Shown: positions 1-64,000 of the stretch, in pieces | Layout of the letters: the number at the start of each line of letters is the position of its first letter | Numbering within the stretch: position 1 is the first letter of the stretch | Origin: a virus | Lineage: Duplodnaviria; Caudoviricetes | IMG/VR virus record: IMGVR_UViG_3300035501_000169 | Location: 1-64,000 of that record | DNA: 64,000 bases | Reading direction: 5' to 3' (one strand) | Translations under genes and position numbers: made by a program | The notes under the pieces: generated by a model | What the model was told of the DNA's origin: nothing | The model's database searches: none | What the model saw: only the letters and a program-made list of their open reading frames with translations

Positions 1-2119
1 CACCAGGATTAGCCGAACTATTGGACCGACGCGCAACACTACCAGCAGAATAAACGCTGCCATAATCACAGAAACCAGTGTCAGAACTTCCACCAAACTC
101 TTTTGCAAGAATATCAGCATGTGCGCCAAAACACATACGTTTAATATATCCTTCAGAATTAGCAGTATAACTGCCATGTTGAATAATTCTAGACACGTTT
201 CTATTAATATCAAAGACTACAACAAATCTTTGACTTTCGCTCATAGCTTCAAGAAGTTCTGCAGTAAGCTGATAATCTACTCCTTGTTTAGTGATGATAG
301 GATAGCCATAAGATGCTACATAATCACTAAGATAAATAGAAGGATTGGCAGTAGTAACACTAGAAGGTCTTTTAGCTTGCATAACCATAAGATTATCAAT
401 CCATTCAGATAAATCACCTTGAATGTTTTCAATAATCCAAAATTGATTACTTTTAATGTCAGAACCTTCACCAGCTTTAATTTGATCAGAATCAGGAGAT
501 GAAGCTCCAGTACCTTCTTCGTAAGTAGTATCTCTTTCTCCAAGTTCGTCAGTGGCTCCTGTAACTTTAGGATAATAAGTTGAACTAACTACATTAGCAG
601 TACCGTATCCAACTACAGATTGAGAATCTAGACTAGAATAATATCCATAGAAAAGAAGAGCAAGAATAGTGCTAGCCTCATAAGTTACAAGACGGAAACC
701 TGTTCCTCTAGCTCTAGCTCTAGATTTAGCATTAGTTTGAGAAATATTATTAACAGCTGTCTTACCACTAAGACTATAAAGTTTGTTATTTATCATACAA
801 GCTTTATGAACACCGATAAGACTATTCTTTGACCAAACTTGCCAAATATCAGAAGTTTCATTACTTGGAATTTCTCGTGCAATTGTAACAAGAACATAGT
901 TCTCATCAACCTCTGTAAGACCAACTGGAGTCCAAGGTTCAGTCTTATAATAAATATCAGCATCACACTTCATCCAAACATCGTATTCTCCATTTTCATT
1001 ATCAATGTATCCAATAGCACTAGTGCCATCATTAAACATTTTACGAGTAGTAGGACTAAGTTGTTTAAGACGCATACCAGAAAACCCAGTAAAACGACCT
1101 ACATAAGCATGAGTATGTTCTCTAAACCAAGTAAGTGTATTTGTAGAAGAATCTCCAACAGAACCACTATCAGAAATACTTTGAAGTTTATTATTACTAT
1201 CTAGAATACAGTTTTCAGAAACCATTCCAGTAGGGTCACTAACTCCAAGATAACGTTGGTCAATAACAAATCTCACAGGTTTTAAATCATAAATACTAAA
1301 AGAAACAGTGTTATTTAGAGTAACAGTATTATTACAAGCATAAAGTGTAACTACAATTGTACCTGTTCCTTGTGCTTTAGCTTTAATAGTAGTTCCGGAT
1401 GAAGAAGTACTAATAGAAACTAAATCAGGAGTATTAGTAGAATACGTGTATCTAGCTCCTTTAAGCTTAGTAGAATCTGTAGGATATGGTGCTACATTTA
1501 TATCTACTTCTGAATTAATAGGAACTTCAGCTGATGTTGTAATTGTTATATCTTCAATCTTTTTAGCTTTTATTGTGAGAATAACATCAGGTTTGCTAAC
1601 TGTAGGAATATTATCAAAATCAGATTCATCATAATACACAGGATAAGCTGTAAGTTTAAGAGTACAAGTCCAAGAAGCATTTTCTTTTGGGTCATCTATA
1701 ATAAGATAGCCATCTTCTACTCTAATTCTAGATTTGATATTATCTTCAGAAATATCACCATCAATAACAAAATCCGAGAACTCATATTTCCATTTAAGAA
1801 AGTCATGACTAATACCAGAGTCAGTAGCAATATTAATTATATTGCTAGTACCTTCTTTAATTTCACTTTCATTTGTAGTAATTTTAAATGAATCAGCAAG
1901 TTCTTCATCACAAATTATATTCAAATCAGGAAATTGTTTTTCAAGAGCATATTTTAGAAACTTCTGCATCTTTCGACTAGAAGTAGTAACACACCCTTTT
2001 ACAGAAGTATCAAGTCCTTCAGTTTGACCAATAGCTATAAGTTTTTTAATTTGGTCATTTGTAAGAACAATAGGACTACTTTGAGTCCCATTGTTCCAAT
2101 TGAATGTTTTTAAATTCAT
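1..2119 (-). CDS. Tail fibre/receptor-binding protein with Ig-like domain and C-terminal C-type lectin (Mtd/FGE-like) domain, DGR-target type; 3' end outside window
   Basis: Absent from the ORF track because it has no stop in the window. Starts ATG 2119 (MNLKTFNWNNG) right after the stop of the upstream gene. The parts I translated read open to base 1. Contains ENIQGDLSEW and GGSSDTGFCDYGSVYSAGSVARRSNSSANPG, the pattern of CLec-fold DGR targets. Confidence 0.8.
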   Translation of the reverse strand, partial: MNLKTFNWNNGTQSSPIVLTNDQIKKLIAIGQTEGLDTSVKGCVTTSSRKMQKFLKYALEKQFPDLNIICDEELADSFKITTNESEIKEGTSNIINIATDSGISHDFLKWKYEFSDFVIDGDISEDNIKSRIRVEDGYLIIDDPKENASWTCTLKLTAYPVYYDESDFDNIPTVSKPDVILTIKAKKIEDITITTSAEVPINSEVDINVAPYPTDSTKLKGARYTYSTNTPDLVSISTSSSGTTIKAKAQGTGTIVVTLYACNNTVTLNNTVSFSIYDLKPVRFVIDQRYLGVSDPTGMVSENCILDSNNKLQSISDSGSVGDSSTNTLTWFREHTHAYVGRFTGFSGMRLKQLSPTTRKMFNDGTSAIGYIDNENGEYDVWMKCDADIYYKTEPWTPVGLTEVDENYVLVTIAREIPSNETSDIWQVWSKNSLIGVHKACMINNKLYSLSGKTAVNNISQTNAKSRARARGTGFRLVTYEASTILALLFYGYYSSLDSQSVVGYGTANVVSSTYYPKVTGATDELGERDTTYEEGTGASSPDSDQIKAGEGSDIKSNQFWIIENIQGDLSEWIDNLMVMQAKRPSSVTTANPSIYLSDYVASYGYPIITKQGVDYQLTAELLEAMSESQRFVVVFDINRNVSRIIQHGSYTANSEGYIKRMCFGAHADILAKEFGGSSDTGFCDYGSVYSAGSVARRSNSSANPG

Positions 2120-2120
2120 A

Positions 2121-5100
2121 TTAACTATTTATAAAATCATAAATGACATCAATACCAAAATCAGCAGCACCATAATTATTAGAGCCTTCAATTGTTATTT
2201 CACGAATAGAATCCATTCCTTGAAGATTAACTTCTTCTAGATTAGGTTTATTCGTAATAGCTAATCTAGTAAGATTAGCAGGAAGGTTCAAAACTTTAAG
2301 ATTATCAGTAGAAGGAAGAATAAATTCTTCTACACGATTATCATTACGAGCTTCTAAGGTTTCAAGTACAGGGAAAGCAGTAAGATTGATTGTACCACTT
2401 AAATTACTAATACCAGCAATATTAAATTTCTTACAACATCCAAACACCAGACCTGTAATATTAAGGTCAGTTAAGTTAGGATTATTATAATCATACTTAT
2501 TACCGTCAGCATCTTCTACTTGTTCATATCTACCAAGATTAAGTTCTTCAAGATTAACAAGATTTCCCCAACCTGTATAAATAGAACTAATATACCAATG
2601 TGATAAATCATTAATAGTTTTAAGACGTTTACAACCACGAATACCTACACGGAAGTCACCACCACTTTCATTGACAATATTATCAGCATTTGTCTTTAGT
2701 GTTAAGATTTTACTATTTCGACCAACAACAATATTGTTTTCGACAGTTTCGTCTACATCAATAAAACCACCACCATGAAGCGTATTACCTATTGTCATAT
2801 AAGCATATGTACGTTCATAAGCTGTAAGATCAATAGCCCAACGCTTAGTTCCGTTAGCTCCAGTATGCCAATATTTGTTACCAGCATCAGGAATATTAGA
2901 ATAACCGCTAACGTTAAACTGAACATTATCAGTAGTAAAGTCACTAGATGCTCCACCAAACACATAGTTTTCGCCACCTTTAAAATAACTACGATTCTTA
3001 ACAAACCATTCATTATGTTCTTTAGCAGAACCATGAGCTTTTTGATAATCAGAACTAATACTTGTATATGAGTATTCAGAGTTAGCATTATAAATCATAG
3101 CATTATACAAGTCAACTTGATTATCATGCATATATTTAAGAATACCTTCTGAAGTTAAAATACCACCTTGGAAAAGAAGATTATAAATAGTCTTAATTTC
3201 TTCAGAGAAACAATCAAATACAAGAGTCCAAAAATCAGGACCACGACCATTATGTTTACCATCATAAAGTCCGTCGCTGTAAAGAACAGTATAAAGGAAT
3301 TTAAATAGGTTATCATTATCACAACCCCAAGAAGAGTCAAAGTCATAACCAATAAGACGAATAAGTTTTCGTTTAAATCCTTCATAATCTTCTGTCATAT
3401 CAAACGTTCCTGCAAAATGTGTCCAAAATTGATTCTTAACATCTTGGTCACACATAAGAGCGTCATCAATCATGACAGCATTCATAAGAATTTGATTGAC
3501 TACGCAATAGAAACATAGTTCTTGATAGAATTTACTCTTACGATTAGAAGCATTATCTACAACTGAAACTCCTTTAATTGTAATCTTATTATTATAATTA
3601 GGGTCACGTTGACCATTCAAAGCTTGGTCACCAATGTTATTAGGAGAACAGTTATAAACAAAATCGAATAGACGCTGCATTGGACCAGTAGTTTCAAGTC
3701 CTCTATTTGTAGCATCCTTCCCCGTAGGAACAATATCACCACATACAGTGTCCATGTCAGGATAACGATATTCCAAATGAGAAGTACCAGAAGTACCATC
3801 TCCTTTCCAAACACCACCTTCGCTAATATCATAAGTATGGAAGTTGCAAATAGCAGAAGCATTATCACGGAACTCAACAGAGAATGTTTCATCTTCTTCA
3901 TCGTTATTCCAAGTTCTAGTACCATCTGCGTTTACAGTCCAATAACCACCAAAACCAAATACACGCATATTAGTTTTATCAGTTATAAGGTCAAATTGAC
4001 CAGCAAAAGCTGTGGTAGCTGCATTAGAAGATGGGTCACGAAGAATACTACTACTATCAGTACGTTTCATTTCAAATGCTATAGAAGGAATACCATCGAC
4101 ACATTGTCTAGTTTTAACCATAGCAATTTGTTCAGTACGAGTAAGAGAAGGAAAGTTTTCAACAACAGAAGCAAGTTCTTTGCGTTGAGGAGGAGTTAAA
4201 CAATCTTCGTATATATATTCTCCTTGAACTTGAACACTAGCAAGATAACGAGCAGCATCTTCATACATTTTAGCAGAAGGAAGATTGCGAGCTTGAGTAG
4301 ATTCATTAGGGTTCTTCTTCATAGTAAGAAGATAACAAGGTAGAGAATCAACACCTGGAATAAAGAACACATAACCACCTTTACCGTATTCAGTATATTC
4401 AGCAGAGAATGTTTGAGAAAGAGAATCAAACCAGTGAAGTCTAACAGTACCACGAACATCCCAACGGGTATTACCTTTAGTTGAGTCTTTAGTAGAAGTA
4501 CCTTGACGTCTTGCTCTAAGGCTACCAGGAGTAGCACCCTCTATCCAATAAGACTGTGTTGGGTCGATAATACCAACACCTTTATCATTTACAGTAAAAC
4601 GATAAATATACCAATCTTGTCTATCTGTAGTATTAGTAGCAGAAGTAGAACCTTGGAAACCTCCTTCAGGAATGTTATTTCCAACAAGACTTACATTATT
4701 ACAAAAATCTGTAGCTACACATACTCCAAAATTAATAGAGCCTTGAGCTTGTTCCGCAAGATATTTACCATAAGCAATAGCTTGTTTAAGAGTTATTACA
4801 GGATTACCACTTCCGTCTATTTCATAAAAGTTATTCTTATTGAACAAAGCAGACATATCTCCAGCATCATCTAAGTCCATAGTACGAGTTTGAAGAACTT
4901 CAAATGCTGTCATATAAGAAGTATAATAACGGAAGTCATAAAGGTCAAGTGCAGCGCCGTCACCGCCAAATACTATTTCAGTTCTATTAGCTAAAAGCTG
5001 AGAAAGACTTTGATTAGGAATAATTCCAAAACCTGCAATTTCGCCATTAATATAATAACGGGCTTCATGTTTAGTAGCCTCACCATCACTATAATAAGGT

Positions 5101-6668
5101 TGAATACAGATAGTTAAATCTATTCTAGTATCAGCACTAAATCGACGAGAATTATGTCCAGTAGCAGTTTGAACTTCATCAGGTCTGCTAAGTAGTTCTA
5201 CACCAGCTCCAATATAAATACTATCACCAGTTACATAGAAACCAACTCCATCAGCATCAGAGTAACAATCTATAATTCGTTTATTAGCATCACTAACACC
5301 ACTTACTTTAAATGACATCTTCAAAGTAAGACCTGTTGAAAGAATACCACCACCTACACTATTTTGAACAAAAGTTGTAGGATTATAGAAAGGATAGAAA
5401 TTCTTAATTCTAGCACGAGCAGTACCAACAAGATGAAGATGATTTTCGTCAACCCAACCAGTGTTATCATCGAATTGAACATTTGTGAAACCTACTTCAT
5501 AACCATTGTTAGTCCATTGGTCTTTATCTGCGTCATTATTTGTTCTATTTTGAGCTGTAAGATAAATCTCAGCTCCTTCTTTAGAAACCCAAGTAATGTT
5601 ACTAGCAGTAGCATCAAATAGAATATCAATAGAGTTTCTCAAACGAGGTTCACCATTAACGTTGGTAGAAATACTACCATCTTCATTCAGATAAGGAACT
5701 GCAATCTGGATTTGATTAGATACATTAGGAACAAGATATTTCCAAGTATTACGAGCACGATTAATTACAGTACGTTCACCTTTCTTAACATAACTTCTAG
5801 TATCAGAATCCCATTCACGAAGAAGAACGATTAAACTATCAGTATCAGTAAGGGTTGGGTCATAAGCTGCAAATACTACATTATAATAATCCTTTTCTAC
5901 AGCTCCTTTGATATTTTCATAAGTAATATAAACATCATCTTCAGCATATCCTGAAGTAGTAAATATACTAGTTATAAGAGTATCAGATTTAGTTTCACCA
6001 TCTTCAAGCAATAGATAAGCTTTTATGACATGTGCACCTGCACTAAGTTCAGGAACAGTAACAGTAGCAGTTCCTGCAAGATTAAGAGTACTAGTTATAG
6101 TCTGACAACTATTTTCATCTACACTACCAGTAGCACCATAGAACTGAACTATAAGTTGAGCACTACTACCAGTAAACTGTGCTTGAAAACGTAGAACACG
6201 AGGGTCAACTGCATTAATAAGATTATCAGTACTAAGAGTAGCAGATTGTCTAGTAAACTTAAGACTCTTAACAGCAGCAGACAAACCATCAGAAGTATAA
6301 GCTCTGATTTTAACAGTAATAGTGTCATTACCGATTTGTGCTAGATAAGGAGCTAAGTTCGGAGTTTCAATCTCATCATCAGCACTATTAGCTTTAACAT
6401 CTGTAACTGTTATAATACTATTACCTACAGTAATTTCAACAGTAAAGTCAGGATTATAGGTTCCATCAACAGTACTATTTACTTTATAATTGAAAGTTAC
6501 TTTTTCAGAAGTAGCAACAAAAGTTCTATTAAGAGAACCTACAATGCTAACTGCAATTTGGCTATAATTACCACCTTGCAGCATAGCAATACTACTTTTA
6601 ATAGCAGCCTCTACTTCTGCATGAGTATGACCTTCCCAAGAATCAAATATGTTTTCTATTTCAGCCAT
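2121..6668 (-). CDS. Large tail-associated protein: LamG/ConA-like region, CotH-kinase-like domain, C-terminal leucine-rich repeats
   Basis: 1515 aa. LamG-like RYYING...LYDFRYYTSYMTAFEV. CotH-like motifs RQGTS, GQFDLITDK, DQDVKN, YDFDSSWGCDN. LRR-like LEELNL, LETLEAR, LKVLNLP. Confidence 0.65.
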   Translation of the reverse strand: MAEIENIFDSWEGHTHAEVEAAIKSSIAMLQGGNYSQIAVSIVGSLNRTFVATSEKVTFNYKVNSTVDGTYNPDFTVEITVGNSIITVTDVKANSADDEIETPNLAPYLAQIGNDTITVKIRAYTSDGLSAAVKSLKFTRQSATLSTDNLINAVDPRVLRFQAQFTGSSAQLIVQFYGATGSVDENSCQTITSTLNLAGTATVTVPELSAGAHVIKAYLLLEDGETKSDTLITSIFTTSGYAEDDVYITYENIKGAVEKDYYNVVFAAYDPTLTDTDSLIVLLREWDSDTRSYVKKGERTVINRARNTWKYLVPNVSNQIQIAVPYLNEDGSISTNVNGEPRLRNSIDILFDATASNITWVSKEGAEIYLTAQNRTNNDADKDQWTNNGYEVGFTNVQFDDNTGWVDENHLHLVGTARARIKNFYPFYNPTTFVQNSVGGGILSTGLTLKMSFKVSGVSDANKRIIDCYSDADGVGFYVTGDSIYIGAGVELLSRPDEVQTATGHNSRRFSADTRIDLTICIQPYYSDGEATKHEARYYINGEIAGFGIIPNQSLSQLLANRTEIVFGGDGAALDLYDFRYYTSYMTAFEVLQTRTMDLDDAGDMSALFNKNNFYEIDGSGNPVITLKQAIAYGKYLAEQAQGSINFGVCVATDFCNNVSLVGNNIPEGGFQGSTSATNTTDRQDWYIYRFTVNDKGVGIIDPTQSYWIEGATPGSLRARRQGTSTKDSTKGNTRWDVRGTVRLHWFDSLSQTFSAEYTEYGKGGYVFFIPGVDSLPCYLLTMKKNPNESTQARNLPSAKMYEDAARYLASVQVQGEYIYEDCLTPPQRKELASVVENFPSLTRTEQIAMVKTRQCVDGIPSIAFEMKRTDSSSILRDPSSNAATTAFAGQFDLITDKTNMRVFGFGGYWTVNADGTRTWNNDEEDETFSVEFRDNASAICNFHTYDISEGGVWKGDGTSGTSHLEYRYPDMDTVCGDIVPTGKDATNRGLETTGPMQRLFDFVYNCSPNNIGDQALNGQRDPNYNNKITIKGVSVVDNASNRKSKFYQELCFYCVVNQILMNAVMIDDALMCDQDVKNQFWTHFAGTFDMTEDYEGFKRKLIRLIGYDFDSSWGCDNDNLFKFLYTVLYSDGLYDGKHNGRGPDFWTLVFDCFSEEIKTIYNLLFQGGILTSEGILKYMHDNQVDLYNAMIYNANSEYSYTSISSDYQKAHGSAKEHNEWFVKNRSYFKGGENYVFGGASSDFTTDNVQFNVSGYSNIPDAGNKYWHTGANGTKRWAIDLTAYERTYAYMTIGNTLHGGGFIDVDETVENNIVVGRNSKILTLKTNADNIVNESGGDFRVGIRGCKRLKTINDLSHWYISSIYTGWGNLVNLEELNLGRYEQVEDADGNKYDYNNPNLTDLNITGLVFGCCKKFNIAGISNLSGTINLTAFPVLETLEARNDNRVEEFILPSTDNLKVLNLPANLTRLAITNKPNLEEVNLQGMDSIREITIEGSNNYGAADFGIDVIYDFINS

Positions 6669-6680
6669 ATTATCATTAGT

Positions 6681-6839
6681 TTAATATTTCCATTTTTCTT
6701 TACCTTTCCAAACTTGTTTACCTTTCCAAATACGAAGAGCAGCTTCCCAAATAAGAACACTACCTTTGTAAATAGCAGTTATAGCTTTTTTGCCAAGATA
6801 AACAGCTGTAATTTCTTTACCATTAATATAGATAGCCAT
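6681..6839 (-). CDS. Small tail-module protein (52 aa)
   Basis: MAIYINGKEITAVYLGKKAITAIYKGSVLIWEAALRIWKGKQVWKGKEKWKY; fills the gap between two co-directional genes. Confidence 0.75.
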   Translation of the reverse strand: MAIYINGKEITAVYLGKKAITAIYKGSVLIWEAALRIWKGKQVWKGKEKWKY

Positions 6840-6841
6840 AA

Positions 6842-7417
6842 TTAAGCATAATCATCATCACCAACATCAGTGCTGGTATCATTTTCTCTAACAAAATAAA
6901 TTGTATCATCAAGAAGAAGATTGTTATCTTTTGCTTCTTCATACTCATCTTCAGTAGCTTCAGCAAAAGAATATCTGTTTAAACTTTTTTCTAAAGCTGT
7001 AAGTCTATTAGTACAGTCTACTACAGCAATAGCAAGTTTAAGAGCTTCTTGTTGGTCTTTAGAAAGAAGTTTAATAGCTTCAATAGCTTCTTGTGAAAGT
7101 GAAACAGCATCTTTAACTGTGTCATTAAATTCATATTGCTTATTCCAAAGTTCAGTAAGAAACTTTTGAGTCATAGAACGAAAACTATCAGTACCAAAAC
7201 TCTCACTAAGAGGAATACGATTACTTCCAATACTAAGAGGTTGCCAATAGTTTATGTCATATATTTTTATGCCAATAGGCACAGGTTTGCGTGAAATGTA
7301 TGAACTACCCGACTGATTATCAAACACGCAGCACAAGCGGTCATACGGCTTTGTATCGTCAAATGCGCCCTCAAATGTAGGAGCAACTTTGCCTAAATTA
7401 GTTATTTGGGATTGCAT
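6842..7417 (-). CDS. Tail-module hypothetical protein
   Basis: 191 aa. N-terminal GAFDDTKPYDRL...SYISRKPVP..YW motif typical of fibre-associated domains; coiled-coil middle. Confidence 0.7.
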   Translation of the reverse strand: MQSQITNLGKVAPTFEGAFDDTKPYDRLCCVFDNQSGSSYISRKPVPIGIKIYDINYWQPLSIGSNRIPLSESFGTDSFRSMTQKFLTELWNKQYEFNDTVKDAVSLSQEAIEAIKLLSKDQQEALKLAIAVVDCTNRLTALEKSLNRYSFAEATEDEYEEAKDNNLLLDDTIYFVRENDTSTDVGDDDYA

Positions 7418-8165
7418 ATAATAATTCTTTTTCTACAACATCAACTTCACCTTTATAATGAACTACTATCATAAATGTATGAGTAGTATTCATTTGAATA
7501 TTAGTACAAGTCAAGAAAGAAGTAACTTGTTCTCCATCAAAATAATAATCAACTGTAACTGCAGAAGGCTTAAGAAGTTTACCATCATAATAAAAATTCA
7601 TATCAGCACAAGCAGTAGCAACTTCGTCAATTATATCATAACGAGGAGTCATTTCAACATATAGACCTTTAGACTTATCATCCTCTTCTGATATAGGAGT
7701 ATCATAAGTAGGAGTAACATCTGTAGAATCTAATTGGAAGTGTTCATTAAAACCATTATTGAGTTTATGTTCAAGAAGCTCCCCTGTAGAAGAGTCAATC
7801 TCAAACTTAGGTCTTTCGCCGCAACTAACAACAGCTTTAAGATGACCTGTTTCATCAACTGGGAAGACAAAACTAGTAGAATTATCTTTACCTTTATAAA
7901 GTTGATTTAACTTAGCTTTAATATATTTAATAATAGTTTCAGCAAGTTTAGTATTACCTAACTTACGAGCAGCTACTGCTGCATTAAACATATTAAAACA
8001 TTCAATAACACCACTATTTTTATCTGTGCAATTAGCTTTACAATCTAAAAGCATTTCATAGCCATAATCAGCTAGTAGTGCAAGTATTCTATGATAAACA
8101 CAAATGTAATCTGCTGGAACAGTTACATAAACGTATTCAAGTTCTATTTGTTTAAAATTACTCAT
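7398..8165 (-). CDS. Hypothetical structural-module protein
   Basis: 255-aa ORF overlapping its neighbours in the operon. Confidence 0.75.
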   Translation of the reverse strand: MSNFKQIELEYVYVTVPADYICVYHRILALLADYGYEMLLDCKANCTDKNSGVIECFNMFNAAVAARKLGNTKLAETIIKYIKAKLNQLYKGKDNSTSFVFPVDETGHLKAVVSCGERPKFEIDSSTGELLEHKLNNGFNEHFQLDSTDVTPTYDTPISEEDDKSKGLYVEMTPRYDIIDEVATACADMNFYYDGKLLKPSAVTVDYYFDGEQVTSFLTCTNIQMNTTHTFMIVVHYKGEVDVVEKELLYAIPNN

Positions 8166-8395
8166 GAGTTATAAATCTTGTTATAAAGAACTTCAATATT
8201 ATGTTGTTGTTCAGTAGTTAATACATCAATATTTTCAAATGCATGAAGTAGAATACTACTCCAATCTATTTTAACTCTTTTCTTAGAGTTAACAATATAA
8301 CCTTGAGCAGCTAAGGCTATAACAGTATCAACGATACCTATAGACTTCTGCTCAAGGTTAGTAATTGCAATATCTTTTATACTTTCATCATACAT
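8162..8395 (-). CDS. Hypothetical protein
   Basis: 77 aa, ATGA overlap with the downstream gene. Confidence 0.7.
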   Translation of the reverse strand: MYDESIKDIAITNLEQKSIGIVDTVIALAAQGYIVNSKKRVKIDWSSILLHAFENIDVLTTEQQHNIEVLYNKIYNS

Positions 8396-8407
8396 AAGAA
8401 CGTCTTA

Positions 8408-9031
8408 TTAATGATTAAATACTTTATTTTTTATGTAAATAGAATATTCTTCAGATATAAGATTGAGTTTATTATTAAGCTGTCTAATACGATTAGCAGC
8501 ATCAGCTCCATCATAGATTATCTTCAAACATTCCTCTGTTATGTCATCAATCCATTCTTCTTTTATTTTAGTAGAAACATTAACCGAATCATGTTCGTAA
8601 GCTGAAAAAATAGAATAAAGTTTATAGTATTCAGTACTAACTGTTTTATAAAGATTTTGTTTTATAGATTCTTTATTATATTCGATGTTATTATGAATTA
8701 TAATATCAATACATTGAGTAATAACAGCAGACTTAAAACTACTAAAAGCAGTAGTTACTATATTAAGTATTCTACCTGATTCCTTTGCTTCAGCATTTTG
8801 AATAGTCTTATCTAAAACTTGGTTAAGTTTAACAACATTTTCGCTAATTTCTTTAATAGCAGATGCCATATCAAGTAATGGCTTGTTCCTATCTTTAGCT
8901 TTAAACAAATCAACAACTTTAATTATAAGAGTATATGCTATAAAAACACCACTCGAAATTAAAACTGTAATATAAGATGAATCCTTGACTGCCCCATTAA
9001 TTATATCATTTATAGCCTGTAAATCATCCAT
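8408..9031 (-). CDS. Membrane protein, holin-like candidate
   Basis: 207 aa with one N-terminal TM helix (YITVLISSGVFIAYTLII) followed by a coiled coil. Confidence 0.5.
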   Translation of the reverse strand: MDDLQAINDIINGAVKDSSYITVLISSGVFIAYTLIIKVVDLFKAKDRNKPLLDMASAIKEISENVVKLNQVLDKTIQNAEAKESGRILNIVTTAFSSFKSAVITQCIDIIIHNNIEYNKESIKQNLYKTVSTEYYKLYSIFSAYEHDSVNVSTKIKEEWIDDITEECLKIIYDGADAANRIRQLNNKLNLISEEYSIYIKNKVFNH

Positions 9032-9045
9032 ATTATCTTAAGTAT

Positions 9046-9092
9046 ATTCAAGAGTTCTCCCATAAGAATAAACTATAGGAGAACTCTTGAAT
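9046..9092 (-). terminator. Stem-loop downstream of the auxiliary capsid gene
   Basis: ATTCAAGAGTTCTCC ... GGAGAACTCTTGAAT, 15-bp inverted repeat. Confidence 0.6.
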
Positions 9093-9097
9093 TAAAT

Positions 9098-9961
9098 TTA
9101 AATAGAGTTTGTAGTATCACTAAGTCCAAATACTGCATCAAGTGTACTGATACAAGCAGCACCTACTGGAACTACAATATGCAAAGTTTGATATACTACT
9201 TCATCACGTTGTTTAGCAGCAACACGAGGAACTGCAAAACGAAGAGTATACATAGTATATTGCTCAGCATCTACTACTTCAGGATAACCAGGATAAATAG
9301 ATTCACCATCAGCATAAGTGTCATTAAAGCCTTTACCAGCTGCACAACGAGAAGCAAGGTCTTTAACATAAGCTTTATCAAGAACTGCTGATTTACCAAC
9401 AGTTACATCTGTAGGTTCAACTCCAAGAAGAGCATCAGCTCCAAGAACCTTGTAGTCTTTACCTTCTTCAGTAGCTGTGATAGTAATAGCACCACCTGAA
9501 TAAGTAGCAGTTACACCAAGGGTTTCTTTATTAGCAGTAATTGACTCAGCAAGAAGTTTAGCAACATCGGCTGCAACAGTCGTTTTAGCCAAAGCTGTAA
9601 ATGTCCAGTTACTGCGTTCGTTGAATACAGTACCAGCTTTTACAATAACTACTGTATATTCTTTACCAACTTCAGGAGTTGGAACAGTAATTTTAGCAGT
9701 AAAGGCGGCACCAGCTTCATAAGATGCTTTAGATACACTTAGAGTATCAACATTAACCTCTGGAAAATGAATAGGCATCTTATTATCACCACGACCACAA
9801 ACAACTGCTACAGCACCGGTAAGTCCAGCAGAAGTAGTAACAAGACTACCATCTGATAGTTTGAACACACCAATAGTACCTTCAGGAACTGTGGTCAAAT
9901 CTGTATACTTAGCATCAGAACCTGCATAAGCTTTAGATTGTCCAATGATTATTTGTTTCAT
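9098..9961 (-). CDS. Auxiliary capsid/structural protein (crAssphage gene 73-like)
   Basis: 287 aa, beta-rich and Ala/Thr/Val-rich; position in the conserved crAss capsid block. Confidence 0.6.
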   Translation of the reverse strand: MKQIIIGQSKAYAGSDAKYTDLTTVPEGTIGVFKLSDGSLVTTSAGLTGAVAVVCGRGDNKMPIHFPEVNVDTLSVSKASYEAGAAFTAKITVPTPEVGKEYTVVIVKAGTVFNERSNWTFTALAKTTVAADVAKLLAESITANKETLGVTATYSGGAITITATEEGKDYKVLGADALLGVEPTDVTVGKSAVLDKAYVKDLASRCAAGKGFNDTYADGESIYPGYPEVVDAEQYTMYTLRFAVPRVAAKQRDEVVYQTLHIVVPVGAACISTLDAVFGLSDTTNSI

Positions 9962-9980
9962 TTCTTATATCTTTAATAAA

Positions 9981-11246
9981 TTATTGATTTTGATTACCTT
10001 CATTACGATAATTGTTTCTCATATTTTCTTGTTGTTGAGTTTGTTCTTGTTGTTGTTGAGCATGAAGAGAACCACTAACAGCAATACGATATAAATCAAC
10101 AGCGTGTTTAAGAATATCAACGTGCATATATTCTGGGAGATTACAGTCCACATTTGTGCCACCTACGTCACTAGCATACTTGACAGTATCAGGTTTAGCT
10201 ATATATGACATACGGAGTTTATATGGTACTAAATTATTTGCCAAAACATATCGTTGAGAACCATTACTAGCAGTAACCTTAGTAAACTCGTCTATATACA
10301 AATCAAACGTATTATTATTATATGTTACAATAATAGGACTACGCAAACGATTTTTCAAAACAAAGTCATTTAAAGTATCTGCAAGATACGCATCATCAAT
10401 TATACGAACAGGAAAATAATTAGTTTCAATACTATCAGCATCAAAAGACGGCTGAATATAATCAACAGCTTTGCTAGAAGTATTTATAACTAACGGATTG
10501 TAAACTACAGGATTAGTATTAGTAGTAAATTCTTTAACTATTTGATAATGTTTTCCACCATATTGACTATCTTCACCTGTAGAATAAACTCCTTCAACTC
10601 CTAAATAATAAGAAGTATAACTGTCTTCAGTACAAACAAGTTTATCACCACTAACTTTGAATGTCATAGTTTCATAATTCTCTGTTACTACATTAAAACA
10701 TTCAACAGAAATTGTCTTTTCAATATCAATACCACTTTTAAGATAAGTGTTACTTCCTTGAATACAACCTTCAGGTGTTAATACACTATAAGTACCTTTA
10801 GAAGAAATAGAATCTTTACCCGTAAATCCTAGACGACCAGTAACTTTTTTATAATTAAGTGAAAAGTCAACAAGAAATAGGTAATTAGGAATAAGTTCAG
10901 AATTGTCAATTTTAGTAAAGTTAGTCGTCATACGACCAGTAAGTCTATCAGCAGAAGAAAAGTTAAAAGCTCTAGTTTCTTCAATGTTACTAGCTACTGG
11001 AGCCATATCAATAAATCCTACTTTATACAAAGTACGAAGAGCATTTATTTGACCAACTTTAGAATTATCTGTAATAACCCTATCGTTAGTTACACCAATA
11101 TTTTCTTTAAGTATCTGATTAATCGTATCTGTAATGCTTGTATTGATTAGCAAATCAATCTGCTCAGGCAGAATAGCACGCACATTTTGCATACCCATCT
11201 GCTGAGCATATTGACGAAACCAAGTGTGCATCTCTACAATAGTCAT
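9981..11246 (-). CDS. Head-tail ring/tubular protein (crAssphage gene 74-like)
   Basis: 421 aa. N-terminal PEQIDLLIN and C-terminal CNLPEYMHVDILKHAV typical of crAss ring proteins; synteny. Confidence 0.6.
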   Translation of the reverse strand: MTIVEMHTWFRQYAQQMGMQNVRAILPEQIDLLINTSITDTINQILKENIGVTNDRVITDNSKVGQINALRTLYKVGFIDMAPVASNIEETRAFNFSSADRLTGRMTTNFTKIDNSELIPNYLFLVDFSLNYKKVTGRLGFTGKDSISSKGTYSVLTPEGCIQGSNTYLKSGIDIEKTISVECFNVVTENYETMTFKVSGDKLVCTEDSYTSYYLGVEGVYSTGEDSQYGGKHYQIVKEFTTNTNPVVYNPLVINTSSKAVDYIQPSFDADSIETNYFPVRIIDDAYLADTLNDFVLKNRLRSPIIVTYNNNTFDLYIDEFTKVTASNGSQRYVLANNLVPYKLRMSYIAKPDTVKYASDVGGTNVDCNLPEYMHVDILKHAVDLYRIAVSGSLHAQQQQEQTQQQENMRNNYRNEGNQNQ

Positions 11247-11248
11247 AA

Positions 11249-12340
11249 TTAGAGCACTTTAAGTTTGTTTTCTAAAATAGTACGAAGGTCTTTATTATTA
11301 GGATTATTGAAATAAGCAACAGCTTCATTCATATTAGACCCTACAAAAGCACCATCCGCAGTTGATATTTGTTGGTTAAATTCGGCACGAACAAGTTCAC
11401 CTTTAACAATAAGAGTTTCGATGAATGCTTTAGTAACAATATTACTATCTTTAATCATCTTGTTAAACTTATCAGGAGAAGTATTAACAAAATCCATAAC
11501 AGCAGACATCTTTTCATTCTTATCTTTAAGAAGAGCTTCAGCAACATTCTCATTTCGTGATGCAACCATTGTAATATATAGAGCGTTAAACTTCTGGTCA
11601 GAAGCATTAAGTTCAACAAAATTACGCATAGCAGTAGCACGTTCTTGAGTAAGTTTTTTCTGCTTTTCAGCTTCTTTAGCTTCGTCTTTAATATAAAAAC
11701 GGAGAGAAGAATCACCATTAATCAAAGCAGGGTCTTTAGCTACATCTTTATAAAGAAGGCAATGACGATACATAAGATATTGCTCAAGATTAACAGGTTT
11801 TCCTACTTTATATTTTTCGCTTTCAAGGGCATTAAGAGCATCTACGCGACGCTTAACTGCTTCACGAATACGAACAGTATTAGACCTATCAGTCTTAGCA
11901 TATTCTTCATCAATAGCCTCTTCTCTAGATTTGAAATCAAGATAATCTCTCTTAGTTTTATAAATGAAAGAAATATCTAAAGCAACATCGTTATCATTTA
12001 CAATGAACTGAATGTTACTAAGCCAAGCTTTAACACGAGTAATAAAATCTGGATTATTAGGAGAAAGTCCAATAAGAGCAGGAAAATAAGCTTTTACTTC
12101 ACCTTCATTAGAAGATAAAACTCGACAAGAAGTAATCGAACTACCAATAGTTTCTTTACGTTGTCCAAGAACTTTCATATTAGCTTTACGATAATTTGAA
12201 TAGTTATGAACAAGGCTAATAGTAATACTTCTTGTATCAAGATATTCTTTATCTAAATCTTCATCAGCAACTGCCGGTTTATTGGCAACTCCTGTAGGAA
12301 CTTTAATTGAACTTCCGTCAGTAGGTTTTAATGTATCCAT
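11249..12340 (-). CDS. Conserved crAss capsid-block protein (gene 75-like)
   Basis: 363 aa, directly downstream of MCP. Confidence 0.6.
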   Translation of the reverse strand: MDTLKPTDGSSIKVPTGVANKPAVADEDLDKEYLDTRSITISLVHNYSNYRKANMKVLGQRKETIGSSITSCRVLSSNEGEVKAYFPALIGLSPNNPDFITRVKAWLSNIQFIVNDNDVALDISFIYKTKRDYLDFKSREEAIDEEYAKTDRSNTVRIREAVKRRVDALNALESEKYKVGKPVNLEQYLMYRHCLLYKDVAKDPALINGDSSLRFYIKDEAKEAEKQKKLTQERATAMRNFVELNASDQKFNALYITMVASRNENVAEALLKDKNEKMSAVMDFVNTSPDKFNKMIKDSNIVTKAFIETLIVKGELVRAEFNQQISTADGAFVGSNMNEAVAYFNNPNNKDLRTILENKLKVL

Positions 12341-12369
12341 AGTTCTATTATTTTATCCATTATTATTAA

Positions 12370-13845
12370 TTAGAGTACGCACTTCAATTGCAACATCTTA
12401 GTAGCGTTATTTACTTGCAAGCCATAGCTATTCTTAATTTCATAACGTGACATATCAATCTCGGTAGAAATAGAATTAGTAGGAACTGCGCCCCAAGATG
12501 CAGGAATATCAGTAAGACCTTTCAGAACACCACATTTATAAATTTGACCTTTCTGACGAACTTTACGAACATTACGAACACCTTGATAAGTTGACATATC
12601 AATAAGGAAAGCTTGATGAGATGTCATAGGACGACCAGAACGAGGATGAATCATACCATTAGCTTTGGCATTTTCAGCAAGAGTACCATGGTCAAGGAAA
12701 GGAAGATGTTGAACAGTGATAATGTGATTATCAACAGTCTTATAACGACGGAAGTATTTACCATAAGAAAGACCACCATTGAAATCTTCAATCATCTTGT
12801 CACCAAGAGGAGTAGCAAAACCTTCAGAACGAGCATCATTACGAATAGCTTGGTCAAAGTCCTCCATAAAGCCTTTACCACCAGCAAGAACTACTTCCAT
12901 AGTACCTGTATCGGTATCTTTATCAAGAACATCACCAATACTACGTTCAATTTTATTCAAGGTAAGAACTTCACCATAAGTATCATAGTTAGATTCGCGA
13001 CAAATCTGCATCATACCTGCAGTATGAGGAATAGGTTGACCATTATCAGGGTCTACAAGAAGAACTTCACCATTTTCATTACGGTTATATTCAGCCAACC
13101 AAAGACGCTCTTCATCCATAATACGACAAGTAATATCATGTTGACGCATCTCTTCATTAATCCAAAGGTTAGTAGTACCACCACCTTTAGTCTTAAACTC
13201 ATAAGTTACAACAACATTAGAAATATTACCAGCAATTTCTTTAGAATAACGGTGGAACTCAAGTTGACTTGTCATCTTACCAGGACCCATAACATTACTT
13301 CTATTACCTTTAGAATAACTTTCACTAATGGTAGGAGCAGTCATAGACCAATATTTACCAACAGCAAGATTTTCAAGGTCAACAAAAGCATTAGGATCAG
13401 GATTGGTAAGTTTAAGACGATAAAGATAACCACCATGAGGACCTTCACCAAGGTCTTTCATAATACGAACCTGAGTAACACCATCAGGAGCAATAAGACC
13501 ATACTGTTCAATAAGCCAATGAGTAGCAAATTCAACATCAAACATAGCACCACCTTTACCAGGAGTAGTATTTGCTGTATTGAAGTAACGAACATAATCA
13601 TTAAACTTCATTCGACCCATAGTCTTCCAAGTCCATTGAACAGTTGCAATATCAACAACACCAGCACTACCTTGACCTTCAGTAAGGAATGTTAGAGGAA
13701 AACGGTCATCATCCATACCGTAAGTATAAGTAAGGATGTTATTAATTTCCTCTGGTTTAGATAGCATAAGATGAGCAATGGTTTCTTCATTAGAATAACC
13801 ACGGTCATCATAGTTACCACGAGATACTTCTCTAAGTTTGTACAT
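12370..13845 (-). CDS. Major capsid protein
   Basis: 491 aa with crAss MCP-like motifs (FPLTFLTEG, ITVQHLPFLDHG); position after portal and gene 77-like. Confidence 0.9.
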   Translation of the reverse strand: MYKLREVSRGNYDDRGYSNEETIAHLMLSKPEEINNILTYTYGMDDDRFPLTFLTEGQGSAGVVDIATVQWTWKTMGRMKFNDYVRYFNTANTTPGKGGAMFDVEFATHWLIEQYGLIAPDGVTQVRIMKDLGEGPHGGYLYRLKLTNPDPNAFVDLENLAVGKYWSMTAPTISESYSKGNRSNVMGPGKMTSQLEFHRYSKEIAGNISNVVVTYEFKTKGGGTTNLWINEEMRQHDITCRIMDEERLWLAEYNRNENGEVLLVDPDNGQPIPHTAGMMQICRESNYDTYGEVLTLNKIERSIGDVLDKDTDTGTMEVVLAGGKGFMEDFDQAIRNDARSEGFATPLGDKMIEDFNGGLSYGKYFRRYKTVDNHIITVQHLPFLDHGTLAENAKANGMIHPRSGRPMTSHQAFLIDMSTYQGVRNVRKVRQKGQIYKCGVLKGLTDIPASWGAVPTNSISTEIDMSRYEIKNSYGLQVNNATKMLQLKCVL

Positions 13846-13881
13846 AATTACGTAACTAAAAGAAATTAAACATTAAATTGA

Positions 13882-15174
13882 TTATAAAATAATATCATCA
13901 ATACTTGATTTACGAGAAGGGTTTTTAATAACCTTAACAGACTTAGTAGAACGTTGTTCTTTTGACTTAACACGCAGTTGACGAACTTTCTCTTCTTTAA
14001 CTGCCATATCAATTAAATTTTTATACGTTCCACCCGTAAACATAAGCCAAGCGTCAAGTATTTCACGAGTGAGATATTCATCATCAGAAAGTTTACTAAG
14101 GTCATACTGATAACCAGTAAGACGTTCACCACTTTCAGTTTCTTTAGGATTAGAAAGATAAGCAAAGAAATCGTTAGGAGTAACTACAACTTTTTTACCA
14201 TCAACTTCTTTAGTAAAGCTTTCAGGTATTTTGTAACCTCCAATTACACGACCTTCTACAACTTTATTAACTCTATCCCAATAATCAGCAACTTCTTTTT
14301 GTTGCTGTTCACGTTTTTCTTGTGCTTTAGTTTCAATATCTTTACGAGTTGCAGCATCTTTTTCAACTAATGCTTGAAGCTGACTTTTAGCCTCATCGTA
14401 AAGACTTCCACTATCACGAAGATATTTAATATAATTGTCGTTAAGACTTTTGTTACCAAATTCTTGTGCAGCCATACGAATAACAGCAACAAGTTGGTTT
14501 TCATTATCTTTATCAAGTTTAATACCACTACGGTCAGGTATTTCACCAAAACCTCTAGGAGTACCATTAAGTTCTACATAATCCTGAAATTGTTTAAGTA
14601 GAGGATTATCAGAATAAAGGCGGTTAACTGCTGCATCTTGAAGTTCTTTAGAACGAAGTTCGATAACAGCATCAACATACGATTTAACACCTGCTACATC
14701 ATTAGTAAACTCGATAGGTTTACCAGCTTCATCAGTTACTGTAACTCCAAGTTCTTTCTGAAGAGAATTAATATCAAGACTAGAATCAGAACCATCAGTT
14801 TCTTCAACTTCTACAGATTTAAGCCATTCAGCTACATCTTTAGCCTCTTTAAATACTTTTCCTTCAGCATCAACAATATCTCCATTTTCAGCAACCGTAT
14901 AAGTATTACCGTCTACTTCAATAGAATCTCCAGCTGCAAGCTCCCCCGTAGGAGGATCTGCGTTGTTATCATTCGCTGTATCAGAATTATCAGCAGGCGG
15001 AGTATTATTAGAATCACCGTCTTTGCTAGTAATATCATCAGCATTACCACCGTTAAGATGAGTCTTATCATCTTGATTGCTTTCACCACCGCCATTATTC
15101 GCAGGGTTCTGTACAGTATCAGAATTATTTCCTTGAATAACTGTACTTCCAAAATCAATATCAGCTGTTGGCAT
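13882..15174 (-). CDS. Acidic protein upstream of MCP (gene 77-like, putative scaffold)
   Basis: 430 aa, disordered acidic N-terminus and coiled-coil C-terminus; synteny. Confidence 0.65.
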   Translation of the reverse strand: MPTADIDFGSTVIQGNNSDTVQNPANNGGGESNQDDKTHLNGGNADDITSKDGDSNNTPPADNSDTANDNNADPPTGELAAGDSIEVDGNTYTVAENGDIVDAEGKVFKEAKDVAEWLKSVEVEETDGSDSSLDINSLQKELGVTVTDEAGKPIEFTNDVAGVKSYVDAVIELRSKELQDAAVNRLYSDNPLLKQFQDYVELNGTPRGFGEIPDRSGIKLDKDNENQLVAVIRMAAQEFGNKSLNDNYIKYLRDSGSLYDEAKSQLQALVEKDAATRKDIETKAQEKREQQQKEVADYWDRVNKVVEGRVIGGYKIPESFTKEVDGKKVVVTPNDFFAYLSNPKETESGERLTGYQYDLSKLSDDEYLTREILDAWLMFTGGTYKNLIDMAVKEEKVRQLRVKSKEQRSTKSVKVIKNPSRKSSIDDIIL

Positions 15175-15222
15175 AATTTTACTATTAGTTTTATTATTAA
15201 TTTATGTATTAACCTAATATCA

Positions 15223-15254
15223 CAAAGATAATTACTTTTATTTCAAATGACAAA
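15223..15254 (-). promoter_or_regulatory. Bacteroidota sigma-type promoter for the capsid operon
   Basis: Minus strand TTTG - 20 nt - TATCTTTG matches the -33/-7 consensus TTTG/TAnnTTTG. Confidence 0.7.
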
Positions 15255-15388
15255 ATAAATTTGAATATTTTTATCAAGATTATTATTAGGTGTGTCATTT
15301 GTTATATTATTACTGCCAAGTGTATATTCTTTATCTCGGACTAAATAGTAATTTGTAGCCGTACTTGTAAGTAAATGTAACATAATGT

Positions 15389-15476
15389 GCCTAATTTATA
15401 GCCTATTTTGCCGTATGTTGGACTTTTATATATGAATTGAAGAACTCTATATTAAGTTGTTAAATTGAGCTGAAAT
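15389..15476 (+). repeat. Degenerate 87-88 bp intergenic element, copy A
   Basis: GCCTAATTT...TGTTGGACTTTT...TTGA...TAAA...CTGAAAT; aligns with copies at 29483, 43556 and 51336. Confidence 0.65.
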
Positions 15477-15504
15477 CTAATAAAAATATTTTAAGTTTAA
15501 TAAT

Positions 15505-15545
15505 CTTGTCCTCACCTTAATCATTATAATCAAAATGAGGACAAG
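15505..15545 (-). terminator. Stem-loop ending the portal transcript unit
   Basis: CTTGTCCTCA...TGAGGACAAG 10-bp stem; weak U-tract. Confidence 0.55.
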
Positions 15546-15566
15546 GAGTAGTTTGGGAATGCACTA
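15544..15566. repeat. 23-bp exact duplicate of recT-like coding sequence 37106-37128
   Basis: AGGAGTAGTTTGGGAATGCACTA is identical at both places. Confidence 0.95.
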
Positions 15567-15872
15567 CTATGTTATTATCATAAATAAGATGAATTTAACA
15601 ATATAAGCAAGATAACCTGCAAGAATTTCTTTAAAATCAAAACCATCATATTCTATTTTATCATTAATCTCTTTTCCAAAGAGAGCAAGAGATGTGACAA
15701 CAAAAGAAACAATAATAGTCCAGATAGTTCCAAGTTGAAGCATTGTAGAAACACTAATAGCAATGTCTGCTATAAGATATGCTGCAACAAAATGTAGAAG
15801 TTTATCTTTATTAACTCTACTAATCCAAAAACATATACTACTTATCATATTTATTCTTATTAGTTTTAGCAA
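15567..15872 (-). CDS. Small membrane protein (probable start ~15848)
   Basis: DKLLHFVAAY...ALFGKEIND...FDFKEILAG with hydrophobic helices. Confidence 0.7.
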   Translation of the reverse strand: MLKLIRINMISSICFWISRVNKDKLLHFVAAYLIADIAISVSTMLQLGTIWTIIVSFVVTSLALFGKEINDKIEYDGFDFKEILAGYLAYIVKFILFMIIT

Positions 15873-18252
15873 TCTTTAAATCATTTTTCATTTCTTCACG
15901 TTTAATTTGTCTATCAGCAGCCTTACTATAAGTATCTGCATATAGTTTTTCACGTTCAAGTTGCAGACGCTGTTGTTCAATAAGATGTTTATTTCTTTCA
16001 GCATCAGCTTGAAGTCTTGTCTTAGCTCCATCATCTTGAGAAGGAGTAGCAAGCAAAGACATATCAACATCAATATATTTAAGTTGAAGTTCATATTGAT
16101 ATTGAAGTTCTTTAGTAAGTCGGTCTTGTTCTCCTTTAGCTTGAATTTCTCTAAGTTTATTTTCAATCTCTTCTTGTTTCAACATTTGTTCTGCTTGTTG
16201 CATTTGTTCTTCATGCTGACGTTTAATATCCATAAACTTTTGAACAGTAGCTTTTATTTGAGAAACATTATCACCAGATATGGCAGCAAGAGCCATATCA
16301 AGGTCACCATTCTGAGCAGCACTAAATGCCCATTGACGAAGTTGTTGAACTTTATCAAGTTCTTTAGCATCATTTCTTACTGTAGTACAATAATCAGAAC
16401 TTACAAAAGAATCAACATCAAGACTTAGATAACGACGTTTACCAAGTTCATCCCAATAAGAAGTATCAAGACCATCAACAAAAGCAAGTTTGCAATAATC
16501 CAAATCTCTATTATAATCAGCCTTACGGAACTCATCAAACATTTGAACAAGAATAACCATACCCATAGAAGAACGACTAATAGCTTCTTGAGTAGTAGCA
16601 GCGCCGGCAGATTGAGCAATATCACCATAACGCTGCATATTCATATCAACCATTTCACGAGCTTCAAGTTTAACAGACTCCATAAGATTAGTAAGTTGAG
16701 TAATGTAATCACCCATGTTAGCATTAAGAAGTCTAATCTGTTGCGCCTTTAAAGAATTAGTATCTTCAGAATCATCAATAAATAAAACTCCGTCAGCAGC
16801 CATTTTATAAATCTTATCTTCTGTATCAGAAGCAACAAGAGATTCAGGTAATAGGAGTATTAGCATTTTATTCTTTGCTATTACCATTTCTCTGTGATAA
16901 GCAAATATGTTTCTCATTACTTGATAAGGAGTAACAAGTTTAATAATACTGAATTTACCCATCATAGGAAGAACTTCCATAATACCATTATAAGGAAGTT
17001 TACCATTACGATTAAAAGCAATAGGTCTAGCTTTAATAGGATAAATAGAAGTATAACGATGACCTATACGATAACCTTCATAAACTTGAGGTTCGTAAGT
17101 CCATTCAATATCTATATCTCCAGCTTCTTTATTTAATTCATAATCTTCTTCAACTACACGAGTAGTAACCATTCCTAGTTCATTAACATAACTAAGAATG
17201 CCACGTTTAGCTTCACCTCTCCAAACAACGTGCCAAACTTCATATAGCTGATTATTATCTTGAGCTATAACAACAGGTTCGCGTTTAAACATATCTCTTT
17301 CTTCTTTTGAAAACTTTTCACAAACATCAGGATAAGTTTCAAAAAGTTGAGTCCAATTGAGTTTAGATATACCCCCATTAGCAGTAGCTCTACCATAATG
17401 ATTCTCAAGAAAATATTTATCTTTTTCAGAAAGGGTATCATCAAACATATCCATAATTTGTTGATAAGACATCAGCATCCTACGGGCGAACATATCATGG
17501 TCTTCAACAAAATAATTAGAATTAGGAATAGGAAAAGCTTCAACTACAGGAACATTTTCTTTAAATAGTTTATCTCCTCTAACATCAGAATAAGAGTAAC
17601 ATTCACCAAGAGAAACAAAGTTAAAGAAAGCAGAAAGATAAATAATATTATCTTGTGTCATAGAACGAACATAGTCAAGAATGTCTTGACCTTGTTTACT
17701 TTCTTCATCAATATATTTCTCATTAAATTCTTGAATAAATTGTTCAGGGTCAGGCATAGCTTGTTGAGGGTCAATAGTACGAGGATCTTGACCTTGTTGT
17801 TGAGCATTTTGAACAAGTTGTTGATATTGTTTTTCAAATTCTTGTTGAAACGCTTGTTGAGCAAGTTCTCCAATCTTTTCTTTAAGTTTAGCATTTTTCT
17901 TAATGATAATATCTGGATTATTTGCACCAACTACAAATTCATGAACACCTTTAAAATATTCAGAAACATACCTACGAATAATATCTGACATAATATCAAG
18001 ATTACGCATAGTAGCAGGAAACCTTTGATATTTCTCATTATTACTATTATAAGGATTTAAAGTTTTCTTATAAAAAGAATTAGGTATGTCACCACGTAGA
18101 ATTGATAGTTTGAGTTCTGTATCAGTTCTATCATTAAAACTAAGACCAGCATCAATTACATAGTCAATGCAATTAGCATACCAATCGGCTTTTTTCTTTT
18201 CAGCACCACTAACTCTTTGTTGAGGAAAAGTGGCATTATAATTAGGCATCAT
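15838..18252 (-). CDS. Portal protein
   Basis: 804 aa following TerL; FPQQRV...KKADW N-terminus and coiled-coil C-terminus typical of crAss portals. Confidence 0.9.
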   Translation of the reverse strand: MMPNYNATFPQQRVSGAEKKKADWYANCIDYVIDAGLSFNDRTDTELKLSILRGDIPNSFYKKTLNPYNSNNEKYQRFPATMRNLDIMSDIIRRYVSEYFKGVHEFVVGANNPDIIIKKNAKLKEKIGELAQQAFQQEFEKQYQQLVQNAQQQGQDPRTIDPQQAMPDPEQFIQEFNEKYIDEESKQGQDILDYVRSMTQDNIIYLSAFFNFVSLGECYSYSDVRGDKLFKENVPVVEAFPIPNSNYFVEDHDMFARRMLMSYQQIMDMFDDTLSEKDKYFLENHYGRATANGGISKLNWTQLFETYPDVCEKFSKEERDMFKREPVVIAQDNNQLYEVWHVVWRGEAKRGILSYVNELGMVTTRVVEEDYELNKEAGDIDIEWTYEPQVYEGYRIGHRYTSIYPIKARPIAFNRNGKLPYNGIMEVLPMMGKFSIIKLVTPYQVMRNIFAYHREMVIAKNKMLILLLPESLVASDTEDKIYKMAADGVLFIDDSEDTNSLKAQQIRLLNANMGDYITQLTNLMESVKLEAREMVDMNMQRYGDIAQSAGAATTQEAISRSSMGMVILVQMFDEFRKADYNRDLDYCKLAFVDGLDTSYWDELGKRRYLSLDVDSFVSSDYCTTVRNDAKELDKVQQLRQWAFSAAQNGDLDMALAAISGDNVSQIKATVQKFMDIKRQHEEQMQQAEQMLKQEEIENKLREIQAKGEQDRLTKELQYQYELQLKYIDVDMSLLATPSQDDGAKTRLQADAERNKHLIEQQRLQLEREKLYADTYSKAADRQIKREEMKNDLKIAKTNKNKYDK

Positions 18253-18286
18253 AATTTAATATGTATTATATGATTTACTATTATTT

Positions 18287-20572
18287 TCAAAACCAATCTC
18301 TTTTCATTATGTGTTGAGAATATCCGTCATCTTCTTTGACTTTTTTACGATGAGCAAGTTCTTTAGCAGCTTCTATATCACAAAGCCTCCATTGAAGTGC
18401 TCGTATAATCATTTCAGAAACACGGTCAAAGTTACCAAGTGCGTTCCATTTTTTAAGTTCAAGAATAGATTGATAATCATATATAGTTTGAAAAAGATAA
18501 ACATCATTTCCTAAATCATCTTTACCTATAACAGAATAAAGCATTTCTTTTAGCAAACGAAGTCCTTCAAGTTTCTTATTTCCATCACCCATATTAACAC
18601 CATAAGTAGATACAATATTACCTTTAATACTAGTATCCCAAATTTCAACAGGGTCTTTCATAAGATATTTAAGAGCTTTCCATTTAGTGAAATTACTTAC
18701 AGTTTCACCTCGGTTAATTTCAACTCCAGTAGTTCCAATACAATTATAGTATTTAGCTAGAAGTAAACAAACTTTATCAGCTTCTTCAAGCTTTTCAGGT
18801 CTACCATAATAAGCACAAACTAAAGCAGTTTTAAAACCATTATACTGACAAGGGTTCATCCAAACTTTAATAGAGTTATGAGAATGCTTATTAGTAATAA
18901 GTTTGTTTTCTTTATTAACACCTACAGGGTCATAACTTATAGAATACAATCCGGGAGGTGTTCCAGTAGTTTGTTTTCCATTTTTATCAGTATAAGGAAT
19001 ATGCATTGGATTAAACCATTTACGAATACATCCATGTGGATGTTCGTGTCCTTTACGAGGAACACCTTCAATCCAATCCCAATAATCAACATTAAGTTTT
19101 CCGCCTTCAGCTTCTATACGAGCATTAGTTTTAAATTCTACTTTGCCATTATTTTCAAACAGCCAACCATCATTATAAAATTTAAAACTATTATCAGTTC
19201 TTAGACGTTCTTCCCAAGCCATAAGTTCTTCACTACTAAATAAATTTTCTGTAGCAGAACTAAAAGACTCAGCAGGCATAATAGCATATTGTCCAAGATA
19301 ATTTATATAATCAGCAAAAGTTTTAGATGTAGCTTTCTTATGTTGTCTTTCTGCAAAAGCAATACGAAGACCAAGTTCCAAATCAGAATTGCCATCTTCA
19401 TCCATAGCATATCTATCTCCAATCTGACCTTGAAGTCCCCAAGCATAACTTTTAAAATATCCACAAATTTCATTACGACAATCTTTATCCCAAACATTTT
19501 CAAAAGGCATAAAACCGAATGATTTTGGAGAATAAAAGTTTTGTTCAAAAACTTGCATATTACCAGAAGTAGCAGTACCCCAACAAAATAGATTACCAGT
19601 AACATAACTACCAGTTCTCATTGCCGGCTCTGTTACAGCCATAAAATCATCAAAGTTTTCCATAGTAGAAAGCTCTTCAACTTTAACATTAACAGCATCT
19701 TTACCAATAGCACAATCAGGATTGTTCATTGCAGATACACTAAACAATGCAGAGTTCCAAGCTTTAGGAGAAACAACACCATTAGGAAGTTTAAAACCTA
19801 AACGGAAGTTTTCTTTATCAGTAGAAAGAATACCTTTTACAAAAGGAGTTTTAGTTTCATAGAAACGAAGGTTGTTAATAGTAAAATCAGTCAAGCCACC
19901 AGTAGAAGTAAGATATTTCTTATCAGCAGCAACATGAATTTGTACTTTACGAGGTTGAAGATTTATAGTATTAGCACTACTAGAAGCCATAATGTAAGAG
20001 AAACCTCCACGACGAGTTTTATCTATAATAAGATGAAAACCATTTCGTATAGCAAATTCCATTACATGAAATGTCCAAAATTGAGCATCAATAAATTTAC
20101 TAAAATCATAATGCTTAGAACCTACACTAGCTTTATTGCTAGACTTAGCTGTCTTAGTATCAAGCTGTTCCATCATAGTATAATTTAGAAAATTATAATG
20201 GTCACCGGTAATTCTAATATCATAAATTTTACCATTACGTAGAAGACAAGGAGCACTAAGTCCATGTCTTCTACGATATTCTTCTCTCTTTCTAAGTTGA
20301 CGATGAGGAATAGAATCTTCTTTATAGAAAGTATATGTTTTATTCTTTCTATAAAAATCAGCCATCTCGGTAAAAAGATGAGTACTTATAAATTTATCAT
20401 CTGGCTGAATATTTAGAAGAAAACCTCCACTATCTCCAACAAGAAATAGATTATCAGGGTCGTCATATCCAGCTTCAGTTGCTGTTTTATAATGACTTTT
20501 ATCTTCTTTAATGTAATTAAGGAAAGGATAATTACGAATAACCTCTTCTACATTCGTTTCAAGTTTTGCCAT
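18287..20572 (-). CDS. terL: Terminase large subunit
   Basis: 761 aa. Walker A-like KTRRGGFS, Walker B VKVEE, nuclease domain ISYDP ... GNFDRV. Confidence 0.92.
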   Translation of the reverse strand: MAKLETNVEEVIRNYPFLNYIKEDKSHYKTATEAGYDDPDNLFLVGDSGGFLLNIQPDDKFISTHLFTEMADFYRKNKTYTFYKEDSIPHRQLRKREEYRRRHGLSAPCLLRNGKIYDIRITGDHYNFLNYTMMEQLDTKTAKSSNKASVGSKHYDFSKFIDAQFWTFHVMEFAIRNGFHLIIDKTRRGGFSYIMASSSANTINLQPRKVQIHVAADKKYLTSTGGLTDFTINNLRFYETKTPFVKGILSTDKENFRLGFKLPNGVVSPKAWNSALFSVSAMNNPDCAIGKDAVNVKVEELSTMENFDDFMAVTEPAMRTGSYVTGNLFCWGTATSGNMQVFEQNFYSPKSFGFMPFENVWDKDCRNEICGYFKSYAWGLQGQIGDRYAMDEDGNSDLELGLRIAFAERQHKKATSKTFADYINYLGQYAIMPAESFSSATENLFSSEELMAWEERLRTDNSFKFYNDGWLFENNGKVEFKTNARIEAEGGKLNVDYWDWIEGVPRKGHEHPHGCIRKWFNPMHIPYTDKNGKQTTGTPPGLYSISYDPVGVNKENKLITNKHSHNSIKVWMNPCQYNGFKTALVCAYYGRPEKLEEADKVCLLLAKYYNCIGTTGVEINRGETVSNFTKWKALKYLMKDPVEIWDTSIKGNIVSTYGVNMGDGNKKLEGLRLLKEMLYSVIGKDDLGNDVYLFQTIYDYQSILELKKWNALGNFDRVSEMIIRALQWRLCDIEAAKELAHRKKVKEDDGYSQHIMKRDWF

Positions 20573-20573
20573 A

Positions 20574-20936
20574 TTATTTCAAAAGTAACAAAATAGTAGC
20601 AATTATACCAACTACTCCTACACCAAAACAAACATTTCTTTGACGAGTTACTTTCTTGCAATCTTTAAGAATTTGTTCATTTATAGCAAGATGATTGTTT
20701 ATAATTATACTATCATTAGAAACTACTTGTCTTAGATTAGCATTAATTTGTTTTTCATAATCTAACTCTATAAGTTTAAAATTAACTACTCTTAAATCAT
20801 CATAAGCAATCATAACACTATCTTTAGGTTCTTCAAGCTCCCCCGTAGAAAGGTTGGAATTATTTGCCAATGAGTTGATAGAACAACTTAAGAGTGCTAT
20901 CATTATCAAGACTTTTAACTTCAATTGTCTTAGCAT
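20574..20936 (-). CDS. Lipoprotein spanin candidate
   Basis: Signal peptide MLRQLKLKVLIMIALLSC with lipobox, coiled coil and C-terminal TM; overlaps the upstream TM gene, next to the endolysin candidate. Confidence 0.55.
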   Translation of the reverse strand: MLRQLKLKVLIMIALLSCSINSLANNSNLSTGELEEPKDSVMIAYDDLRVVNFKLIELDYEKQINANLRQVVSNDSIIINNHLAINEQILKDCKKVTRQRNVCFGVGVVGIIATILLLLK

Positions 20937-21153
20937 TTTTAATACTATCTAAATTATTTATTTCAATAATAAGTTTATCATTCTCTATTGACAAAGAATC
21001 AATTTGAAGTGTAGCAGTAGGAACTACATCTTTTTCATCCTTAGTAGGATTTAAAGCTTTAATTATTCCTACTACTACACATACAAACCCAATAATCAAT
21101 AGAAACCCAATAAACCAATTAAGTATGTAAATTTTAACATCTTTAAGTGTCAT
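20860..21153 (-). CDS. Inner-membrane spanin candidate
   Basis: N-terminal TM helix plus periplasmic coiled coil; directly follows the endolysin candidate. Confidence 0.55.
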   Translation of the reverse strand: MTLKDVKIYILNWFIGFLLIIGFVCVVVGIIKALNPTKDEKDVVPTATLQIDSLSIENDKLIIEINNLDSIKNAKTIEVKSLDNDSTLKLFYQLIGK

Positions 21154-21767
21154 ACTAAGTCATCTTCAGTAATTAAAGTATAAGTAAAACAGTTACCCCA
21201 AATATCTTTTGCTTTATTACAAAGAGTCATAAAAGAAGCAAATTCAGAAGGGTCATTAAATACTTGACAACCTGCAGAATATTGGTCAACTGTACTACGA
21301 GTATAAGCTTGATTAGAACGATGAATATTTATACCAAACATACCAGTTTCAGTTTTTTCAGGAAGTAAATCATATTTGGTATCTTTATTTCCATCACGAT
21401 AAACTTGAACAGGTTTATTACGTTGACAAAGAGCTTTATATTTACCATTGTGTAAATCAATCTTATATGCTCCACGATATTGATTAGGAACAAGAATAGC
21501 AGTACCTTTAGAGTTCATAGGCTTATTCATATAATAAGAACCAGGGTCAGTAGTTATTGTATAAACTTGCCTTTTATGACCATTGTTTGTTTCATAATCA
21601 ACAACGAGATAATCATCATATTTATTTGTGACATTGTTGTTTTGATTACTACGAACACCGATAATGTTTAGATTATAAACTCCTTTAGTAAAGAAAGCAT
21701 AACCTTTTTTCTCAAACAGACTTTTAAAGTCATAAGTAAGAATTTTGGAATACAATTGCGTTTTCAT
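21150..21767 (-). CDS. Putative endolysin, YkuD/L,D-transpeptidase-like fold
   Basis: GINIHR-x-YSAGCQV His/Cys catalytic motif; adjacent to the spanin candidates. Confidence 0.65.
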   Translation of the reverse strand: MKTQLYSKILTYDFKSLFEKKGYAFFTKGVYNLNIIGVRSNQNNNVTNKYDDYLVVDYETNNGHKRQVYTITTDPGSYYMNKPMNSKGTAILVPNQYRGAYKIDLHNGKYKALCQRNKPVQVYRDGNKDTKYDLLPEKTETGMFGINIHRSNQAYTRSTVDQYSAGCQVFNDPSEFASFMTLCNKAKDIWGNCFTYTLITEDDLV

Positions 21768-22765
21768 AAATCGAATAAATTTTTATCTTGATTAGTTTTA
21801 ACATCAGCACTTTTAAGTTGAATAAGTCTATCTTTTAGAACTGCATCAGCTTCTCCACGTTTATAATCAATCCTATACCATTGAACGGTTTCTTCTCCAT
21901 TTTCATCAATAGGATATTGATTATTTTCATCTCTATAAGGCATACCATAAGCATTCTTAACAAAAGGACTTCCGATATGACAAAGTCCTAATCCAACACA
22001 AGGAATACCTAGAATAAGTTCAACCATCTTAGCATACATAGATAATTGCATAGTATAATGAGAACCATTACAATTTGGTAAGCCATTAAGAGGAGGAAGC
22101 ATATATTCAGACTTTCTTACCCATTCATTTGTAAGTTGAGCAGGAATAGTAGTTTTATCTTTTTTAAAATAACCACTTTCAAATTGAAGACCATTTCTAT
22201 TTGTTTTCCAATCAAGAATAACAAAATCAGTATTTCTTATACATAGAATATCAATAGTACCAGATAATCTATAATCAATTAGAAAAGCTCCTATTTCAGA
22301 ATAAATAGTGTAACCTCTATCTATATAGAAAGAGAAAACTCTATAGATTTCAGGATATTTATTATTAGTAGCTTTTTTAAATTCTTCAACATCAAGAGGT
22401 TTAACGTTAAGTTTAGGAATATCTGCTACAGTAACACAACGACCACTTTGAATATTATTAAGATATTGAATAGCTTTTTCAAACATTGAAACTCCTTTAA
22501 TAGCATCCTCAATTCCGTTATGAGTTGCAGTTCCTCTAGAACAAGCTTCATCAGTAATATCTTGCCATTGTTTTTCAAGAGTTTTTTCACTAACACCAAG
22601 TTCTCTGGCTTTCTTATGTAGCCAATATTTCTTATTAAACTTAGGAACGTAGTTATCGTGAATTAGAGTAGTAACAGAACTATAGCTGTTACCTAAACTA
22701 TCATTATATTTATGTCCTTCTTCTTTAAAATAAAGAAAAACTTCGTCATATCTTGTATCTCTCAT
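21764..22765 (-). CDS. PD-(D/E)XK exonuclease
   Basis: SVTT, RGTATH, GTIDIL, ILDWKT and QLSMY motifs. Confidence 0.8.
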   Translation of the reverse strand: MRDTRYDEVFLYFKEEGHKYNDSLGNSYSSVTTLIHDNYVPKFNKKYWLHKKARELGVSEKTLEKQWQDITDEACSRGTATHNGIEDAIKGVSMFEKAIQYLNNIQSGRCVTVADIPKLNVKPLDVEEFKKATNNKYPEIYRVFSFYIDRGYTIYSEIGAFLIDYRLSGTIDILCIRNTDFVILDWKTNRNGLQFESGYFKKDKTTIPAQLTNEWVRKSEYMLPPLNGLPNCNGSHYTMQLSMYAKMVELILGIPCVGLGLCHIGSPFVKNAYGMPYRDENNQYPIDENGEETVQWYRIDYKRGEADAVLKDRLIQLKSADVKTNQDKNLFDL

Positions 22766-22768
22766 AAT

Positions 22769-23386
22769 TTAAATATTTTGATAATCCTCTGCATCCATAG
22801 ATGAAAGAACCATACCACCACCACGAGAAATTTCTGTTTCTTTTTCATACATAAGATTTTGTTTAGCTTCTTCAAGTTTTTTAAGCATAGCAGGTAGTTC
22901 GCCAGCTTTCTTGTTAACATTATCTATGAGATTTAAAATAGTAGGTATTTCATCAAGAGTAGGATTACTCTTAAGACGTTCATTAAGAAGATTGTTTATT
23001 ACATCAATACTTAGATTTATATTATGAATACCTTTAAGGATATTTTCAACAACTTTACCAGCTTCAGTAATGTTTTCATCGTAATATCTTTTAATAAGGC
23101 GAAGAACTAAAGAATCAGGTATATAATCTTTATTAAGACCTGCTTGTTCAATAGCCATTTTAAGAGCCTCTGGGTCACTAAGTCCAGATTGTCTTGCTGG
23201 TGATTTTGGGTCACCTAGATAATATATAACAATACATTCAGCTACATATTGTTTTTTATCAGTTGTTTTATCTCTACGATAAAGTTCACGAACATCTCTA
23301 TCAATTAATTGACGAGTAGTAGGAGGCTTAGGCATACCACTATCATCAATAATTATAAGACTATCTATAAGTAATTTACTGTTCAT
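22769..23386 (-). CDS. Conserved helical protein (possible terminase small subunit)
   Basis: 205 aa, helical; position upstream of terL. Function is a guess. Confidence 0.5.
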   Translation of the reverse strand: MNSKLLIDSLIIIDDSGMPKPPTTRQLIDRDVRELYRRDKTTDKKQYVAECIVIYYLGDPKSPARQSGLSDPEALKMAIEQAGLNKDYIPDSLVLRLIKRYYDENITEAGKVVENILKGIHNINLSIDVINNLLNERLKSNPTLDEIPTILNLIDNVNKKAGELPAMLKKLEEAKQNLMYEKETEISRGGGMVLSSMDAEDYQNI

Positions 23387-23882
23387 CGTAATTTAAAATT
23401 TCATATTCGTTATCTACAGCTGTAACATTATAAGTAGCATACATAAAAAGTCTAGCAAAAACATCACCTTTTTCTATACATAATCTCTTATAAAGTTTTC
23501 TATTACGACTAACAGCCATACTTACAACATATTTATAATATCTTTCTTGTTTAGCACGTTTACTATTATCGTTTCCAAGTTGTTTTCTAAACATTATGTA
23601 CTGATTATTATCAAGAGTATCTTTAGCTTCTTGAATAAGAGCTTGTTGCTCAGGAGTAGCTTCCATAAGTTTAGTTTTAGGTATTCTAATATTTCCAATA
23701 AAAGGAATACCAGTCCAACGACCTTTATTTAAAAAAGTAGCAGCATCAACTTCACATTGTTCAACAATAGCTAAAACTATTTCTTTATCTACAATGTTTT
23801 CATCAATACAGTCTATAATGTCTTGTTTTTTACAAACTCTAACATCATAACCACCATTAGGAAACTTATAAGTATCTGCCAT
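23376..23882 (-). CDS. HU/IHF-like DNA-binding protein
   Basis: 168 aa. N-terminal helices followed by GIPFIGNIRI, resembling the HU/IHF IxGFGxF strand; basic C-terminus. Confidence 0.55.
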   Translation of the reverse strand: MADTYKFPNGGYDVRVCKKQDIIDCIDENIVDKEIVLAIVEQCEVDAATFLNKGRWTGIPFIGNIRIPKTKLMEATPEQQALIQEAKDTLDNNQYIMFRKQLGNDNSKRAKQERYYKYVVSMAVSRNRKLYKRLCIEKGDVFARLFMYATYNVTAVDNEYEILNYDEQ

Positions 23883-23904
23883 AAAATTAGTTCAAGTTTA
23901 AATA

Positions 23905-23945
23905 TCTACGAGAGAACTAGAATATCTAGCTCCCCCGTAGAAAGG
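23905..23945. promoter_or_regulatory. Inverted pair of the dispersed CTACGGGGGAG motif
   Basis: TCTACGAGAGAACTAG-aatat-CTAGCTCCCCCGTAGA, about 22 bp upstream of the HU/IHF-like start codon. Confidence 0.7.
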
Positions 23946-23951
23946 TGTAAT

Positions 23952-24476
23952 TTAACATCCCTCGCCATCAATTTGTAAAACTTCAAAAGGATTATCTTCA
24001 AGTTTTACAGGAGTATTTTTATATATTCCTATAATATCACAATTAGGAATAATTTTAAATTCTAAGAAGTAAACATATTCAGTAGTTGCATTTTGCAAAG
24101 CATTATAATCTTTATCTGTATAAAACAGAAAATTAGAAATAGTAAGCTTATTAGCAGGAGCAGCTACATGATGACCAAGGGCTATTTGACTAGGTGCAAC
24201 AATAAGTTTATCTCCACATTCTGCTTTACAAGTAGTATTATTGCTTTTAACAAAAATAGGAACTACAGCAGTAGAAATTTGTTTCTTATTCTGCTTATAA
24301 GTTAAAAGAATAGCAGAAAGAGTTTCACGATAACAAACTCCTATAAGAGAATAATTATCTGATACTTCTACATCTGCTGTAACAGCTTTAAGATACTCAG
24401 GAGTAATTTCTTTTAAATTAGTAGGAAGAGTAAGAATGTGGTGACCATTCGCACCTGTTGTTTCAAACTTTAACAT
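23952..24476 (-). CDS. Hypothetical protein, first gene of the leftward unit
   Basis: 174-aa ORF. Confidence 0.75.
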   Translation of the reverse strand: MLKFETTGANGHHILTLPTNLKEITPEYLKAVTADVEVSDNYSLIGVCYRETLSAILLTYKQNKKQISTAVVPIFVKSNNTTCKAECGDKLIVAPSQIALGHHVAAPANKLTISNFLFYTDKDYNALQNATTEYVYFLEFKIIPNCDIIGIYKNTPVKLEDNPFEVLQIDGEGC

Positions 24477-24642
24477 AAGTCTAATGTTTTAATTAAGTTT
24501 ATAAAAGGGTTTAATATCTTTGTCACTACAAGTAATATCATAACTTGTAATACTCTTATTGCCTGCTATAGAATATATAACAGAATAACTATTGATTATA
24601 TAATTTATCATATTAAATATATGTTACTTGTTATTCTGCTGA

Positions 24643-24650
24643 CAAATATA
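24643..24650 (-). promoter_or_regulatory. Leftward promoter -7 box
   Basis: TATATTTG on the minus strand, about 165 nt upstream of the 24476 start. Confidence 0.5.
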
Positions 24651-24821
24651 ATACATATATTCCAGATAGTGTTGATAAAATGTGAAATTTAACAAAATTT
24701 AAGAATTAATGAACATTACTACTGTGATAAGAAATAGGAGTATTTGGAAGATAATGAAAAAGAGTATTAGTAAGTGATAAATAATGATAAGTAATGTCAT
24801 AATGTTAAACTTTCATAAAAA

Positions 24822-24853
24822 TTTGCATATTTCCAACCAAAAACTTATCTTTG
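24822..24853 (+). promoter_or_regulatory. Rightward Bacteroidota-type promoter
   Basis: TTTG - 20 nt - TATCTTTG. Confidence 0.7.
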
Positions 24854-25124
24854 TGCCATAATAACTAAGTCCAAAAGCAAAGCTACTAAAAGAATTAGTA
24901 GTAATACTAAAGTAAACTATATTAAATATAATATAATTAATAATATAAATAATATTAATTAAATATATAATATAACTAATAAAATTAATCTTCTTTTCTT
25001 TGCTAAAATAGTTAATTATATTGATGTTTTGATAGATGTTGTTAATACTATAGCTCATGGATTTTAAATAAGTTAAGTTAGACATAATAAACATATTGTT
25101 AAAACTGGCAATGATTGGTTTATT

Positions 25125-25163
25125 AAAAATAGTTTTAGTAGTGATACTAGAGCTATTTTTTTT
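25125..25163 (+). terminator. Intrinsic terminator
   Basis: AAAAATAGTTTTAGTA-GTGA-TACTAGAGCTATTTTT followed by a T run. Confidence 0.65.
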
Positions 25164-25500
25164 ATTTTGTTCCCAGTAATACTATTAGATATAATTGAGA
25201 TTAATATTAATTTAAATGATGATTTATCTACGCCAGATTATATTAAAAGTAGTAATAAAGATTATGTCAATAAACTAAGTAAAAGTAATTATCTAGAATT
25301 AAGAGAAAGAAAAGGCTAACTAGATGCTGAAGATTTTGGAGATTGAGAGGATTGAAGAGGTTGAGAAGATTAACTAGATACTGAAGAAGAAAAGAGTTGT
25401 TGAAGTTGTGAAGATTAGTGAGAGTGAAGATTATTAAATTGGGAGTTTAGTTGTGAATAAGAGAGGGTATGTATATGAACCCCCTGGTCATTAAGGTAAA

Positions 25501-25574
25501 GGTCGAAGTCCCCGACCTCATTCTCAAAAGGACAAAGTTGAACTTCGTTCAACACTCATTCTCAAAAAAACAAG
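25501..25574 (+). repeat. Two hairpin + 20-mer units (CTCATTCTCAAAARRACAA)
   Basis: GGTCG/CGACC hairpin, repeat at 25517, GTTGAAC-TTC-GTTCAAC hairpin, repeat at 25555. Confidence 0.85.
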
Positions 25575-25636
25575 TTTTGGTAATAGAAGGACTATTGCTG
25601 TACTTGGTGTTAAGCTCGACACAAGTAGTAACAATA

Positions 25637-26113
25637 ATGTCGCTAAAGGAGCGGCTTAATGAGCTACTAACGATGGAAACAATCGTAGTTACAGTAAAAG
25701 GTGTGAAAGTGTTCGTAGACGAAAACTCTGCAAGTGTTCAACTTACTCTTGAAAAGCCTATCAAGGGCTATGCCAAGAACGCTGACGGTACATATACCGA
25801 AGGCGATGTTGATACAATCAGTTTTCATCGTAGCAAGCTGACTGCTCAACTCTGCGATGCAAACGATGACATTGCTTGTTATCGTAGTATCATCGGTCAA
25901 GCTTTCGGTCAACGTCAGTTCGGTGCTATTCTGTTCAAGGCTCAACTTACTCTTGAACGTGAAGCTCACTCTGCTGGCGAAGTCGTTGGCGAAGGTGATG
26001 ATGCTTATACTTGCGAGCGTGATTGCTACTTCACTGACGTCAAGAAGATTAAGATGAGCGAGCGTGCTGCTACTCTTCTTAACAATGCTATTGCTGACGC
26101 TTTTGCACTCTAA
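25637..26113 (+). CDS. Early protein (158 aa), paralog of 27707-28195
   Basis: Start moved from 25469 to ATG 25637 because MSLKERLNELL aligns with MEKKEVIAELL of the paralog. Codon usage is more GC-rich than in neighbouring genes. Confidence 0.8.
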   Translation: MSLKERLNELLTMETIVVTVKGVKVFVDENSASVQLTLEKPIKGYAKNADGTYTEGDVDTISFHRSKLTAQLCDANDDIACYRSIIGQAFGQRQFGAILFKAQLTLEREAHSAGEVVGEGDDAYTCERDCYFTDVKKIKMSERAATLLNNAIADAFAL

Positions 26114-26121
26114 GATGATGT

Positions 26122-26170
26122 TGCTGCAAGACATGGGAAATTAGTTTCCTGTGTTTTGCAGCACTTCTTT
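26122..26170 (+). terminator. Intrinsic terminator
   Basis: TGCTGCAAGACATGGGAAA-TTAG-TTTCCTGTGTTTTGCAGCA followed by CTTCTTT. Confidence 0.7.
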
Positions 26171-26190
26171 CATCACTACTTTTGGGGGAA

Positions 26191-26260
26191 CTCACACTCA
26201 AAAGAACAAGACTTGCTCAAGCTCAAAAGAACAAGCTCTGCTCATTCTCAAAAAAACAAG
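26191..26260 (+). repeat. Three tandem 20-mers, 25-bp period
   Basis: CTCACACTCAAAAGAACAAG, CTCAAGCTCAAAAGAACAAG, CTCATTCTCAAAAAAACAAG. Confidence 0.9.
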
Positions 26261-26402
26261 ACTTGGTGATTGAGCTGTAATAGGTTTACTAATAAGTCTT
26301 CAAGTAAGACTTCAAATTACAGTAAAGAGAGTTTTTAGGTCATTAACTCTTACCATTCAATCTAATATGACTAATAGTATTAACTAAATTCATAAAAGGA
26401 TT

Positions 26403-26561
26403 ATGAACACATTGAAAATCAAAAAGATGTCTTATAAGACATTGACTACTACTTTGAAAGTAATCAAAGTAACTATTCTCATTACGAGAAGTGCAGTATT
26501 GAAATTAAGTGCTGCTGTAACTAGTTGGCTAGATGATGTTGAAAGCTTGATTTTAGATTAA
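26403..26561 (+). CDS. Small early protein (52 aa)
   Basis: MNTLKIKKMSYK...VESLILD with an A-rich leader, followed by a large hairpin. Confidence 0.5.
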   Translation: MNTLKIKKMSYKTLTTTLKVIKVTILITRSAVLKLSAAVTSWLDDVESLILD

Positions 26562-26829
26562 GTTGTTTGATTAGTAATGATAGTATGTTGAATAATTTGA
26601 TTGAAAGTAGGAGTAAGTGGAGGAGTAACACCATCAACTTCATTTACTTCTACTTTCAAAAATTATCTCAACTCTTAATATAATCATTACTGCTCATTAT
26701 AACTAAATTTCCTCAACAAGTCTTTCAATACAACCTTTAAGACTATCAACTTCACTTCTCAACAACTATTTCTTTGATTATTATTCTCATAATAATCAAA
26801 TATTGTCTTATAAAATTATTACTGTCAAT

Positions 26830-27093
26830 ATGAAAAAATGCAGAATATTAATTGTAATTGTTATTACTTTCATCTTTGGAAGTATAATTGGAATATCATT
26901 AATAGCACAAGGTCCAATAACAATTACAGAACAAATTAAGCATAAGCTTAACAATTCAACTCGTAACATCAGTTATGAACATTATTGTGATAGTATTTGG
27001 ATTACTAATCCTGACTATTACTTAGATGTATTAGTAGAAACTGATGAGTTTCAAGATTATATCGAGAAACATGGACAATGGTGGGATAACTAA
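26830..27093 (+). CDS. Small membrane-anchored early protein
   Basis: MKKCRILIVIVITFIFGSIIG TM segment; start moved to the ATG. Confidence 0.7.
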   Translation: MKKCRILIVIVITFIFGSIIGISLIAQGPITITEQIKHKLNNSTRNISYEHYCDSIWITNPDYYLDVLVETDEFQDYIEKHGQWWDN

Positions 27094-27122
27094 TAAATTA
27101 AGTAAACTCAATAATTGCAACA

Positions 27123-27398
27123 ATGAAAAGATTATTATCTTTACTAGTATTGGTATTTTCAATATCAATATTAGCTGGTGCACAAGAATTTGTAGCACCT
27201 ACAAAACAAAAATCAGTAGAATATACTGATACAACTACTACTTATACTTATAAGATTGAAGATAACTCTTTCAATGTATATAAGTCTAAGAGTGGTGCTT
27301 TCTATATTTGGAAGACTAGTAAGAAAACTGGTAAACAGTATAAGTATTATCTTCCAAAAGAAATACAGAAACAAATGGGTCGTAAATATAACGACTAA
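27123..27398 (+). CDS. Small exported protein
   Basis: Signal peptide MKRLLSLLVLVFSISILAGA; basic C-terminus. Confidence 0.75.
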   Translation: MKRLLSLLVLVFSISILAGAQEFVAPTKQKSVEYTDTTTTYTYKIEDNSFNVYKSKSGAFYIWKTSKKTGKQYKYYLPKEIQKQMGRKYND

Positions 27399-27434
27399 TA
27401 ATAACAATAAGTTTAACTTTAATAACTAGAACAA

Positions 27435-27572
27435 ATGGAAGAACTATTTGTAATGGAGTCTGAACTCCAGGCGTTTAAGAATCGCCATCCTGAGTACAAC
27501 AACTTTGAACCTGTTTATAACCAATATGGTGACTTGGCAGGTTATGTTGCATCAGTAGTTGAAGAAGATTAA
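27435..27572 (+). CDS. Small acidic early protein (45 aa)
   Basis: MEELFVMESEL...VVEED, followed by a hairpin at 27587-27633. Confidence 0.6.
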   Translation: MEELFVMESELQAFKNRHPEYNNFEPVYNQYGDLAGYVASVVEED

Positions 27573-27706
27573 ACTTCAACATTTGCAATATGATAACATT
27601 TAGTATCAATTTGATATTAAGTGTTATCATATTGTTTCAAAAATAAATTAAATAAAAGATGCTGCTTAAGCATATAATAATTATTAACTTTTAAATTAAT
27701 TCAAAA

Positions 27707-28195
27707 ATGGAAAAGAAAGAAGTAATCGCCGAATTGCTGAAAAATGGCGCTGAAAGTGTTAAAGGTCTTAAAGTTAAGAATGTGACCGTAACACCTCAAG
27801 AGAACTATGTACGTGTAGCTCTCACTGTTGATAAACCTGTTAAAGGTATGGTATCAGAAGATTCTGTTACCTATGTTGAAGGTGAAACTAAAGTAATCTT
27901 TGTTTCTCTCTTTAGTATCACTTCACTTCTTAAGGATAATGATGATGCAGCATTTGCTGTTAATCATTTCGTTAAGAATCCTGAAAGTATGCAAGTAGTG
28001 CTTTCTCGTGCTACTATTGACATACTTCAAGAACACGTTGAAGAAGGTCAAGAGTATAAGAATCCTTGGAGTGAATCTGCTGAGGCTACTGTCTTTGACC
28101 ATGCTACTATTATTAATCACATTACGAATATAACTCTTAGTGAGTTTGCTATTCGTAAGATTGATAAACTTGCTGACACGCTTTTGGGTTGCTAA
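27707..28195 (+). CDS. Early protein (162 aa), paralog of 25637-26113
   Basis: Shared pattern VKxV...EN..xVxLTx(E/D)KP(I/V)KG...TYxEG...NDD.A...(L/M)SE.A. Confidence 0.85.
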   Translation: MEKKEVIAELLKNGAESVKGLKVKNVTVTPQENYVRVALTVDKPVKGMVSEDSVTYVEGETKVIFVSLFSITSLLKDNDDAAFAVNHFVKNPESMQVVLSRATIDILQEHVEEGQEYKNPWSESAEATVFDHATIINHITNITLSEFAIRKIDKLADTLLGC

Positions 28196-28267
28196 ACATA
28201 ATATGGTGATAGTATTGATAATTATATTATTAATACTATCACCTTTACTAATAAAATACATACTATT

Positions 28268-28579
28268 ATGTTACAACACATTGTTACAGAATCTAAAAGA
28301 TGTAAGTTAATTGCTCAATTACAAATTCCTAATAGTATTTGGCATACTTACAATGATAAGGCTTTAGAAGAAGTTATTAATAAGTACTCTACTATTATTA
28401 AGACTAAGTTTCATATAAATGTTAAAGAAGGTAGACCAAAAGTAACTGATTGTGAAAAAGATGTTCATATTGGTTTTGAAGATGAGAAAGAATCTCTTTT
28501 CTTAAATGTTTATAGATATGTAGATTGTCTTGAAATAAAAGATATGTCTAAAATAATAGATTTTAGTGATGTAAAGTAA
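28268..28579 (+). CDS. Hypothetical protein
   Basis: 103-aa ORF. Confidence 0.7.
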   Translation: MLQHIVTESKRCKLIAQLQIPNSIWHTYNDKALEEVINKYSTIIKTKFHINVKEGRPKVTDCEKDVHIGFEDEKESLFLNVYRYVDCLEIKDMSKIIDFSDVK

Positions 28580-28610
28580 ATTAATATTATTAATAATAAA
28601 TCTAAGACTT

Positions 28611-28766
28611 ATGTTACATTTATATTTCTTTGTATCGTCTTGTGAAAAAGACGGTTTAGGAACGATTACTGTTATAAGTAAAAGTGTTAAAAAGGCTTTT
28701 GCACTTGCTTATAATCAGTTTGCTAAGCATAATTATCAAGGTAAACCTTTATTGTTAGCCATATAA
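28611..28766 (+). CDS. Small hypothetical protein (51 aa)
   Basis: MLHLYFFVSSCEK...PLLLAI; fills an intergenic gap. Confidence 0.55.
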   Translation: MLHLYFFVSSCEKDGLGTITVISKSVKKAFALAYNQFAKHNYQGKPLLLAI

Positions 28767-28770
28767 TTAA

Positions 28771-28817
28771 AAATGTAGTATATTATTTTGTCAATTCAAT
28801 TTAATATACTACATTTG
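28771..28817 (+). promoter_or_regulatory. Promoter embedded in a 15-bp inverted repeat
   Basis: TTTG(28787) - 19 nt - TACATTTG; arms AAATGTAGTATATTA / TAATATACTACATTT. Confidence 0.65.
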
Positions 28818-28836
28818 CTAATAAAATAATAGCAAT

Positions 28837-28974
28837 ATGGATTACTTTGATGATTATTCAGTTGATATGGACTCTGAATGTCTTAACCAAGATTTTGATG
28901 ATGTAGATTTATTTGGTGAAAAACTTGAAGATACATCAGATGATGATTTTGGTTCTAATTTGAAATTAGATTAA
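28837..28974 (+). CDS. Very acidic micro-protein (45 aa)
   Basis: MDYFDDYSVDMDSECLNQDFDDVDLFGEKLEDTSDDDFGSNLKLD, just downstream of a promoter. Confidence 0.6.
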   Translation: MDYFDDYSVDMDSECLNQDFDDVDLFGEKLEDTSDDDFGSNLKLD

Positions 28975-28999
28975 TATTAACTTTTAATATTTTAAACAA

Positions 29000-29320
29000 A
29001 TGGCTGAAATAAAAGAAAATAACAGTCTTATGAAAAAGACTAAAGCTCAACTTGTTGAAATTATTCTTAGAAAGGATGATGTTGAGAAAGCTTTAAGAGA
29101 TGAACTTAAAGACAAAACTAAAGAACTTGATAATGTAACAACAGATTATCAAGATATGTGTGATGAATATGCTACAAGTTGTGGTGAAAATCATAACTTA
29201 AAAGCAAATATTGATGAACTTAAAATGATATTCCAAAAGAGGTTAGATAAGGTTAAGATTATTAATTTTGGGCTAATAATTGCTGTTGTAATTTTATTGT
29301 TTTCTGTGTTTGTTAGGTAA
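29000..29320 (+). CDS. Coiled-coil protein with C-terminal TM anchor
   Basis: 106 aa; KKTKAQLVEII start and hydrophobic tail. Confidence 0.75.
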   Translation: MAEIKENNSLMKKTKAQLVEIILRKDDVEKALRDELKDKTKELDNVTTDYQDMCDEYATSCGENHNLKANIDELKMIFQKRLDKVKIINFGLIIAVVILLFSVFVR

Positions 29321-29391
29321 GTTAATGTCAAACGATGTTTGATTCTCGTAATAAATTTTGCACTCCGAAAATATGGTAACACATATTTTGA

Positions 29392-29426
29392 AACTACTAT
29401 TGCTTGTGAAAGTAATAGTAGTTTTT
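29392..29426 (+). terminator. Intrinsic terminator
   Basis: AACTACTATTGCT-TGTGAA-AGTAATAGTAGTT followed by TTT. Confidence 0.7.
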
Positions 29427-29482
29427 ATATTATAATATGGACTAAATTTGGTCTTATTTGATAGTAATTATAGCTTAAATAT

Positions 29483-29570
29483 GGCTAATTTGGTATCATA
29501 TTTGCCTTGTATTCGATTTAGTGTGCAAAGGTTATGACTTGTTAAGTCTTAATTGAAATACGCTTGAAAT
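29483..29570 (+). repeat. Degenerate 87-88 bp intergenic element, copy B
   Basis: GGCTAATTT...CCTTGTATT...ACTTGTTAA...TTGAAAT. Confidence 0.65.
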
Positions 29571-29597
29571 AACACAAAATAAAATTAAATAACTTTT

Positions 29598-29667
29598 GAT
29601 ATATTCGTATTATTGGTAATACACTTGGAAACAAGAGAAGATGGTTCAATTCCATTATATATCACAA
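29598..29667 (+). ncRNA. tRNA-like RNA lacking an anticodon loop
   Basis: 7-bp acceptor GATATAT/ATATATC; D-arm GTAT-TATTGGTA-ATAC; CTTG-GAAA-CAAG in place of the anticodon arm; T-arm GATGG-TTCAATT-CCATT; 3' end ACAA. Confidence 0.75.
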
Positions 29668-29728
29668 TGTATCATAATGGTACAATTAAAACAAATTATA
29701 TTATTAACTTTCAAAATTTTGTTGTAAA

Positions 29729-30016
29729 ATGAGTAAAAATCATGATGAAAACAAAGACATTCGTCTTGTTAGTAGAATTGCTAAAGTAGAGTTCTATGAT
29801 AAGACTATTAAAGCTCCTAAGTCTGCTATTATTGGTAATAAGACTTGGGGTCGTATTGATTATCTTGTTCATTATTGCGGTTGGACATTTATCTGGGATA
29901 ATTCAGTAAATGTTAATCGCAATCGTTTTGTTGATACAGATAACAATACTAAGCATAAGCGAGATGCTAAACAAGCTAAGCTTGATAATACTATGACTAA
30001 AAGTAAGAAACGTTAA
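29729..30016 (+). CDS. Basic hypothetical protein
   Basis: 95-aa ORF (IGNKTWGRIDYL). Confidence 0.75.
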   Translation: MSKNHDENKDIRLVSRIAKVEFYDKTIKAPKSAIIGNKTWGRIDYLVHYCGWTFIWDNSVNVNRNRFVDTDNNTKHKRDAKQAKLDNTMTKSKKR

Positions 30017-30018
30017 GT

Positions 30019-30501
30019 ATGTCACGTGATTTAATATTTACATTTGCAATTAAATCTGCAAGTGTAACTAAAACTAAACGTGAACATAAAAACGAAACTA
30101 AAATTAGTCGTAAGTGTTATGCTGTTGTAATTAAGGATGAAAATGGTGAACTTAAAGCTAGAATTGATACTTTAAAAGAAGCTGTTAATGAGTATATAGT
30201 TCTTCCATTTACTGAAAAAAGTTTAGACCTTAAAGATAAAACCTATGTTTTTCATAAAGATAAAGATAAATACAATCATTATGTTTGTGAAATAAGAGAT
30301 AAACTAACAGCTGCAATTTCTTATGGTTCTAGTAATCGTTATAGTGTATTTCACGAAAATATGCTTATTGCAGGTCACATTGTGCGTAAAAATGGTAAAA
30401 TGTATTTTGACTATGAAACTCTTGTTAAGTATCATTATGATAGTAATGGTACAGTTAATGAAGTTAAAATAGATACAAGTAAACCTCTATTTAAAGAATG
30501 A
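30019..30501 (+). CDS. Hypothetical protein
   Basis: 160 aa, ATGA overlap with the helicase. Confidence 0.75.
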   Translation: MSRDLIFTFAIKSASVTKTKREHKNETKISRKCYAVVIKDENGELKARIDTLKEAVNEYIVLPFTEKSLDLKDKTYVFHKDKDKYNHYVCEIRDKLTAAISYGSSNRYSVFHENMLIAGHIVRKNGKMYFDYETLVKYHYDSNGTVNEVKIDTSKPLFKE

Positions 30502-31967
30502 ATATTACTAATATAAGTCAAGCAAATTGTAAAGACCCTGTTAGTATTTCAGGCTTTACTGATGACCAAAGAAAGGCTTATACATCTTTGATTGAATTTA
30601 TTAATCAACCTTATGATGTAAGTGATTATAAACGAGCCTTAATTGGTGCTGCTGGAACTGGTAAGACTTATTTAGTTAAAGCATTAATTAAAAATTGTGG
30701 TATTAGCTATTCTACAATAGGTCTTGCCGCTCCTACTCACAAAGCGTGTCGTGTATTAGGTGAAAGTGTAGGAATACCTAATGTTAAAATTAATACTCTT
30801 CAATCAGATTTAGGTCTTAGACTTAATTTTGATGTAGATAAATTTGACATTGATAATCCTCCATTTGACCCTAAAGGTAGAATTAAAATTGGAGATTATA
30901 GGTTATATATTGTTGATGAATCTTCTATGATTAATCGTGGACTTGTAATGTTTCTTGAGAAAACTTGTAAGTCTAATAGATGTAAGATTATTTATATTGG
31001 AGATTCTTCTCAATTAGCACCTGTAAATGAAAAATATAGTTCTGCTTTCCGTGGTATTAAAACTTGTTTTCTTAAGCAAGTTGTAAGACAAGGTGATGAT
31101 AATCCTGTGAGTTATCTTTTAGATTTATTGCGTTATGATATAGAACATAAGACTTTTAATTTTCTTAGTTATATAAGTAATAATCGTAGTAGATTTAATG
31201 CAGATAACACAAAAGGTTATTGTGTTTGTACTCCTGTTGAATTTGAAAAAGCAGTATATACTAACTTTAGTGATGAGGAATTGACTAGTAATATAGATTA
31301 TGCTAAAGTTATAGCTTATACTAATAATTCTGTTTCTGCTTGGAATAAATTTATTAGAAATGCTATAATAAAAGATGCAGATAAATCTGTTATTACTAAA
31401 AATGATTTAATCATTAGTTATGTAACTATTGTTAATCAATTCAATGAATGTATCATTAAAAATTCTGAAGAATATATACTAAAAGATGTTGTTAATTATA
31501 CTCATCCTAAGTATAATCTTAAAGGATTTATGGTAAGATTTACAGCTATTCATGGTGGTAGTAATACAACTCCGTTGTTTATTATTGACCATAAAGATAG
31601 ATTTACTATTAATATGTATGTAAAACTTTCTCGTGAAATGATACAATCTGCTAAAGCTGCTAGTCTTAAAATTCGTGCTCAACGTTGGAAAGATTATTTT
31701 ACTTTTAAGGAGTCTTGTTTACTTCTTACTAATATAATGAATCCTACAACTGGTAAAATTGAGTTTAGTAGAGATTTAGATTATGGTTTTAGTCTAACTT
31801 CTCATAAGTCACAAGGTTCTACTTTTGATACTTCTTTAGTTGATGTAAATGATATTGTATTTGATAAATATGGTAATCCTTATACTGATGCTGAAGAAAT
31901 TAATCGTAGATTATATGTAGCTTGTAGTCGTTGTAAAAATAAATTATTTCTTAAATACGGTAAATAA
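30498..31967 (+). CDS. SF1 helicase, Dda/RecD-like
   Basis: GAAGTGKT, APTHKA, VDESSM, GDSSQL, HKSQGST, YVACSR. Confidence 0.9.
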   Translation: MNITNISQANCKDPVSISGFTDDQRKAYTSLIEFINQPYDVSDYKRALIGAAGTGKTYLVKALIKNCGISYSTIGLAAPTHKACRVLGESVGIPNVKINTLQSDLGLRLNFDVDKFDIDNPPFDPKGRIKIGDYRLYIVDESSMINRGLVMFLEKTCKSNRCKIIYIGDSSQLAPVNEKYSSAFRGIKTCFLKQVVRQGDDNPVSYLLDLLRYDIEHKTFNFLSYISNNRSRFNADNTKGYCVCTPVEFEKAVYTNFSDEELTSNIDYAKVIAYTNNSVSAWNKFIRNAIIKDADKSVITKNDLIISYVTIVNQFNECIIKNSEEYILKDVVNYTHPKYNLKGFMVRFTAIHGGSNTTPLFIIDHKDRFTINMYVKLSREMIQSAKAASLKIRAQRWKDYFTFKESCLLLTNIMNPTTGKIEFSRDLDYGFSLTSHKSQGSTFDTSLVDVNDIVFDKYGNPYTDAEEINRRLYVACSRCKNKLFLKYGK

Positions 31968-31985
31968 ATTAAAACAAATTATATT

Positions 31986-32156
31986 ATGAGTAATAAACCT
32001 AAAGACGTAAAACGTCTTACTGAATATTATAAAACTCCTGGTGAAAGAACACATGAGGGTCTTGTTAAATCTGCTTTAGCTGTTGGTTCTAAACGTTATG
32101 GCTATAGCAAACATCAAGGTAGTAAGAAACATAGTACTCTAAAATATTTTAATTAA
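31986..32156 (+). CDS. Small basic protein (56 aa)
   Basis: MSNKPKDVKRL...LKYFN; fills the gap in the operon. Confidence 0.55.
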   Translation: MSNKPKDVKRLTEYYKTPGERTHEGLVKSALAVGSKRYGYSKHQGSKKHSTLKYFN

Positions 32157-32162
32157 AGTGTT

Positions 32163-32456
32163 ATGGAACATCTTAGCGTATCATGTGAAACCGAGTATCA
32201 AGATACTCCTCAAATTGAAAATACTGAACTGAAAGAAAGTAAAGTTTGCAAATGTTGTGGTAAACTTCTTCCTCTGTCTATGTTTAATCGACAAAGTAGA
32301 GGTTATCGTAATACTTGTAAATCTTGTCTTTCTAAAGGTAATACTCGTAGTGAAAAGTTCAAAGATATAGATACTAATGAACTAATCGAAGAACTTAGAC
32401 GTCGTGGTTACAGAGGTAAAATGCGTTATACAGTAGATTACGAAGTAACTATTTAA
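32163..32456 (+). CDS. Zinc-finger protein
   Basis: CKCC...CKSC and LIEELRRRGY. Confidence 0.75.
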   Translation: MEHLSVSCETEYQDTPQIENTELKESKVCKCCGKLLPLSMFNRQSRGYRNTCKSCLSKGNTRSEKFKDIDTNELIEELRRRGYRGKMRYTVDYEVTI

Positions 32457-32457
32457 T

Positions 32458-33006
32458 ATGAGTGTATGTGACGATTGTCCTATACGTCTATTTAATACTA
32501 AGAACTATAATCTACAAGGGGTTGGCAATCCTTATTATGGTAGGTGTATTGTTGTTCCTAATGTAGATTATAGTGCTTATAAAAAAGGTAGTATGGGATT
32601 TAGTTCTCAAGTTGAGATTATACGCGAATTGCTTTCTTCTACGGGGGAGGGCGATAATGTGTTTATTCTTCCGCTTGTTCGATGTAATGAAAGTATTTCA
32701 TGTGAACTTGATAACACCAGTTATGCTAGATGTTTATCTCATTTTAAAAATGATATTGTAAAATATGATTTTAAAGATATATTACTTCTTGGTGATGCTG
32801 GTAGAAGATTTCTCAATTGCGATATTAGAAATAATCTCAATAACTGCATTATTTCTCCTGTTAGAAGAAGATATGTTGTTAATTATTCTCCATTAATTAA
32901 ATATATTGATGAAGATAAATTTAAAACATTTGAATATTATCTTCTAAAATGGTTTAATGCTACTAGAGAACGAAATTATTCAGGTTATAATATAATAAGA
33001 TTATGA
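32458..33006 (+). CDS. Uracil-DNA glycosylase family 4-like protein (divergent)
   Basis: CDDCP...GVGNP...VRC...C...ILLLG; ATGA-coupled to polB. Confidence 0.6.
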   Translation: MSVCDDCPIRLFNTKNYNLQGVGNPYYGRCIVVPNVDYSAYKKGSMGFSSQVEIIRELLSSTGEGDNVFILPLVRCNESISCELDNTSYARCLSHFKNDIVKYDFKDILLLGDAGRRFLNCDIRNNLNNCIISPVRRRYVVNYSPLIKYIDEDKFKTFEYYLLKWFNATRERNYSGYNIIRL

Positions 33007-35330
33007 TTAATTCTCTTGTTGTAGATACAGAAATATTTCCTAATCTTTTTAGTGTTACTTTTATTGACCTAAAAAGTTATTTGAAAATGTTTGCTGATTG
33101 TGTTGATGATAAAGGTAAACCTATACCATTAACTGAATGTCTACCTGTTTGTGAAATAAAATCTCGTCTTGATAATGTTAAATCTGAAGTGTTTTATATT
33201 AGTGATACTGATGATAGTCAATTACTTGAATTAGTATCACGTATAAATGGTATGCAAGCATATTATGAAACTAAAACTACAGATGATGGTAACGTAACTC
33301 AAGTTGCAGTTCGTACTGACTTGTTTGGCTTTAATAATCAAGGATATGATGATTTGATGATTAAAGCTTTTCTTATGATGTTTAATCGTTTTGATACTAC
33401 AAAAGAATTGATAAAATATCTTTATGATACTAATAAGAAAATTATTAGTTTACAAGGAGATAGAGATTCTTTTTATAATGATAAACAACTAGAACTAATA
33501 AGAAATTATAGACTTCCTTATCAAACTGTTGATTTACAACAAGTATATGGTCTTCATTCTGCTGGTGTAAATGTTAACAAAGATACAGGTGAAAGAGTTA
33601 AATTTGGTAAATCTCTTAAACAAACTTCTATTAATCTTAAATGGCATGAACTTTTAGACTTTACTCTTCCTCCTATAGATAAAGAGGAATATGAAGCTTA
33701 TTGGTCTAAACAAGAAAGATTAAGAGGTTTTAGTATTGATGAACTTAATAAACTTGTAACAACTGATTTTGATAGATATATTCTTCCTAAATATATAAAG
33801 CCTATGCTTTATTATAATAAGAATGATGTATTTCTATGTTGTGAAATGGTTCGTCAAAAACCTGATGAGGTTAAACTAAGATATAGTATTTCAGCTGCTT
33901 TTGGAGTTAATGTTCTTTGCAGTGCTAGAGCAAATATTGCTGATAAACTTACAGTTAAGTTTTATTCTGATATGAGTGGTCTTAAACGTGACCAATTTAT
34001 AAAAGGTAGAACTGTTAGAACTAGATTAAGTTTTAATAAGATTATCTTTCCTCATATTAAATTTAAGACTAAACAACTTCAAGATTTTCTTGAAGATATT
34101 AAAAAAGTAAGTATATATAGAACAAGTAAAGACGAATTTGAACGTGAAATAGATTTCTATGGTACTAAATATACCTTAGCAACAGGTGGTATTCATAGTC
34201 AAGACCCTCCTAGAATTTGTATATCTAATGATGAATATGTATATCTTCATCATGACTATACTAGTTATTATCCTAGTATAATGATTAGTTATGGTATTTA
34301 TCCGCAGCATCTTAATAAAACTGCTTTTGTTAAAATGGTTAGTTTTTTAAAAGATACGCGTGTTAAATGTAAACATACAAAAGATAGTGAAGGTTATGTT
34401 ATGAAAGGAGTTCCTAATAAAATAGGAGCTGAAGCTCTTAAAATTGTAATTAATTCTATTTATGGTAAACTTGGTAGTGAATTGTTCTTTCTTTATGATA
34501 GATTTGCTCAAATGCAAGTTACTATTAATGGTCAATTAATGACAATGACTCTAATAGAAGAACTCGAATTAAATGGTATTCATGTGATTAGTGCAAATAC
34601 TGATGGTATTGTAATTAAACTTCCTCGTAACAAATTTGATGTTTATAAGGATATTACAGACCGTTGGAATGAAACTAATAAAATGGGTGCTGATTATGAA
34701 GAGTATGATAGAATCATTAGTAGAGATGTGAATAATTATTTTGATATACAAACTAATGGTGATATAGAATATAAAGGTGCTCTTGACCCTAAACAATATA
34801 TCAAAGACCTTAAGAAAGGTTATGATATGCCTATTGTAGCTAAAGCTGTATTTGAGTTTTTTGTGCATAATACTCCAATTATGGATACTTTGCATAAACA
34901 TACAGATATTCTTGATTTCTGTAAAACTCAAAATGTAGGTAAACAATTTGATGTTGTTTATAATGTTATAGAAGATAGTAATATTAAAACTATAACTAGT
35001 CAAAGACACGTTAGATTTTATGTTTCTCATAAAGGTGTTATTATTCAGAAAAGACAGAAAACTACTGGTAAATGTAGTAAACTTGCCGGTGGTAAAGCTG
35101 TAACTATTCTTAACTCTCTTGATGATGCTCCTATCGAAGAAAGAAATATTAATTATGGTTATTATTATGATGAGTGTTATAAGATTATAAATCCTATTAT
35201 GCATGGTATTTCTCCTAATCAAAAAGGAGATAGACAACGTGGTACTTTAAGTGGAAAAGTTCTACTTAAAAAATTAGGTCAACAATATAACTCTCTTTTT
35301 GATGATGACGACTTTAACAATAAACAATGA
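33003..35330 (+). CDS. polB: Family B DNA polymerase
   Basis: Exonuclease motifs DTE and GFNNQGYD; polymerase motifs DYTSYYPS, KIVINSIYGK, NTDG. Confidence 0.93.
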   Translation: MINSLVVDTEIFPNLFSVTFIDLKSYLKMFADCVDDKGKPIPLTECLPVCEIKSRLDNVKSEVFYISDTDDSQLLELVSRINGMQAYYETKTTDDGNVTQVAVRTDLFGFNNQGYDDLMIKAFLMMFNRFDTTKELIKYLYDTNKKIISLQGDRDSFYNDKQLELIRNYRLPYQTVDLQQVYGLHSAGVNVNKDTGERVKFGKSLKQTSINLKWHELLDFTLPPIDKEEYEAYWSKQERLRGFSIDELNKLVTTDFDRYILPKYIKPMLYYNKNDVFLCCEMVRQKPDEVKLRYSISAAFGVNVLCSARANIADKLTVKFYSDMSGLKRDQFIKGRTVRTRLSFNKIIFPHIKFKTKQLQDFLEDIKKVSIYRTSKDEFEREIDFYGTKYTLATGGIHSQDPPRICISNDEYVYLHHDYTSYYPSIMISYGIYPQHLNKTAFVKMVSFLKDTRVKCKHTKDSEGYVMKGVPNKIGAEALKIVINSIYGKLGSELFFLYDRFAQMQVTINGQLMTMTLIEELELNGIHVISANTDGIVIKLPRNKFDVYKDITDRWNETNKMGADYEEYDRIISRDVNNYFDIQTNGDIEYKGALDPKQYIKDLKKGYDMPIVAKAVFEFFVHNTPIMDTLHKHTDILDFCKTQNVGKQFDVVYNVIEDSNIKTITSQRHVRFYVSHKGVIIQKRQKTTGKCSKLAGGKAVTILNSLDDAPIEERNINYGYYYDECYKIINPIMHGISPNQKGDRQRGTLSGKVLLKKLGQQYNSLFDDDDFNNKQ

Positions 35331-36742
35331 TTGATGCTGGTGAATTATTTATAAATGCTATTGAACATTGGAGAGATGCAAAAGGAAATGGAACTGCTAT
35401 AATTCCTCCTCCTCTCAATGATAAATTAATGGTATTAGGAGTTCTTCAGCGAGTTTATTCTCGTTCTCCTACTTGTAAGACTGTTATTATAACTGAAAAC
35501 TTTGGTGAAAGACAGTCTATAATTGAGTTCTTAACTCAACAAGAAAGTTCAGAAGAAAATAATCAAGAATTTAAGAAACTTCTTGATGATGGGAATATTA
35601 AAGTTTTTACTTCTGATTATGTAAAAAGAAGTAATAATTGGAATATTCCTTTCTTGTGTATTGTGTATCATCCTGAAAGTATTTGTGAGAAGTGGTTTGA
35701 TTATGTTCAATTATGTAAGTTTAAACTTGTTGTATTAAATAAGTTACTTTCTAATATTGAAGATATGACTACTTTATATAAGTCTATTCCGCTTCTTCCA
35801 GATTTTAAACAGAATGAAGTTGAACAAGTTCGTTTGAGCACCCCCGTAGAAGAGTGTTGGATTCCTGTTGAAATACCTCAAGATAGTGAAGATAGAAAAC
35901 TATTAGATTATTATAGTGAATATATCGCTACTAGTCTTACTATCTTTGGTAGTTTTGATGTTATGCAACAAGCTAATATTGGAAATGCTCAACTTAACAT
36001 TTCTTCTAATCAGATATGTAACGAAATTGCACAAGAAAACGGTTGGAACGAACATCTTGATATGAGTATTGAGTTTAATGTTGAAATAGACAAACTTTAT
36101 AATCCTATGAATCTCAAAGAAAGAGCTTCAAAAACATATGAGATTATTAGAAATAGAAGTCAACTTCTATCTGATTATAAAGGAAAACTTGATGCTATAC
36201 TTAAGATTGTTCAAGATAACGCTGATAAGAAGATTCTTATCATTAATAAGCGTGCTGATTTTGCAAGTGAAGTTACTGCTTTTATCAATAATTTATCTGA
36301 ACGTATAATTTGTTTTAACTATCATGATAAAGTTGAAAGTATTCCTGCTGTAGATGTTAATGGAACTCCTATTACATATAAAAGTGGTAGTAAAAAAGGT
36401 CAGCGTAAAATGATGGGTGCTAAAGCACAAAAAACTTATGCTGTTCAGATGTTTAATCTCGATAAGATTAATGTTCTTTCTACAAATAACACTCCTGATA
36501 AAGATTTGAGTATTGATGTAGATGTTGTTATCATTACTTCTCCTCAATGTGAAACAATATCTTCTTATATGTATCGTTTATCTGACGTTTATTTTAGGCA
36601 AAATAAGATAGAATTGTTTTCAATTTATTGTAAGAACACAACAGAACAAAAATTATTGGAGAATAAACAGCTTGCAAATAATCATAATGTTAAAAATAGT
36701 TCTGATGATGAAAATAATTTGGACTTTGTTATTATGGACTAA
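35327..36742 (+). CDS. SF2/SNF2-like helicase homolog, apparently degenerate
   Basis: Helicase C-terminal-like features (KLDAILKI...KKILII, NVLST...DLSIDVDVVII) but no recognisable Walker A or DExD. Confidence 0.55.
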   Translation: MIDAGELFINAIEHWRDAKGNGTAIIPPPLNDKLMVLGVLQRVYSRSPTCKTVIITENFGERQSIIEFLTQQESSEENNQEFKKLLDDGNIKVFTSDYVKRSNNWNIPFLCIVYHPESICEKWFDYVQLCKFKLVVLNKLLSNIEDMTTLYKSIPLLPDFKQNEVEQVRLSTPVEECWIPVEIPQDSEDRKLLDYYSEYIATSLTIFGSFDVMQQANIGNAQLNISSNQICNEIAQENGWNEHLDMSIEFNVEIDKLYNPMNLKERASKTYEIIRNRSQLLSDYKGKLDAILKIVQDNADKKILIINKRADFASEVTAFINNLSERIICFNYHDKVESIPAVDVNGTPITYKSGSKKGQRKMMGAKAQKTYAVQMFNLDKINVLSTNNTPDKDLSIDVDVVIITSPQCETISSYMYRLSDVYFRQNKIELFSIYCKNTTEQKLLENKQLANNHNVKNSSDDENNLDFVIMD

Positions 36743-36753
36743 AAAACATTTTG

Positions 36754-36761
36754 TATATTTG
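36754..36761 (+). promoter_or_regulatory. Promoter -7 box for recT-like gene
   Basis: TATATTTG 34 nt upstream of the start. Confidence 0.55.
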
Positions 36762-36794
36762 TAGTGTTAAATCAAAACAGAGTTCTTTGAAATA

Positions 36795-37724
36795 ATGGAC
36801 AAGCAAACAGAACCAAAAGACGGTGGTAGTAGTCGAACATTGACTACTAGTCATAATGATTCTTCTACTGGTTTACGTGTTCTAAATCTTCTTGATGAAA
36901 AACAACTTGCAAGTGCAGAAGTATTTTTAAAGAAGTTTATGACAAGTGAAAAAGGTGGTATTAAAAGTGTGGCTGATGGCTTAGCTATTCTTACTCGCGC
37001 TCAAGATTTGCAACTTCCTTTTTCTACTTGTATTGAACATATCCATGTTATAAATGGTAAAACTGGTGTTGATATTCATATCGTTAAGTCGTTATTATCA
37101 AGGGCAGGAGTAGTTTGGGAATGCACTAAAGATTATACTCCTCAGTATCAATATACTGATGGTAATACGATTTATCTTGAAACACAACTTCCTGATTATT
37201 GTGTTAAATGTCGTACCGCCAAAGAAGCTACCGAAGCTACAACTGATGATGTTATTGGTGTTTATCCAGTTCGTTGGTATAAAGACCTTAAAGGTAACAT
37301 CTATAACGAACAACAGATTAGCGATAAGTGTGTTAAAGCTATTAACACTCAACAAGCTTTAGCCTTTATTAAAGAAGGTAAATATCCTGTTATTCGTATT
37401 CCTGCTCAACCTGTAGATTATGTTACTGAATATAAGTTTACTCGTTATAAAATGATAAATGGCAAAGAAGTTATTACAACTGCTACTAGTCATTTTTCTT
37501 ATTCAGAAGCGCAATCTGCTGGTTTCTTTGAAAAAGATACTTATAAGAAATATCCTCGTGTTCTTATAGGTCATCGTGCTTTTACTCTCGGTGCTCGTGA
37601 TATAGCCTCTGATGTAATCATGGGTTGTTATGAGATTACTGAACTTAAACTCGTTAACAATATGGATATTGTTGATAGCGATGTAATTCAAGAAACTTCT
37701 TATGAAGAAGTGATTGAACCTTAA
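36795..37724 (+). CDS. recT: RecT/Red-beta-like single-strand annealing protein
   Basis: IHVINGK...FSYSEAQSAG...YKKYPRVLIGHRAFTLGARDIASDVIMG. Confidence 0.75.
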   Translation: MDKQTEPKDGGSSRTLTTSHNDSSTGLRVLNLLDEKQLASAEVFLKKFMTSEKGGIKSVADGLAILTRAQDLQLPFSTCIEHIHVINGKTGVDIHIVKSLLSRAGVVWECTKDYTPQYQYTDGNTIYLETQLPDYCVKCRTAKEATEATTDDVIGVYPVRWYKDLKGNIYNEQQISDKCVKAINTQQALAFIKEGKYPVIRIPAQPVDYVTEYKFTRYKMINGKEVITTATSHFSYSEAQSAGFFEKDTYKKYPRVLIGHRAFTLGARDIASDVIMGCYEITELKLVNNMDIVDSDVIQETSYEEVIEP

Positions 37725-37808
37725 TATCCAAATCAAATTAAAAATAGTGACACTCACTATAATATTTCAAATCAATTTAATTATTAACATTTTAAAAGTT
37801 TTAAAGTT

Positions 37809-38606
37809 ATGAAACTTGGTAACAAACTTTCATTCGGTGTTACAGCTGTACAAGCTGGTCAAAAGTCTTCAACAGTTAATGCTGCTCCTCAGCTCATTGC
37901 TAATTCTACACAAGGTAAATTTGTAGTTACTTCTCCTGTATCTAAAGCTTTGAACATTGCAGTAGGTGAGAACATTATGTTCCTTAACAATATTGCAGGT
38001 GTTGAGATGGCTATTCAGAATCGTGTTGCTGACGTAGTTACTTATGCAGAAGAAAATGGTATCGACCTTACTACTCGTGAAGGTGAAGATGCAGTTCTTG
38101 CTGCTTTGACTCAATGGTTTATCGCTAAAGGTGTTCCTCAATACACTTCTAAAGGTACTCCTGTTTATGCTACAGAACGCTTCACTAAAGAAGATAAAGC
38201 TAAATATCTTGCTGAACACGCTGCTGAAATCGTAGCTGCTAACCGTGATGCTCTTGTTGAACGATTTGGTTCTTTGTCTGATGAAGAACTTGCTGCTCAA
38301 CTTACCATTGATATGGTAGAATCTCCTAAATATCACGCTTGCAGCGGTTCTAAGACTGCTACTACAGCTTCTGCTACTGGTGTAGGTTGTCAACTTAACT
38401 TTACTGATTCTGCTATCTGGGGTGCTCTTAAAGCTGACCTTGGTGAAGAAGCTACTAAGAAGAACCGCATCTTTGATGTACTTCTTGCTGATGCTCAAGA
38501 AGTAGAATATAACAATGGTAAGGAGAATGTTACAATTACTATTCTTCCTATCGAATTTGTTAAAGACGAAGACCCTATTATTCGTGGCAAGAAAGACGCT
38601 GAGTAA
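37809..38606 (+). CDS. Highly expressed hypothetical replication-module protein
   Basis: 265 aa with strongly biased codons; terminator at 38635-38677. Confidence 0.8.
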   Translation: MKLGNKLSFGVTAVQAGQKSSTVNAAPQLIANSTQGKFVVTSPVSKALNIAVGENIMFLNNIAGVEMAIQNRVADVVTYAEENGIDLTTREGEDAVLAALTQWFIAKGVPQYTSKGTPVYATERFTKEDKAKYLAEHAAEIVAANRDALVERFGSLSDEELAAQLTIDMVESPKYHACSGSKTATTASATGVGCQLNFTDSAIWGALKADLGEEATKKNRIFDVLLADAQEVEYNNGKENVTITILPIEFVKDEDPIIRGKKDAE

Positions 38607-38710
38607 TTATAGCTTGTCCATCAATTAAACGTCGTAGTGGCGGATAGTCCATAGCGATTATCCGCCACTATTATTTTAATATTCATGTTAAATAAAAACT
38701 TAATTAAGTT

Positions 38711-39631
38711 ATGTCAAACGAAAATGTAAATCCTACAGCGGGTAGTGCACAAACTGCTGTAAAGAAAACCCGCCGTGGTGTTAGTAATCAAACTAAAGCT
38801 GTATCTCAACTTAAATTTCATGAGAAAGATGCAGCACAAAATGGTTTGTTTGTAGGTCATCTTGACAGTGTTTCTGTTGATTGGTCTGTTAATGCAGAAG
38901 GTAAGCAATTTACAGGTATGAAAGTTCCTCGTCTTACTTTGCATTTTGCAAGTAATCATACAGTTGCTACTGAACAACGTCACGTTTATCAAACTCTTAA
39001 CCCTGTGGAAAGTAATGTTAATACTATTCCTGGTGGTACTGAGGAATGGAAAGTTAATAATGTGTTTAATTGGATTAAGCATATTCTTGACATCTTCTAT
39101 CTTAAAGGTCGCGAAATGACTGCTGAAGAAGAAGATGCTCTTTCTCTTCCTTTTGCTGATTTTGACGATGATAACAACTATGTTGCTGTAGATGTAGAAG
39201 ATGTTGTAGCAGGTTACGCTCATATCTTTGAAAATGCAGCTGCTATGCTTAATGGTTCTTATGGTCTTGCAGAAGGCGAAGTAGCTAAACCTACTTATAA
39301 GAACGCTGATGGTAAGTTTATTCCTTGTTGGATTAAACTTCTTCGTCATAAGAAAGTAAAGAATGAGTGGCGTAATGTTAATAATAATGGCGATTTGGGT
39401 TTTGATAGCTTTATTGGCAATGGAGTGGTTGAACTTATTAAAGGTAATAATCCTCCTACTGTTCTTCGTATTGATTTTGCTAAAGAATCTATCACACCGA
39501 AAGAAACTAAGAAAACTCCTACTATTGGTGCTCCTGGTATGGGCGGTGTAATGCCTAGTGCTCCTATGGATATGGGTCTTGGAAATGGTAATGCAGCTTT
39601 TGCTGATGCCGCTGGTGAGATGCCATTTTAA
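38711..39631 (+). CDS. ssb: Putative single-stranded DNA-binding protein
   Basis: 306 aa; flexible Gly/Pro tail ending GEMPF; lies between recT-like and primase. Confidence 0.65.
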   Translation: MSNENVNPTAGSAQTAVKKTRRGVSNQTKAVSQLKFHEKDAAQNGLFVGHLDSVSVDWSVNAEGKQFTGMKVPRLTLHFASNHTVATEQRHVYQTLNPVESNVNTIPGGTEEWKVNNVFNWIKHILDIFYLKGREMTAEEEDALSLPFADFDDDNNYVAVDVEDVVAGYAHIFENAAAMLNGSYGLAEGEVAKPTYKNADGKFIPCWIKLLRHKKVKNEWRNVNNNGDLGFDSFIGNGVVELIKGNNPPTVLRIDFAKESITPKETKKTPTIGAPGMGGVMPSAPMDMGLGNGNAAFADAAGEMPF

Positions 39632-39670
39632 GTAGGACTTTAACTTTTTCTTAAAACGGTTTACATTCAT

Positions 39671-39711
39671 AGAGGTGGTGGTGTCAGAAATGATGCTACT
39701 ACCTCTTTTTT
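39671..39711 (+). terminator. Intrinsic terminator
   Basis: AGAGGTGGTGGTGTCA-GAAA-TGATGCTACTACCTCT followed by a T run. Confidence 0.8.
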
Positions 39712-39721
39712 ACTTTGGCTG

Positions 39722-40939
39722 ATGATACGAAACATAAATACTACTAATCTTACTAAGAATTATATTGAAAGTAAAATCTCTCAAGAACTAATTGTTAGTA
39801 AATATTTAGATATTCCATTAGATGTTGTTAAAGATTGTATAGAACATAATAATCTTATTCAATCTGTCTTTCGAGATAACGATACTAATGGAAGTATGGG
39901 TATTCAATATAATCAAAGAGGTCGACTTAAAGTTCGCGATTTTGGTGGCTTTGGCTTTTTTGGTGATATTTATGATGTAGTATCTTATGTTCTTTCTATC
40001 GCTTATGGTCGCAAGATTGAACCTAATAGCAAGCAAGACTTTTATTTTATATTAAAGCATATAGCAAATACTTTTAAAGATTTAATAGAAAATAAAGAAG
40101 TAGATGAAAATGTTACAGATATGATAAAAGGTGCTATTGCTGTAGGTAAACAAAGACGCCCTATTATTGAAATTGTTCCTCGTAGTTGGAATAAAAAAGA
40201 TAAAGAGTATTGGAATAGTCTCGGTGTTAGTCTTGGTTATCTTAATACTCACTTTGTAATTCCAGTTGAGCAATATTATGTTGATAGAGGTGTTCATAGT
40301 GACCCTAAATACTATTATAAGGAAAAAGACCCTTGTTATGCTTATATGCTTGGTCAAAATCTTAAAGGAATATCTTTTATTAAGCTTTATTTTCCTAAAA
40401 GAAATCGTGCTACAGAACTTAAGTTTATAACTAATTGTAATGTTCTTGAAGGTTTACTTAATCTTGAACTTAATAATTATGATTATATACTTATTACTAA
40501 AAGTAGTAAAGATAGATTGAGCATAGGTAGTCATCTAAGTTCACAACCTTTCTACGGGGGAGGGCAATCCCAACTTAAAATTGGGGTAGTTAATCTTCCT
40601 AGTGAAAATTATAAACTCAAGGAAAAAGAATATAATTGGCTTAGTAATAAACTTGCAGCTAATGGTAAGATACTTAGTTTGCTTGACTTTGATTATACTG
40701 GTAGATTAGGTGCTAAGTATCTATATGATACTTATGACATTCCTTATCTATTTATTACTCGTGGAGAATTAGGTCTTCCTAATTATGGTTGTAAGGACTT
40801 TGCTGAACTACATAATAAATATACTGTAAAAGAAATAAACCAATTTATCAAAGAAACCATTGATTATGTTGAAATTAGATTCCGAAAAGATGTTCCAGAT
40901 ACCTTTGCCGATTACTCCGGATTACCATATTTTGACTAA
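39722..40939 (+). CDS. dnaG: DNA primase (crAss DnaG-type)
   Basis: SVFRD...RDFG...GDIYD, ITKSSKD, SEN, TOPRIM DFDYTG, KDFAE. Confidence 0.8.
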   Translation: MIRNINTTNLTKNYIESKISQELIVSKYLDIPLDVVKDCIEHNNLIQSVFRDNDTNGSMGIQYNQRGRLKVRDFGGFGFFGDIYDVVSYVLSIAYGRKIEPNSKQDFYFILKHIANTFKDLIENKEVDENVTDMIKGAIAVGKQRRPIIEIVPRSWNKKDKEYWNSLGVSLGYLNTHFVIPVEQYYVDRGVHSDPKYYYKEKDPCYAYMLGQNLKGISFIKLYFPKRNRATELKFITNCNVLEGLLNLELNNYDYILITKSSKDRLSIGSHLSSQPFYGGGQSQLKIGVVNLPSENYKLKEKEYNWLSNKLAANGKILSLLDFDYTGRLGAKYLYDTYDIPYLFITRGELGLPNYGCKDFAELHNKYTVKEINQFIKETIDYVEIRFRKDVPDTFADYSGLPYFD

Positions 40940-40973
40940 TATCAGAACAAATGCTGCTATTAGACAAATAATT

Positions 40974-41330
40974 ATGACGTATATTACGGAAGAAGAAGAG
41001 GCTGCTATAGATAGAGGAGAAGTTGTTACGTTAAATCGTGGTAACCATACTTATTCTATTAGGCAGAATTGTATTTATTGTTATGGAGAAGTTGATTTTA
41101 AATCCGATAAAGATTTAGGTCAAATTAATAACTTTAATTTTCTTAATCATTTAGGATTTAGTGGTGTTCATATTTATTCTAATTATGATTACGATAAACA
41201 TATTTGTTATTCTCCTAAACGTTATTTACTTTGGACTGAAACATGGAGTCCAGCTCAACTTGCTAAAATGGCTCACGGTTATCTTGGAAAACCTAAGCGT
41301 ATTGTACTTTTTAATTTTACTATAAGATGA
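40974..41330 (+). CDS. Hypothetical protein
   Basis: Start moved to ATG 40974 (MTYITEEEE); overlaps the ligase start. Confidence 0.7.
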   Translation: MTYITEEEEAAIDRGEVVTLNRGNHTYSIRQNCIYCYGEVDFKSDKDLGQINNFNFLNHLGFSGVHIYSNYDYDKHICYSPKRYLLWTETWSPAQLAKMAHGYLGKPKRIVLFNFTIR

Positions 41331-42529
41331 TTCTTTACAAAAGAAATGCTCAAGGAAAACCTATATTTTGGCAAATACAAGATTTAGGTGGTGCTATAGG
41401 TGTAAAATATGGTCTTGTTGGAAAAGAAGGTCATGTTGAAACTTATAAGACTCATAGAAATGTTGAAGATGAAATAAAATCTGCAATTAAAGCTAAGCGA
41501 GATGAAGGATATAAAGCTCTTCAAGATTTATATGACAATGCTCCCGAAGATATAGATAAGGAACATCTTTTTCTATATCTTGACAGTTATCTTCCAAAAT
41601 TTAACACACATAGTGATGGTGCTTTTATTCCTATGTTGTGTAAGACACTTGAAGATAATAAGCCTTTTGAAAAAGGTAATTATTTTGGTCAATGGAAGAT
41701 TAATGGTGAAAGGTGTATTATTACTGCAAGTATAACTAGCGGTTTATTTAGTGAAATCAAACTTCATTATCGTAGTCGTAAAGGTATTGATTGGACTAAT
41801 AAACTTAGTTATCTGGATGGATATATAATACCTTGTATTCCTGATGATTTGCTTGATATGATGATTGAAGAAGGTGTAGGTCTTGATGGAGAACTTTATC
41901 TTCCTGGTTATTGTATTAATGAAATCAACTCTTTTATTAAGAATACTGAACTTCTACAACATTATAAACTCCAATTTTGGTGTTATGATTTGTGCATTGA
42001 CAGTATGTCTGCTGCTGCTAGACAAGTTCAACTTGAAACTTGTTTTAGTAAATTTATCCCCGATATTAAGAGTAAAGAAGACCATTTGAATAATGAAAAT
42101 ATATTTGTAATGTTACCTAATGTAGATGTTATGGATATAAATAAAGCTATTCTTTATAGAGATAATTTTATTAATTTAGGATTTGAAGGTCTTGTTATTC
42201 GAGAAGAAGGAGCTGACTATCAATTTGGAGGTAGGCGTAATAATAGTATGCTTAAATTCAAAAAGAAAGAAGATGGTAAGTTTCTTATTATTGATATTAT
42301 TCCAGAAGGAATTAAACGTAGTAATCTACCTAAATTTGTTCTTCGTAATGATATTAATGATGAACTATTTGAATGTACTCTTAATGCTCCTCATGCTGTT
42401 CAAGAACAGATATTTGTTGATAAAGACAAATACATTAATGAATATATGTTAGTTGAATATAGAGAAAGAAGTGGTGTTAATCAAGTTCCTTTTCATGCTA
42501 AGGGTATAAAAATTCTTAATAATGGATAA
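41327..42529 (+). CDS. lig: ATP-dependent DNA ligase
   Basis: KINGER, LDGELY, FEGLVIR, LKFK motifs. Confidence 0.9.
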   Translation: MILYKRNAQGKPIFWQIQDLGGAIGVKYGLVGKEGHVETYKTHRNVEDEIKSAIKAKRDEGYKALQDLYDNAPEDIDKEHLFLYLDSYLPKFNTHSDGAFIPMLCKTLEDNKPFEKGNYFGQWKINGERCIITASITSGLFSEIKLHYRSRKGIDWTNKLSYLDGYIIPCIPDDLLDMMIEEGVGLDGELYLPGYCINEINSFIKNTELLQHYKLQFWCYDLCIDSMSAAARQVQLETCFSKFIPDIKSKEDHLNNENIFVMLPNVDVMDINKAILYRDNFINLGFEGLVIREEGADYQFGGRRNNSMLKFKKKEDGKFLIIDIIPEGIKRSNLPKFVLRNDINDELFECTLNAPHAVQEQIFVDKDKYINEYMLVEYRERSGVNQVPFHAKGIKILNNG

Positions 42530-42692
42530 TTATTTAAGATGTGACATAGCTATAGGTAAAGATGATACTTGGTATCTTATTCCAACTATACGTGTTGATA
42601 AAAGTAAACTATATCTAGAAATACAATTTTATATATTTTGTTTCTATTTATATTCCGCATTTTGTATTAAAAATTATAATGATGAATCTTAA
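42522..42692 (+). CDS. Small hypothetical protein (56 aa)
   Basis: MDNYLRCD...WYLIPTIRV; overlaps both neighbours. Confidence 0.55.
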   Translation: MDNYLRCDIAIGKDDTWYLIPTIRVDKSKLYLEIQFYIFCFYLYSAFCIKNYNDES

Positions 42693-43038
42693 CGCATACG
42701 ATAATGTTAAAGAAGAAATAGACAAAACTAAAACTTGGATTAATATTAAAAAAAAAGTTCTACTTAGTAGAGAAATTAATATTAAACCCTATAATTGTTT
42801 AATCAAAAGATATAATCCCGATTCAGCTTCTACATCTTATTTTATCGCAATGCTAAACAATCCTCCTGCAGATAGAAAGTGTAAATCCACTACTATTGAT
42901 GATTATGGTAGACTTAAAGTTAGTCTTGCTAGTATTTGGAAAGATACTTATTTGGCTCAGCTTGAAAGTGATTGTAATATTGTGGTAAATTTGGCAGAAA
43001 GTGACGATGATGGTGATATTTATCTTTTGGATGTTTAA
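42679..43038 (+). CDS. Hypothetical protein
   Basis: 119 aa; followed by a hairpin at 43042-43083. Confidence 0.75.
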   Translation: MMNLNAYDNVKEEIDKTKTWINIKKKVLLSREINIKPYNCLIKRYNPDSASTSYFIAMLNNPPADRKCKSTTIDDYGRLKVSLASIWKDTYLAQLESDCNIVVNLAESDDDGDIYLLDV

Positions 43039-43105
43039 TCTAATGTAGTTCCTTATGATATAATTTGTCTTAGGAACTACATTTCTTTAGCTCCCCGTAG
43101 AAGAT

Positions 43106-43561
43106 ATGAAACAAATAACTCAAATTAGTCCAGAGAGGGCTAAACAATTAGAAGAACTTGAACAATTTGAAAATGCTGCTATTACTATTGCAGTTATTTC
43201 TAAAGATTTAATTGATAAAATCTTTGCTAAGCATAAAGAACTTAAAGTCGGCTTTGCTGACACTAATGAACGTATAGCTTGGCAAAAGGTTAGAGATGGT
43301 GCTGCTAGTCTTGACCATGTAGCTTTTAATAGTCCTAATTGTGACTATAAAAGATTCAAGAAAAGTGTTTTAATGGTGAAATTTCTAATGCTTGAACTTA
43401 TTGCTCGTTGTGATGACAATAATATGAGAGTTTGGCAATTTCATAATCTACTTAAAACATTTAAACTTGTTTATCCTGCTGTTGCTCCTACAGTTGAAGA
43501 TGAGCAGCAATCGTTTGCCGATTTGTTTGGCAAGGCAGATAATTCAGCGGAAAACGGCTAA
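43106..43561 (+). CDS. Hypothetical protein
   Basis: 151-aa ORF. Confidence 0.75.
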   Translation: MKQITQISPERAKQLEELEQFENAAITIAVISKDLIDKIFAKHKELKVGFADTNERIAWQKVRDGAASLDHVAFNSPNCDYKRFKKSVLMVKFLMLELIARCDDNNMRVWQFHNLLKTFKLVYPAVAPTVEDEQQSFADLFGKADNSAENG

Positions 43562-43642
43562 TTTGCTATCTCTCGTTCCTTGTATTGGCTTTTGTATGCT
43601 TATTTGATGAGTTGTTCATTTAGCCGATAAACTCTCTGAAAT
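43556..43642 (+). repeat. Degenerate 87-88 bp intergenic element, copy C
   Basis: GGCTAATTT...CCTTGTATTGGCTTTTGTATGC...TTGATGAGTTGTT...TAAA...CTGAAAT. Confidence 0.7.
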
Positions 43643-43722
43643 AGCTTCAAAATATTTTATATAATATTTGGTGCTATTAATATAATTAACTATATTTACA
43701 AAACAATTCAAACTTAACACTT

Positions 43723-45198
43723 ATGGAAAGTGCTGAACTTAGTAAAGAAAAACGTGTTAGACATTGTTATCCGAGAAAGGAAGTTTATCACAGATGGATA
43801 CATTCTCCTATGTATGTTTATCATTCGAGAAATCATGCTATTAGTGGTAAATATAATTTTCTTGTAGTTGGTGATATTGGTCGAAATAATGATTTTGACA
43901 ATATCGCAAGTTCTTGGTATTTGCTATCAAGAACTGTTGCTATCATTGATAGAGAAAGAAAAAGAATTATTATTAATAATTCTTTTAGAGAGCACGCTTG
44001 GTGTGTTAAAAATGCTCTACCTGATGATTATGAAAAGTTTTATACAGATGAAGATATTCCTAGTATGGATATTCTTAATGATGATAATCTTTTGTATAAA
44101 ACTCATGCTACGTATCTTGTAAAGCAATTTACAGATTATTATCTTAAACCACAGTATCATGCTCTTTATGGTCATATTAAAAAAGTATATAGTAGTGTTA
44201 GTAAAATATTTACTACTTATGTTAGACAATATAAAGACATTGAAGATTTTGTAAAGAAGTATAAAATCAAGAAATATGCTTGGTATAAAGAATCTCTTGT
44301 TAAAAACTACGATATTAGATATGTTGCTAGAGATTACAGTATTACTAAGCATAATATTGATTTACCTTCTTTAATGAAGATTATAAATCGTACTGTGTTT
44401 ACTCCTAAAGAACGTGAAATTCTTAAATTTAAGTATTTTTATAGTATGTATTGTTATGGATATGGTATTCCATATAATGATATTATTAAGAATTACTATA
44501 AAGAATTTACTTCTGAAGAAGCTTCTAAGTATTTTAATAAACGTTGTATTTATTTTAATCCTGATTGGATTAAAGAATATCCTATTAGCTTTGTTGAATT
44601 AGTACAAACTGTTCATAAAGCTAATAATAATAGACACTTAGCTTATATAAATGAGTGTAAGGAAAAGTCTAAAAAGAATTACGAAGAAGCTCTTGCTAAA
44701 TTGAAAGAACTTGATAAAGAAGAGTATTCTGTTAACGATTGGCGAGAAGGTAAAATTAAGCGTGCTCGATATGTTGAATATGAAGAATATTTCAATTATG
44801 GAAGAGAAAAAGGTTGGAGAACTGTTAAATTAAGTAGTTCTCGAATTAATGGATTTCAGAATATTCAACTTAAACTTAAGAATGGTATAATTACTACTTC
44901 TAATCATGCTACAGTTTTATTAGATGATGCTATTAAATTATATAGATTCTTTGAAGTTTGTATTAATAAAGAACCTGACAATATTAAGTTTGATTTTAAT
45001 GGTAAAAATATCAAAGTTGGTATTTATACTCTTCGACACTTCATATACAAAGGAAAGACTACCAATGCTGGTGATAATCTTGGATATAAAGAATGGGTTA
45101 TTCAAATAGGTTGTCATAGTATTTGGTTTGATGATTTTCTTGATTTTGTTAAGTATTATAAACTTGAAAATGAGTTTAACATTAAAAACATTGGATAA
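43723..45198 (+). CDS. Hypothetical protein (491 aa, Tyr/Lys-rich)
   Basis: Long ORF with C-terminal ITTS..ATV...GCH; promoter-like TTTG-20-TATATTTA at 43667-43698. Confidence 0.8.
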   Translation: MESAELSKEKRVRHCYPRKEVYHRWIHSPMYVYHSRNHAISGKYNFLVVGDIGRNNDFDNIASSWYLLSRTVAIIDRERKRIIINNSFREHAWCVKNALPDDYEKFYTDEDIPSMDILNDDNLLYKTHATYLVKQFTDYYLKPQYHALYGHIKKVYSSVSKIFTTYVRQYKDIEDFVKKYKIKKYAWYKESLVKNYDIRYVARDYSITKHNIDLPSLMKIINRTVFTPKEREILKFKYFYSMYCYGYGIPYNDIIKNYYKEFTSEEASKYFNKRCIYFNPDWIKEYPISFVELVQTVHKANNNRHLAYINECKEKSKKNYEEALAKLKELDKEEYSVNDWREGKIKRARYVEYEEYFNYGREKGWRTVKLSSSRINGFQNIQLKLKNGIITTSNHATVLLDDAIKLYRFFEVCINKEPDNIKFDFNGKNIKVGIYTLRHFIYKGKTTNAGDNLGYKEWVIQIGCHSIWFDDFLDFVKYYKLENEFNIKNIG

Positions 45199-45210
45199 AA
45201 TAGTAAAACT

Positions 45211-45531
45211 ATGAAAGAAATTAGCGATGAACTTTATTCTAGATTATTGTATCTAGGAATAGTTAATGACGAAACTGACGATACTCGTAATCACAATGTA
45301 GGTTATAGTGATTATTCTCAACATTTAGTTCAACCTTGGACTATATGGTTGGAATATGGTCTTAGTCCTTGGGATGCTGACATTATCAAAAGAGTTCTAA
45401 GAACTAAAGATGATACTCCTAGAACTGAGGATTATGAAAAAATCATTCATATTTGTCAAGAACGTCTTAGACAAGTAAAGTATCAAAATAAAGTTGATGT
45501 TACTGACATTGACTTTGAAAATGTTGATTAA
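45211..45531 (+). CDS. DUF3310-like protein
   Basis: HNVGYSDYSQHLVQPW...IIKRVLR...DYEKIIH. Confidence 0.65.
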   Translation: MKEISDELYSRLLYLGIVNDETDDTRNHNVGYSDYSQHLVQPWTIWLEYGLSPWDADIIKRVLRTKDDTPRTEDYEKIIHICQERLRQVKYQNKVDVTDIDFENVD

Positions 45532-45534
45532 GAT

Positions 45535-46365
45535 ATGCAAATATTAGAACCTAAAGTTGAAGCTTGGCTTCCATTGTGTGGTATGGAAGAACATATAGCT
45601 CGTTGTGCTAGAGTTTGTTATGCCTCTAATAAAATAGGTGATAACTTTCTATTTGCTATGGCTCTTTGGAAAAATAATCATCGTAGTATGTTTAGACACG
45701 CTGGTGTTTATTATATTATTCCAAAGAAACTAGAAATAGACCCCAAAGCTTATATAGATGCAGATGTTCATTTGCATGGTTTTAATTATTACGTTTCTAC
45801 TAATGCTCAAGCTGCTAAAGAGTATTGGGATGAAAAATATCGTAAATATCGTATTGATACAAACTCTGCTTTTATTGATAATAGTTATTTTAGAAAAGAT
45901 AAAACTCTAAGAATAACTATGTGTATTACTACAGGTATTGATATAACTCGTGAATTTAATCGTAAATCTCCTAATGCTATTGCTGAACAAAGTACCCGTT
46001 ATGTTGATTTTATCAAGAAAATTGGTATTCGTTTTAAACAATGTCATTGGATGTATGGACTTAGTATTTATAAATATTGTCTTACTAGATTTATGGCTAA
46101 AACTGCTGAGTTATTCTATAGAATATCTCGTAGTAAATATGGACTTAATCTTCCTCCAGAAGATGCACGTTGGATTCTTCCTCTTGATACAATGAGTAAA
46201 GTAGTTTATACTTATACTATTGCTGAATGGGAAAGAATTATTAATATGCGTCTTTGGGACTCTACTGGTAAAGCTCATCCTGATGCTAAAGCTGTTGCTA
46301 CAAAGATTAAAGATGAGCTTGAAAGAATAGGTTTCACAATTGAAAAATATAATAGTAAAACTTAA
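45535..46365 (+). CDS. thyX: Flavin-dependent thymidylate synthase
   Basis: ARVCY, HRSMFRH, EQSTRY, PEDARWILP, AHPD. Confidence 0.9.
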   Translation: MQILEPKVEAWLPLCGMEEHIARCARVCYASNKIGDNFLFAMALWKNNHRSMFRHAGVYYIIPKKLEIDPKAYIDADVHLHGFNYYVSTNAQAAKEYWDEKYRKYRIDTNSAFIDNSYFRKDKTLRITMCITTGIDITREFNRKSPNAIAEQSTRYVDFIKKIGIRFKQCHWMYGLSIYKYCLTRFMAKTAELFYRISRSKYGLNLPPEDARWILPLDTMSKVVYTYTIAEWERIINMRLWDSTGKAHPDAKAVATKIKDELERIGFTIEKYNSKT

Positions 46366-46370
46366 ATCAA

Positions 46371-46550
46371 ATGAAACAAAATCTTTATTGTAGATTTGGT
46401 AATATTCATAAATATGAAGTCTACAAAGAAATAGAGGTTAAAGACCCTAAAGGAAATGTGATTGGTATTAACATAGTTTCTAGGTGTACAAACTGTGGTA
46501 AGATAACTAATAAAGTTGTTTATACTGAAGAGCCTTATGGAAAATACTAA
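46371..46550 (+). CDS. Small Cys/His protein (59 aa)
   Basis: MKQNLYCRFGNIHKY...RCTNCGK. Confidence 0.65.
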   Translation: MKQNLYCRFGNIHKYEVYKEIEVKDPKGNVIGINIVSRCTNCGKITNKVVYTEEPYGKY

Positions 46551-46737
46551 TCAAGGTTATCTTTATCTGTTCGATTTTACATATCCGGCTATATATGAAA
46601 TCGAACTATCTTATGAAGATGGAGATAAAGATATAGATGATATTCTCAAAGAGTATGGTCTTAGTACTGAAATTTGTGAATATATGTATAGCCAAAATAA
46701 ATTAAATATAGAACCAATTCAAAAAGAAGAAAAATGA
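46537..46737 (+). CDS. Hypothetical protein
   Basis: MENTNQGY...; overlaps its neighbours. Confidence 0.65.
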   Translation: MENTNQGYLYLFDFTYPAIYEIELSYEDGDKDIDDILKEYGLSTEICEYMYSQNKLNIEPIQKEEK

Positions 46738-47027
46738 TTTGTTTAATAATTAGTATAACTATTGTTCTTTGTGCTTTAATTCTAGCTTTTGTTAAAGTAA
46801 TTAATATGTATTTCAAGTTTGTAAAAGATAGACAAGAAATTGACTCTCTCAATGACCTTGTTCTTATATCTTATTTACTTGAAAATATAGATACTAAGTA
46901 TCTTGTAGATGATGTTACTAAACAACTTGATAGAATTAAACATATTACTGATTTCTATCGTAGAATAGCAGATTATAACGATACTGATATTGAAGAAATA
47001 GTAAAAGAAGCTAAAGACAATGAGTAA
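46734..47027 (+). CDS. Membrane-anchored hypothetical protein
   Basis: N-terminal TM helix. Confidence 0.7.
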   Translation: MICLIISITIVLCALILAFVKVINMYFKFVKDRQEIDSLNDLVLISYLLENIDTKYLVDDVTKQLDRIKHITDFYRRIADYNDTDIEEIVKEAKDNE

Positions 47028-47781
47028 TATATATCAAATTTCACAAGAACTTCTCTCTATTTTTGATGAAATAGAAGAGAATGGTGGAGAACTTACTCCA
47101 GAACTTGAAAAAGCTTTAGAAGTCAATAGAGCTTCTTTTGCTAGTAAAGTTAAGGATTATACTAATGTCATCAAAATGATGCAAACTGATATTGCTGCAA
47201 TAAAAGACGAAAAAGCTCGTCTTAGTGACCTTCAAAAGTCTAAAGAAAAGACTATTGAACGTCTAAAGAAAGTCTTAATGCAAGCTATCGAACAGTTTGG
47301 TGATGATAGTAAAAATGGTAGTAAATTTGTTGATTTTGGCACTGGTAAAGTCTTTGTTAGAAATACTCAAGTAGTTGAGGTTGATGAAGATGCTACTAAT
47401 CGTTTTGTCAATAGATTTATGGCTGCTCTGTCTTGGTATAATATGGCTAATCAACTTGACCAAAGTATAGTTGATTATAACGAAATTCTCGATTATTGTA
47501 ATACTAAGACAGAAGATGAAGAAAATGATGATGTCGAAATTACTAAGTTTACAGAAGAAGATTTAGAGAAACTTACTGCTTCTATTAATGTAGAAGCTGA
47601 CATTCATAATTTACTTCGTTCGCCTCGTGGTTTTAATTTGCTTAAAGCTTTAGTTGAATATCATTCATTTAAAGTTGAATCTAAAGTAAATAAAACTGAT
47701 ATTAAACGTGAAGCAAAAGAAACTAATACTCTTCCTTCTTTTGCTAAATTTGCTACAAGTAAATCTGTTACTATTAAATAA
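47020..47781 (+). CDS. Siphovirus Gp157/Gam-like protein
   Basis: MSNIYQIS...GGELTPELE...AIKDEKARL...ERLK...VNKTDIK. Confidence 0.75.
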   Translation: MSNIYQISQELLSIFDEIEENGGELTPELEKALEVNRASFASKVKDYTNVIKMMQTDIAAIKDEKARLSDLQKSKEKTIERLKKVLMQAIEQFGDDSKNGSKFVDFGTGKVFVRNTQVVEVDEDATNRFVNRFMAALSWYNMANQLDQSIVDYNEILDYCNTKTEDEENDDVEITKFTEEDLEKLTASINVEADIHNLLRSPRGFNLLKALVEYHSFKVESKVNKTDIKREAKETNTLPSFAKFATSKSVTIK

Positions 47782-47782
47782 T

Positions 47783-47971
47783 ATGTTTGCAGAGTTAAAA
47801 CTTGACAAAGGTATCACTCTAGAAGACTTAAGAGAGTTTGTTAATAACAAGCTCTCTAGTCTTCCAGGTGATACTCCTGTTTGTGTCAGTAATACGTTTC
47901 TTGACATAGACCCACTAAAGTGTACACTTATATGTGCAGATGAAATTAGTGTTGTATTTTATAAAGATTAA
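47783..47971 (+). CDS. Small hypothetical protein
   Basis: MFAELKLDKGITLEDL...LPGDTPV. Confidence 0.6.
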   Translation: MFAELKLDKGITLEDLREFVNNKLSSLPGDTPVCVSNTFLDIDPLKCTLICADEISVVFYKD

Positions 47972-47977
47972 ATTATT

Positions 47978-49039
47978 ATGAGTCGTTATACAGTTAATGG
48001 TGCCCCTTGGGCAATTGGTAAAGATGTTTCTGATTGTAAAACTTCTTTTGAAGTTATGCAAAAAGCTGGTCTTGATTTCATTGTAGACAAATGTGACCTT
48101 ATGGCTCGTATGCCATTTGGTATTAAACGTAATAATGTCGTAAATGAAATTGCAGGTGAATTTTCTCGTGATGGTTATATCTATCGAGAATTAACAAATG
48201 CTTATGCTACATATCGTGCTGATACAAGTGAACCTCTTGGTCTTGTTAAAGCTAAATATGAAGTAGTTCAAAATCGTGATGCATTTAGATTCTTCGATGA
48301 TGCTATCGGAGATGGTATGGCACAATGGGATAAAGCAGGTATTCTTAATGGTGGTCGAAAGATTTATCTTAGTGCTAAGCTTCCTGTTGAAACTCGTGTA
48401 GGTCAAGATAAAATTGATAATTACCTTGTATTTAGTAATTCACATGACGGAACTAGTTCTGTTAATATTATGTTTACTCCTATTCGAGTTATTTGTACTA
48501 ATATGCTAAATTCGGCACTTAAATCTGCTGATAGTTATATTCGTATTCGTCATACTCAATCTGTAAGAGAGCAACTTCGTCATGGAGCTGAAATTCTTAA
48601 TATTGCTTGTAAACACGCTCAATCTGCTCAAGAGTTTTATGAAAGTCTTACTAAGATTAGAATGAGTGATGACCAAGTTATGGAATATCTTGCTAATCTT
48701 CAACTTAATGATAAAGAACGTGAAGCTCTTCTTGAGTTTGATAATAAAAACGGTTATAAGAAACTAATTCTTAAAGACTATCTTACAATGGAACGTACTG
48801 GTATTAGCCAACGTAAAGCTAATCAAATTGCTAGTACTTTTGAGTATTATCTTGATGGTATTGGTCAGAAACACATTGCAGGCACTGCTTGGGGTGCGTA
48901 TAATGCTGTAACTGGTTTCTATTGTAATGTAGCTAATCTTGAAGGCGAGAAACGAGTAGATTCACTTCTCTACGGGGGAGCTAATAGCAATATGATTAAA
49001 GCTATGAATCAAGTTATTGCTTATAGTGATGCTGCTTGA
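47978..49039 (+). CDS. DUF932 family protein
   Basis: LGLV..KYEVVQN, NSHDG, TPIRVICTN, IRHT, GTAWGAYNAVT. Confidence 0.85.
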   Translation: MSRYTVNGAPWAIGKDVSDCKTSFEVMQKAGLDFIVDKCDLMARMPFGIKRNNVVNEIAGEFSRDGYIYRELTNAYATYRADTSEPLGLVKAKYEVVQNRDAFRFFDDAIGDGMAQWDKAGILNGGRKIYLSAKLPVETRVGQDKIDNYLVFSNSHDGTSSVNIMFTPIRVICTNMLNSALKSADSYIRIRHTQSVREQLRHGAEILNIACKHAQSAQEFYESLTKIRMSDDQVMEYLANLQLNDKEREALLEFDNKNGYKKLILKDYLTMERTGISQRKANQIASTFEYYLDGIGQKHIAGTAWGAYNAVTGFYCNVANLEGEKRVDSLLYGGANSNMIKAMNQVIAYSDAA

Positions 49040-49106
49040 TGAGTTAAACTTAATTATCGCCCTCCCCCGTAGAAAGGTGAAATTTTAGTTATGTCACATT
49101 AAAATT

Positions 49107-49158
49107 AATCTCCACAAAGTTGTAATATTAAATTTAATTACTATCTTTGTGGAGATTA
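49107..49158 (+). promoter_or_regulatory. dut promoter within an inverted repeat
   Basis: TATCTTTG at 49142; arms AATCTCCACAAAG / CTTTGTGGAGATT. Confidence 0.6.
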
Positions 49159-49186
49159 TTGTTTAATCATTCTAATATTAGAAATA

Positions 49187-49630
49187 ATGAACGTAAAAGT
49201 TAAAAAACTTGTAGAAGAAGCTATTATTCCTTCTTATGCTAAAAAAGGTGATGCAGGACTTGACCTTACTGCTGTATCTTATGAATATGACAAAGATAAA
49301 GATTGCCATATTTATGGTACAGGTCTTGCATTTGAAATTCCAGAAGGTCATGTAGGATTACTTTTTCCTCGTAGTAGTAATCGTAAAACTGATGCCTATT
49401 TGTGTAATCATGTAGGTGTAGTTGATAGCGGTTATAGAGGTGAAGTAATGTTTAGTTTTAAAAACCGTGATAAAGGTGATGAAATTCCGCAACTTGTTAA
49501 ACCTTATAATGTAGGTGATAGAGTTGGTCAACTTATCATTCTTCCTTTCCCTGAAATTAATCTTGTTGAAAGTGATGAACTTTCTGAAACAGAACGTGGA
49601 ACAGGTGGTCATGGTCATACTGGTGCTTAA
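49187..49630 (+). CDS. dut: dUTPase
   Basis: AGLDL, PRSS, GVVDSGYRGE, ERGTGGHGHTG. Confidence 0.95.
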   Translation: MNVKVKKLVEEAIIPSYAKKGDAGLDLTAVSYEYDKDKDCHIYGTGLAFEIPEGHVGLLFPRSSNRKTDAYLCNHVGVVDSGYRGEVMFSFKNRDKGDEIPQLVKPYNVGDRVGQLIILPFPEINLVESDELSETERGTGGHGHTGA

Positions 49631-49658
49631 AACAATTAACAATTAAAATATTCTAATT

Positions 49659-49952
49659 ATGAATACTTATCAAACTAAACTTATAAAAGAACACAGTGAA
49701 CTTGTTGGTCGTATTGATCGTCTTCAACTTTGGATTTATGGAGAAGGTCAACATCGAGATGACAAAATAGAATATGCTAATAAAGCTATTCAACTTGCTG
49801 CCATGAAAAAATATGAAGAAGCTCTTCGTGCTCGTATTGAAAATACAGGTATTGTTTTTGAACAAGGTCAATATTTTGAACGTGTTACTCCTGAAAGCGA
49901 GCCTGTTTCTACTAGTACCGGAAGTGATAATGACATAGATAATGGAAAGTAA
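49659..49952 (+). CDS. Conserved small coiled-coil phage protein
   Basis: 97 aa, QLAAMKKYEEALRARI. Confidence 0.75.
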   Translation: MNTYQTKLIKEHSELVGRIDRLQLWIYGEGQHRDDKIEYANKAIQLAAMKKYEEALRARIENTGIVFEQGQYFERVTPESEPVSTSTGSDNDIDNGK

Positions 49953-50211
49953 AGATATTTATCTTGTTAAAACTCATGGTTGCAGTGCTTGTAAATTAAT
50001 GGAATATATTCTTAAAGAAGTATTACAAGATAGAACTGATATTAATTATTCAATACTGTACAGAGATGAAGCTATAGTTCAATTTAATAAAGTTGAATTT
50101 AAAGATTTTCCTTCTGTTGTATTTGTAAAAAATGGTGAAGTTCTAATGACATTTACAGGTACTTGTTCAGCTAAAAGAGTTAAAACTCTTATGAATGAAT
50201 TAGGCTTTTGA
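49942..50211 (+). CDS. Thioredoxin/glutaredoxin-like protein
   Basis: CSAC redox motif and FPSVVFVKNGE. Confidence 0.8.
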   Translation: MESKDIYLVKTHGCSACKLMEYILKEVLQDRTDINYSILYRDEAIVQFNKVEFKDFPSVVFVKNGEVLMTFTGTCSAKRVKTLMNELGF

Positions 50212-50266
50212 GATTGATTGATAATTTGAAGTAGTAGAAATACTACTCCTATTTTTTTTTGTTCTT

Positions 50267-51346
50267 ATGGATAATAAACATATTATAGAAAATTGTCAAA
50301 AGTTTATTCAAAGATATGGTTATACTATGAAAGAATTAGTTGATTGCGATTATGACATTGCATCAATTGATTATTTGAATAAACATATATTTGGTAATCC
50401 TAATGCTGAATATGGAGAATTTTATAGTCCAAAAGCTTATATTGTTCTTTGTCTTCATTTAGCGTTTTGGCATAGTCCTGCTTGTGTTCTTAATTTCTTT
50501 AAGACATCTTTTACTGAGTATCATAATGTTGAATTGTTCAATATCATAGATTTAGGCGATGATATTTATAGCATTCTAACTGATAATTACTCTCCTTCTA
50601 ATATATACGAACATTTTGATGTTTATACTACTTTCAACAAACATATAAATAAAGAACTTGTTCATGATTATAAAAAGGCTTGTAGAGTTCTTATTAGTAA
50701 AATGTTTAACGAACAAGACAATTGGTTTGGAGAAGATTATGTTGATAACGTAATGCTTGTAAATTATATTACTCTTCATGAACACAATCTTCTAGTTAGG
50801 CTTTGTACTAATAAAGGAATTTGTGTTTCTGGCAGTCTTGGTATGGCTTTATGTGGAACTATATATCGTTCTAAAATTAAAGATATAGACTTTGTTCTAA
50901 GTTCTGATTGGCTTACTTCGGAAATTAATGGTATTATTGATGAAGAAATTGACCATAATACTGTAATAGGAAAACATAGAGTTGATATTGAAAATCTACT
51001 TTGTAGTAAATTTAATGAAACTCGTATTTATACTTTACTTAAAGGCATTACTACTAAACCAGTTGAAGTTAAAAAGTGTTGTATTGATAGATGTACAGTT
51101 TATGATAGAACTATAAAGTGTTGCTATATTGTTTCTATTGATAATAAAGACTATGATTTTATTGTTAGAGATAAATTAGTTACTCAAACGGCTAATTGTT
51201 TTAATGCTACTATAAATGTTCAATCTGTTAAAGATATGATAGTTACTAAAAAACTTCTTGGTAGACCTAAAGATTATCAAGACTTGAAACACTACAAGTT
51301 ATATCAGTATTGCTTTGACCGAATAGACGATGATAGGCTATTTTAG
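50267..51346 (+). CDS. Pol-beta-superfamily nucleotidyltransferase with N-terminal extension
   Basis: VSGSLGMALCG...IKDIDF...YDF...KKLLGRPKDYQDL. Confidence 0.65.
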   Translation: MDNKHIIENCQKFIQRYGYTMKELVDCDYDIASIDYLNKHIFGNPNAEYGEFYSPKAYIVLCLHLAFWHSPACVLNFFKTSFTEYHNVELFNIIDLGDDIYSILTDNYSPSNIYEHFDVYTTFNKHINKELVHDYKKACRVLISKMFNEQDNWFGEDYVDNVMLVNYITLHEHNLLVRLCTNKGICVSGSLGMALCGTIYRSKIKDIDFVLSSDWLTSEINGIIDEEIDHNTVIGKHRVDIENLLCSKFNETRIYTLLKGITTKPVEVKKCCIDRCTVYDRTIKCCYIVSIDNKDYDFIVRDKLVTQTANCFNATINVQSVKDMIVTKKLLGRPKDYQDLKHYKLYQYCFDRIDDDRLF

Positions 51347-51422
51347 CCCATAGGAGCTTATCTGTTGGACTTTATATGCTAAGTTGATAAGTTGTTAAGG
51401 ATTGAAATAAATTGGCTGAAAT
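51336..51422 (+). repeat. Degenerate 87-88 bp intergenic element, copy D
   Basis: GGCTATTTT...TGTTGGACTTTATATGC...TTGATAAGTTGTT...TAAA...CTGAAAT. Confidence 0.7.
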
Positions 51423-51454
51423 TGAAAGTTAATTTATTAAATTTGGTATTATGT

Positions 51455-51493
51455 AGAGCAAGTGGAGTTTTATCTTCATTTGCTCTTTTTTTT
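51455..51493 (+). terminator. Terminator of the rightward module
   Basis: AGAGCAAGTGGAG-TTTTAT-CTTCATTTGCTCT followed by a T run. Confidence 0.75.
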
Positions 51494-51527
51494 AATCTTT
51501 AGTTGGAACACATTCGGTACACATAAT

Positions 51528-51564
51528 AAAAATAGTTCTGCTATCTTCACAGACAACAGAACTA
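51528..51564 (-). terminator. Terminator of the leftward LysM/RNAP unit
   Basis: Minus strand TAGTTCTGTTGTC-TGTGAA-GATAGCAGAACTA followed by TTTTT. Confidence 0.75.
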
Positions 51565-51684
51565 CGCGGACTAAATCCATGCAAATATTCACCTCCTTCA
51601 AAAATTATGTCAGGACTTAAATTATTGCAAATATAATATAAAGTTGTAATATATGCTATTTTGAAATATTAATATTTCATAATT

Positions 51685-53193
51685 TTAATAGTCACCTTCA
51701 ATACTTAGACGACCACCGAGTTTATATTTATCATACTCTCGTGTTTCATATAAATTAAAACGTCTACTATAATTATTTACATTTCTAATATAAACATTAT
51801 TTTCAGGAGTGGCTGTATGATTTGTAAGTTGCTCATTATGTCCATTCCATTTATATAATAAAGCATGATAAGGATTAATAGTTATTCCTTCTTGATTTGT
51901 AAAAGTTCTGCCTTTAACCTCTGTATTATACATATGAGCTAAACGAGCAATAGTTGCAATAGCAGAACCACCAGCTGTTTTTATAGAATTATTATCAATT
52001 CCAAGCTTAGAATAAATCGCTTGAAGCTCTTTATTATCACCTTTATTTTTAATCTGAGTATATCCTCTACTAATAGCGTGATTTGTACCTTTTATTAATT
52101 GTATCATTCCTTCTCCTAATCGTTGTTTCATACTATATCTGTAAGCAGTTCCAAACTTACTTTCTTGTTCTGCTAAACCTAAAGCAAGTTCCGCTAAATG
52201 ATTATATTCATCAGAAGTAAGACCAAATTCTTTTTGAAGTTGCTTTTTGTTATTTACAATACTTTGAGCAAAATTCTTTCTATTTGTATCATATCTGTAA
52301 TCACCTGTATTAGTCCAAGTAAGTTTAAGAGGAGTATAACTTCTATCTATAGTTGTATTATAATCATCCCAGTTTTCCATAGAATGACCAGATTCACTTA
52401 TATCGTCTTTGGTATAATTACCGTAAGGATTATCTGCCGTAAAATTAAGTTTACCACCTTTAAGAACAAATCTAGAACCTTCTTTTTCAGGTAAAGTATA
52501 AACCCTATCTCCTACTCCAAGAAATTGTGTCATATCTTTAAGACTTTGTTTTCCAATACGAACACAGCCATTACTAAAACTAGCAGTATTTCCTATATGA
52601 AAAGAAGATGCAATATTATCATCTACTAAATTATCAGATTGATACCATTTTCCATTTTCATCTTTCTTCCATTCTTTAACTTTTCCTACTTCGTTTTGAT
52701 TATTAACACGACCTCTAGTAAAACTAGGTGCTCCGTGATATTCTCCAGTAGATGTTATTTGTGTAATACCAGCTGGTGTTGAATTATTACCTCCATAATT
52801 TTCAATTCCACTATTTCCTCTATAAGTTACAGTATTATAATCATTTCCAGATTTACCAAAACTTATATCATTTGTTGAATAAAGTTCGTTATTGTCTTTA
52901 TCATATACAGTAAGTTTTCTATTCTTTTTATCAACTATAACATAATTACTGTTATGTTTATAACCTTGTATAGCAGATACATTATCAAGATTAAATCTGC
53001 TTTCTCTTTGACGTTCTGCTCTAATGTCAACAGTTTCTTTTATTTTATCTGGTTCAAGACGAAGTTCGTCACCAGGATGTATCATATTTTTTTTTGTTGG
53101 ATTAAGCTTAATTAGTTCATCTAAACTAATATTATTATCTTTAGCAATTTTCCAAAGACTATCACCTTTTATAACTTTATATTTTTTAGCCAT
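51685..53193 (-). CDS. Virion peptidoglycan-active protein: LysM + L,D-transpeptidase-like + lysozyme-like domains
   Basis: Start moved to MAKKYKVIKGDSLWKIAK (LysM). IVDK...TPAG...FH..SNGCVR (YkuD). AEQESKFG...GYTQI (transglycosylase-like). Confidence 0.8.
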   Translation of the reverse strand: MAKKYKVIKGDSLWKIAKDNNISLDELIKLNPTKKNMIHPGDELRLEPDKIKETVDIRAERQRESRFNLDNVSAIQGYKHNSNYVIVDKKNRKLTVYDKDNNELYSTNDISFGKSGNDYNTVTYRGNSGIENYGGNNSTPAGITQITSTGEYHGAPSFTRGRVNNQNEVGKVKEWKKDENGKWYQSDNLVDDNIASSFHIGNTASFSNGCVRIGKQSLKDMTQFLGVGDRVYTLPEKEGSRFVLKGGKLNFTADNPYGNYTKDDISESGHSMENWDDYNTTIDRSYTPLKLTWTNTGDYRYDTNRKNFAQSIVNNKKQLQKEFGLTSDEYNHLAELALGLAEQESKFGTAYRYSMKQRLGEGMIQLIKGTNHAISRGYTQIKNKGDNKELQAIYSKLGIDNNSIKTAGGSAIATIARLAHMYNTEVKGRTFTNQEGITINPYHALLYKWNGHNEQLTNHTATPENNVYIRNVNNYSRRFNLYETREYDKYKLGGRLSIEGDY

Positions 53194-53254
53194 ATCTTGA
53201 ATATAATTAAGTAGAAAGGTTATCAAGTTGACAACCTTTCTACAGGGGAGCTTG

Positions 53255-56200
53255 TTATTTTCTAATCCAATCAGCAATATCTTTGACTGGAACTATAGAT
53301 AACATATTATCCCCAAGTTTATAATACTTATTACTACGATTAAGTCTTTCTACCATATTAATAGCGTGATATACAGGAATTTGACGTCTAACGTTAACCC
53401 AAAGTTTATTTTCACCAGCATAAAGTCCAGTTTGATAATAAGGGTCGAAATCATCACCTTGCATACACCATTGAGCAATAAAACCAAGACTACTAAATAT
53501 ATCTTCAATTCCATTCTCAACTGCAACAGGACTTGACCAAAGTTTCTTACCTTCAGACATAAGACCAAAAGGATTATACATGAAAGACTCAGAAGCAAGA
53601 CGGTCACATTCATACATTGCCAAGTTATAAATGATTCCTTCATCGTCATCTCCTCCAGCTATAACTCTAAGAGCAATAGCCATACAAAGAGCAGAAGCTA
53701 CACCTGCAATATCACCTATAGCTCTTCTGATATTAGCTCTATCATATTCAGGAAGCATTTGATAATTAGTCTTAACATGAAGAGCAAATTCAATATAATT
53801 TTTAATTATATTTTGTATTCCTTGAACAGATTGAAGTTCACTATCAGAAATATTAGTATCAGCTTTTAATTTGTTAACAAACTTCTTTTTATGAAGTGGA
53901 AGAGAAAGGAAATCTTTAATAGAAGCATAACATCCTTTTTCAACAGTACCACGTTCCTCGTTAAAGTAACCTTGTCTACGATAACGTTTCATAATACCAG
54001 GATATAGATGTTTATGATATTGCATTACAATACCACCCCACCAATAAGATTCCCATTTAGCAGCACCAAGTCTATCATAAACGCCATGTATCTTTTTATT
54101 AACTGATATAACACGACCTTTGAATCTACCTAAAAGTTGATAAGCTTCATCTCCCATTTCCATTAACTTAGAATCTTCTTTGAAGTCTAACTTACCATCT
54201 TTTCCAAGTTTTAATTGACTCATAAGAGTAGGATGCTCTGTATCATCGTTAAATTCAGCTTTAGCTTTATTTTGATAATCTTTACGTTTATCAATAAACT
54301 CTTTCTTTTGTTCATCATTTAGATAAAGATTAGCAAATTCTGTTGTTAAATCTTTTCTAAACCAAGCATATTCTTTTTTATTATTAGCATCTTTAGTTTC
54401 ATATTCTGTAAATTTTTTCCAAAGTTGTTTTTGACTATCAGTTAGAACATCTTGAAGTGCTTTCTCATTAGCATCACGCATATGCTCAGCTTCATTTTTA
54501 AGAGTATAGCTAAGTTTGCCATTACTATCTTTTTCACGATTAATAAATAGTCTATGACTATGTATCATACTAAACATAGCACCATTTTGCATAAAATGTT
54601 CACCCATTGCTTGAGGACTAAACATTAAATCTCTAGCACGTTTCATATATTCCTCTGCATCAGGAACATGAACAAGACCAGAATTTTCATCAAAGTCCAC
54701 AACATTCATGAACTTAACAATAGCACTACCGAGAGAACTTGCACGTTCACTATACATATCAGCAAAGAAACTAGGAAGAGACGTTTGCCAAGTAGCTTTA
54801 CCTTTAAGATAAGTATCCATACCAAAATATTCTCTAGCTAGACTTTCACCAAGAATTTGAGTTTCACCTACAGTAACGTTGGCTATACCGCCAGTAATAT
54901 TAAGCATCATAAACTTAGCAGAAGTAAGGCTTTGCATAATATTAGCAGTACGAGTTAATCTATTATTAGGTTTTTTCCATTGGTCATATACAAGTCTACG
55001 AATCCAATTGACATATTGTTCTTGAAGTCTTGTATCTTTTTTAGTAACATATCTAGTTTCTCCTTCAGCGTTTCTACTACCTTCTTTTTGAAGATTATTA
55101 AAGCCTTCATTTTTAACAAATACATCTATTTTATCAAGCATATTCTTAGCATAAAATAGCATATATTTATTGTCTTGAATAGCATTAAAATGTGCTGCTT
55201 TTTCAATGAAATCTTCCATAACAGATTCCCAATTATCATCCAAAAGTTCTCTATGAATTTTAGCATTTTGTTCTTCTGCTTTTTTCTTATTTTCATTATA
55301 AGTTTTTACAGCTTCATTATAAGCATTTTCATCTTCATAATCTTTTTTATCAGGCATTTTATAATTAACTTTGACACTATCTTTAGACTTAAGAGTAGAC
55401 ATCATGGGCATATCTATAGTTTCATCTGTAGCATAATCTACATCTTCAGTCCAATCTTCTTTACCAGAAGCTCCTTCAATCCAACCAAGCATTTTAGCAG
55501 CTTCTTTAGCATAGAATTTAGCATCTCTTTCAGGAGATTTAGCTCTACTAGCCATATAACCTCTATCAAGAAAACGTTTAGCTGAATTAGTTGTAGCCAT
55601 ACTACGAAGAGTATTTTCAAATAGCTCTTTCATTTCTCTTTCAGCATCAGTCATATTATTTTTGTTGCTATAATCTGTGCTATCAAAATTAATATTATCT
55701 ACTCCAAAAGGAAGATTATCATGTTGTTGAGGTGTAAAACCTTCTTTTTTATAATTAGCTGCTGTACTAGCACCTTGTTTATAATTATGATTTAGATAAT
55801 CAGGTTCGCCATCTCTTCCGTCTTTAGGTCTAGTTTCAAGTTGACCAAATGCTGGAACCCACATACCAGCTTCAGTATGTTCTCCGTCATCAGCCATTTG
55901 ATTAACCTCAAGTCTAGTCCAACATTGAATAGGCTCTTTAGCATGAGTATAAGGATTGTAAATATGATTAGCATTATACCAAGCATTAAACTCTTCTTTA
56001 CCTTTAGCTTGCATTTCCTTATACTTTTGATAATAATATTCAGTTTTAGTAGAAGTAGTGTAAGCTCTAACAGTACGAAGAGCATCAGTTTTCTTTTTAT
56101 CTACATACGTATTATCACCAGTTCCATCTTTTTTGTAACCTTTTGGAACAGCATAGCCATATATGTACTTATTTGGAACAACTGTGTCTTTACCATCAAT

Positions 56201-59200
56201 TTCTTCAATTCGTTCATTTACTCTTTGCCAAACACGAAGATAATTACCGCCAATAGCAATAGCTGCATCTTTTTCAGCTTGATATTTATCCATATCATAA
56301 ACAAACTCAACATGGTCTTTTATAAATTTGTGAACAGATTTACCATTACTAGAATTTTCAGTCTTTTTAATATCCTCTAATTCTTCATAAAGTTTATCAA
56401 GCTTTTCAAGTTCCTCAGTAGTCATTTTAGCAGTATAAACTGTTTTACTACTATTGTCATAATAAGGAAGAAGTATTGCGTTGATTTCATTAACCTTAGC
56501 AATATAATCTTGGTTTTTAGCACCATTAAGAGTCATACCTTTATAAAAAGCAGAACTAAAAATAGTGTCATCTGTAGGAGCACTATTTATAAGACTTCTA
56601 TCACTAAAAGGTTGTCCTTCTCTAATATTATAATTAGCAAGTTGTTCAGCTTTTATTTTAGCAATATCTTCATCTGATATTTTAGTAGCATCTATAACGC
56701 CGTGACTATCATAAAGATTATCACGTTTAGCTATAGCGGAAAGAATCTGTCTACCACTTCTTTTTTCACGAAGAATAGCAAAAGCATCGTTGATTAACTT
56801 TTGAGTTTCTTCACCCACAACATAACGAGCATTGTGTTCAACCCATTCTTTAGCTTTAACATAATCATCATGTTTCATAAGTTCAGAAACAGGAGTAGTA
56901 ATGTTACCAGTACTATCTCGCATTTCATAATTAGATATTATATCAAGATTCTTTTCAAGTTCTTCATCGAAACCAAATTTAGCATCTTGAGCAAAATATT
57001 CTTTACGCAAATCTCGCATAGCAGAGAGATGAGAAGATAAAGCATTAGCAGCTTCTATACTCATAATAGCTCTGTCATCTCCTCTTAACGGATTATTAGG
57101 GTCACTATTAGAAAACTTCTCTTCAAACTGCCCCGTAGAAGAGTTAAAGAAATAAGGAGCAGTTAGAGCATCCATTTCTTTCTTAACTTGTTTAAGTTCA
57201 TCTTGATAGCTTTCTTCAAGAGTTCCATTTACGGCATGACTAAGAATATCTTTACGCCTAGCATCTAACTTTTTATAAACACTATAAGTTTTACTATAGT
57301 GAGTAAGCATATGATTTTCTAATTCAAGCTTACGTTGATAATAATCATCAACAAGAAGTTGATTAGTATGTTCAAGTTTAAACTTGTCATAATCATATTT
57401 TGCTTTAAGATGTTCTATACTACCTTCACCAAATTCGCTTCGTTTAGCACCAATATCTTCTCGAAGTTGATTTAGTTTATCTATAAATTCTTGATTATAA
57501 TCTTGAACAAATTTTCCATCTTCATCAATTATATGCTTCCAATTTATAGCATTAGCACCAGCTTTACCTTTAATTTCTTTGACTTTATCTCTAAACTCTC
57601 TAATACGTTTAGTAGCAAGCATCTCCTTAGCTCTAATGTCACCCATAACTTCTTTAGTTATAATTTGAAGAAGAGGACTAGAAGTTTCTTGAAGGTCATT
57701 AACCCAAGCATCAAAAGCAGCAGCACTATGATAACCATCCAAAAGGCTAAGTATATCACCTTGAACTAGAGGATTTTCACTAAGTTTAGCTAAATACTCA
57801 TTTGCAAATCTTTCTTCTGCATTATTTATAATAGTAGCATTCTGAAGTTTGTTAATAGCTGTTTTAATCTTAGTAAGATAATTTCTAATAGCAGGGTCTT
57901 CAGAATCTATATCAAGGTCATTAATCATTCTATAATTTCGTACAAAAGCACGAGCATCAAGAAGGGTTTTAAGAAAACGTTTACGCTCTTCAGGATTATT
58001 ACGAATTAAATCAATAGTTTCAGAATCGTTCACACTGTGATAATGACCTTCCGCATCAGGAATAAAATATTCCAAATCATTTAGAATTTTATCAGTAGTA
58101 ACCTGAACATATTCTGCTGTAGTAGTTATAACTTCGTTAACATTATTTTTAACAGAAGCATCAGTAGATTTTATATCTTTATCATGAAGTCGTTTTAGAG
58201 CTTTAGCAGCAGACATATCATTTTCGGATATTTGACGACGCCACATAGTTTGCATAGAATGAGTTCCAAGTTCTGTTACACTAGAATGCATAATTTCATT
58301 TGGAGTTTCTTCTTCATCTACTTCTACAGTAGCTTGTCTTTCGTTGTAAGGAGTAATAAGAAAAGCATCATTGACTCTGTAACCTGCAAGTTGAGCATTT
58401 TCCATTATAGCTTGAATTTGTGGGTCACGTTCTTGAACTTCTCTATGTTCATTATTCTTTCCAATATACTTCTTATTATACTTACTAAAATCTACTTTTT
58501 GAATTACATATTGTCTACCATTAATAGTTTGAATACTACCGTTAGCAGCACTAGTATATTTTATGTAATTAGCCAAAGCAGCACTGCGAAGATATAACCT
58601 ACCTCTAGGATTAGTTTTAAAGAAGTTAGTAACTTTATTTCTAACATCTTCAAAACCACCACTATCTACAGTTCTTTCAGCATTTATATTAAATGTAGTA
58701 GCATAGGTAGAATGTTCAGCTTTATTCTTATTAACAAATTTATGTTCAGATTTTTTAGCTCTAGCTTCTTCTATAGCTCTAGAATATTCATCTGTATTAG
58801 GATTTTCATCTTCTATAGCAGAAAGCAATGCTTGATAATAGCTTTCATCAGGATTAACATTATTAGCTACGTTAACAGACCAAGTAGAACTTTCGTTCTC
58901 TTCAAGTTTATTAAGAGGATAAGCATAAATATGATTACCATATTCTTTTATTTTATAAAGTTTTTCAACTTTACCAAAACGAAGTTTTACATATTGATTT
59001 ACACTATAGTTTCCTTTATCACCTGTAGTAAATATAAAATCATATTTTTCAGCAAGTTCTTTTCCTTCTTTTGTAGCTAAATCAATAAGTACAATATCAT
59101 CACCAAGATTACGAGATAATTCAAATTGTTTATTAACTTTTTCAACTCTATGAGTTGCAATTTGATACATACTACTGTAATGACTTCTAACAAAATTGTT

Positions 59201-62200
59201 ACGAAGTTCATCAGTATTCATAGTATCAATATCTCTAATTTTAGTATTCAATTGATTTACAATTCCAGTTCCATCATGGTCAGCATCATCAATAAGAGCA
59301 TCATTTTTGATAACTTTATTAACAGCATTACGTTTCATTTTGAAACCTTCAACAGCAAAAGCATACTTAACAATGTCTAAACTTGCAAGAGCTATAAGAG
59401 GATTACTGTTATAGAAACATTTATTAAATTCATTATATACAGTTTCTATATTATCGTTTCCTTCAACATATTCGATAGTTTGAGCACCTGCCTTAGTCTT
59501 ACGATATTGAGTATTATTAAATAAAGTAGTACGAATATATTTAAATACTCCAGTTTCTCTAAAATGTTCTTGTATCCAAGTAACTTTTTGAGCAGGACTT
59601 AACGTAGCAAATTGGTCAATTTCTTTTTGAGTAGGATTATTAATATCTTCTACTTCAAATTCAACCATTTCACCATCTTCATTTTTAACTCGTAAGTCAG
59701 GGGATTTACCATATCCAAAGATTCTTCTACGTTCTTCTTCAACATCAGTTCCAGCTTCAAATCTGAAACCTTCACCTTGTATGTAAGTAACTTTATTTCT
59801 TACAGCATCAGTTTGACCATAAATATAATTAAGAATATAATTTTGATATTCTTTATATACTTTTTCACTTAAAGTTTTATTATCGCCTGTAAATGCTAAT
59901 TTAATTAAGCTAACATCAGAAACAAATTCACGACTTTGAGTTTTAAATAAATGACGATTTACTTTAATAGCTGTAGCTGTAGCATATTTAAGAAAATGAT
60001 GAAGAGGAGGATATGCAGAGTTCATATCACTAGAAGTTATATAATTATCAAGACCTCTAGTAACTCCAGGATAAATAGCTTCAAGAAAAGTTTGATTTCC
60101 TTTTTCTTTACTTTCTACATACAACGCAGGATGTTCTTCTCTAGATAATTCATCAATATCATCAAATACTTTATTTGTAGCAAAAATAGTTTGTTTAGCA
60201 CCAAACTTATCAGGATTACAAACACGAGCATAAGATGAAATAGAATTACCTAAATGAGAAAGTTTATTATATTGAAGTATGACTCCTAAGTCGTATAGTA
60301 ATCGCATCTTCATCTCTACGGGGGAGCTTCCTTCAAATATACCTTTATCTTTAAGTCTATCTTTAAGTCTGCTAGCAGCTATAAGAAGTTTAGCAGATTC
60401 TTTATCATCTAAACTAATTTTAAAATTAGCAGTACCAGCACCAAACAATCTAGCAACTTGTCCATTATACTTTTGAAGTTTAGTCATTATACTATCAATG
60501 GACTCTCTATCACTAACTTCTATTCCATCAATAGAAAGAAGTTCTTTAGCTAAACTTTTTATAGCAGTATGAACCGGATTTTTATTATCTTTACTATAAA
60601 TAGATTTATTGCTGTTATAAGCATCAACTATTCTACTAATACCGGGTTGCATAATAAATGAAACACCAGTTTCATAATCAGAACCTAAATCAGGAAATAG
60701 TTTATATACTTGGAAAGTTAAATCATTAACATTAGGAATAGCTCCTTCCTTAACAGCATCAAGAATATGAGCTGTAGTTTGAGAAGAATAAGCAGTAAGA
60801 ATTTTACCAACACTATTCTTGTTGTTTTTAGTCCAACCAAAAGTATTATGACTTACAACAAATACGCCGTCTGATATTTCTTCAACATTATCAAAAGTCT
60901 TTTTAAGAGCAGCTTTTGTATAACCATCTTCAGCTCTATAAACTATTTTAACTTGTTGAGCATCACTAATTGTTGGTCTAACTGTATTACAAATAGAACA
61001 GAAAGTATCACGAGTAACACTAAATGCTTTAAGTTTAGCGCCACTCATAACATCTTCTTGATATTCAGCTTGGTCAAGGAAATTATAAGGAGAACGTTGA
61101 TTACGGCGTTTAGCTATATTTTCATCAATAGAAGCATTACGAGCATTAATAATATCTTCAAAATTAGAACGAGAAAGATTTTCTTCTAATGACTCAGAAC
61201 TAGAAAGAATATCAATCATAGATTGTAATAACTGATTATTACGAGCATCTCTGTTATTTCTTTCTGTAGCATCTAGATTAGAATATTCTTGATAACTTAA
61301 AAGACCTGCGTCTTTAGCAAGTTTTTCAATATTAGCAAGACGTTCTTCTTGAAGCTCAGAAATACCATTCATAAGCTTCTCTCTATAATCTTCAGAAGCA
61401 TTATTAATGAAATCATTAATTCCTTGTCTTACTGTAATATATTCTTGAATTTGAGATTTAACATCTTCTGAAAGCTCATTATTCTCTATGTATTGAGTAA
61501 GACCTTCGACAACATTATTATTTTGTTGAGTGTATTTTTCAAGTTTAGATTTACCACTAGTATGTTTCTCTTGAAGTTTTTTAATTTCATTTCTAACTTC
61601 ATCAGGAAGAGCGTGATATTTTTCTCCTTCAGTTTCAAGCATATCGTTGTAATCCTCGTTTCGCTTATCATTGATAGCTTCTTTGAGAGATTCAATTTGA
61701 CCTTTAATCTTAGTAGATACTTTATGGTCAAGTTTACGACGAATATAAGAAAAATAATCTTGTTCTGTAACTTCTTGTTTATAAGGTATTTTTTCTATAA
61801 GACCAGTCTTTTTATTAACTTTACCTTTAAAATTAATACCATAAACAGAGTCAATATCAAAGTCAGAACCTGTTTGAGAAACCCAATCATCAGGAACTAC
61901 AATAGTTGAACCAAGAGCATCATCAGTAAAACCAACGACCTTCATAACACAAATAGATTGTTTACCTTCAGTAGGAATACGATAACCAATCATTGTATCA
62001 AGACCTGAATTTTGAAGTTCTTCTAACAATTCTTCATCAGTTTTACGACTACCATCCGCTTTTTCTCGTTTTAAACCAAAGTTATTAGCAGGAAGCATTA
62101 TTTCAATATAAGGCTTACCATCAGGATGATATTTCAAATCTTTACTATAACTTCTACTTTGAACTTGACCACTTAAAGGACTCCAACCAACATTAGTAAT

Positions 62201-64000
62201 CTGAGCAGCATGGAATCCAGGAAGTTTCTGACGAGTAATGCGAGAATTAAACATACTCTGAGCAATACTTTCAAGTTTAGTTGAAACACTGCTCAAATAA
62301 GTTGGCATCTTAGTATCAGGAACATCATCGTTTATATTAGCATTTTCAGCTAAAGTAACATAATCCATCATATTACTGTCAAGACCAAGACGAGCAACTT
62401 CTTCTTTTAATCTGTCATAAAAAAGTTGAACATCAAGTCCAGTAATATCACGTTTTCCATTTTTATCTTCGAGTTTAAGATTTCCATTTTCATCAAGTTG
62501 AAGATTAAGTTCATCAACTAAATCTTGGAAACTTTCTTTAATATTAGCAGAATAAAGTTTGAAGAACTCTTCTTTTTTAGAATAAAGCTCACTACCAGGA
62601 ACGATATTATCAAGTATTTTCTTCATAATCTGAATACCTGCTTTATTCTTATTATCTACGTGTTGAGGAGTTTCTTGTTGAGTGTAAAGATAATTATAAT
62701 TATATTCTTCTACAGCACCAGTAGCATTAAGTCTAAAGTCTTCAACGTTTTCTTCTGTTATTTCCCCTTTATCATTCCAAATAGTAAGAACATTACACTT
62801 ACCAGCTTTAGAAGTTTCTTCAGTATTTAATTGGTCAATACCTTTTTCTTTCATCAAATTATAAACTTGTTCAAGTTGAGTTCCTTCAATTAAACGAGGA
62901 ACAAGAACAAATTCAGCATTTTTAATTTGACGAGGAGCAATTACGCCAAGTTTTTCATTGTAATGTTGGTCATAATAAAAGTTCTTTTGTACTTGAATAA
63001 ATTCACCAATTACATTAGCATCTAGAGGTTTAGTTTCATCAAGAACAGCTTCAATAAGAGGCATATATTTTTCAAGTTGACCTCTAGCAGACACACGTCT
63101 AATCCATTCTTCAAATGTAATATAAGATTGAGCGTCATTTACAGTAGTTCCGTTAAAACCACTCATCATATTACGAGCTTTCTCGGTAGCTGCTTTTACA
63201 CTCATACCACCTTCATGAAGAGCATCTATAAGTTTCTTAGTAACAACACCATCTTTAGTTTTCTTTTTAGCATCATAAATAGAACATTCTTCACTAGTAC
63301 GAACTGTATTTTTGATAGTTACTCCTCTAAACTTATTATACTGTCCTATTTCTAAGGTTTCAGTAGTTCCATCAGCTTTTTTACGAACAAATGTTTTATC
63401 ATTAAGTCGACTTTCTATTTGTTCTCTAGGAGTAGAAAGATTCATAGTATAATCTACAATACCATATGGAACACCAGAACCTTGAGATTCTTTAGCACGT
63501 TTAAGAAAAGTTTGAGTATCTTTATAAAACTTAGTATCTCCTTCAAATAAATCATTAAAAGAAACATACATGAGATGATGATTTAAAGCAAATTCTGCCA
63601 CATTATCATCTGTAAGTAAATGTTGTGGAATAAAATCTTCATATTGCGTAATACGTTCTCTCGTATCTTCAACATAATCATTTATAAATTGAGAAAGATA
63701 TTTATCCACAATATTTTCTTGTTCATCTGTAAGTTCGACACTAACACCTTTTTGACCACGTTTAGTATGCAAATAAGTGTTATTAGCTCCCCCGTAGAGG
63801 AAATCAAATGCTTCTTCTAATATCTTCTCACCATAATTAACTTCACTTACATTTCCATTTTCATCTGTATGAGTAATAACAAATCTATCACTATGAAATA
63901 CAGAACCTGTTAATTTACTGATACCATTTTCAGTTTTATCTAAAATTGTTTTACCTTTTCCAACATGATATACAGCATATAGTTTACGAGCTGTATTTTT
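53255..64000 (-). CDS. Giant virion RNA polymerase (crAss vRNAP); 5' end outside window
   Basis: Frame stays open upstream of 63772 to the window edge (>3580 aa). GYRIPTEGKQS and catalytic GSDFDIDS at ~61850-61864. Confidence 0.9.
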   Translation of the reverse strand, partial: KNTARKLYAVYHVGKGKTILDKTENGISKLTGSVFHSDRFVITHTDENGNVSEVNYGEKILEEAFDFLYGGANNTYLHTKRGQKGVSVELTDEQENIVDKYLSQFINDYVEDTRERITQYEDFIPQHLLTDDNVAEFALNHHLMYVSFNDLFEGDTKFYKDTQTFLKRAKESQGSGVPYGIVDYTMNLSTPREQIESRLNDKTFVRKKADGTTETLEIGQYNKFRGVTIKNTVRTSEECSIYDAKKKTKDGVVTKKLIDALHEGGMSVKAATEKARNMMSGFNGTTVNDAQSYITFEEWIRRVSARGQLEKYMPLIEAVLDETKPLDANVIGEFIQVQKNFYYDQHYNEKLGVIAPRQIKNAEFVLVPRLIEGTQLEQVYNLMKEKGIDQLNTEETSKAGKCNVLTIWNDKGEITEENVEDFRLNATGAVEEYNYNYLYTQQETPQHVDNKNKAGIQIMKKILDNIVPGSELYSKKEEFFKLYSANIKESFQDLVDELNLQLDENGNLKLEDKNGKRDITGLDVQLFYDRLKEEVARLGLDSNMMDYVTLAENANINDDVPDTKMPTYLSSVSTKLESIAQSMFNSRITRQKLPGFHAAQITNVGWSPLSGQVQSRSYSKDLKYHPDGKPYIEIMLPANNFGLKREKADGSRKTDEELLEELQNSGLDTMIGYRIPTEGKQSICVMKVVGFTDDALGSTIVVPDDWVSQTGSDFDIDSVYGINFKGKVNKKTGLIEKIPYKQEVTEQDYFSYIRRKLDHKVSTKIKGQIESLKEAINDKRNEDYNDMLETEGEKYHALPDEVRNEIKKLQEKHTSGKSKLEKYTQQNNNVVEGLTQYIENNELSEDVKSQIQEYITVRQGINDFINNASEDYREKLMNGISELQEERLANIEKLAKDAGLLSYQEYSNLDATERNNRDARNNQLLQSMIDILSSSESLEENLSRSNFEDIINARNASIDENIAKRRNQRSPYNFLDQAEYQEDVMSGAKLKAFSVTRDTFCSICNTVRPTISDAQQVKIVYRAEDGYTKAALKKTFDNVEEISDGVFVVSHNTFGWTKNNKNSVGKILTAYSSQTTAHILDAVKEGAIPNVNDLTFQVYKLFPDLGSDYETGVSFIMQPGISRIVDAYNSNKSIYSKDNKNPVHTAIKSLAKELLSIDGIEVSDRESIDSIMTKLQKYNGQVARLFGAGTANFKISLDDKESAKLLIAASRLKDRLKDKGIFEGSSPVEMKMRLLYDLGVILQYNKLSHLGNSISSYARVCNPDKFGAKQTIFATNKVFDDIDELSREEHPALYVESKEKGNQTFLEAIYPGVTRGLDNYITSSDMNSAYPPLHHFLKYATATAIKVNRHLFKTQSREFVSDVSLIKLAFTGDNKTLSEKVYKEYQNYILNYIYGQTDAVRNKVTYIQGEGFRFEAGTDVEEERRRIFGYGKSPDLRVKNEDGEMVEFEVEDINNPTQKEIDQFATLSPAQKVTWIQEHFRETGVFKYIRTTLFNNTQYRKTKAGAQTIEYVEGNDNIETVYNEFNKCFYNSNPLIALASLDIVKYAFAVEGFKMKRNAVNKVIKNDALIDDADHDGTGIVNQLNTKIRDIDTMNTDELRNNFVRSHYSSMYQIATHRVEKVNKQFELSRNLGDDIVLIDLATKEGKELAEKYDFIFTTGDKGNYSVNQYVKLRFGKVEKLYKIKEYGNHIYAYPLNKLEENESSTWSVNVANNVNPDESYYQALLSAIEDENPNTDEYSRAIEEARAKKSEHKFVNKNKAEHSTYATTFNINAERTVDSGGFEDVRNKVTNFFKTNPRGRLYLRSAALANYIKYTSAANGSIQTINGRQYVIQKVDFSKYNKKYIGKNNEHREVQERDPQIQAIMENAQLAGYRVNDAFLITPYNERQATVEVDEEETPNEIMHSSVTELGTHSMQTMWRRQISENDMSAAKALKRLHDKDIKSTDASVKNNVNEVITTTAEYVQVTTDKILNDLEYFIPDAEGHYHSVNDSETIDLIRNNPEERKRFLKTLLDARAFVRNYRMINDLDIDSEDPAIRNYLTKIKTAINKLQNATIINNAEERFANEYLAKLSENPLVQGDILSLLDGYHSAAAFDAWVNDLQETSSPLLQIITKEVMGDIRAKEMLATKRIREFRDKVKEIKGKAGANAINWKHIIDEDGKFVQDYNQEFIDKLNQLREDIGAKRSEFGEGSIEHLKAKYDYDKFKLEHTNQLLVDDYYQRKLELENHMLTHYSKTYSVYKKLDARRKDILSHAVNGTLEESYQDELKQVKKEMDALTAPYFFNSSTGQFEEKFSNSDPNNPLRGDDRAIMSIEAANALSSHLSAMRDLRKEYFAQDAKFGFDEELEKNLDIISNYEMRDSTGNITTPVSELMKHDDYVKAKEWVEHNARYVVGEETQKLINDAFAILREKRSGRQILSAIAKRDNLYDSHGVIDATKISDEDIAKIKAEQLANYNIREGQPFSDRSLINSAPTDDTIFSSAFYKGMTLNGAKNQDYIAKVNEINAILLPYYDNSSKTVYTAKMTTEELEKLDKLYEELEDIKKTENSSNGKSVHKFIKDHVEFVYDMDKYQAEKDAAIAIGGNYLRVWQRVNERIEEIDGKDTVVPNKYIYGYAVPKGYKKDGTGDNTYVDKKKTDALRTVRAYTTSTKTEYYYQKYKEMQAKGKEEFNAWYNANHIYNPYTHAKEPIQCWTRLEVNQMADDGEHTEAGMWVPAFGQLETRPKDGRDGEPDYLNHNYKQGASTAANYKKEGFTPQQHDNLPFGVDNINFDSTDYSNKNNMTDAEREMKELFENTLRSMATTNSAKRFLDRGYMASRAKSPERDAKFYAKEAAKMLGWIEGASGKEDWTEDVDYATDETIDMPMMSTLKSKDSVKVNYKMPDKKDYEDENAYNEAVKTYNENKKKAEEQNAKIHRELLDDNWESVMEDFIEKAAHFNAIQDNKYMLFYAKNMLDKIDVFVKNEGFNNLQKEGSRNAEGETRYVTKKDTRLQEQYVNWIRRLVYDQWKKPNNRLTRTANIMQSLTSAKFMMLNITGGIANVTVGETQILGESLAREYFGMDTYLKGKATWQTSLPSFFADMYSERASSLGSAIVKFMNVVDFDENSGLVHVPDAEEYMKRARDLMFSPQAMGEHFMQNGAMFSMIHSHRLFINREKDSNGKLSYTLKNEAEHMRDANEKALQDVLTDSQKQLWKKFTEYETKDANNKKEYAWFRKDLTTEFANLYLNDEQKKEFIDKRKDYQNKAKAEFNDDTEHPTLMSQLKLGKDGKLDFKEDSKLMEMGDEAYQLLGRFKGRVISVNKKIHGVYDRLGAAKWESYWWGGIVMQYHKHLYPGIMKRYRRQGYFNEERGTVEKGCYASIKDFLSLPLHKKKFVNKLKADTNISDSELQSVQGIQNIIKNYIEFALHVKTNYQMLPEYDRANIRRAIGDIAGVASALCMAIALRVIAGGDDDEGIIYNLAMYECDRLASESFMYNPFGLMSEGKKLWSSPVAVENGIEDIFSSLGFIAQWCMQGDDFDPYYQTGLYAGENKLWVNVRRQIPVYHAINMVERLNRSNKYYKLGDNMLSIVPVKDIADWIRK

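Follow-up and report, generated by a model that had tools for sequence, protein, structure and literature searches.

The genome of this crAss-like gut phage carries a GC-rich word of 15 bases that selection maintains. It is a real and apparently undescribed recognition signal, and it is read at the level of the DNA. Its approximately 15 informative bases consist of a pyrimidine tract, the 11-mer CTACGGGGGAG, and a closing S-T. Information extends from about −5 to +12, and the 11-mer core is near-invariant. The word is asymmetric, with the pyrimidine tract ahead of a G-run, and has no dyad. The literature searched held no account of such a word in Crassvirales, in line with the preliminary description, which knew of no such system in this order, and searching for the 11-mer string returned only unrelated primer listings. 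Rfam at gathering threshold gave nothing at the motif; its sole match is tRNA-like (29598–29664).

The word and the selection acting on it

Within the window—the whole 64,000-nt stretch of DNA that was analyzed—CTACGGGGGAG is present as nine exact copies, five copies with one substitution, and one copy with one deletion, which reproduces the 15 copies reported before. In 100 dinucleotide shuffles of the window, the expectation is 0.00 for exact copies (nine observed) and 0.08 for copies with at most one mismatch (14 observed). The whole genome of 94,454 bp bears 21 copies, 13 on the minus and eight on the plus strand (13:8), so both orientations occur as described; 17 of the 21 are found inside ORFs and eight are antisense. 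The GC content, given as roughly 30%, was measured as 31%. The early region of this genome bears no copies, and the reported gap over 23.9–32.6 kb is real. Earlier coordinates pointed to the right sites; since they took in the flanking bases at the lower-numbered end, they are 0 to 5 bases low, by 0 to 3 on the minus strand and by 5 on the plus strand.

Eleven of the window copies lie in ORFs and the remaining four between genes, which confirms the earlier count, and the three described reading registers (S/P-T-G-E, Y-G-G, and antisense S/T-P-V-E) were recovered. The first register is found at 3717–3727 (minus; one substitution, G to A at position 9; P-T-G-K, sense, in a 1515-aa tail-region ORF), at 7779–7789 (minus; one substitution; S-T-G-E, sense, in a 255-aa ORF), at 14941–14951 (minus; exact; P-T-G-E, sense, in a 430-aa ORF adjoining the capsid gene, orthologous in cr271_1 and ctcc615), and at 32639–32649 (plus; exact; S-T-G-E, sense). 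Hereby, the site at 7779–7789 is lineage-specific, and relatives show neither a site nor an indel at the aligned codons. The site at 32639–32649 lies in a 182-aa ORF whose counterparts in cr271_1, cr8_1, and ctcc615 are annotated as uracil-DNA glycosylase, and in cr8_1 these codons carry that phage's own spelling and encode a changed peptide. Y-G-G is encoded in sense at 40552–40562 (plus; exact; DnaG-type primase ORF, orthologous in cr271_1, ctcc615, and cr8_1), at 48970–48980 (plus; exact; end of a DUF932 ORF, a site that ctcc615 has and cr271_1 lacks), and at 63787–63797 (minus; exact; giant ORF, orthologous in cr271_1, ctcc615, and, with its own spelling, cr8_1). Two sites are antisense: 35839–35849 (minus; one substitution; S-T-P-V-E, orthologous in three relatives), in a 471-aa ORF whose counterparts are annotated as SNF2 ATPase/helicase and whose cr8_1 counterpart reads S-R-P-V-K, and 60316–60326 (plus; exact; S-S-P-V-E in the giant ORF, orthologous in cr271_1 and ctcc615). 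Two further sense sites are located at 20838–20848 (minus; exact; 120-aa ORF adjoining the terminase gene, orthologous in cr271_1, ctcc615, and, again with its own spelling, cr8_1) and at 57128–57138 (minus; one substitution; giant 4574-aa ORF), the latter a lineage-specific gain through point changes.

Between genes, the exact copy at 23930–23940 (minus), 47 nt upstream of the ORF at 23376–23882, is orthologous in relatives and paired with a partial inverted copy downstream. The fifteenth copy, listed as a substituted site at 43088, is indeed present on the minus strand at 43091–43100, with one G deleted; it is orthologous in ctcc615 and flanked by a terminator-like hairpin (43045–43080) and an ATG at 43106. 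The exact copy at 49062–49072 (minus) forms a convergent pair with the copy at 48970, on opposite strands and 92 bp apart. Just 3′ of the end of the giant RNA-polymerase ORF, the copy at 53240–53250 (plus; one substitution) contributes its 5′ half to a 15-bp terminator-like stem (53211–53243).

That selection acts on the DNA rather than on the protein had been proposed together with a codon-preserving shuffle as a check, and three lines of evidence bear it out. In 300 such shuffles of the whole genome, which leave intergenic copies untouched, no coding copy was regenerated: the mean was 2.0 exact copies—equal to the untouched intergenic ones—versus 15 observed, and 3.4 versus 20 for copies with at most one mismatch. 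The motif is hence enriched. Identity within the 11-mer amounts to 97% over 27 pairs of orthologous sites, compared with 65 to 70% in the flanks and 47% at positions −12 to −6. In relatives that spell the word differently, the protein changes with the DNA at the same codons, so that the peptides track the local spelling. The sites are under purifying selection as DNA, and this signal overrides codon choice, and even amino acid sequence, at approximately 20 to 30 places per genome. Sites are gained and lost by substitution without indels: where one genome has a site and another has none, the orthologous codons align one to one. With no indels between such positions and no conserved hairpin, a mobile-element origin of the MITE or REP type was rejected.

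Lineage spellings and spacing on each strand

All nine Intestiviridae genomes examined have a spelling built on the constant core CYT-Y-TAC-GGG. The one Crevaviridae genome carries a related, longer word, and crAss001 (Steigviridae) a shorter one, CTTCTGGAG, in the same layout. Two Suoliviridae genomes examined have no such word; weakly over-represented words in this family (e.g., CTGGAGTAA) lack regular spacing and were not counted as the same phenomenon. Site positions are conserved across genera, often at the same codons. The shift of spelling from lineage to lineage implies a private reader that co-evolves with it, and the word would accordingly be a phage-private recognition signal with lineage-specific spelling. 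Lineage “dialects” matched to a reader are also known from the DNA uptake sequences of Neisseria (DUS) and Pasteurellaceae (USS)—likewise over-represented 10-12-mers in genes, in several frames, with frequent inverted pairs in intergenic hairpins. These, however, are a feature of competent bacteria, recur roughly once per kb, and do not exclude one another on the same strand, whereas a phage has no uptake machinery.

The copies form a lattice on each strand, with one copy roughly every 5 to 9 kb (about 7 kb). On the fuller strand, the coefficient of variation (CV) of the gaps is 0.29 to 0.45, versus approximately 0.9 for random placement (P ≤ 0.002 in each of nine Intestiviridae genomes, tests that are not independent since the genomes share ancestry). 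In every genome, copies on the same strand keep a minimum distance of 2.0 to 4.2 kb, while opposite-strand neighbors come as close as 23 to 191 bp and lie 23 to 200 bp apart more commonly than by chance. The strands alternate above chance in seven of the nine genomes, the exceptions being cr3_1 (P = 0.08) and ctbg_1. Both strands are occupied in all nine; one bears a complete lattice round the circle and the other a patchier one, and in eight of nine the complete lattice lies on the coding strand of the late genes. The lattice spans the whole genome, with no clustering near any single region such as an origin or terminus. Exclusion restricted to the same strand, together with a lattice per strand, points to a reader of one strand or one direction, and one complete plus one patchier lattice is as expected of a process that runs one way round a concatemer.

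Orientation of the word is independent of the direction of transcription. The word can use two coding frames in sense and one in antisense, and this coding constraint can explain the excess of sense sites.

A possible system of strand-specific entry sites

The asymmetry of a word that is not a conserved hairpin, not mobile, and not bound to the direction of transcription argues against an organizer of the matS or parS type and fits a phage enzyme that works on one strand or in one direction. We tentatively favor, as the best of the explanations considered, that the word is the strand-specific recognition site of a co-evolving phage-encoded DNA enzyme, with its copies serving as nick or priming entry points for replication or recombination. 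In such a scheme, each strand would need a copy roughly every 5 to 9 kb; a second same-strand copy nearby would add nothing, and copies on the two strands would be independent of each other. At each site, the enzyme would make a strand-specific entry point—a nick with a 3′-OH, or a primer or loading point—which might then be used when the phage genome recombines or undergoes concatemeric replication. The reading by a phage protein, its restriction to one strand or one direction, and the outcome as a nick or primer are all three what we infer.

A close likeness is to the nick-associated motifs of tf/Rembedalsseter (WACTRTGAC), of phiKMV-like phages, and of T5, which are also asymmetric, 9 to 20 nt long, restricted to one group of phages, and far more frequent than expected; they lie in genes as well as in spacers, roughly one per 3 to 10 kb (4–14 per 40–45 kb for tf/Rembedalsseter and phiKMV), and are conserved across the family, even between relatives with little nucleotide identity (PMC11780129). 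However, these motifs occupy one strand only and are unevenly spaced, whereas the crAss word sits on both strands in regular lattices and has opposite-strand copies tens of bp apart. Two points count against the nick reading: both strands bear sites here, and opposite-strand pairs 23 to 100 bp apart would risk a double-strand break if both were nicked. As for priming, the word has no conserved hairpin. Known single-strand initiation signals, unlike it, are structured, and known primases read about 3 bases.

Among 21 window proteins compared with Pfam and/or PHROGs, libraries that are insensitive for crAss proteins, no site-specific nuclease, nickase, relaxase, or recombinase was found, and a comparison of gene content across genomes gave no protein that cleanly matches the distribution of the word. 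A relative-rate test of 20 core families on the two branches with derived spellings showed slight extra divergence for a 265-aa ORF (37809–38606; 1.67) and for the SF1 helicase (1.66), versus about 1—a weak lead only. The 265-aa protein has a high-confidence predicted fold (pLDDT 93), for which Foldseek found no match in the PDB and VIA-align gave Z-scores of at most 4.5, with B3 and MraZ-type DNA-binding barrels at 3.0 to 3.5, below a useful threshold. A profile search of PDB sequences returned nothing for it, and neither did the protein atlas.

Alternative readings and biological meaning

The most durable alternative, itself unlikely, is a private, Chi-like protection of DNA ends, whereby a helicase–nuclease of the phage, or a modified one of the host, would resect ends until it meets a correctly oriented word; degradation would then stop and the end be passed to a phage RecT-type recombinase, sparing phage DNA and leaving host DNA unprotected. 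Like the Chi sites of RecBCD and AddAB, which a machine reads as it travels along DNA, the word is G-rich, orientation-specific, and dispersed in genes, with a coverage-type spacing in both orientations. Its density—one per 5 to 8 kb per orientation—is of similar order to that of Escherichia coli Chi. The genome also encodes an SF1 helicase, an exonuclease whose match to PD-(D/E)XK is weak and below threshold, and a Sipho_Gp157-type protein, and counterparts in relatives carry RecT and Gam-like annotations; no protein was recognized as a RecC/AddB-like recognition subunit. Known Chi sites, however, are words of 5 to 8 nt that are common to the host chromosome and irregularly spaced, whereas the crAss word has about 15 informative bases, is private to the phage, and differs in spelling between phage genera. 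Helicase and exonuclease are, moreover, separate genes in different modules. All Intestiviridae genomes and that of Crevaviridae have the SF1 helicase; one Suoliviridae genome without the word gave a match as well, while cr1_1 and the word-bearing crAss001 gave none.

Quite improbable is a set of sites for a protein on duplex DNA that compacts, segregates, protects, or ejects the genome, be it matS-, parS-, or SlmA-like or a sliding clamp-like loading site. The preliminary description had proposed such organizing sites; its phage-private recognition signal is supported, and the analogy to matS/MatP, parS/ParB, and SlmA is not, given the asymmetric word, the same-strand-only exclusion, and the genome-wide lattice. 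The signal is in fact sequence-specific, spread roughly evenly over the replicon—the pooled spacing of both strands is likewise more regular than random (CV 0.49–0.63)—and spelled by lineage in a way compatible with protein–DNA co-evolution, and parS, matS, and SlmA sites, too, are dispersed and have a dedicated protein reader. Yet these sites are dyad-symmetric, bound by dimers, few or regionally clustered, and blind to orientation, whereas the word is organized strand by strand, and a strand-blind binder should not distinguish same-strand from opposite-strand neighbors. No ParB-, MatP-, or SlmA-like protein was found in a partial scan of 21 window proteins (Pfam and/or PHROGs, insensitive for crAss proteins).

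No better placed is a transcription signal on the DNA, acting as a promoter or as a site of pausing or termination/antitermination for the phage RNA polymerase or a modified host polymerase, which we consider equally improbable. The sense-oriented lattice, complete in nine genomes with maximum gaps of 9 to 17 kb, would suit operons of tens of kb on which a processivity factor is re-loaded, and several intergenic copies lie in or beside terminator-like hairpins. Against this, 96 of 221 sites (43%) are antisense, many of them at conserved orthologous codons; most copies in this genome lie inside ORFs; its early region is devoid of them; and the sense excess may have its explanation in the usable frames. 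Phage promoters of the T7 or host sigma type are expected upstream of genes and in sense, whereas 17 of the 21 copies lie within ORFs and eight of 21 are antisense. The middle promoters of crAss-like phages, which are host sigma-type, intergenic, and in sense (preprint 10.1101/2020.03.07.982082), also count against a transcription signal. Cluster A mycobacteriophage stoperators resemble the word as asymmetric 13-14-nt sites, approximately 20 to 30 per genome in genes and spacers, with a spelling that co-varies with the phage's own protein; they differ in being oriented with transcription and serving a temperate-phage repressor, with 43% of the crAss sites antisense and no evident repressor.

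Least probable by far is an element of phage transcripts, a hairpin with a UACG-type loop bound or cut by some factor: G-U pairing between the pyrimidine tract and the G-run is possible, and in seven of nine spellings the motif strand is more stably folded than its complement or shuffled versions (−4.5 to −7.1 kcal/mol versus −2.2 to −3.1 for shuffles), but cr8_1 and ctbg_1 keep the pyrimidine tract with an altered 3′ arm that breaks the pairing without a compensating change and leaves the folding energy equal to shuffles, the loops differ (UACG, CACG, UAUG, UACA), the crAss001 word is unable to form the hairpin, and many sites are antisense to genes. With the stem lost in two spellings, a UACG-loop hairpin of RNA or DNA was rejected as a common property.

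Returning to strand-specific entry sites, it is conceivable, though doubtful, that they belong to an order-wide, hitherto unrecognized Crassvirales system of strand-specific “coverage” marks—a private word, re-spelled per lineage and placed every 5 to 8 kb per strand, by which a directional phage machine would initiate, license, or safeguard the replication and recombination of phage DNA—and that the CTTCTGGAG lattice of crAss001 is the same system. The most abundant viruses of the human gut belong to the Intestiviridae, and the replication, recombination, and packaging of their DNA are essentially uncharted. Sites that keep their codons from genus to genus while changing their spelling jointly in each lineage point to a core DNA transaction with a dedicated, undescribed reader. 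The word supplies a lineage “barcode” for crAss-like phages, and genome engineers who recode them must respect it as a constraint. Should crAss001 and crAss002 share the system, these cultured phages would offer a direct experimental handle on it.

Copies of the word and their genomic context

The GC-rich 11-mer CTACGGGGGAG occurs nine times exactly and 14 times with at most one mismatch in the window, against 0.00 and 0.08 copies in dinucleotide-preserving shuffles. This bears out the multiple copies reported in the preliminary description, whose fifteenth copy is present as a version with four instead of five Gs (43091–43100, minus strand). Together with its informative flanks, the motif (hereafter the word) spans about 15 bases. 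The genome is a single contig of 94,454 bp, the window being its first 64 kb; GC content is 31%. A whole-genome search returned further exact copies beyond the window at 69856 (+), 72284 (−), 79888 (+), 80413 (−), 87646 (+), and 88724 (−); the whole genome holds 21 copies of the word. These sites are discrete: in a weight-matrix scan with a cut-off of 12, all genomic hits above it scored 17–41, and five shuffled genomes gave zero hits even at a score of 8.

Among public genomes, cr271_1 (Hacihdavirus) and ctcc615 (Wotdevirus) come closest, with about 77% nucleotide identity in the replication genes; their classification is Crassvirales, Intestiviridae, Obtuvirinae. Minus-strand genes occupy 1–24.5 kb (tail, capsid at 12370–13845, portal, and terminase) and 51.7–94.4 kb (a 2960-aa ORF and, from 53255, one of 4574 aa with a ctbg_1 counterpart annotated as putative RNAP), with the plus-strand early and replication genes at 25.4–51.3 kb. 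An ORF at 1–2119 (−) continues past the start of window and contig; hence, the genome in this record is either circularly permuted or opened at an arbitrary point. An Rfam tRNA call (29598–29664, +, 44.9 bits), without an ARAGORN call there, corresponds to the early–replication boundary at which relatives have annotated tRNA genes. The family-B DNA polymerase gene (33003–35330, +) is a single intact 775-aa ORF; its annotation in two pieces in cr271_1 (about 390 bp apart) and cr127_1 (about 620 bp apart) suggests that an intron or insertion interrupts it there. Intergenic terminator-like hairpins (23895–23940, 43045–43080, 51532–51565, and 53211–53243) tend to have GTAG at the start and, at the end, CTAC, the tetranucleotide with which the motif begins; at 23930 and 53240, one hairpin arm is the motif itself.

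ORFs contain 17 of the 21 sites, and credible genes use just three reading registers: S/P-T-G-E (eight sites, sense), Y-G-G (four sites, sense), and S/T-P-V-E (four antisense sites: 35839, 60316, 69856, and 79888). At 87646, the copy lies in a doubtful 55-aa ORF and is read in a fourth register; one antisense register of the word would introduce a TAG stop.

Selection on the DNA

A codon shuffle that preserves each protein and the per-gene codon usage regenerated none of the coding copies, leaving 2.0 exact copies—the unshuffled intergenic ones—against 15 observed. In cr271_1 and ctcc615, most of the sites recur at orthologous positions, with flank identity of only 66–78%. Over 27 orthologous site pairs, identity reaches 0.97 in the 11-mer, compared with 0.65–0.70 in flanking sequence up to 150 bp away and 0.47 at −12 to −6; hence, conservation is limited to about 15 bases, synonymous positions included. 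In cr8_1, which bears its own spelling (a lineage-specific version of the word) at the same codons, the proteins track the DNA: S-T-G-E becomes F-T-G-G-L-E, S-T-P-V-E-E becomes S-R-P-V-K-E, and Y-G-G-G becomes Y-G-G-D. Both checks proposed in the preliminary description, codon-preserving shuffling and synonymous-site conservation in relatives, thus came out in favor of selection on the DNA and not on the protein. The lineage-specific sites 7779 and 57128 align codon for codon with relatives without a single indel, which indicates an origin by substitution, not insertion. A mobile element is ruled out, as occupied and empty sites differ by zero indels.

Strand geometry and its possible meaning

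On the fuller strand of each of nine Intestiviridae, the coefficient of variation (CV) of the gaps is 0.29–0.45 against about 0.9 at random (P ≤ 0.002 each, the nine tests being non-independent owing to common ancestry and many shared sites). Here, 13 minus-strand sites are spread round the circle (CV 0.30), and the eight plus-strand sites all lie within 32–88 kb. Throughout the nine genomes, same-strand neighbors are at least 2.0 kb apart; opposite-strand neighbors come as close as 23–191 bp, with close pairs recurring in intergenic DNA. In seven of the nine, copies alternate between strands more often than by chance—the exceptions being cr3_1 (P = 0.08) and ctbg_1 (not significant)—and in this genome alternation is strict across sixteen consecutive sites (32639 to 88724). 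Relative to transcription, 125 sites in total are sense and 96 antisense. The lattice (regular series) of sense copies is complete in all genomes (maximum gap 9–17 kb), and that of antisense copies is patchy in five; the sense excess may be a mere effect of two usable sense frames versus one antisense.

Exclusion on the same strand only, regularity per strand, and free placement on the opposite strand argue for coverage-type selection with one-strand or one-way reading. Per strand, one site would be needed every 5–9 kb, a second nearby being redundant. A process that moves round a concatemer in a single direction, such as rolling-circle replication, would require what is seen on one physical strand, a complete lattice. 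By analogy, we tentatively infer that the word might mark strand-specific entry points in the form of nicks or of sites for priming or loading. This reading was chosen because the only described phage signals of comparable sequence character are nick-associated motifs (PMC11780129); these are, however, confined to one strand, whereas the word occurs on both.

A private Chi-like signal fits the geometry as well as entry points do but is mismatched in word length, and appears unlikely. The DNA-organizing protein of the preliminary description fits less well and seems rather improbable: parS, matS, and SlmA sites, to which the word had been likened, are dyad-symmetric duplex sites, whereas the word is asymmetric and its spacing varies with the strand of the copy, so that the analogy fails. 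A role in transcription, also of poorer fit, is about equally hard to credit, promoter or terminator being rejected on copies that lie mostly within ORFs and are 38% antisense; published crAss-like promoters are of the host sigma type (preprint 10.1101/2020.03.07.982082). An RNA element fits less well too and is very improbable: RNA folding beats shuffles in seven spellings, not in cr8_1 or ctbg_1—whose altered 3′ arms lack a compensating change—which excludes a conserved hairpin, and the motif strand as DNA folds at 0 to −2 kcal/mol, equal to shuffles.

Candidate readers and spellings across Crassvirales

The reader protein, a hypothetical phage-encoded factor recognizing the word, was not identified by Pfam and PHROGs searches, relative rates, or structure, and a literature search found no description of the word. 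Pfam and PHROGs matches comprise an SF1 helicase (30498–31967), a weak sub-threshold PD-(D/E)XK exonuclease (21764–22765), two endolysin-like matches (21150–21767 and 51685–53193), primase, DUF932, and Sipho_Gp157. In a relative-rate test of 20 core families, the SF1 helicase and a 265-aa ORF (37809–38606, +) run slightly ahead on two derived-spelling branches, a small effect. This ORF lies between genes that are RecT-like and SSB-like by the annotation of relatives' counterparts. Its family, about 155 clusters at 50% identity, occurs in all nine Intestiviridae and in these alone, apart from a faint Crevaviridae match. The predicted fold is confident (pLDDT 93) and found no significant structural match in the PDB; judged from this model, the protein may represent a new fold in the replication module.

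Among the Intestiviridae, CTACGGGGGAG is shared by this genome, cr271_1, and ctcc615 (21, 19, and 21 copies). Other spellings are ...CTACGGGGGA(A/G)C in cr3_1 (26), ATCCTC(T/C)ACGGGG(A/G)GT in Carjivirus communis, the prototype crAssphage (31), CCT-TTA(T/C)GGGGGAA in crAss002 (32), CCT-TTACAGGGG in Rudgehvirus jaberico (26), CCTTTTACGGGG(C/G)GG in cr8_1 (26, or 27 with a terminal-overlap duplicate), and CCCTTTACGGGCCAG in ctbg_1 (19, or 21 with a looser pattern). The core C-Y-T-Y-T-A-C-G-G-G is invariant; the 3′ tail and far 5′ flank vary. That whole lineages re-spell the word implies a private reader co-evolving with it.

In cr127_1 (Crevaviridae; NC_055886), a GC-rich word of about 40 nt containing GCCCTTGTGGCCA occurs in 10 copies (for example, at 11356, 11911, 19698, 28697, and 28871 in the first NC_055886 locus), mostly intergenic and often in opposite-strand pairs, several of them 170–560 bp apart. 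Cr1_1 and cr50_1 (Suoliviridae) lack a comparable word. One part of the cr127_1 word, GGAACACCTC, resembles the 3′ terminus of 16S rRNA in Bacteroidota. In crAss001 (Steigviridae; MH675552), CTTCTGGAG—this genome's word minus the central ACGGG—has 29 copies where an order-3 Markov model predicts 1.8. These lie in all six frames, in both orientations, and also in spacers, with the per-strand regularity of spacing described above (minus strand, CV 0.46, P = 0.0002) and strand alternation in 20 of 29 steps. Hence, the system probably extends to crAss001 and one Crevaviridae genome, and crAss001, a cultured phage, may bear this lattice in a short form.

Follow-up and report, generated by a model that had tools for sequence, protein, structure and literature searches.

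A putative antisense element between the end of the portal operon and its terminator-type hairpin is complementary to, and co-varies with, the recT-like gene of a crAss-like phage

In a crAss-like gut phage, about 20 bases located between the end of the portal (late) operon and its terminator-type hairpin are the exact antisense of the phage's own recombinase gene, and relatives change the two sites together, which points to a previously undescribed RNA switch linking late to middle genes. The window analysed here comprises 64,000 nucleotides (positions 1 to 64,000) of the IMG/VR record IMGVR_UViG_3300035501_000169, whose full genome is 94,454 bp long. Hereby, a 23-mer occurs exactly twice in the genome, at 15544-15566 and at 37106-37128, both on the + strand. 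As minus-strand RNA the first copy, in the following called the guide, would thus be perfectly complementary to the recT-like mRNA, with a computed duplex energy of -40.7 kcal/mol. The same module, consisting of a stop codon, an antisense block, a hairpin and a U-rich tail, follows the portal operon in 25 related genomes, while some lineages, including p-crAssphage-like genomes, lack it.

The two sites and their genomic context

The first-pass annotation had reported this 23-nt match and regarded chance as very unlikely, an observation that is confirmed by our analysis. None of 100 dinucleotide-preserving shuffles gave two matches, even with three mismatches allowed. The 23-mer is the longest dispersed exact repeat in the window and, apart from a 179-bp repeat at the two ends of the record, in the whole genome, in which no third copy of its 20-nt core exists at 4 or fewer mismatches. 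Identity stops abruptly on both sides, with 5/12 and 1/12 identical flanking positions. A self-BLAST of the whole genome revealed no other guide-target pair, since the remaining short repeats are palindromes or belong to a dispersed motif family. The latter is a C-run/G-run motif of about 17-20 nt which occurs at 15 or more places on both strands (window positions 20836, 23928, 32637, 40544, 48968, 49053, 53225, 60313 and 63781; genome positions 69854, 72282, 79882, 80408, 87640 and 88717), with a promoter, a terminator or a protein-binding site as candidate functions. The 22-nt exact inverted match 32637-32658 / 49053-49074 belongs to this family and is hence not a second unique guide-target pair. 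Several long near-perfect palindromes (27-49 nt) lie in the early/middle region at 27586-27634, 28205-28243, 43960-43986 and 53211-53243. The 179-bp GC-rich terminal repeat (window 1-179 and genome 94276-94454) shows only 96% identity, with 7 differences, at 4 of which the second copy has A, and may be an assembly overlap across a hypervariable, possibly DGR-diversified, region rather than a true terminal repeat.

The phage belongs to the Crassvirales, Intestiviridae, near Obtuvirinae. Its nearest GenBank relatives are cr271_1 (Hacihdavirus), ctcc615 (Wotdevirus) and cr8_1 (Fohxhuevirus), at about 73-81% nucleotide identity, all three of which are Crassvirales, Intestiviridae, Obtuvirinae. On the minus strand lie terminase (18287-20572), portal (15838-18252; 804 aa), which is the last conserved gene of the terminase-portal late operon, and a small hydrophobic ORF of up to 101 aa (15567-15872), which follows and slightly overlaps portal. 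The portal assignment rests on PHROG 6547 (portal, E 1.7e-114) and on the annotation of GenBank relatives, whereas for the small ORF only a weak sub-threshold DUF2279 hit was found. The small ORF is absent in most relatives, where the guide follows the portal stop directly. Copy 1 starts directly after the TAG stop of this ORF (15567-15569, minus strand), with the first three bases of the guide forming a second in-frame TAG. It is followed by the hairpin (15505-15545, minus strand) and an A/U-rich tail (15482-15504, minus strand). A 390-nt gap separates the small ORF from a 430-aa gene and the major capsid gene. Within this gap, a Bacteroides-type promoter-like element (TTTG, 20 nt, TAnnTTTG) is found at 15223-15254 on the minus strand ahead of the next gene, which starts at 15174. 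This fits an operon boundary and would imply a new transcription unit after the hairpin. No Bacteroides-type -7 promoter element lies in the approximately 75 nt just upstream of the guide.

Copy 2 (37106-37128) lies in frame in codons 104-110, plus one base on each side, of a 309-aa ORF (36795-37724, plus strand) located in the replication module after the DNA polymerase and an SNF2-type ATPase. Relatives carry the site in frame and annotate the gene as RecT/recombinase, annotations which rest on remote-homology work by others. HMMER searches of the protein against Pfam, PHROG and PDB sequences found no match, and neither did Foldseek. For an AlphaFold model (pLDDT 71.7), the top VIA-align hit is lambda Red-beta (7ujl, Z 7.0, 126 aligned residues), with Rad52, Sak, RecT of phage A118 (7ub2, Z 5.7, 136 aligned residues) and Mgm101 also among the top 20, although all Z values are below 8. 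A single-strand annealing protein is therefore likely but not proven.

Conservation and co-variation of guide, target and hairpin

To evaluate whether relatives lack the element or let its two copies diverge independently, which the first-pass annotation had named as refuting outcomes, we compared the corresponding loci in related genomes. The exact 23-mer occurs in three IMG/VR genomes, in recT only. Their portal-downstream region nevertheless carries a near-copy (19-22 of 23) next to a hairpin, inside otherwise poorly alignable DNA. Of 36 loci fetched through the portal C-terminus, 20 showed the antisense block followed by a hairpin and a T-run. The element is also present in ctcc615 and cr271_1, and a covariance model (R1) added one more locus. 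After collapsing duplicates, there are 18 genomes in which both sites are readable, counting the window, and 7 more loci on contigs too short to hold recT. A contig from a public run, probably of DNA, which yielded only fragments of relatives, carries at a loose end at window position 15848 a further guide variant directly after a portal stop, so that the family is larger than the IMG/VR and GenBank sample used here, although this says nothing about expression.

For each genome we took the recT site by homology and the block at the operon end. In all 18 genomes, the block matches its own recT better than any of the other six target types. Where recT has a Lys codon instead of Glu, the non-coding block carries the same change (five genomes), and where the Cys codon ends in T, the block does too (five genomes). 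The block also follows Val/Ile/Thr codon changes, a Glu-codon third-base change, an Asp codon and an Arg codon. In total, positions 8, 9, 14, 16, 17, 19, 21 and 22 show matched changes, among them non-synonymous recT changes. When targets are permuted among the seven types, only the true assignment reaches the observed total (31 of 200,000, about 1/5040), which is the smallest value possible with seven types, and the sequences are related. For five distant genomes, the block was located using the genome's own target as the query, which could inflate self-matching, although each hit lies exactly where expected, just before a terminator hairpin after the portal operon. Hence, a passive recombination scar captured from recT, the alternative offered by the first-pass annotation, is rejected by conservation across genera amid intergenic DNA that is barely alignable, and chance is excluded by the shuffles. 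A binding site for one protein at both positions is likewise most unlikely, as nothing beyond the identity of the two sites speaks for it, while the non-coding copy tracks synonymous and non-synonymous drift of the coding copy in at least seven target types, which would require three-way co-evolution.

The hairpin, described in the first-pass annotation as having 10 bp, is in fact a 19-bp stem with a 3-nt loop, of which the 10 pairs are the outer, perfect Watson-Crick part. The 9 inner pairs include G.U pairs that exist only in the minus-strand RNA, and the last 2 nt of the 23-mer are already in the stem. On a gap-free alignment of 13 loci with an explicit structure, 9 of 12 pairs show compensatory changes, with a covariation score of 0.564 against 0.264 for shuffles (0 of 500 reach the observed value) and far lower scores for all slid registers, whereas RNAalifold predicted no structure on a first alignment in which two short-hairpin rows were misaligned. 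Model R1 scores the window's hairpin at 86.6 bits. Folding of both strands shows that the hairpin is more stable in the portal sense in 18 of 18 loci, by 6 kcal/mol on average (window: -24.3 against -13.9 kcal/mol), because many pairs are G.U, which become C-A mismatches on the other strand. We thus infer that the hairpin works as RNA on the late strand. Relatives have clear T-runs after the stem, while the tail in the window is only A/U-rich with a weak U-tract and a simple terminator scan did not call it, so that the termination efficiency is uncertain. In the predicted fold the guide is free apart from a weak 5-6-bp mini-stem (15547-15566, minus strand), which leaves the central 10 nt (antisense to the Trp-Glu-Cys codons) in a loop. 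This fold is predicted in most relatives and could act as a kissing-loop seed, or it may be a by-product of the recT codons.

The block begins -3 to +50 nt (mostly 0-4 nt; 0 nt in the window) after the stop codon of whichever ORF is last in the operon, which is the portal in ten loci and an inserted ORF of 79-295 codons in eight, counting the window. In three loci the first TAG of the block is that stop codon. The slot between portal stop and guide is a hot spot for inserted small ORFs of differing length, as seen in the window and at the equivalent position in the portal-downstream loci L011, L019, L021, L026, L027, L031, L039 and L040. Guide plus terminator therefore behave as a unit at the operon end, with new genes inserting upstream of it. 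In the window's clade, the duplex covers target positions 1-23, with mismatches clustering in the five positions next to the hairpin. In four distant lineages, the hairpin-proximal part is not complementary, but pairing extends about 9 nt further into the next recT codons, yielding 23-26 bp with one mismatch or bulge. Duplex length, about two helical turns, is thus kept while its position slides. At positions 6-23 over 18 pairs there are 302 identities, 10 differences that remain G.U pairs if the RNAs are the late strand and recT mRNA, 2 of the opposite kind and 10 others, five of which come from one indel. This bias has the expected sign but is not significant given that the + strand has many more G than C (by our own estimate, P about 0.2). 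Synonymous conservation of the target is elevated but not unique (rank 25 of 303 windows), and its predicted accessibility is unremarkable (47th percentile for the 20-mer, 81st-83rd percentile for the 3' half).

Whole-genome pattern searches found only the recT copy in six relatives. Of 36 genomes chosen to represent recT-site variants and having a recognisable portal, 31, including the p-crAssphage-like group, show no complementary block within 3.5 kb after the portal, in agreement with the covariance model, whose hits in two genomes (G051 and G056) are plain terminators with poor complementarity to their own recT. One genome lacking the element (G008) has 79% portal identity to the window. 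The cr8_1-type (Fohxhuevirus-type) genomes, namely cr8_1 (L189, MT774384) and loci L157 and L159, lack the guide and have, just after the portal stop, a terminator hairpin whose 5' and 3' arms resemble the two ends of the guide, possibly a decayed guide or the ancestral hairpin from which the guide arose. Two further genomes (G009, locus L020, and G011, locus L024) carry, within the 30 nt after the portal stop, a different conserved block of about 14 nt between this stop and the terminator, for which no complementary or identical second copy was found in those genomes at 3 or fewer mismatches in 17 nt. The element is thus old within this part of Intestiviridae but dispensable.

Proposed mode of action and alternative readings

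The first-pass annotation had inferred a 3'-UTR-derived trans-acting sRNA that shuts off recombination once packaging genes are on, an interpretation that is partly supported. Its core, a functional antisense element at the 3' end of the late portal transcript aimed at recT mRNA, holds on every test that could be run. Our analysis establishes the complementarity, its conservation, the co-variation of guide and target and of the hairpin, the strand of the structure and its position at the operon end. In contrast, transcription of the stretch and its timing, release of a discrete small RNA rather than action of the mRNA 3'UTR as such, duplex formation in vivo, the nuclease, and the direction and sign of the effect, including the shut-off of recombination, are inferred. 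A search for RNA data covering 15200-16400 found none for this phage, nor are there any expression data for its guide-bearing relatives, and all guide-bearing genomes are uncultured.

We consider it more likely than not that the element pairs as RNA with recT mRNA in this direction. In this view, about 20-25 nt between the last stop codon and the terminator-type hairpin would base-pair with the coding region of the recT-like mRNA, a middle gene 21.5 kb away on the other strand. In crAss001, replication and recombination genes are middle genes (10-30 min) and structural genes late (30-60 min), with modules following gene orientation (PMC8375218). By analogy, the portal transcript would appear after recT mRNA and should outnumber it. 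The late RNA, either as mRNA 3'UTR or as a processed fragment of roughly 70-90 nt (guide plus hairpin), would then form a duplex of about two helical turns with recT mRNA. Since the target lies deep in the CDS rather than at the ribosome-binding site, repression would need a nuclease, and a 20-25-bp perfect duplex inside a CDS is the kind of substrate that RNase III cuts. The RNase III family is found in Bacteroides thetaiotaomicron, while a search of the phage genome for its own RNase III or TROVE gene gave no match. The most likely consequence would thus be cleavage by host RNase III and down-regulation of recT, and possibly of neighbouring cistrons, late in infection. It should be considered, however, that the guide starts at the stop codon, so that terminating ribosomes would cover part of it in the intact mRNA.

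Alternatively, the same pairing could act in the opposite direction, with recT mRNA changing the 3'-end stability of the late transcript, translation termination or ribosome recycling at the abutting stop codon, or read-through into the capsid genes directly downstream. The guide does abut or overlap the stop codon and its last 1-3 nt enter the terminator stem, yet complementarity fades towards the hairpin rather than invading it, a separate promoter-like element precedes the capsid genes, and late structural mRNAs should, by inference, greatly outnumber a middle mRNA, which makes recT mRNA a poor regulator. We therefore regard this reading as unlikely. Even less likely appears a function at the DNA level, in which the two direct repeats are kept identical by gene conversion or for recombination, for example annealing by the predicted SSAP itself, the intergenic copy being a repeatedly refreshed copy of recT DNA. 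Identical copies in direct orientation, the presumed annealing protein encoded by the gene involved, the differing extent of identity between lineages and the non-significant wobble bias would fit such a scenario. However, conversion of single bases inside 20 nt of homology has no known mechanism, recombination between direct repeats 21.5 kb apart would delete essential genes, the block is always fused to a strand-asymmetric RNA hairpin at an operon end, flanks never share homology, and tolerated differences are mainly of the G.U-compatible kind. Hybridisation of the late RNA to recT DNA as an R-loop, blocking middle transcription or seeding a late replication or recombination event, fits the complementarity equally well and nothing in the sequence excludes it. 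Nevertheless, it remains very doubtful, since the guide is followed by a hairpin and offers no free 3' end for priming, no associated helicase or nuclease signature was found, and our literature searches found no precedent in this phage group.

crAss-like phages are among the most abundant viruses of the mammalian gut, yet almost nothing is known about how they control gene expression after transcription. The comparative support obtained here is of a strength that is rare for a predicted bacterial or phage antisense RNA, and it provides a concrete, testable wire from the late to the middle module, namely turning down the annealing recombinase once packaging genes are on. Hfq is not known from the host phylum, and the long, near-perfect pairing may therefore show how trans-antisense control works there. 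Only tentatively, the guide-plus-terminator cassette can be viewed as a chaperone-independent silencing switch, whose two-turn duplex is measured and cut by host RNase III to shut off the recombinase mRNA, and which is evolvable in that it slides along and tracks its target, survives gene insertions upstream and is lost in some lineages. If so, it would be the first regulatory RNA family described for Crassvirales and a template for programmable knock-down in Bacteroides. If this is wrong, an unexplained case of two short sites 21 kb apart evolving in concert remains.

Relation to known regulatory RNAs

Rfam returned only three chance-level hits (11.6-19.5 bits against thresholds of 40-100), and literature searches on antisense RNAs, sRNAs and transcriptomes of crAss-like phages found no description of the element or of a regulatory RNA in this group. 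A CRISPR-derived element, i.e. a solitary repeat-spacer unit or RNA anti-CRISPR, was rejected, because only the pairing of the hairpin and not its sequence is conserved and the guide matches the phage's own gene.

In layout, the element resembles 3'UTR-derived trans-acting sRNAs of bacteria such as CpxQ, SroC, DapZ and SdhX, and CisR, a host 3'UTR sRNA reported to act on a CTX-phi mRNA (PMC13250501). Hereby, the presumed regulatory sequence sits between a stop codon and the terminator-type hairpin of the parental mRNA, in 17 relatives always followed by a hairpin and a U-rich tail, and the conserved stretch, predicted to be largely unpaired, has a target encoded elsewhere in the genome. It differs in that complementarity is long and near-perfect (18-25 nt) rather than a 7-12-nt Hfq-type seed, and in that it is phage-encoded and aimed inside the CDS of the phage's own gene. 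Classical phage antisense RNAs, namely lambda OOP against cII, P22 sar and P1/P7 c4, likewise silence a gene of the same phage through extended duplexes, with OOP-type control working through RNase III cleavage of a duplex in or near the CDS. OOP and sar are, however, cis-antisense RNAs transcribed from the strand opposite their target locus, whereas guide and target are here 21,562 bp apart and belong to different temporal modules, and c4 acts within its own operon and in lysogenic immunity, not in late-to-middle control in a virulent phage. In Firmicutes, the Listeria hly 3'UTR pairs with prsA2 mRNA and the S. aureus icaR 3'UTR with its own 5'UTR, without Hfq and in one case involving RNase III. 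Those are host genes with shorter or imperfect pairing and differing outcomes (stabilisation in Listeria), and neither links temporal classes of a phage. Finally, a lambda sRNA found by RNA-interaction mapping is reported to act in trans on the host replication machinery during lytic growth (bioRxiv 10.1101/2024.10.31.621285). While that RNA targets host mRNA through Hfq-type pairing, the element described here would target the phage's own recombinase mRNA with near-perfect complementarity.
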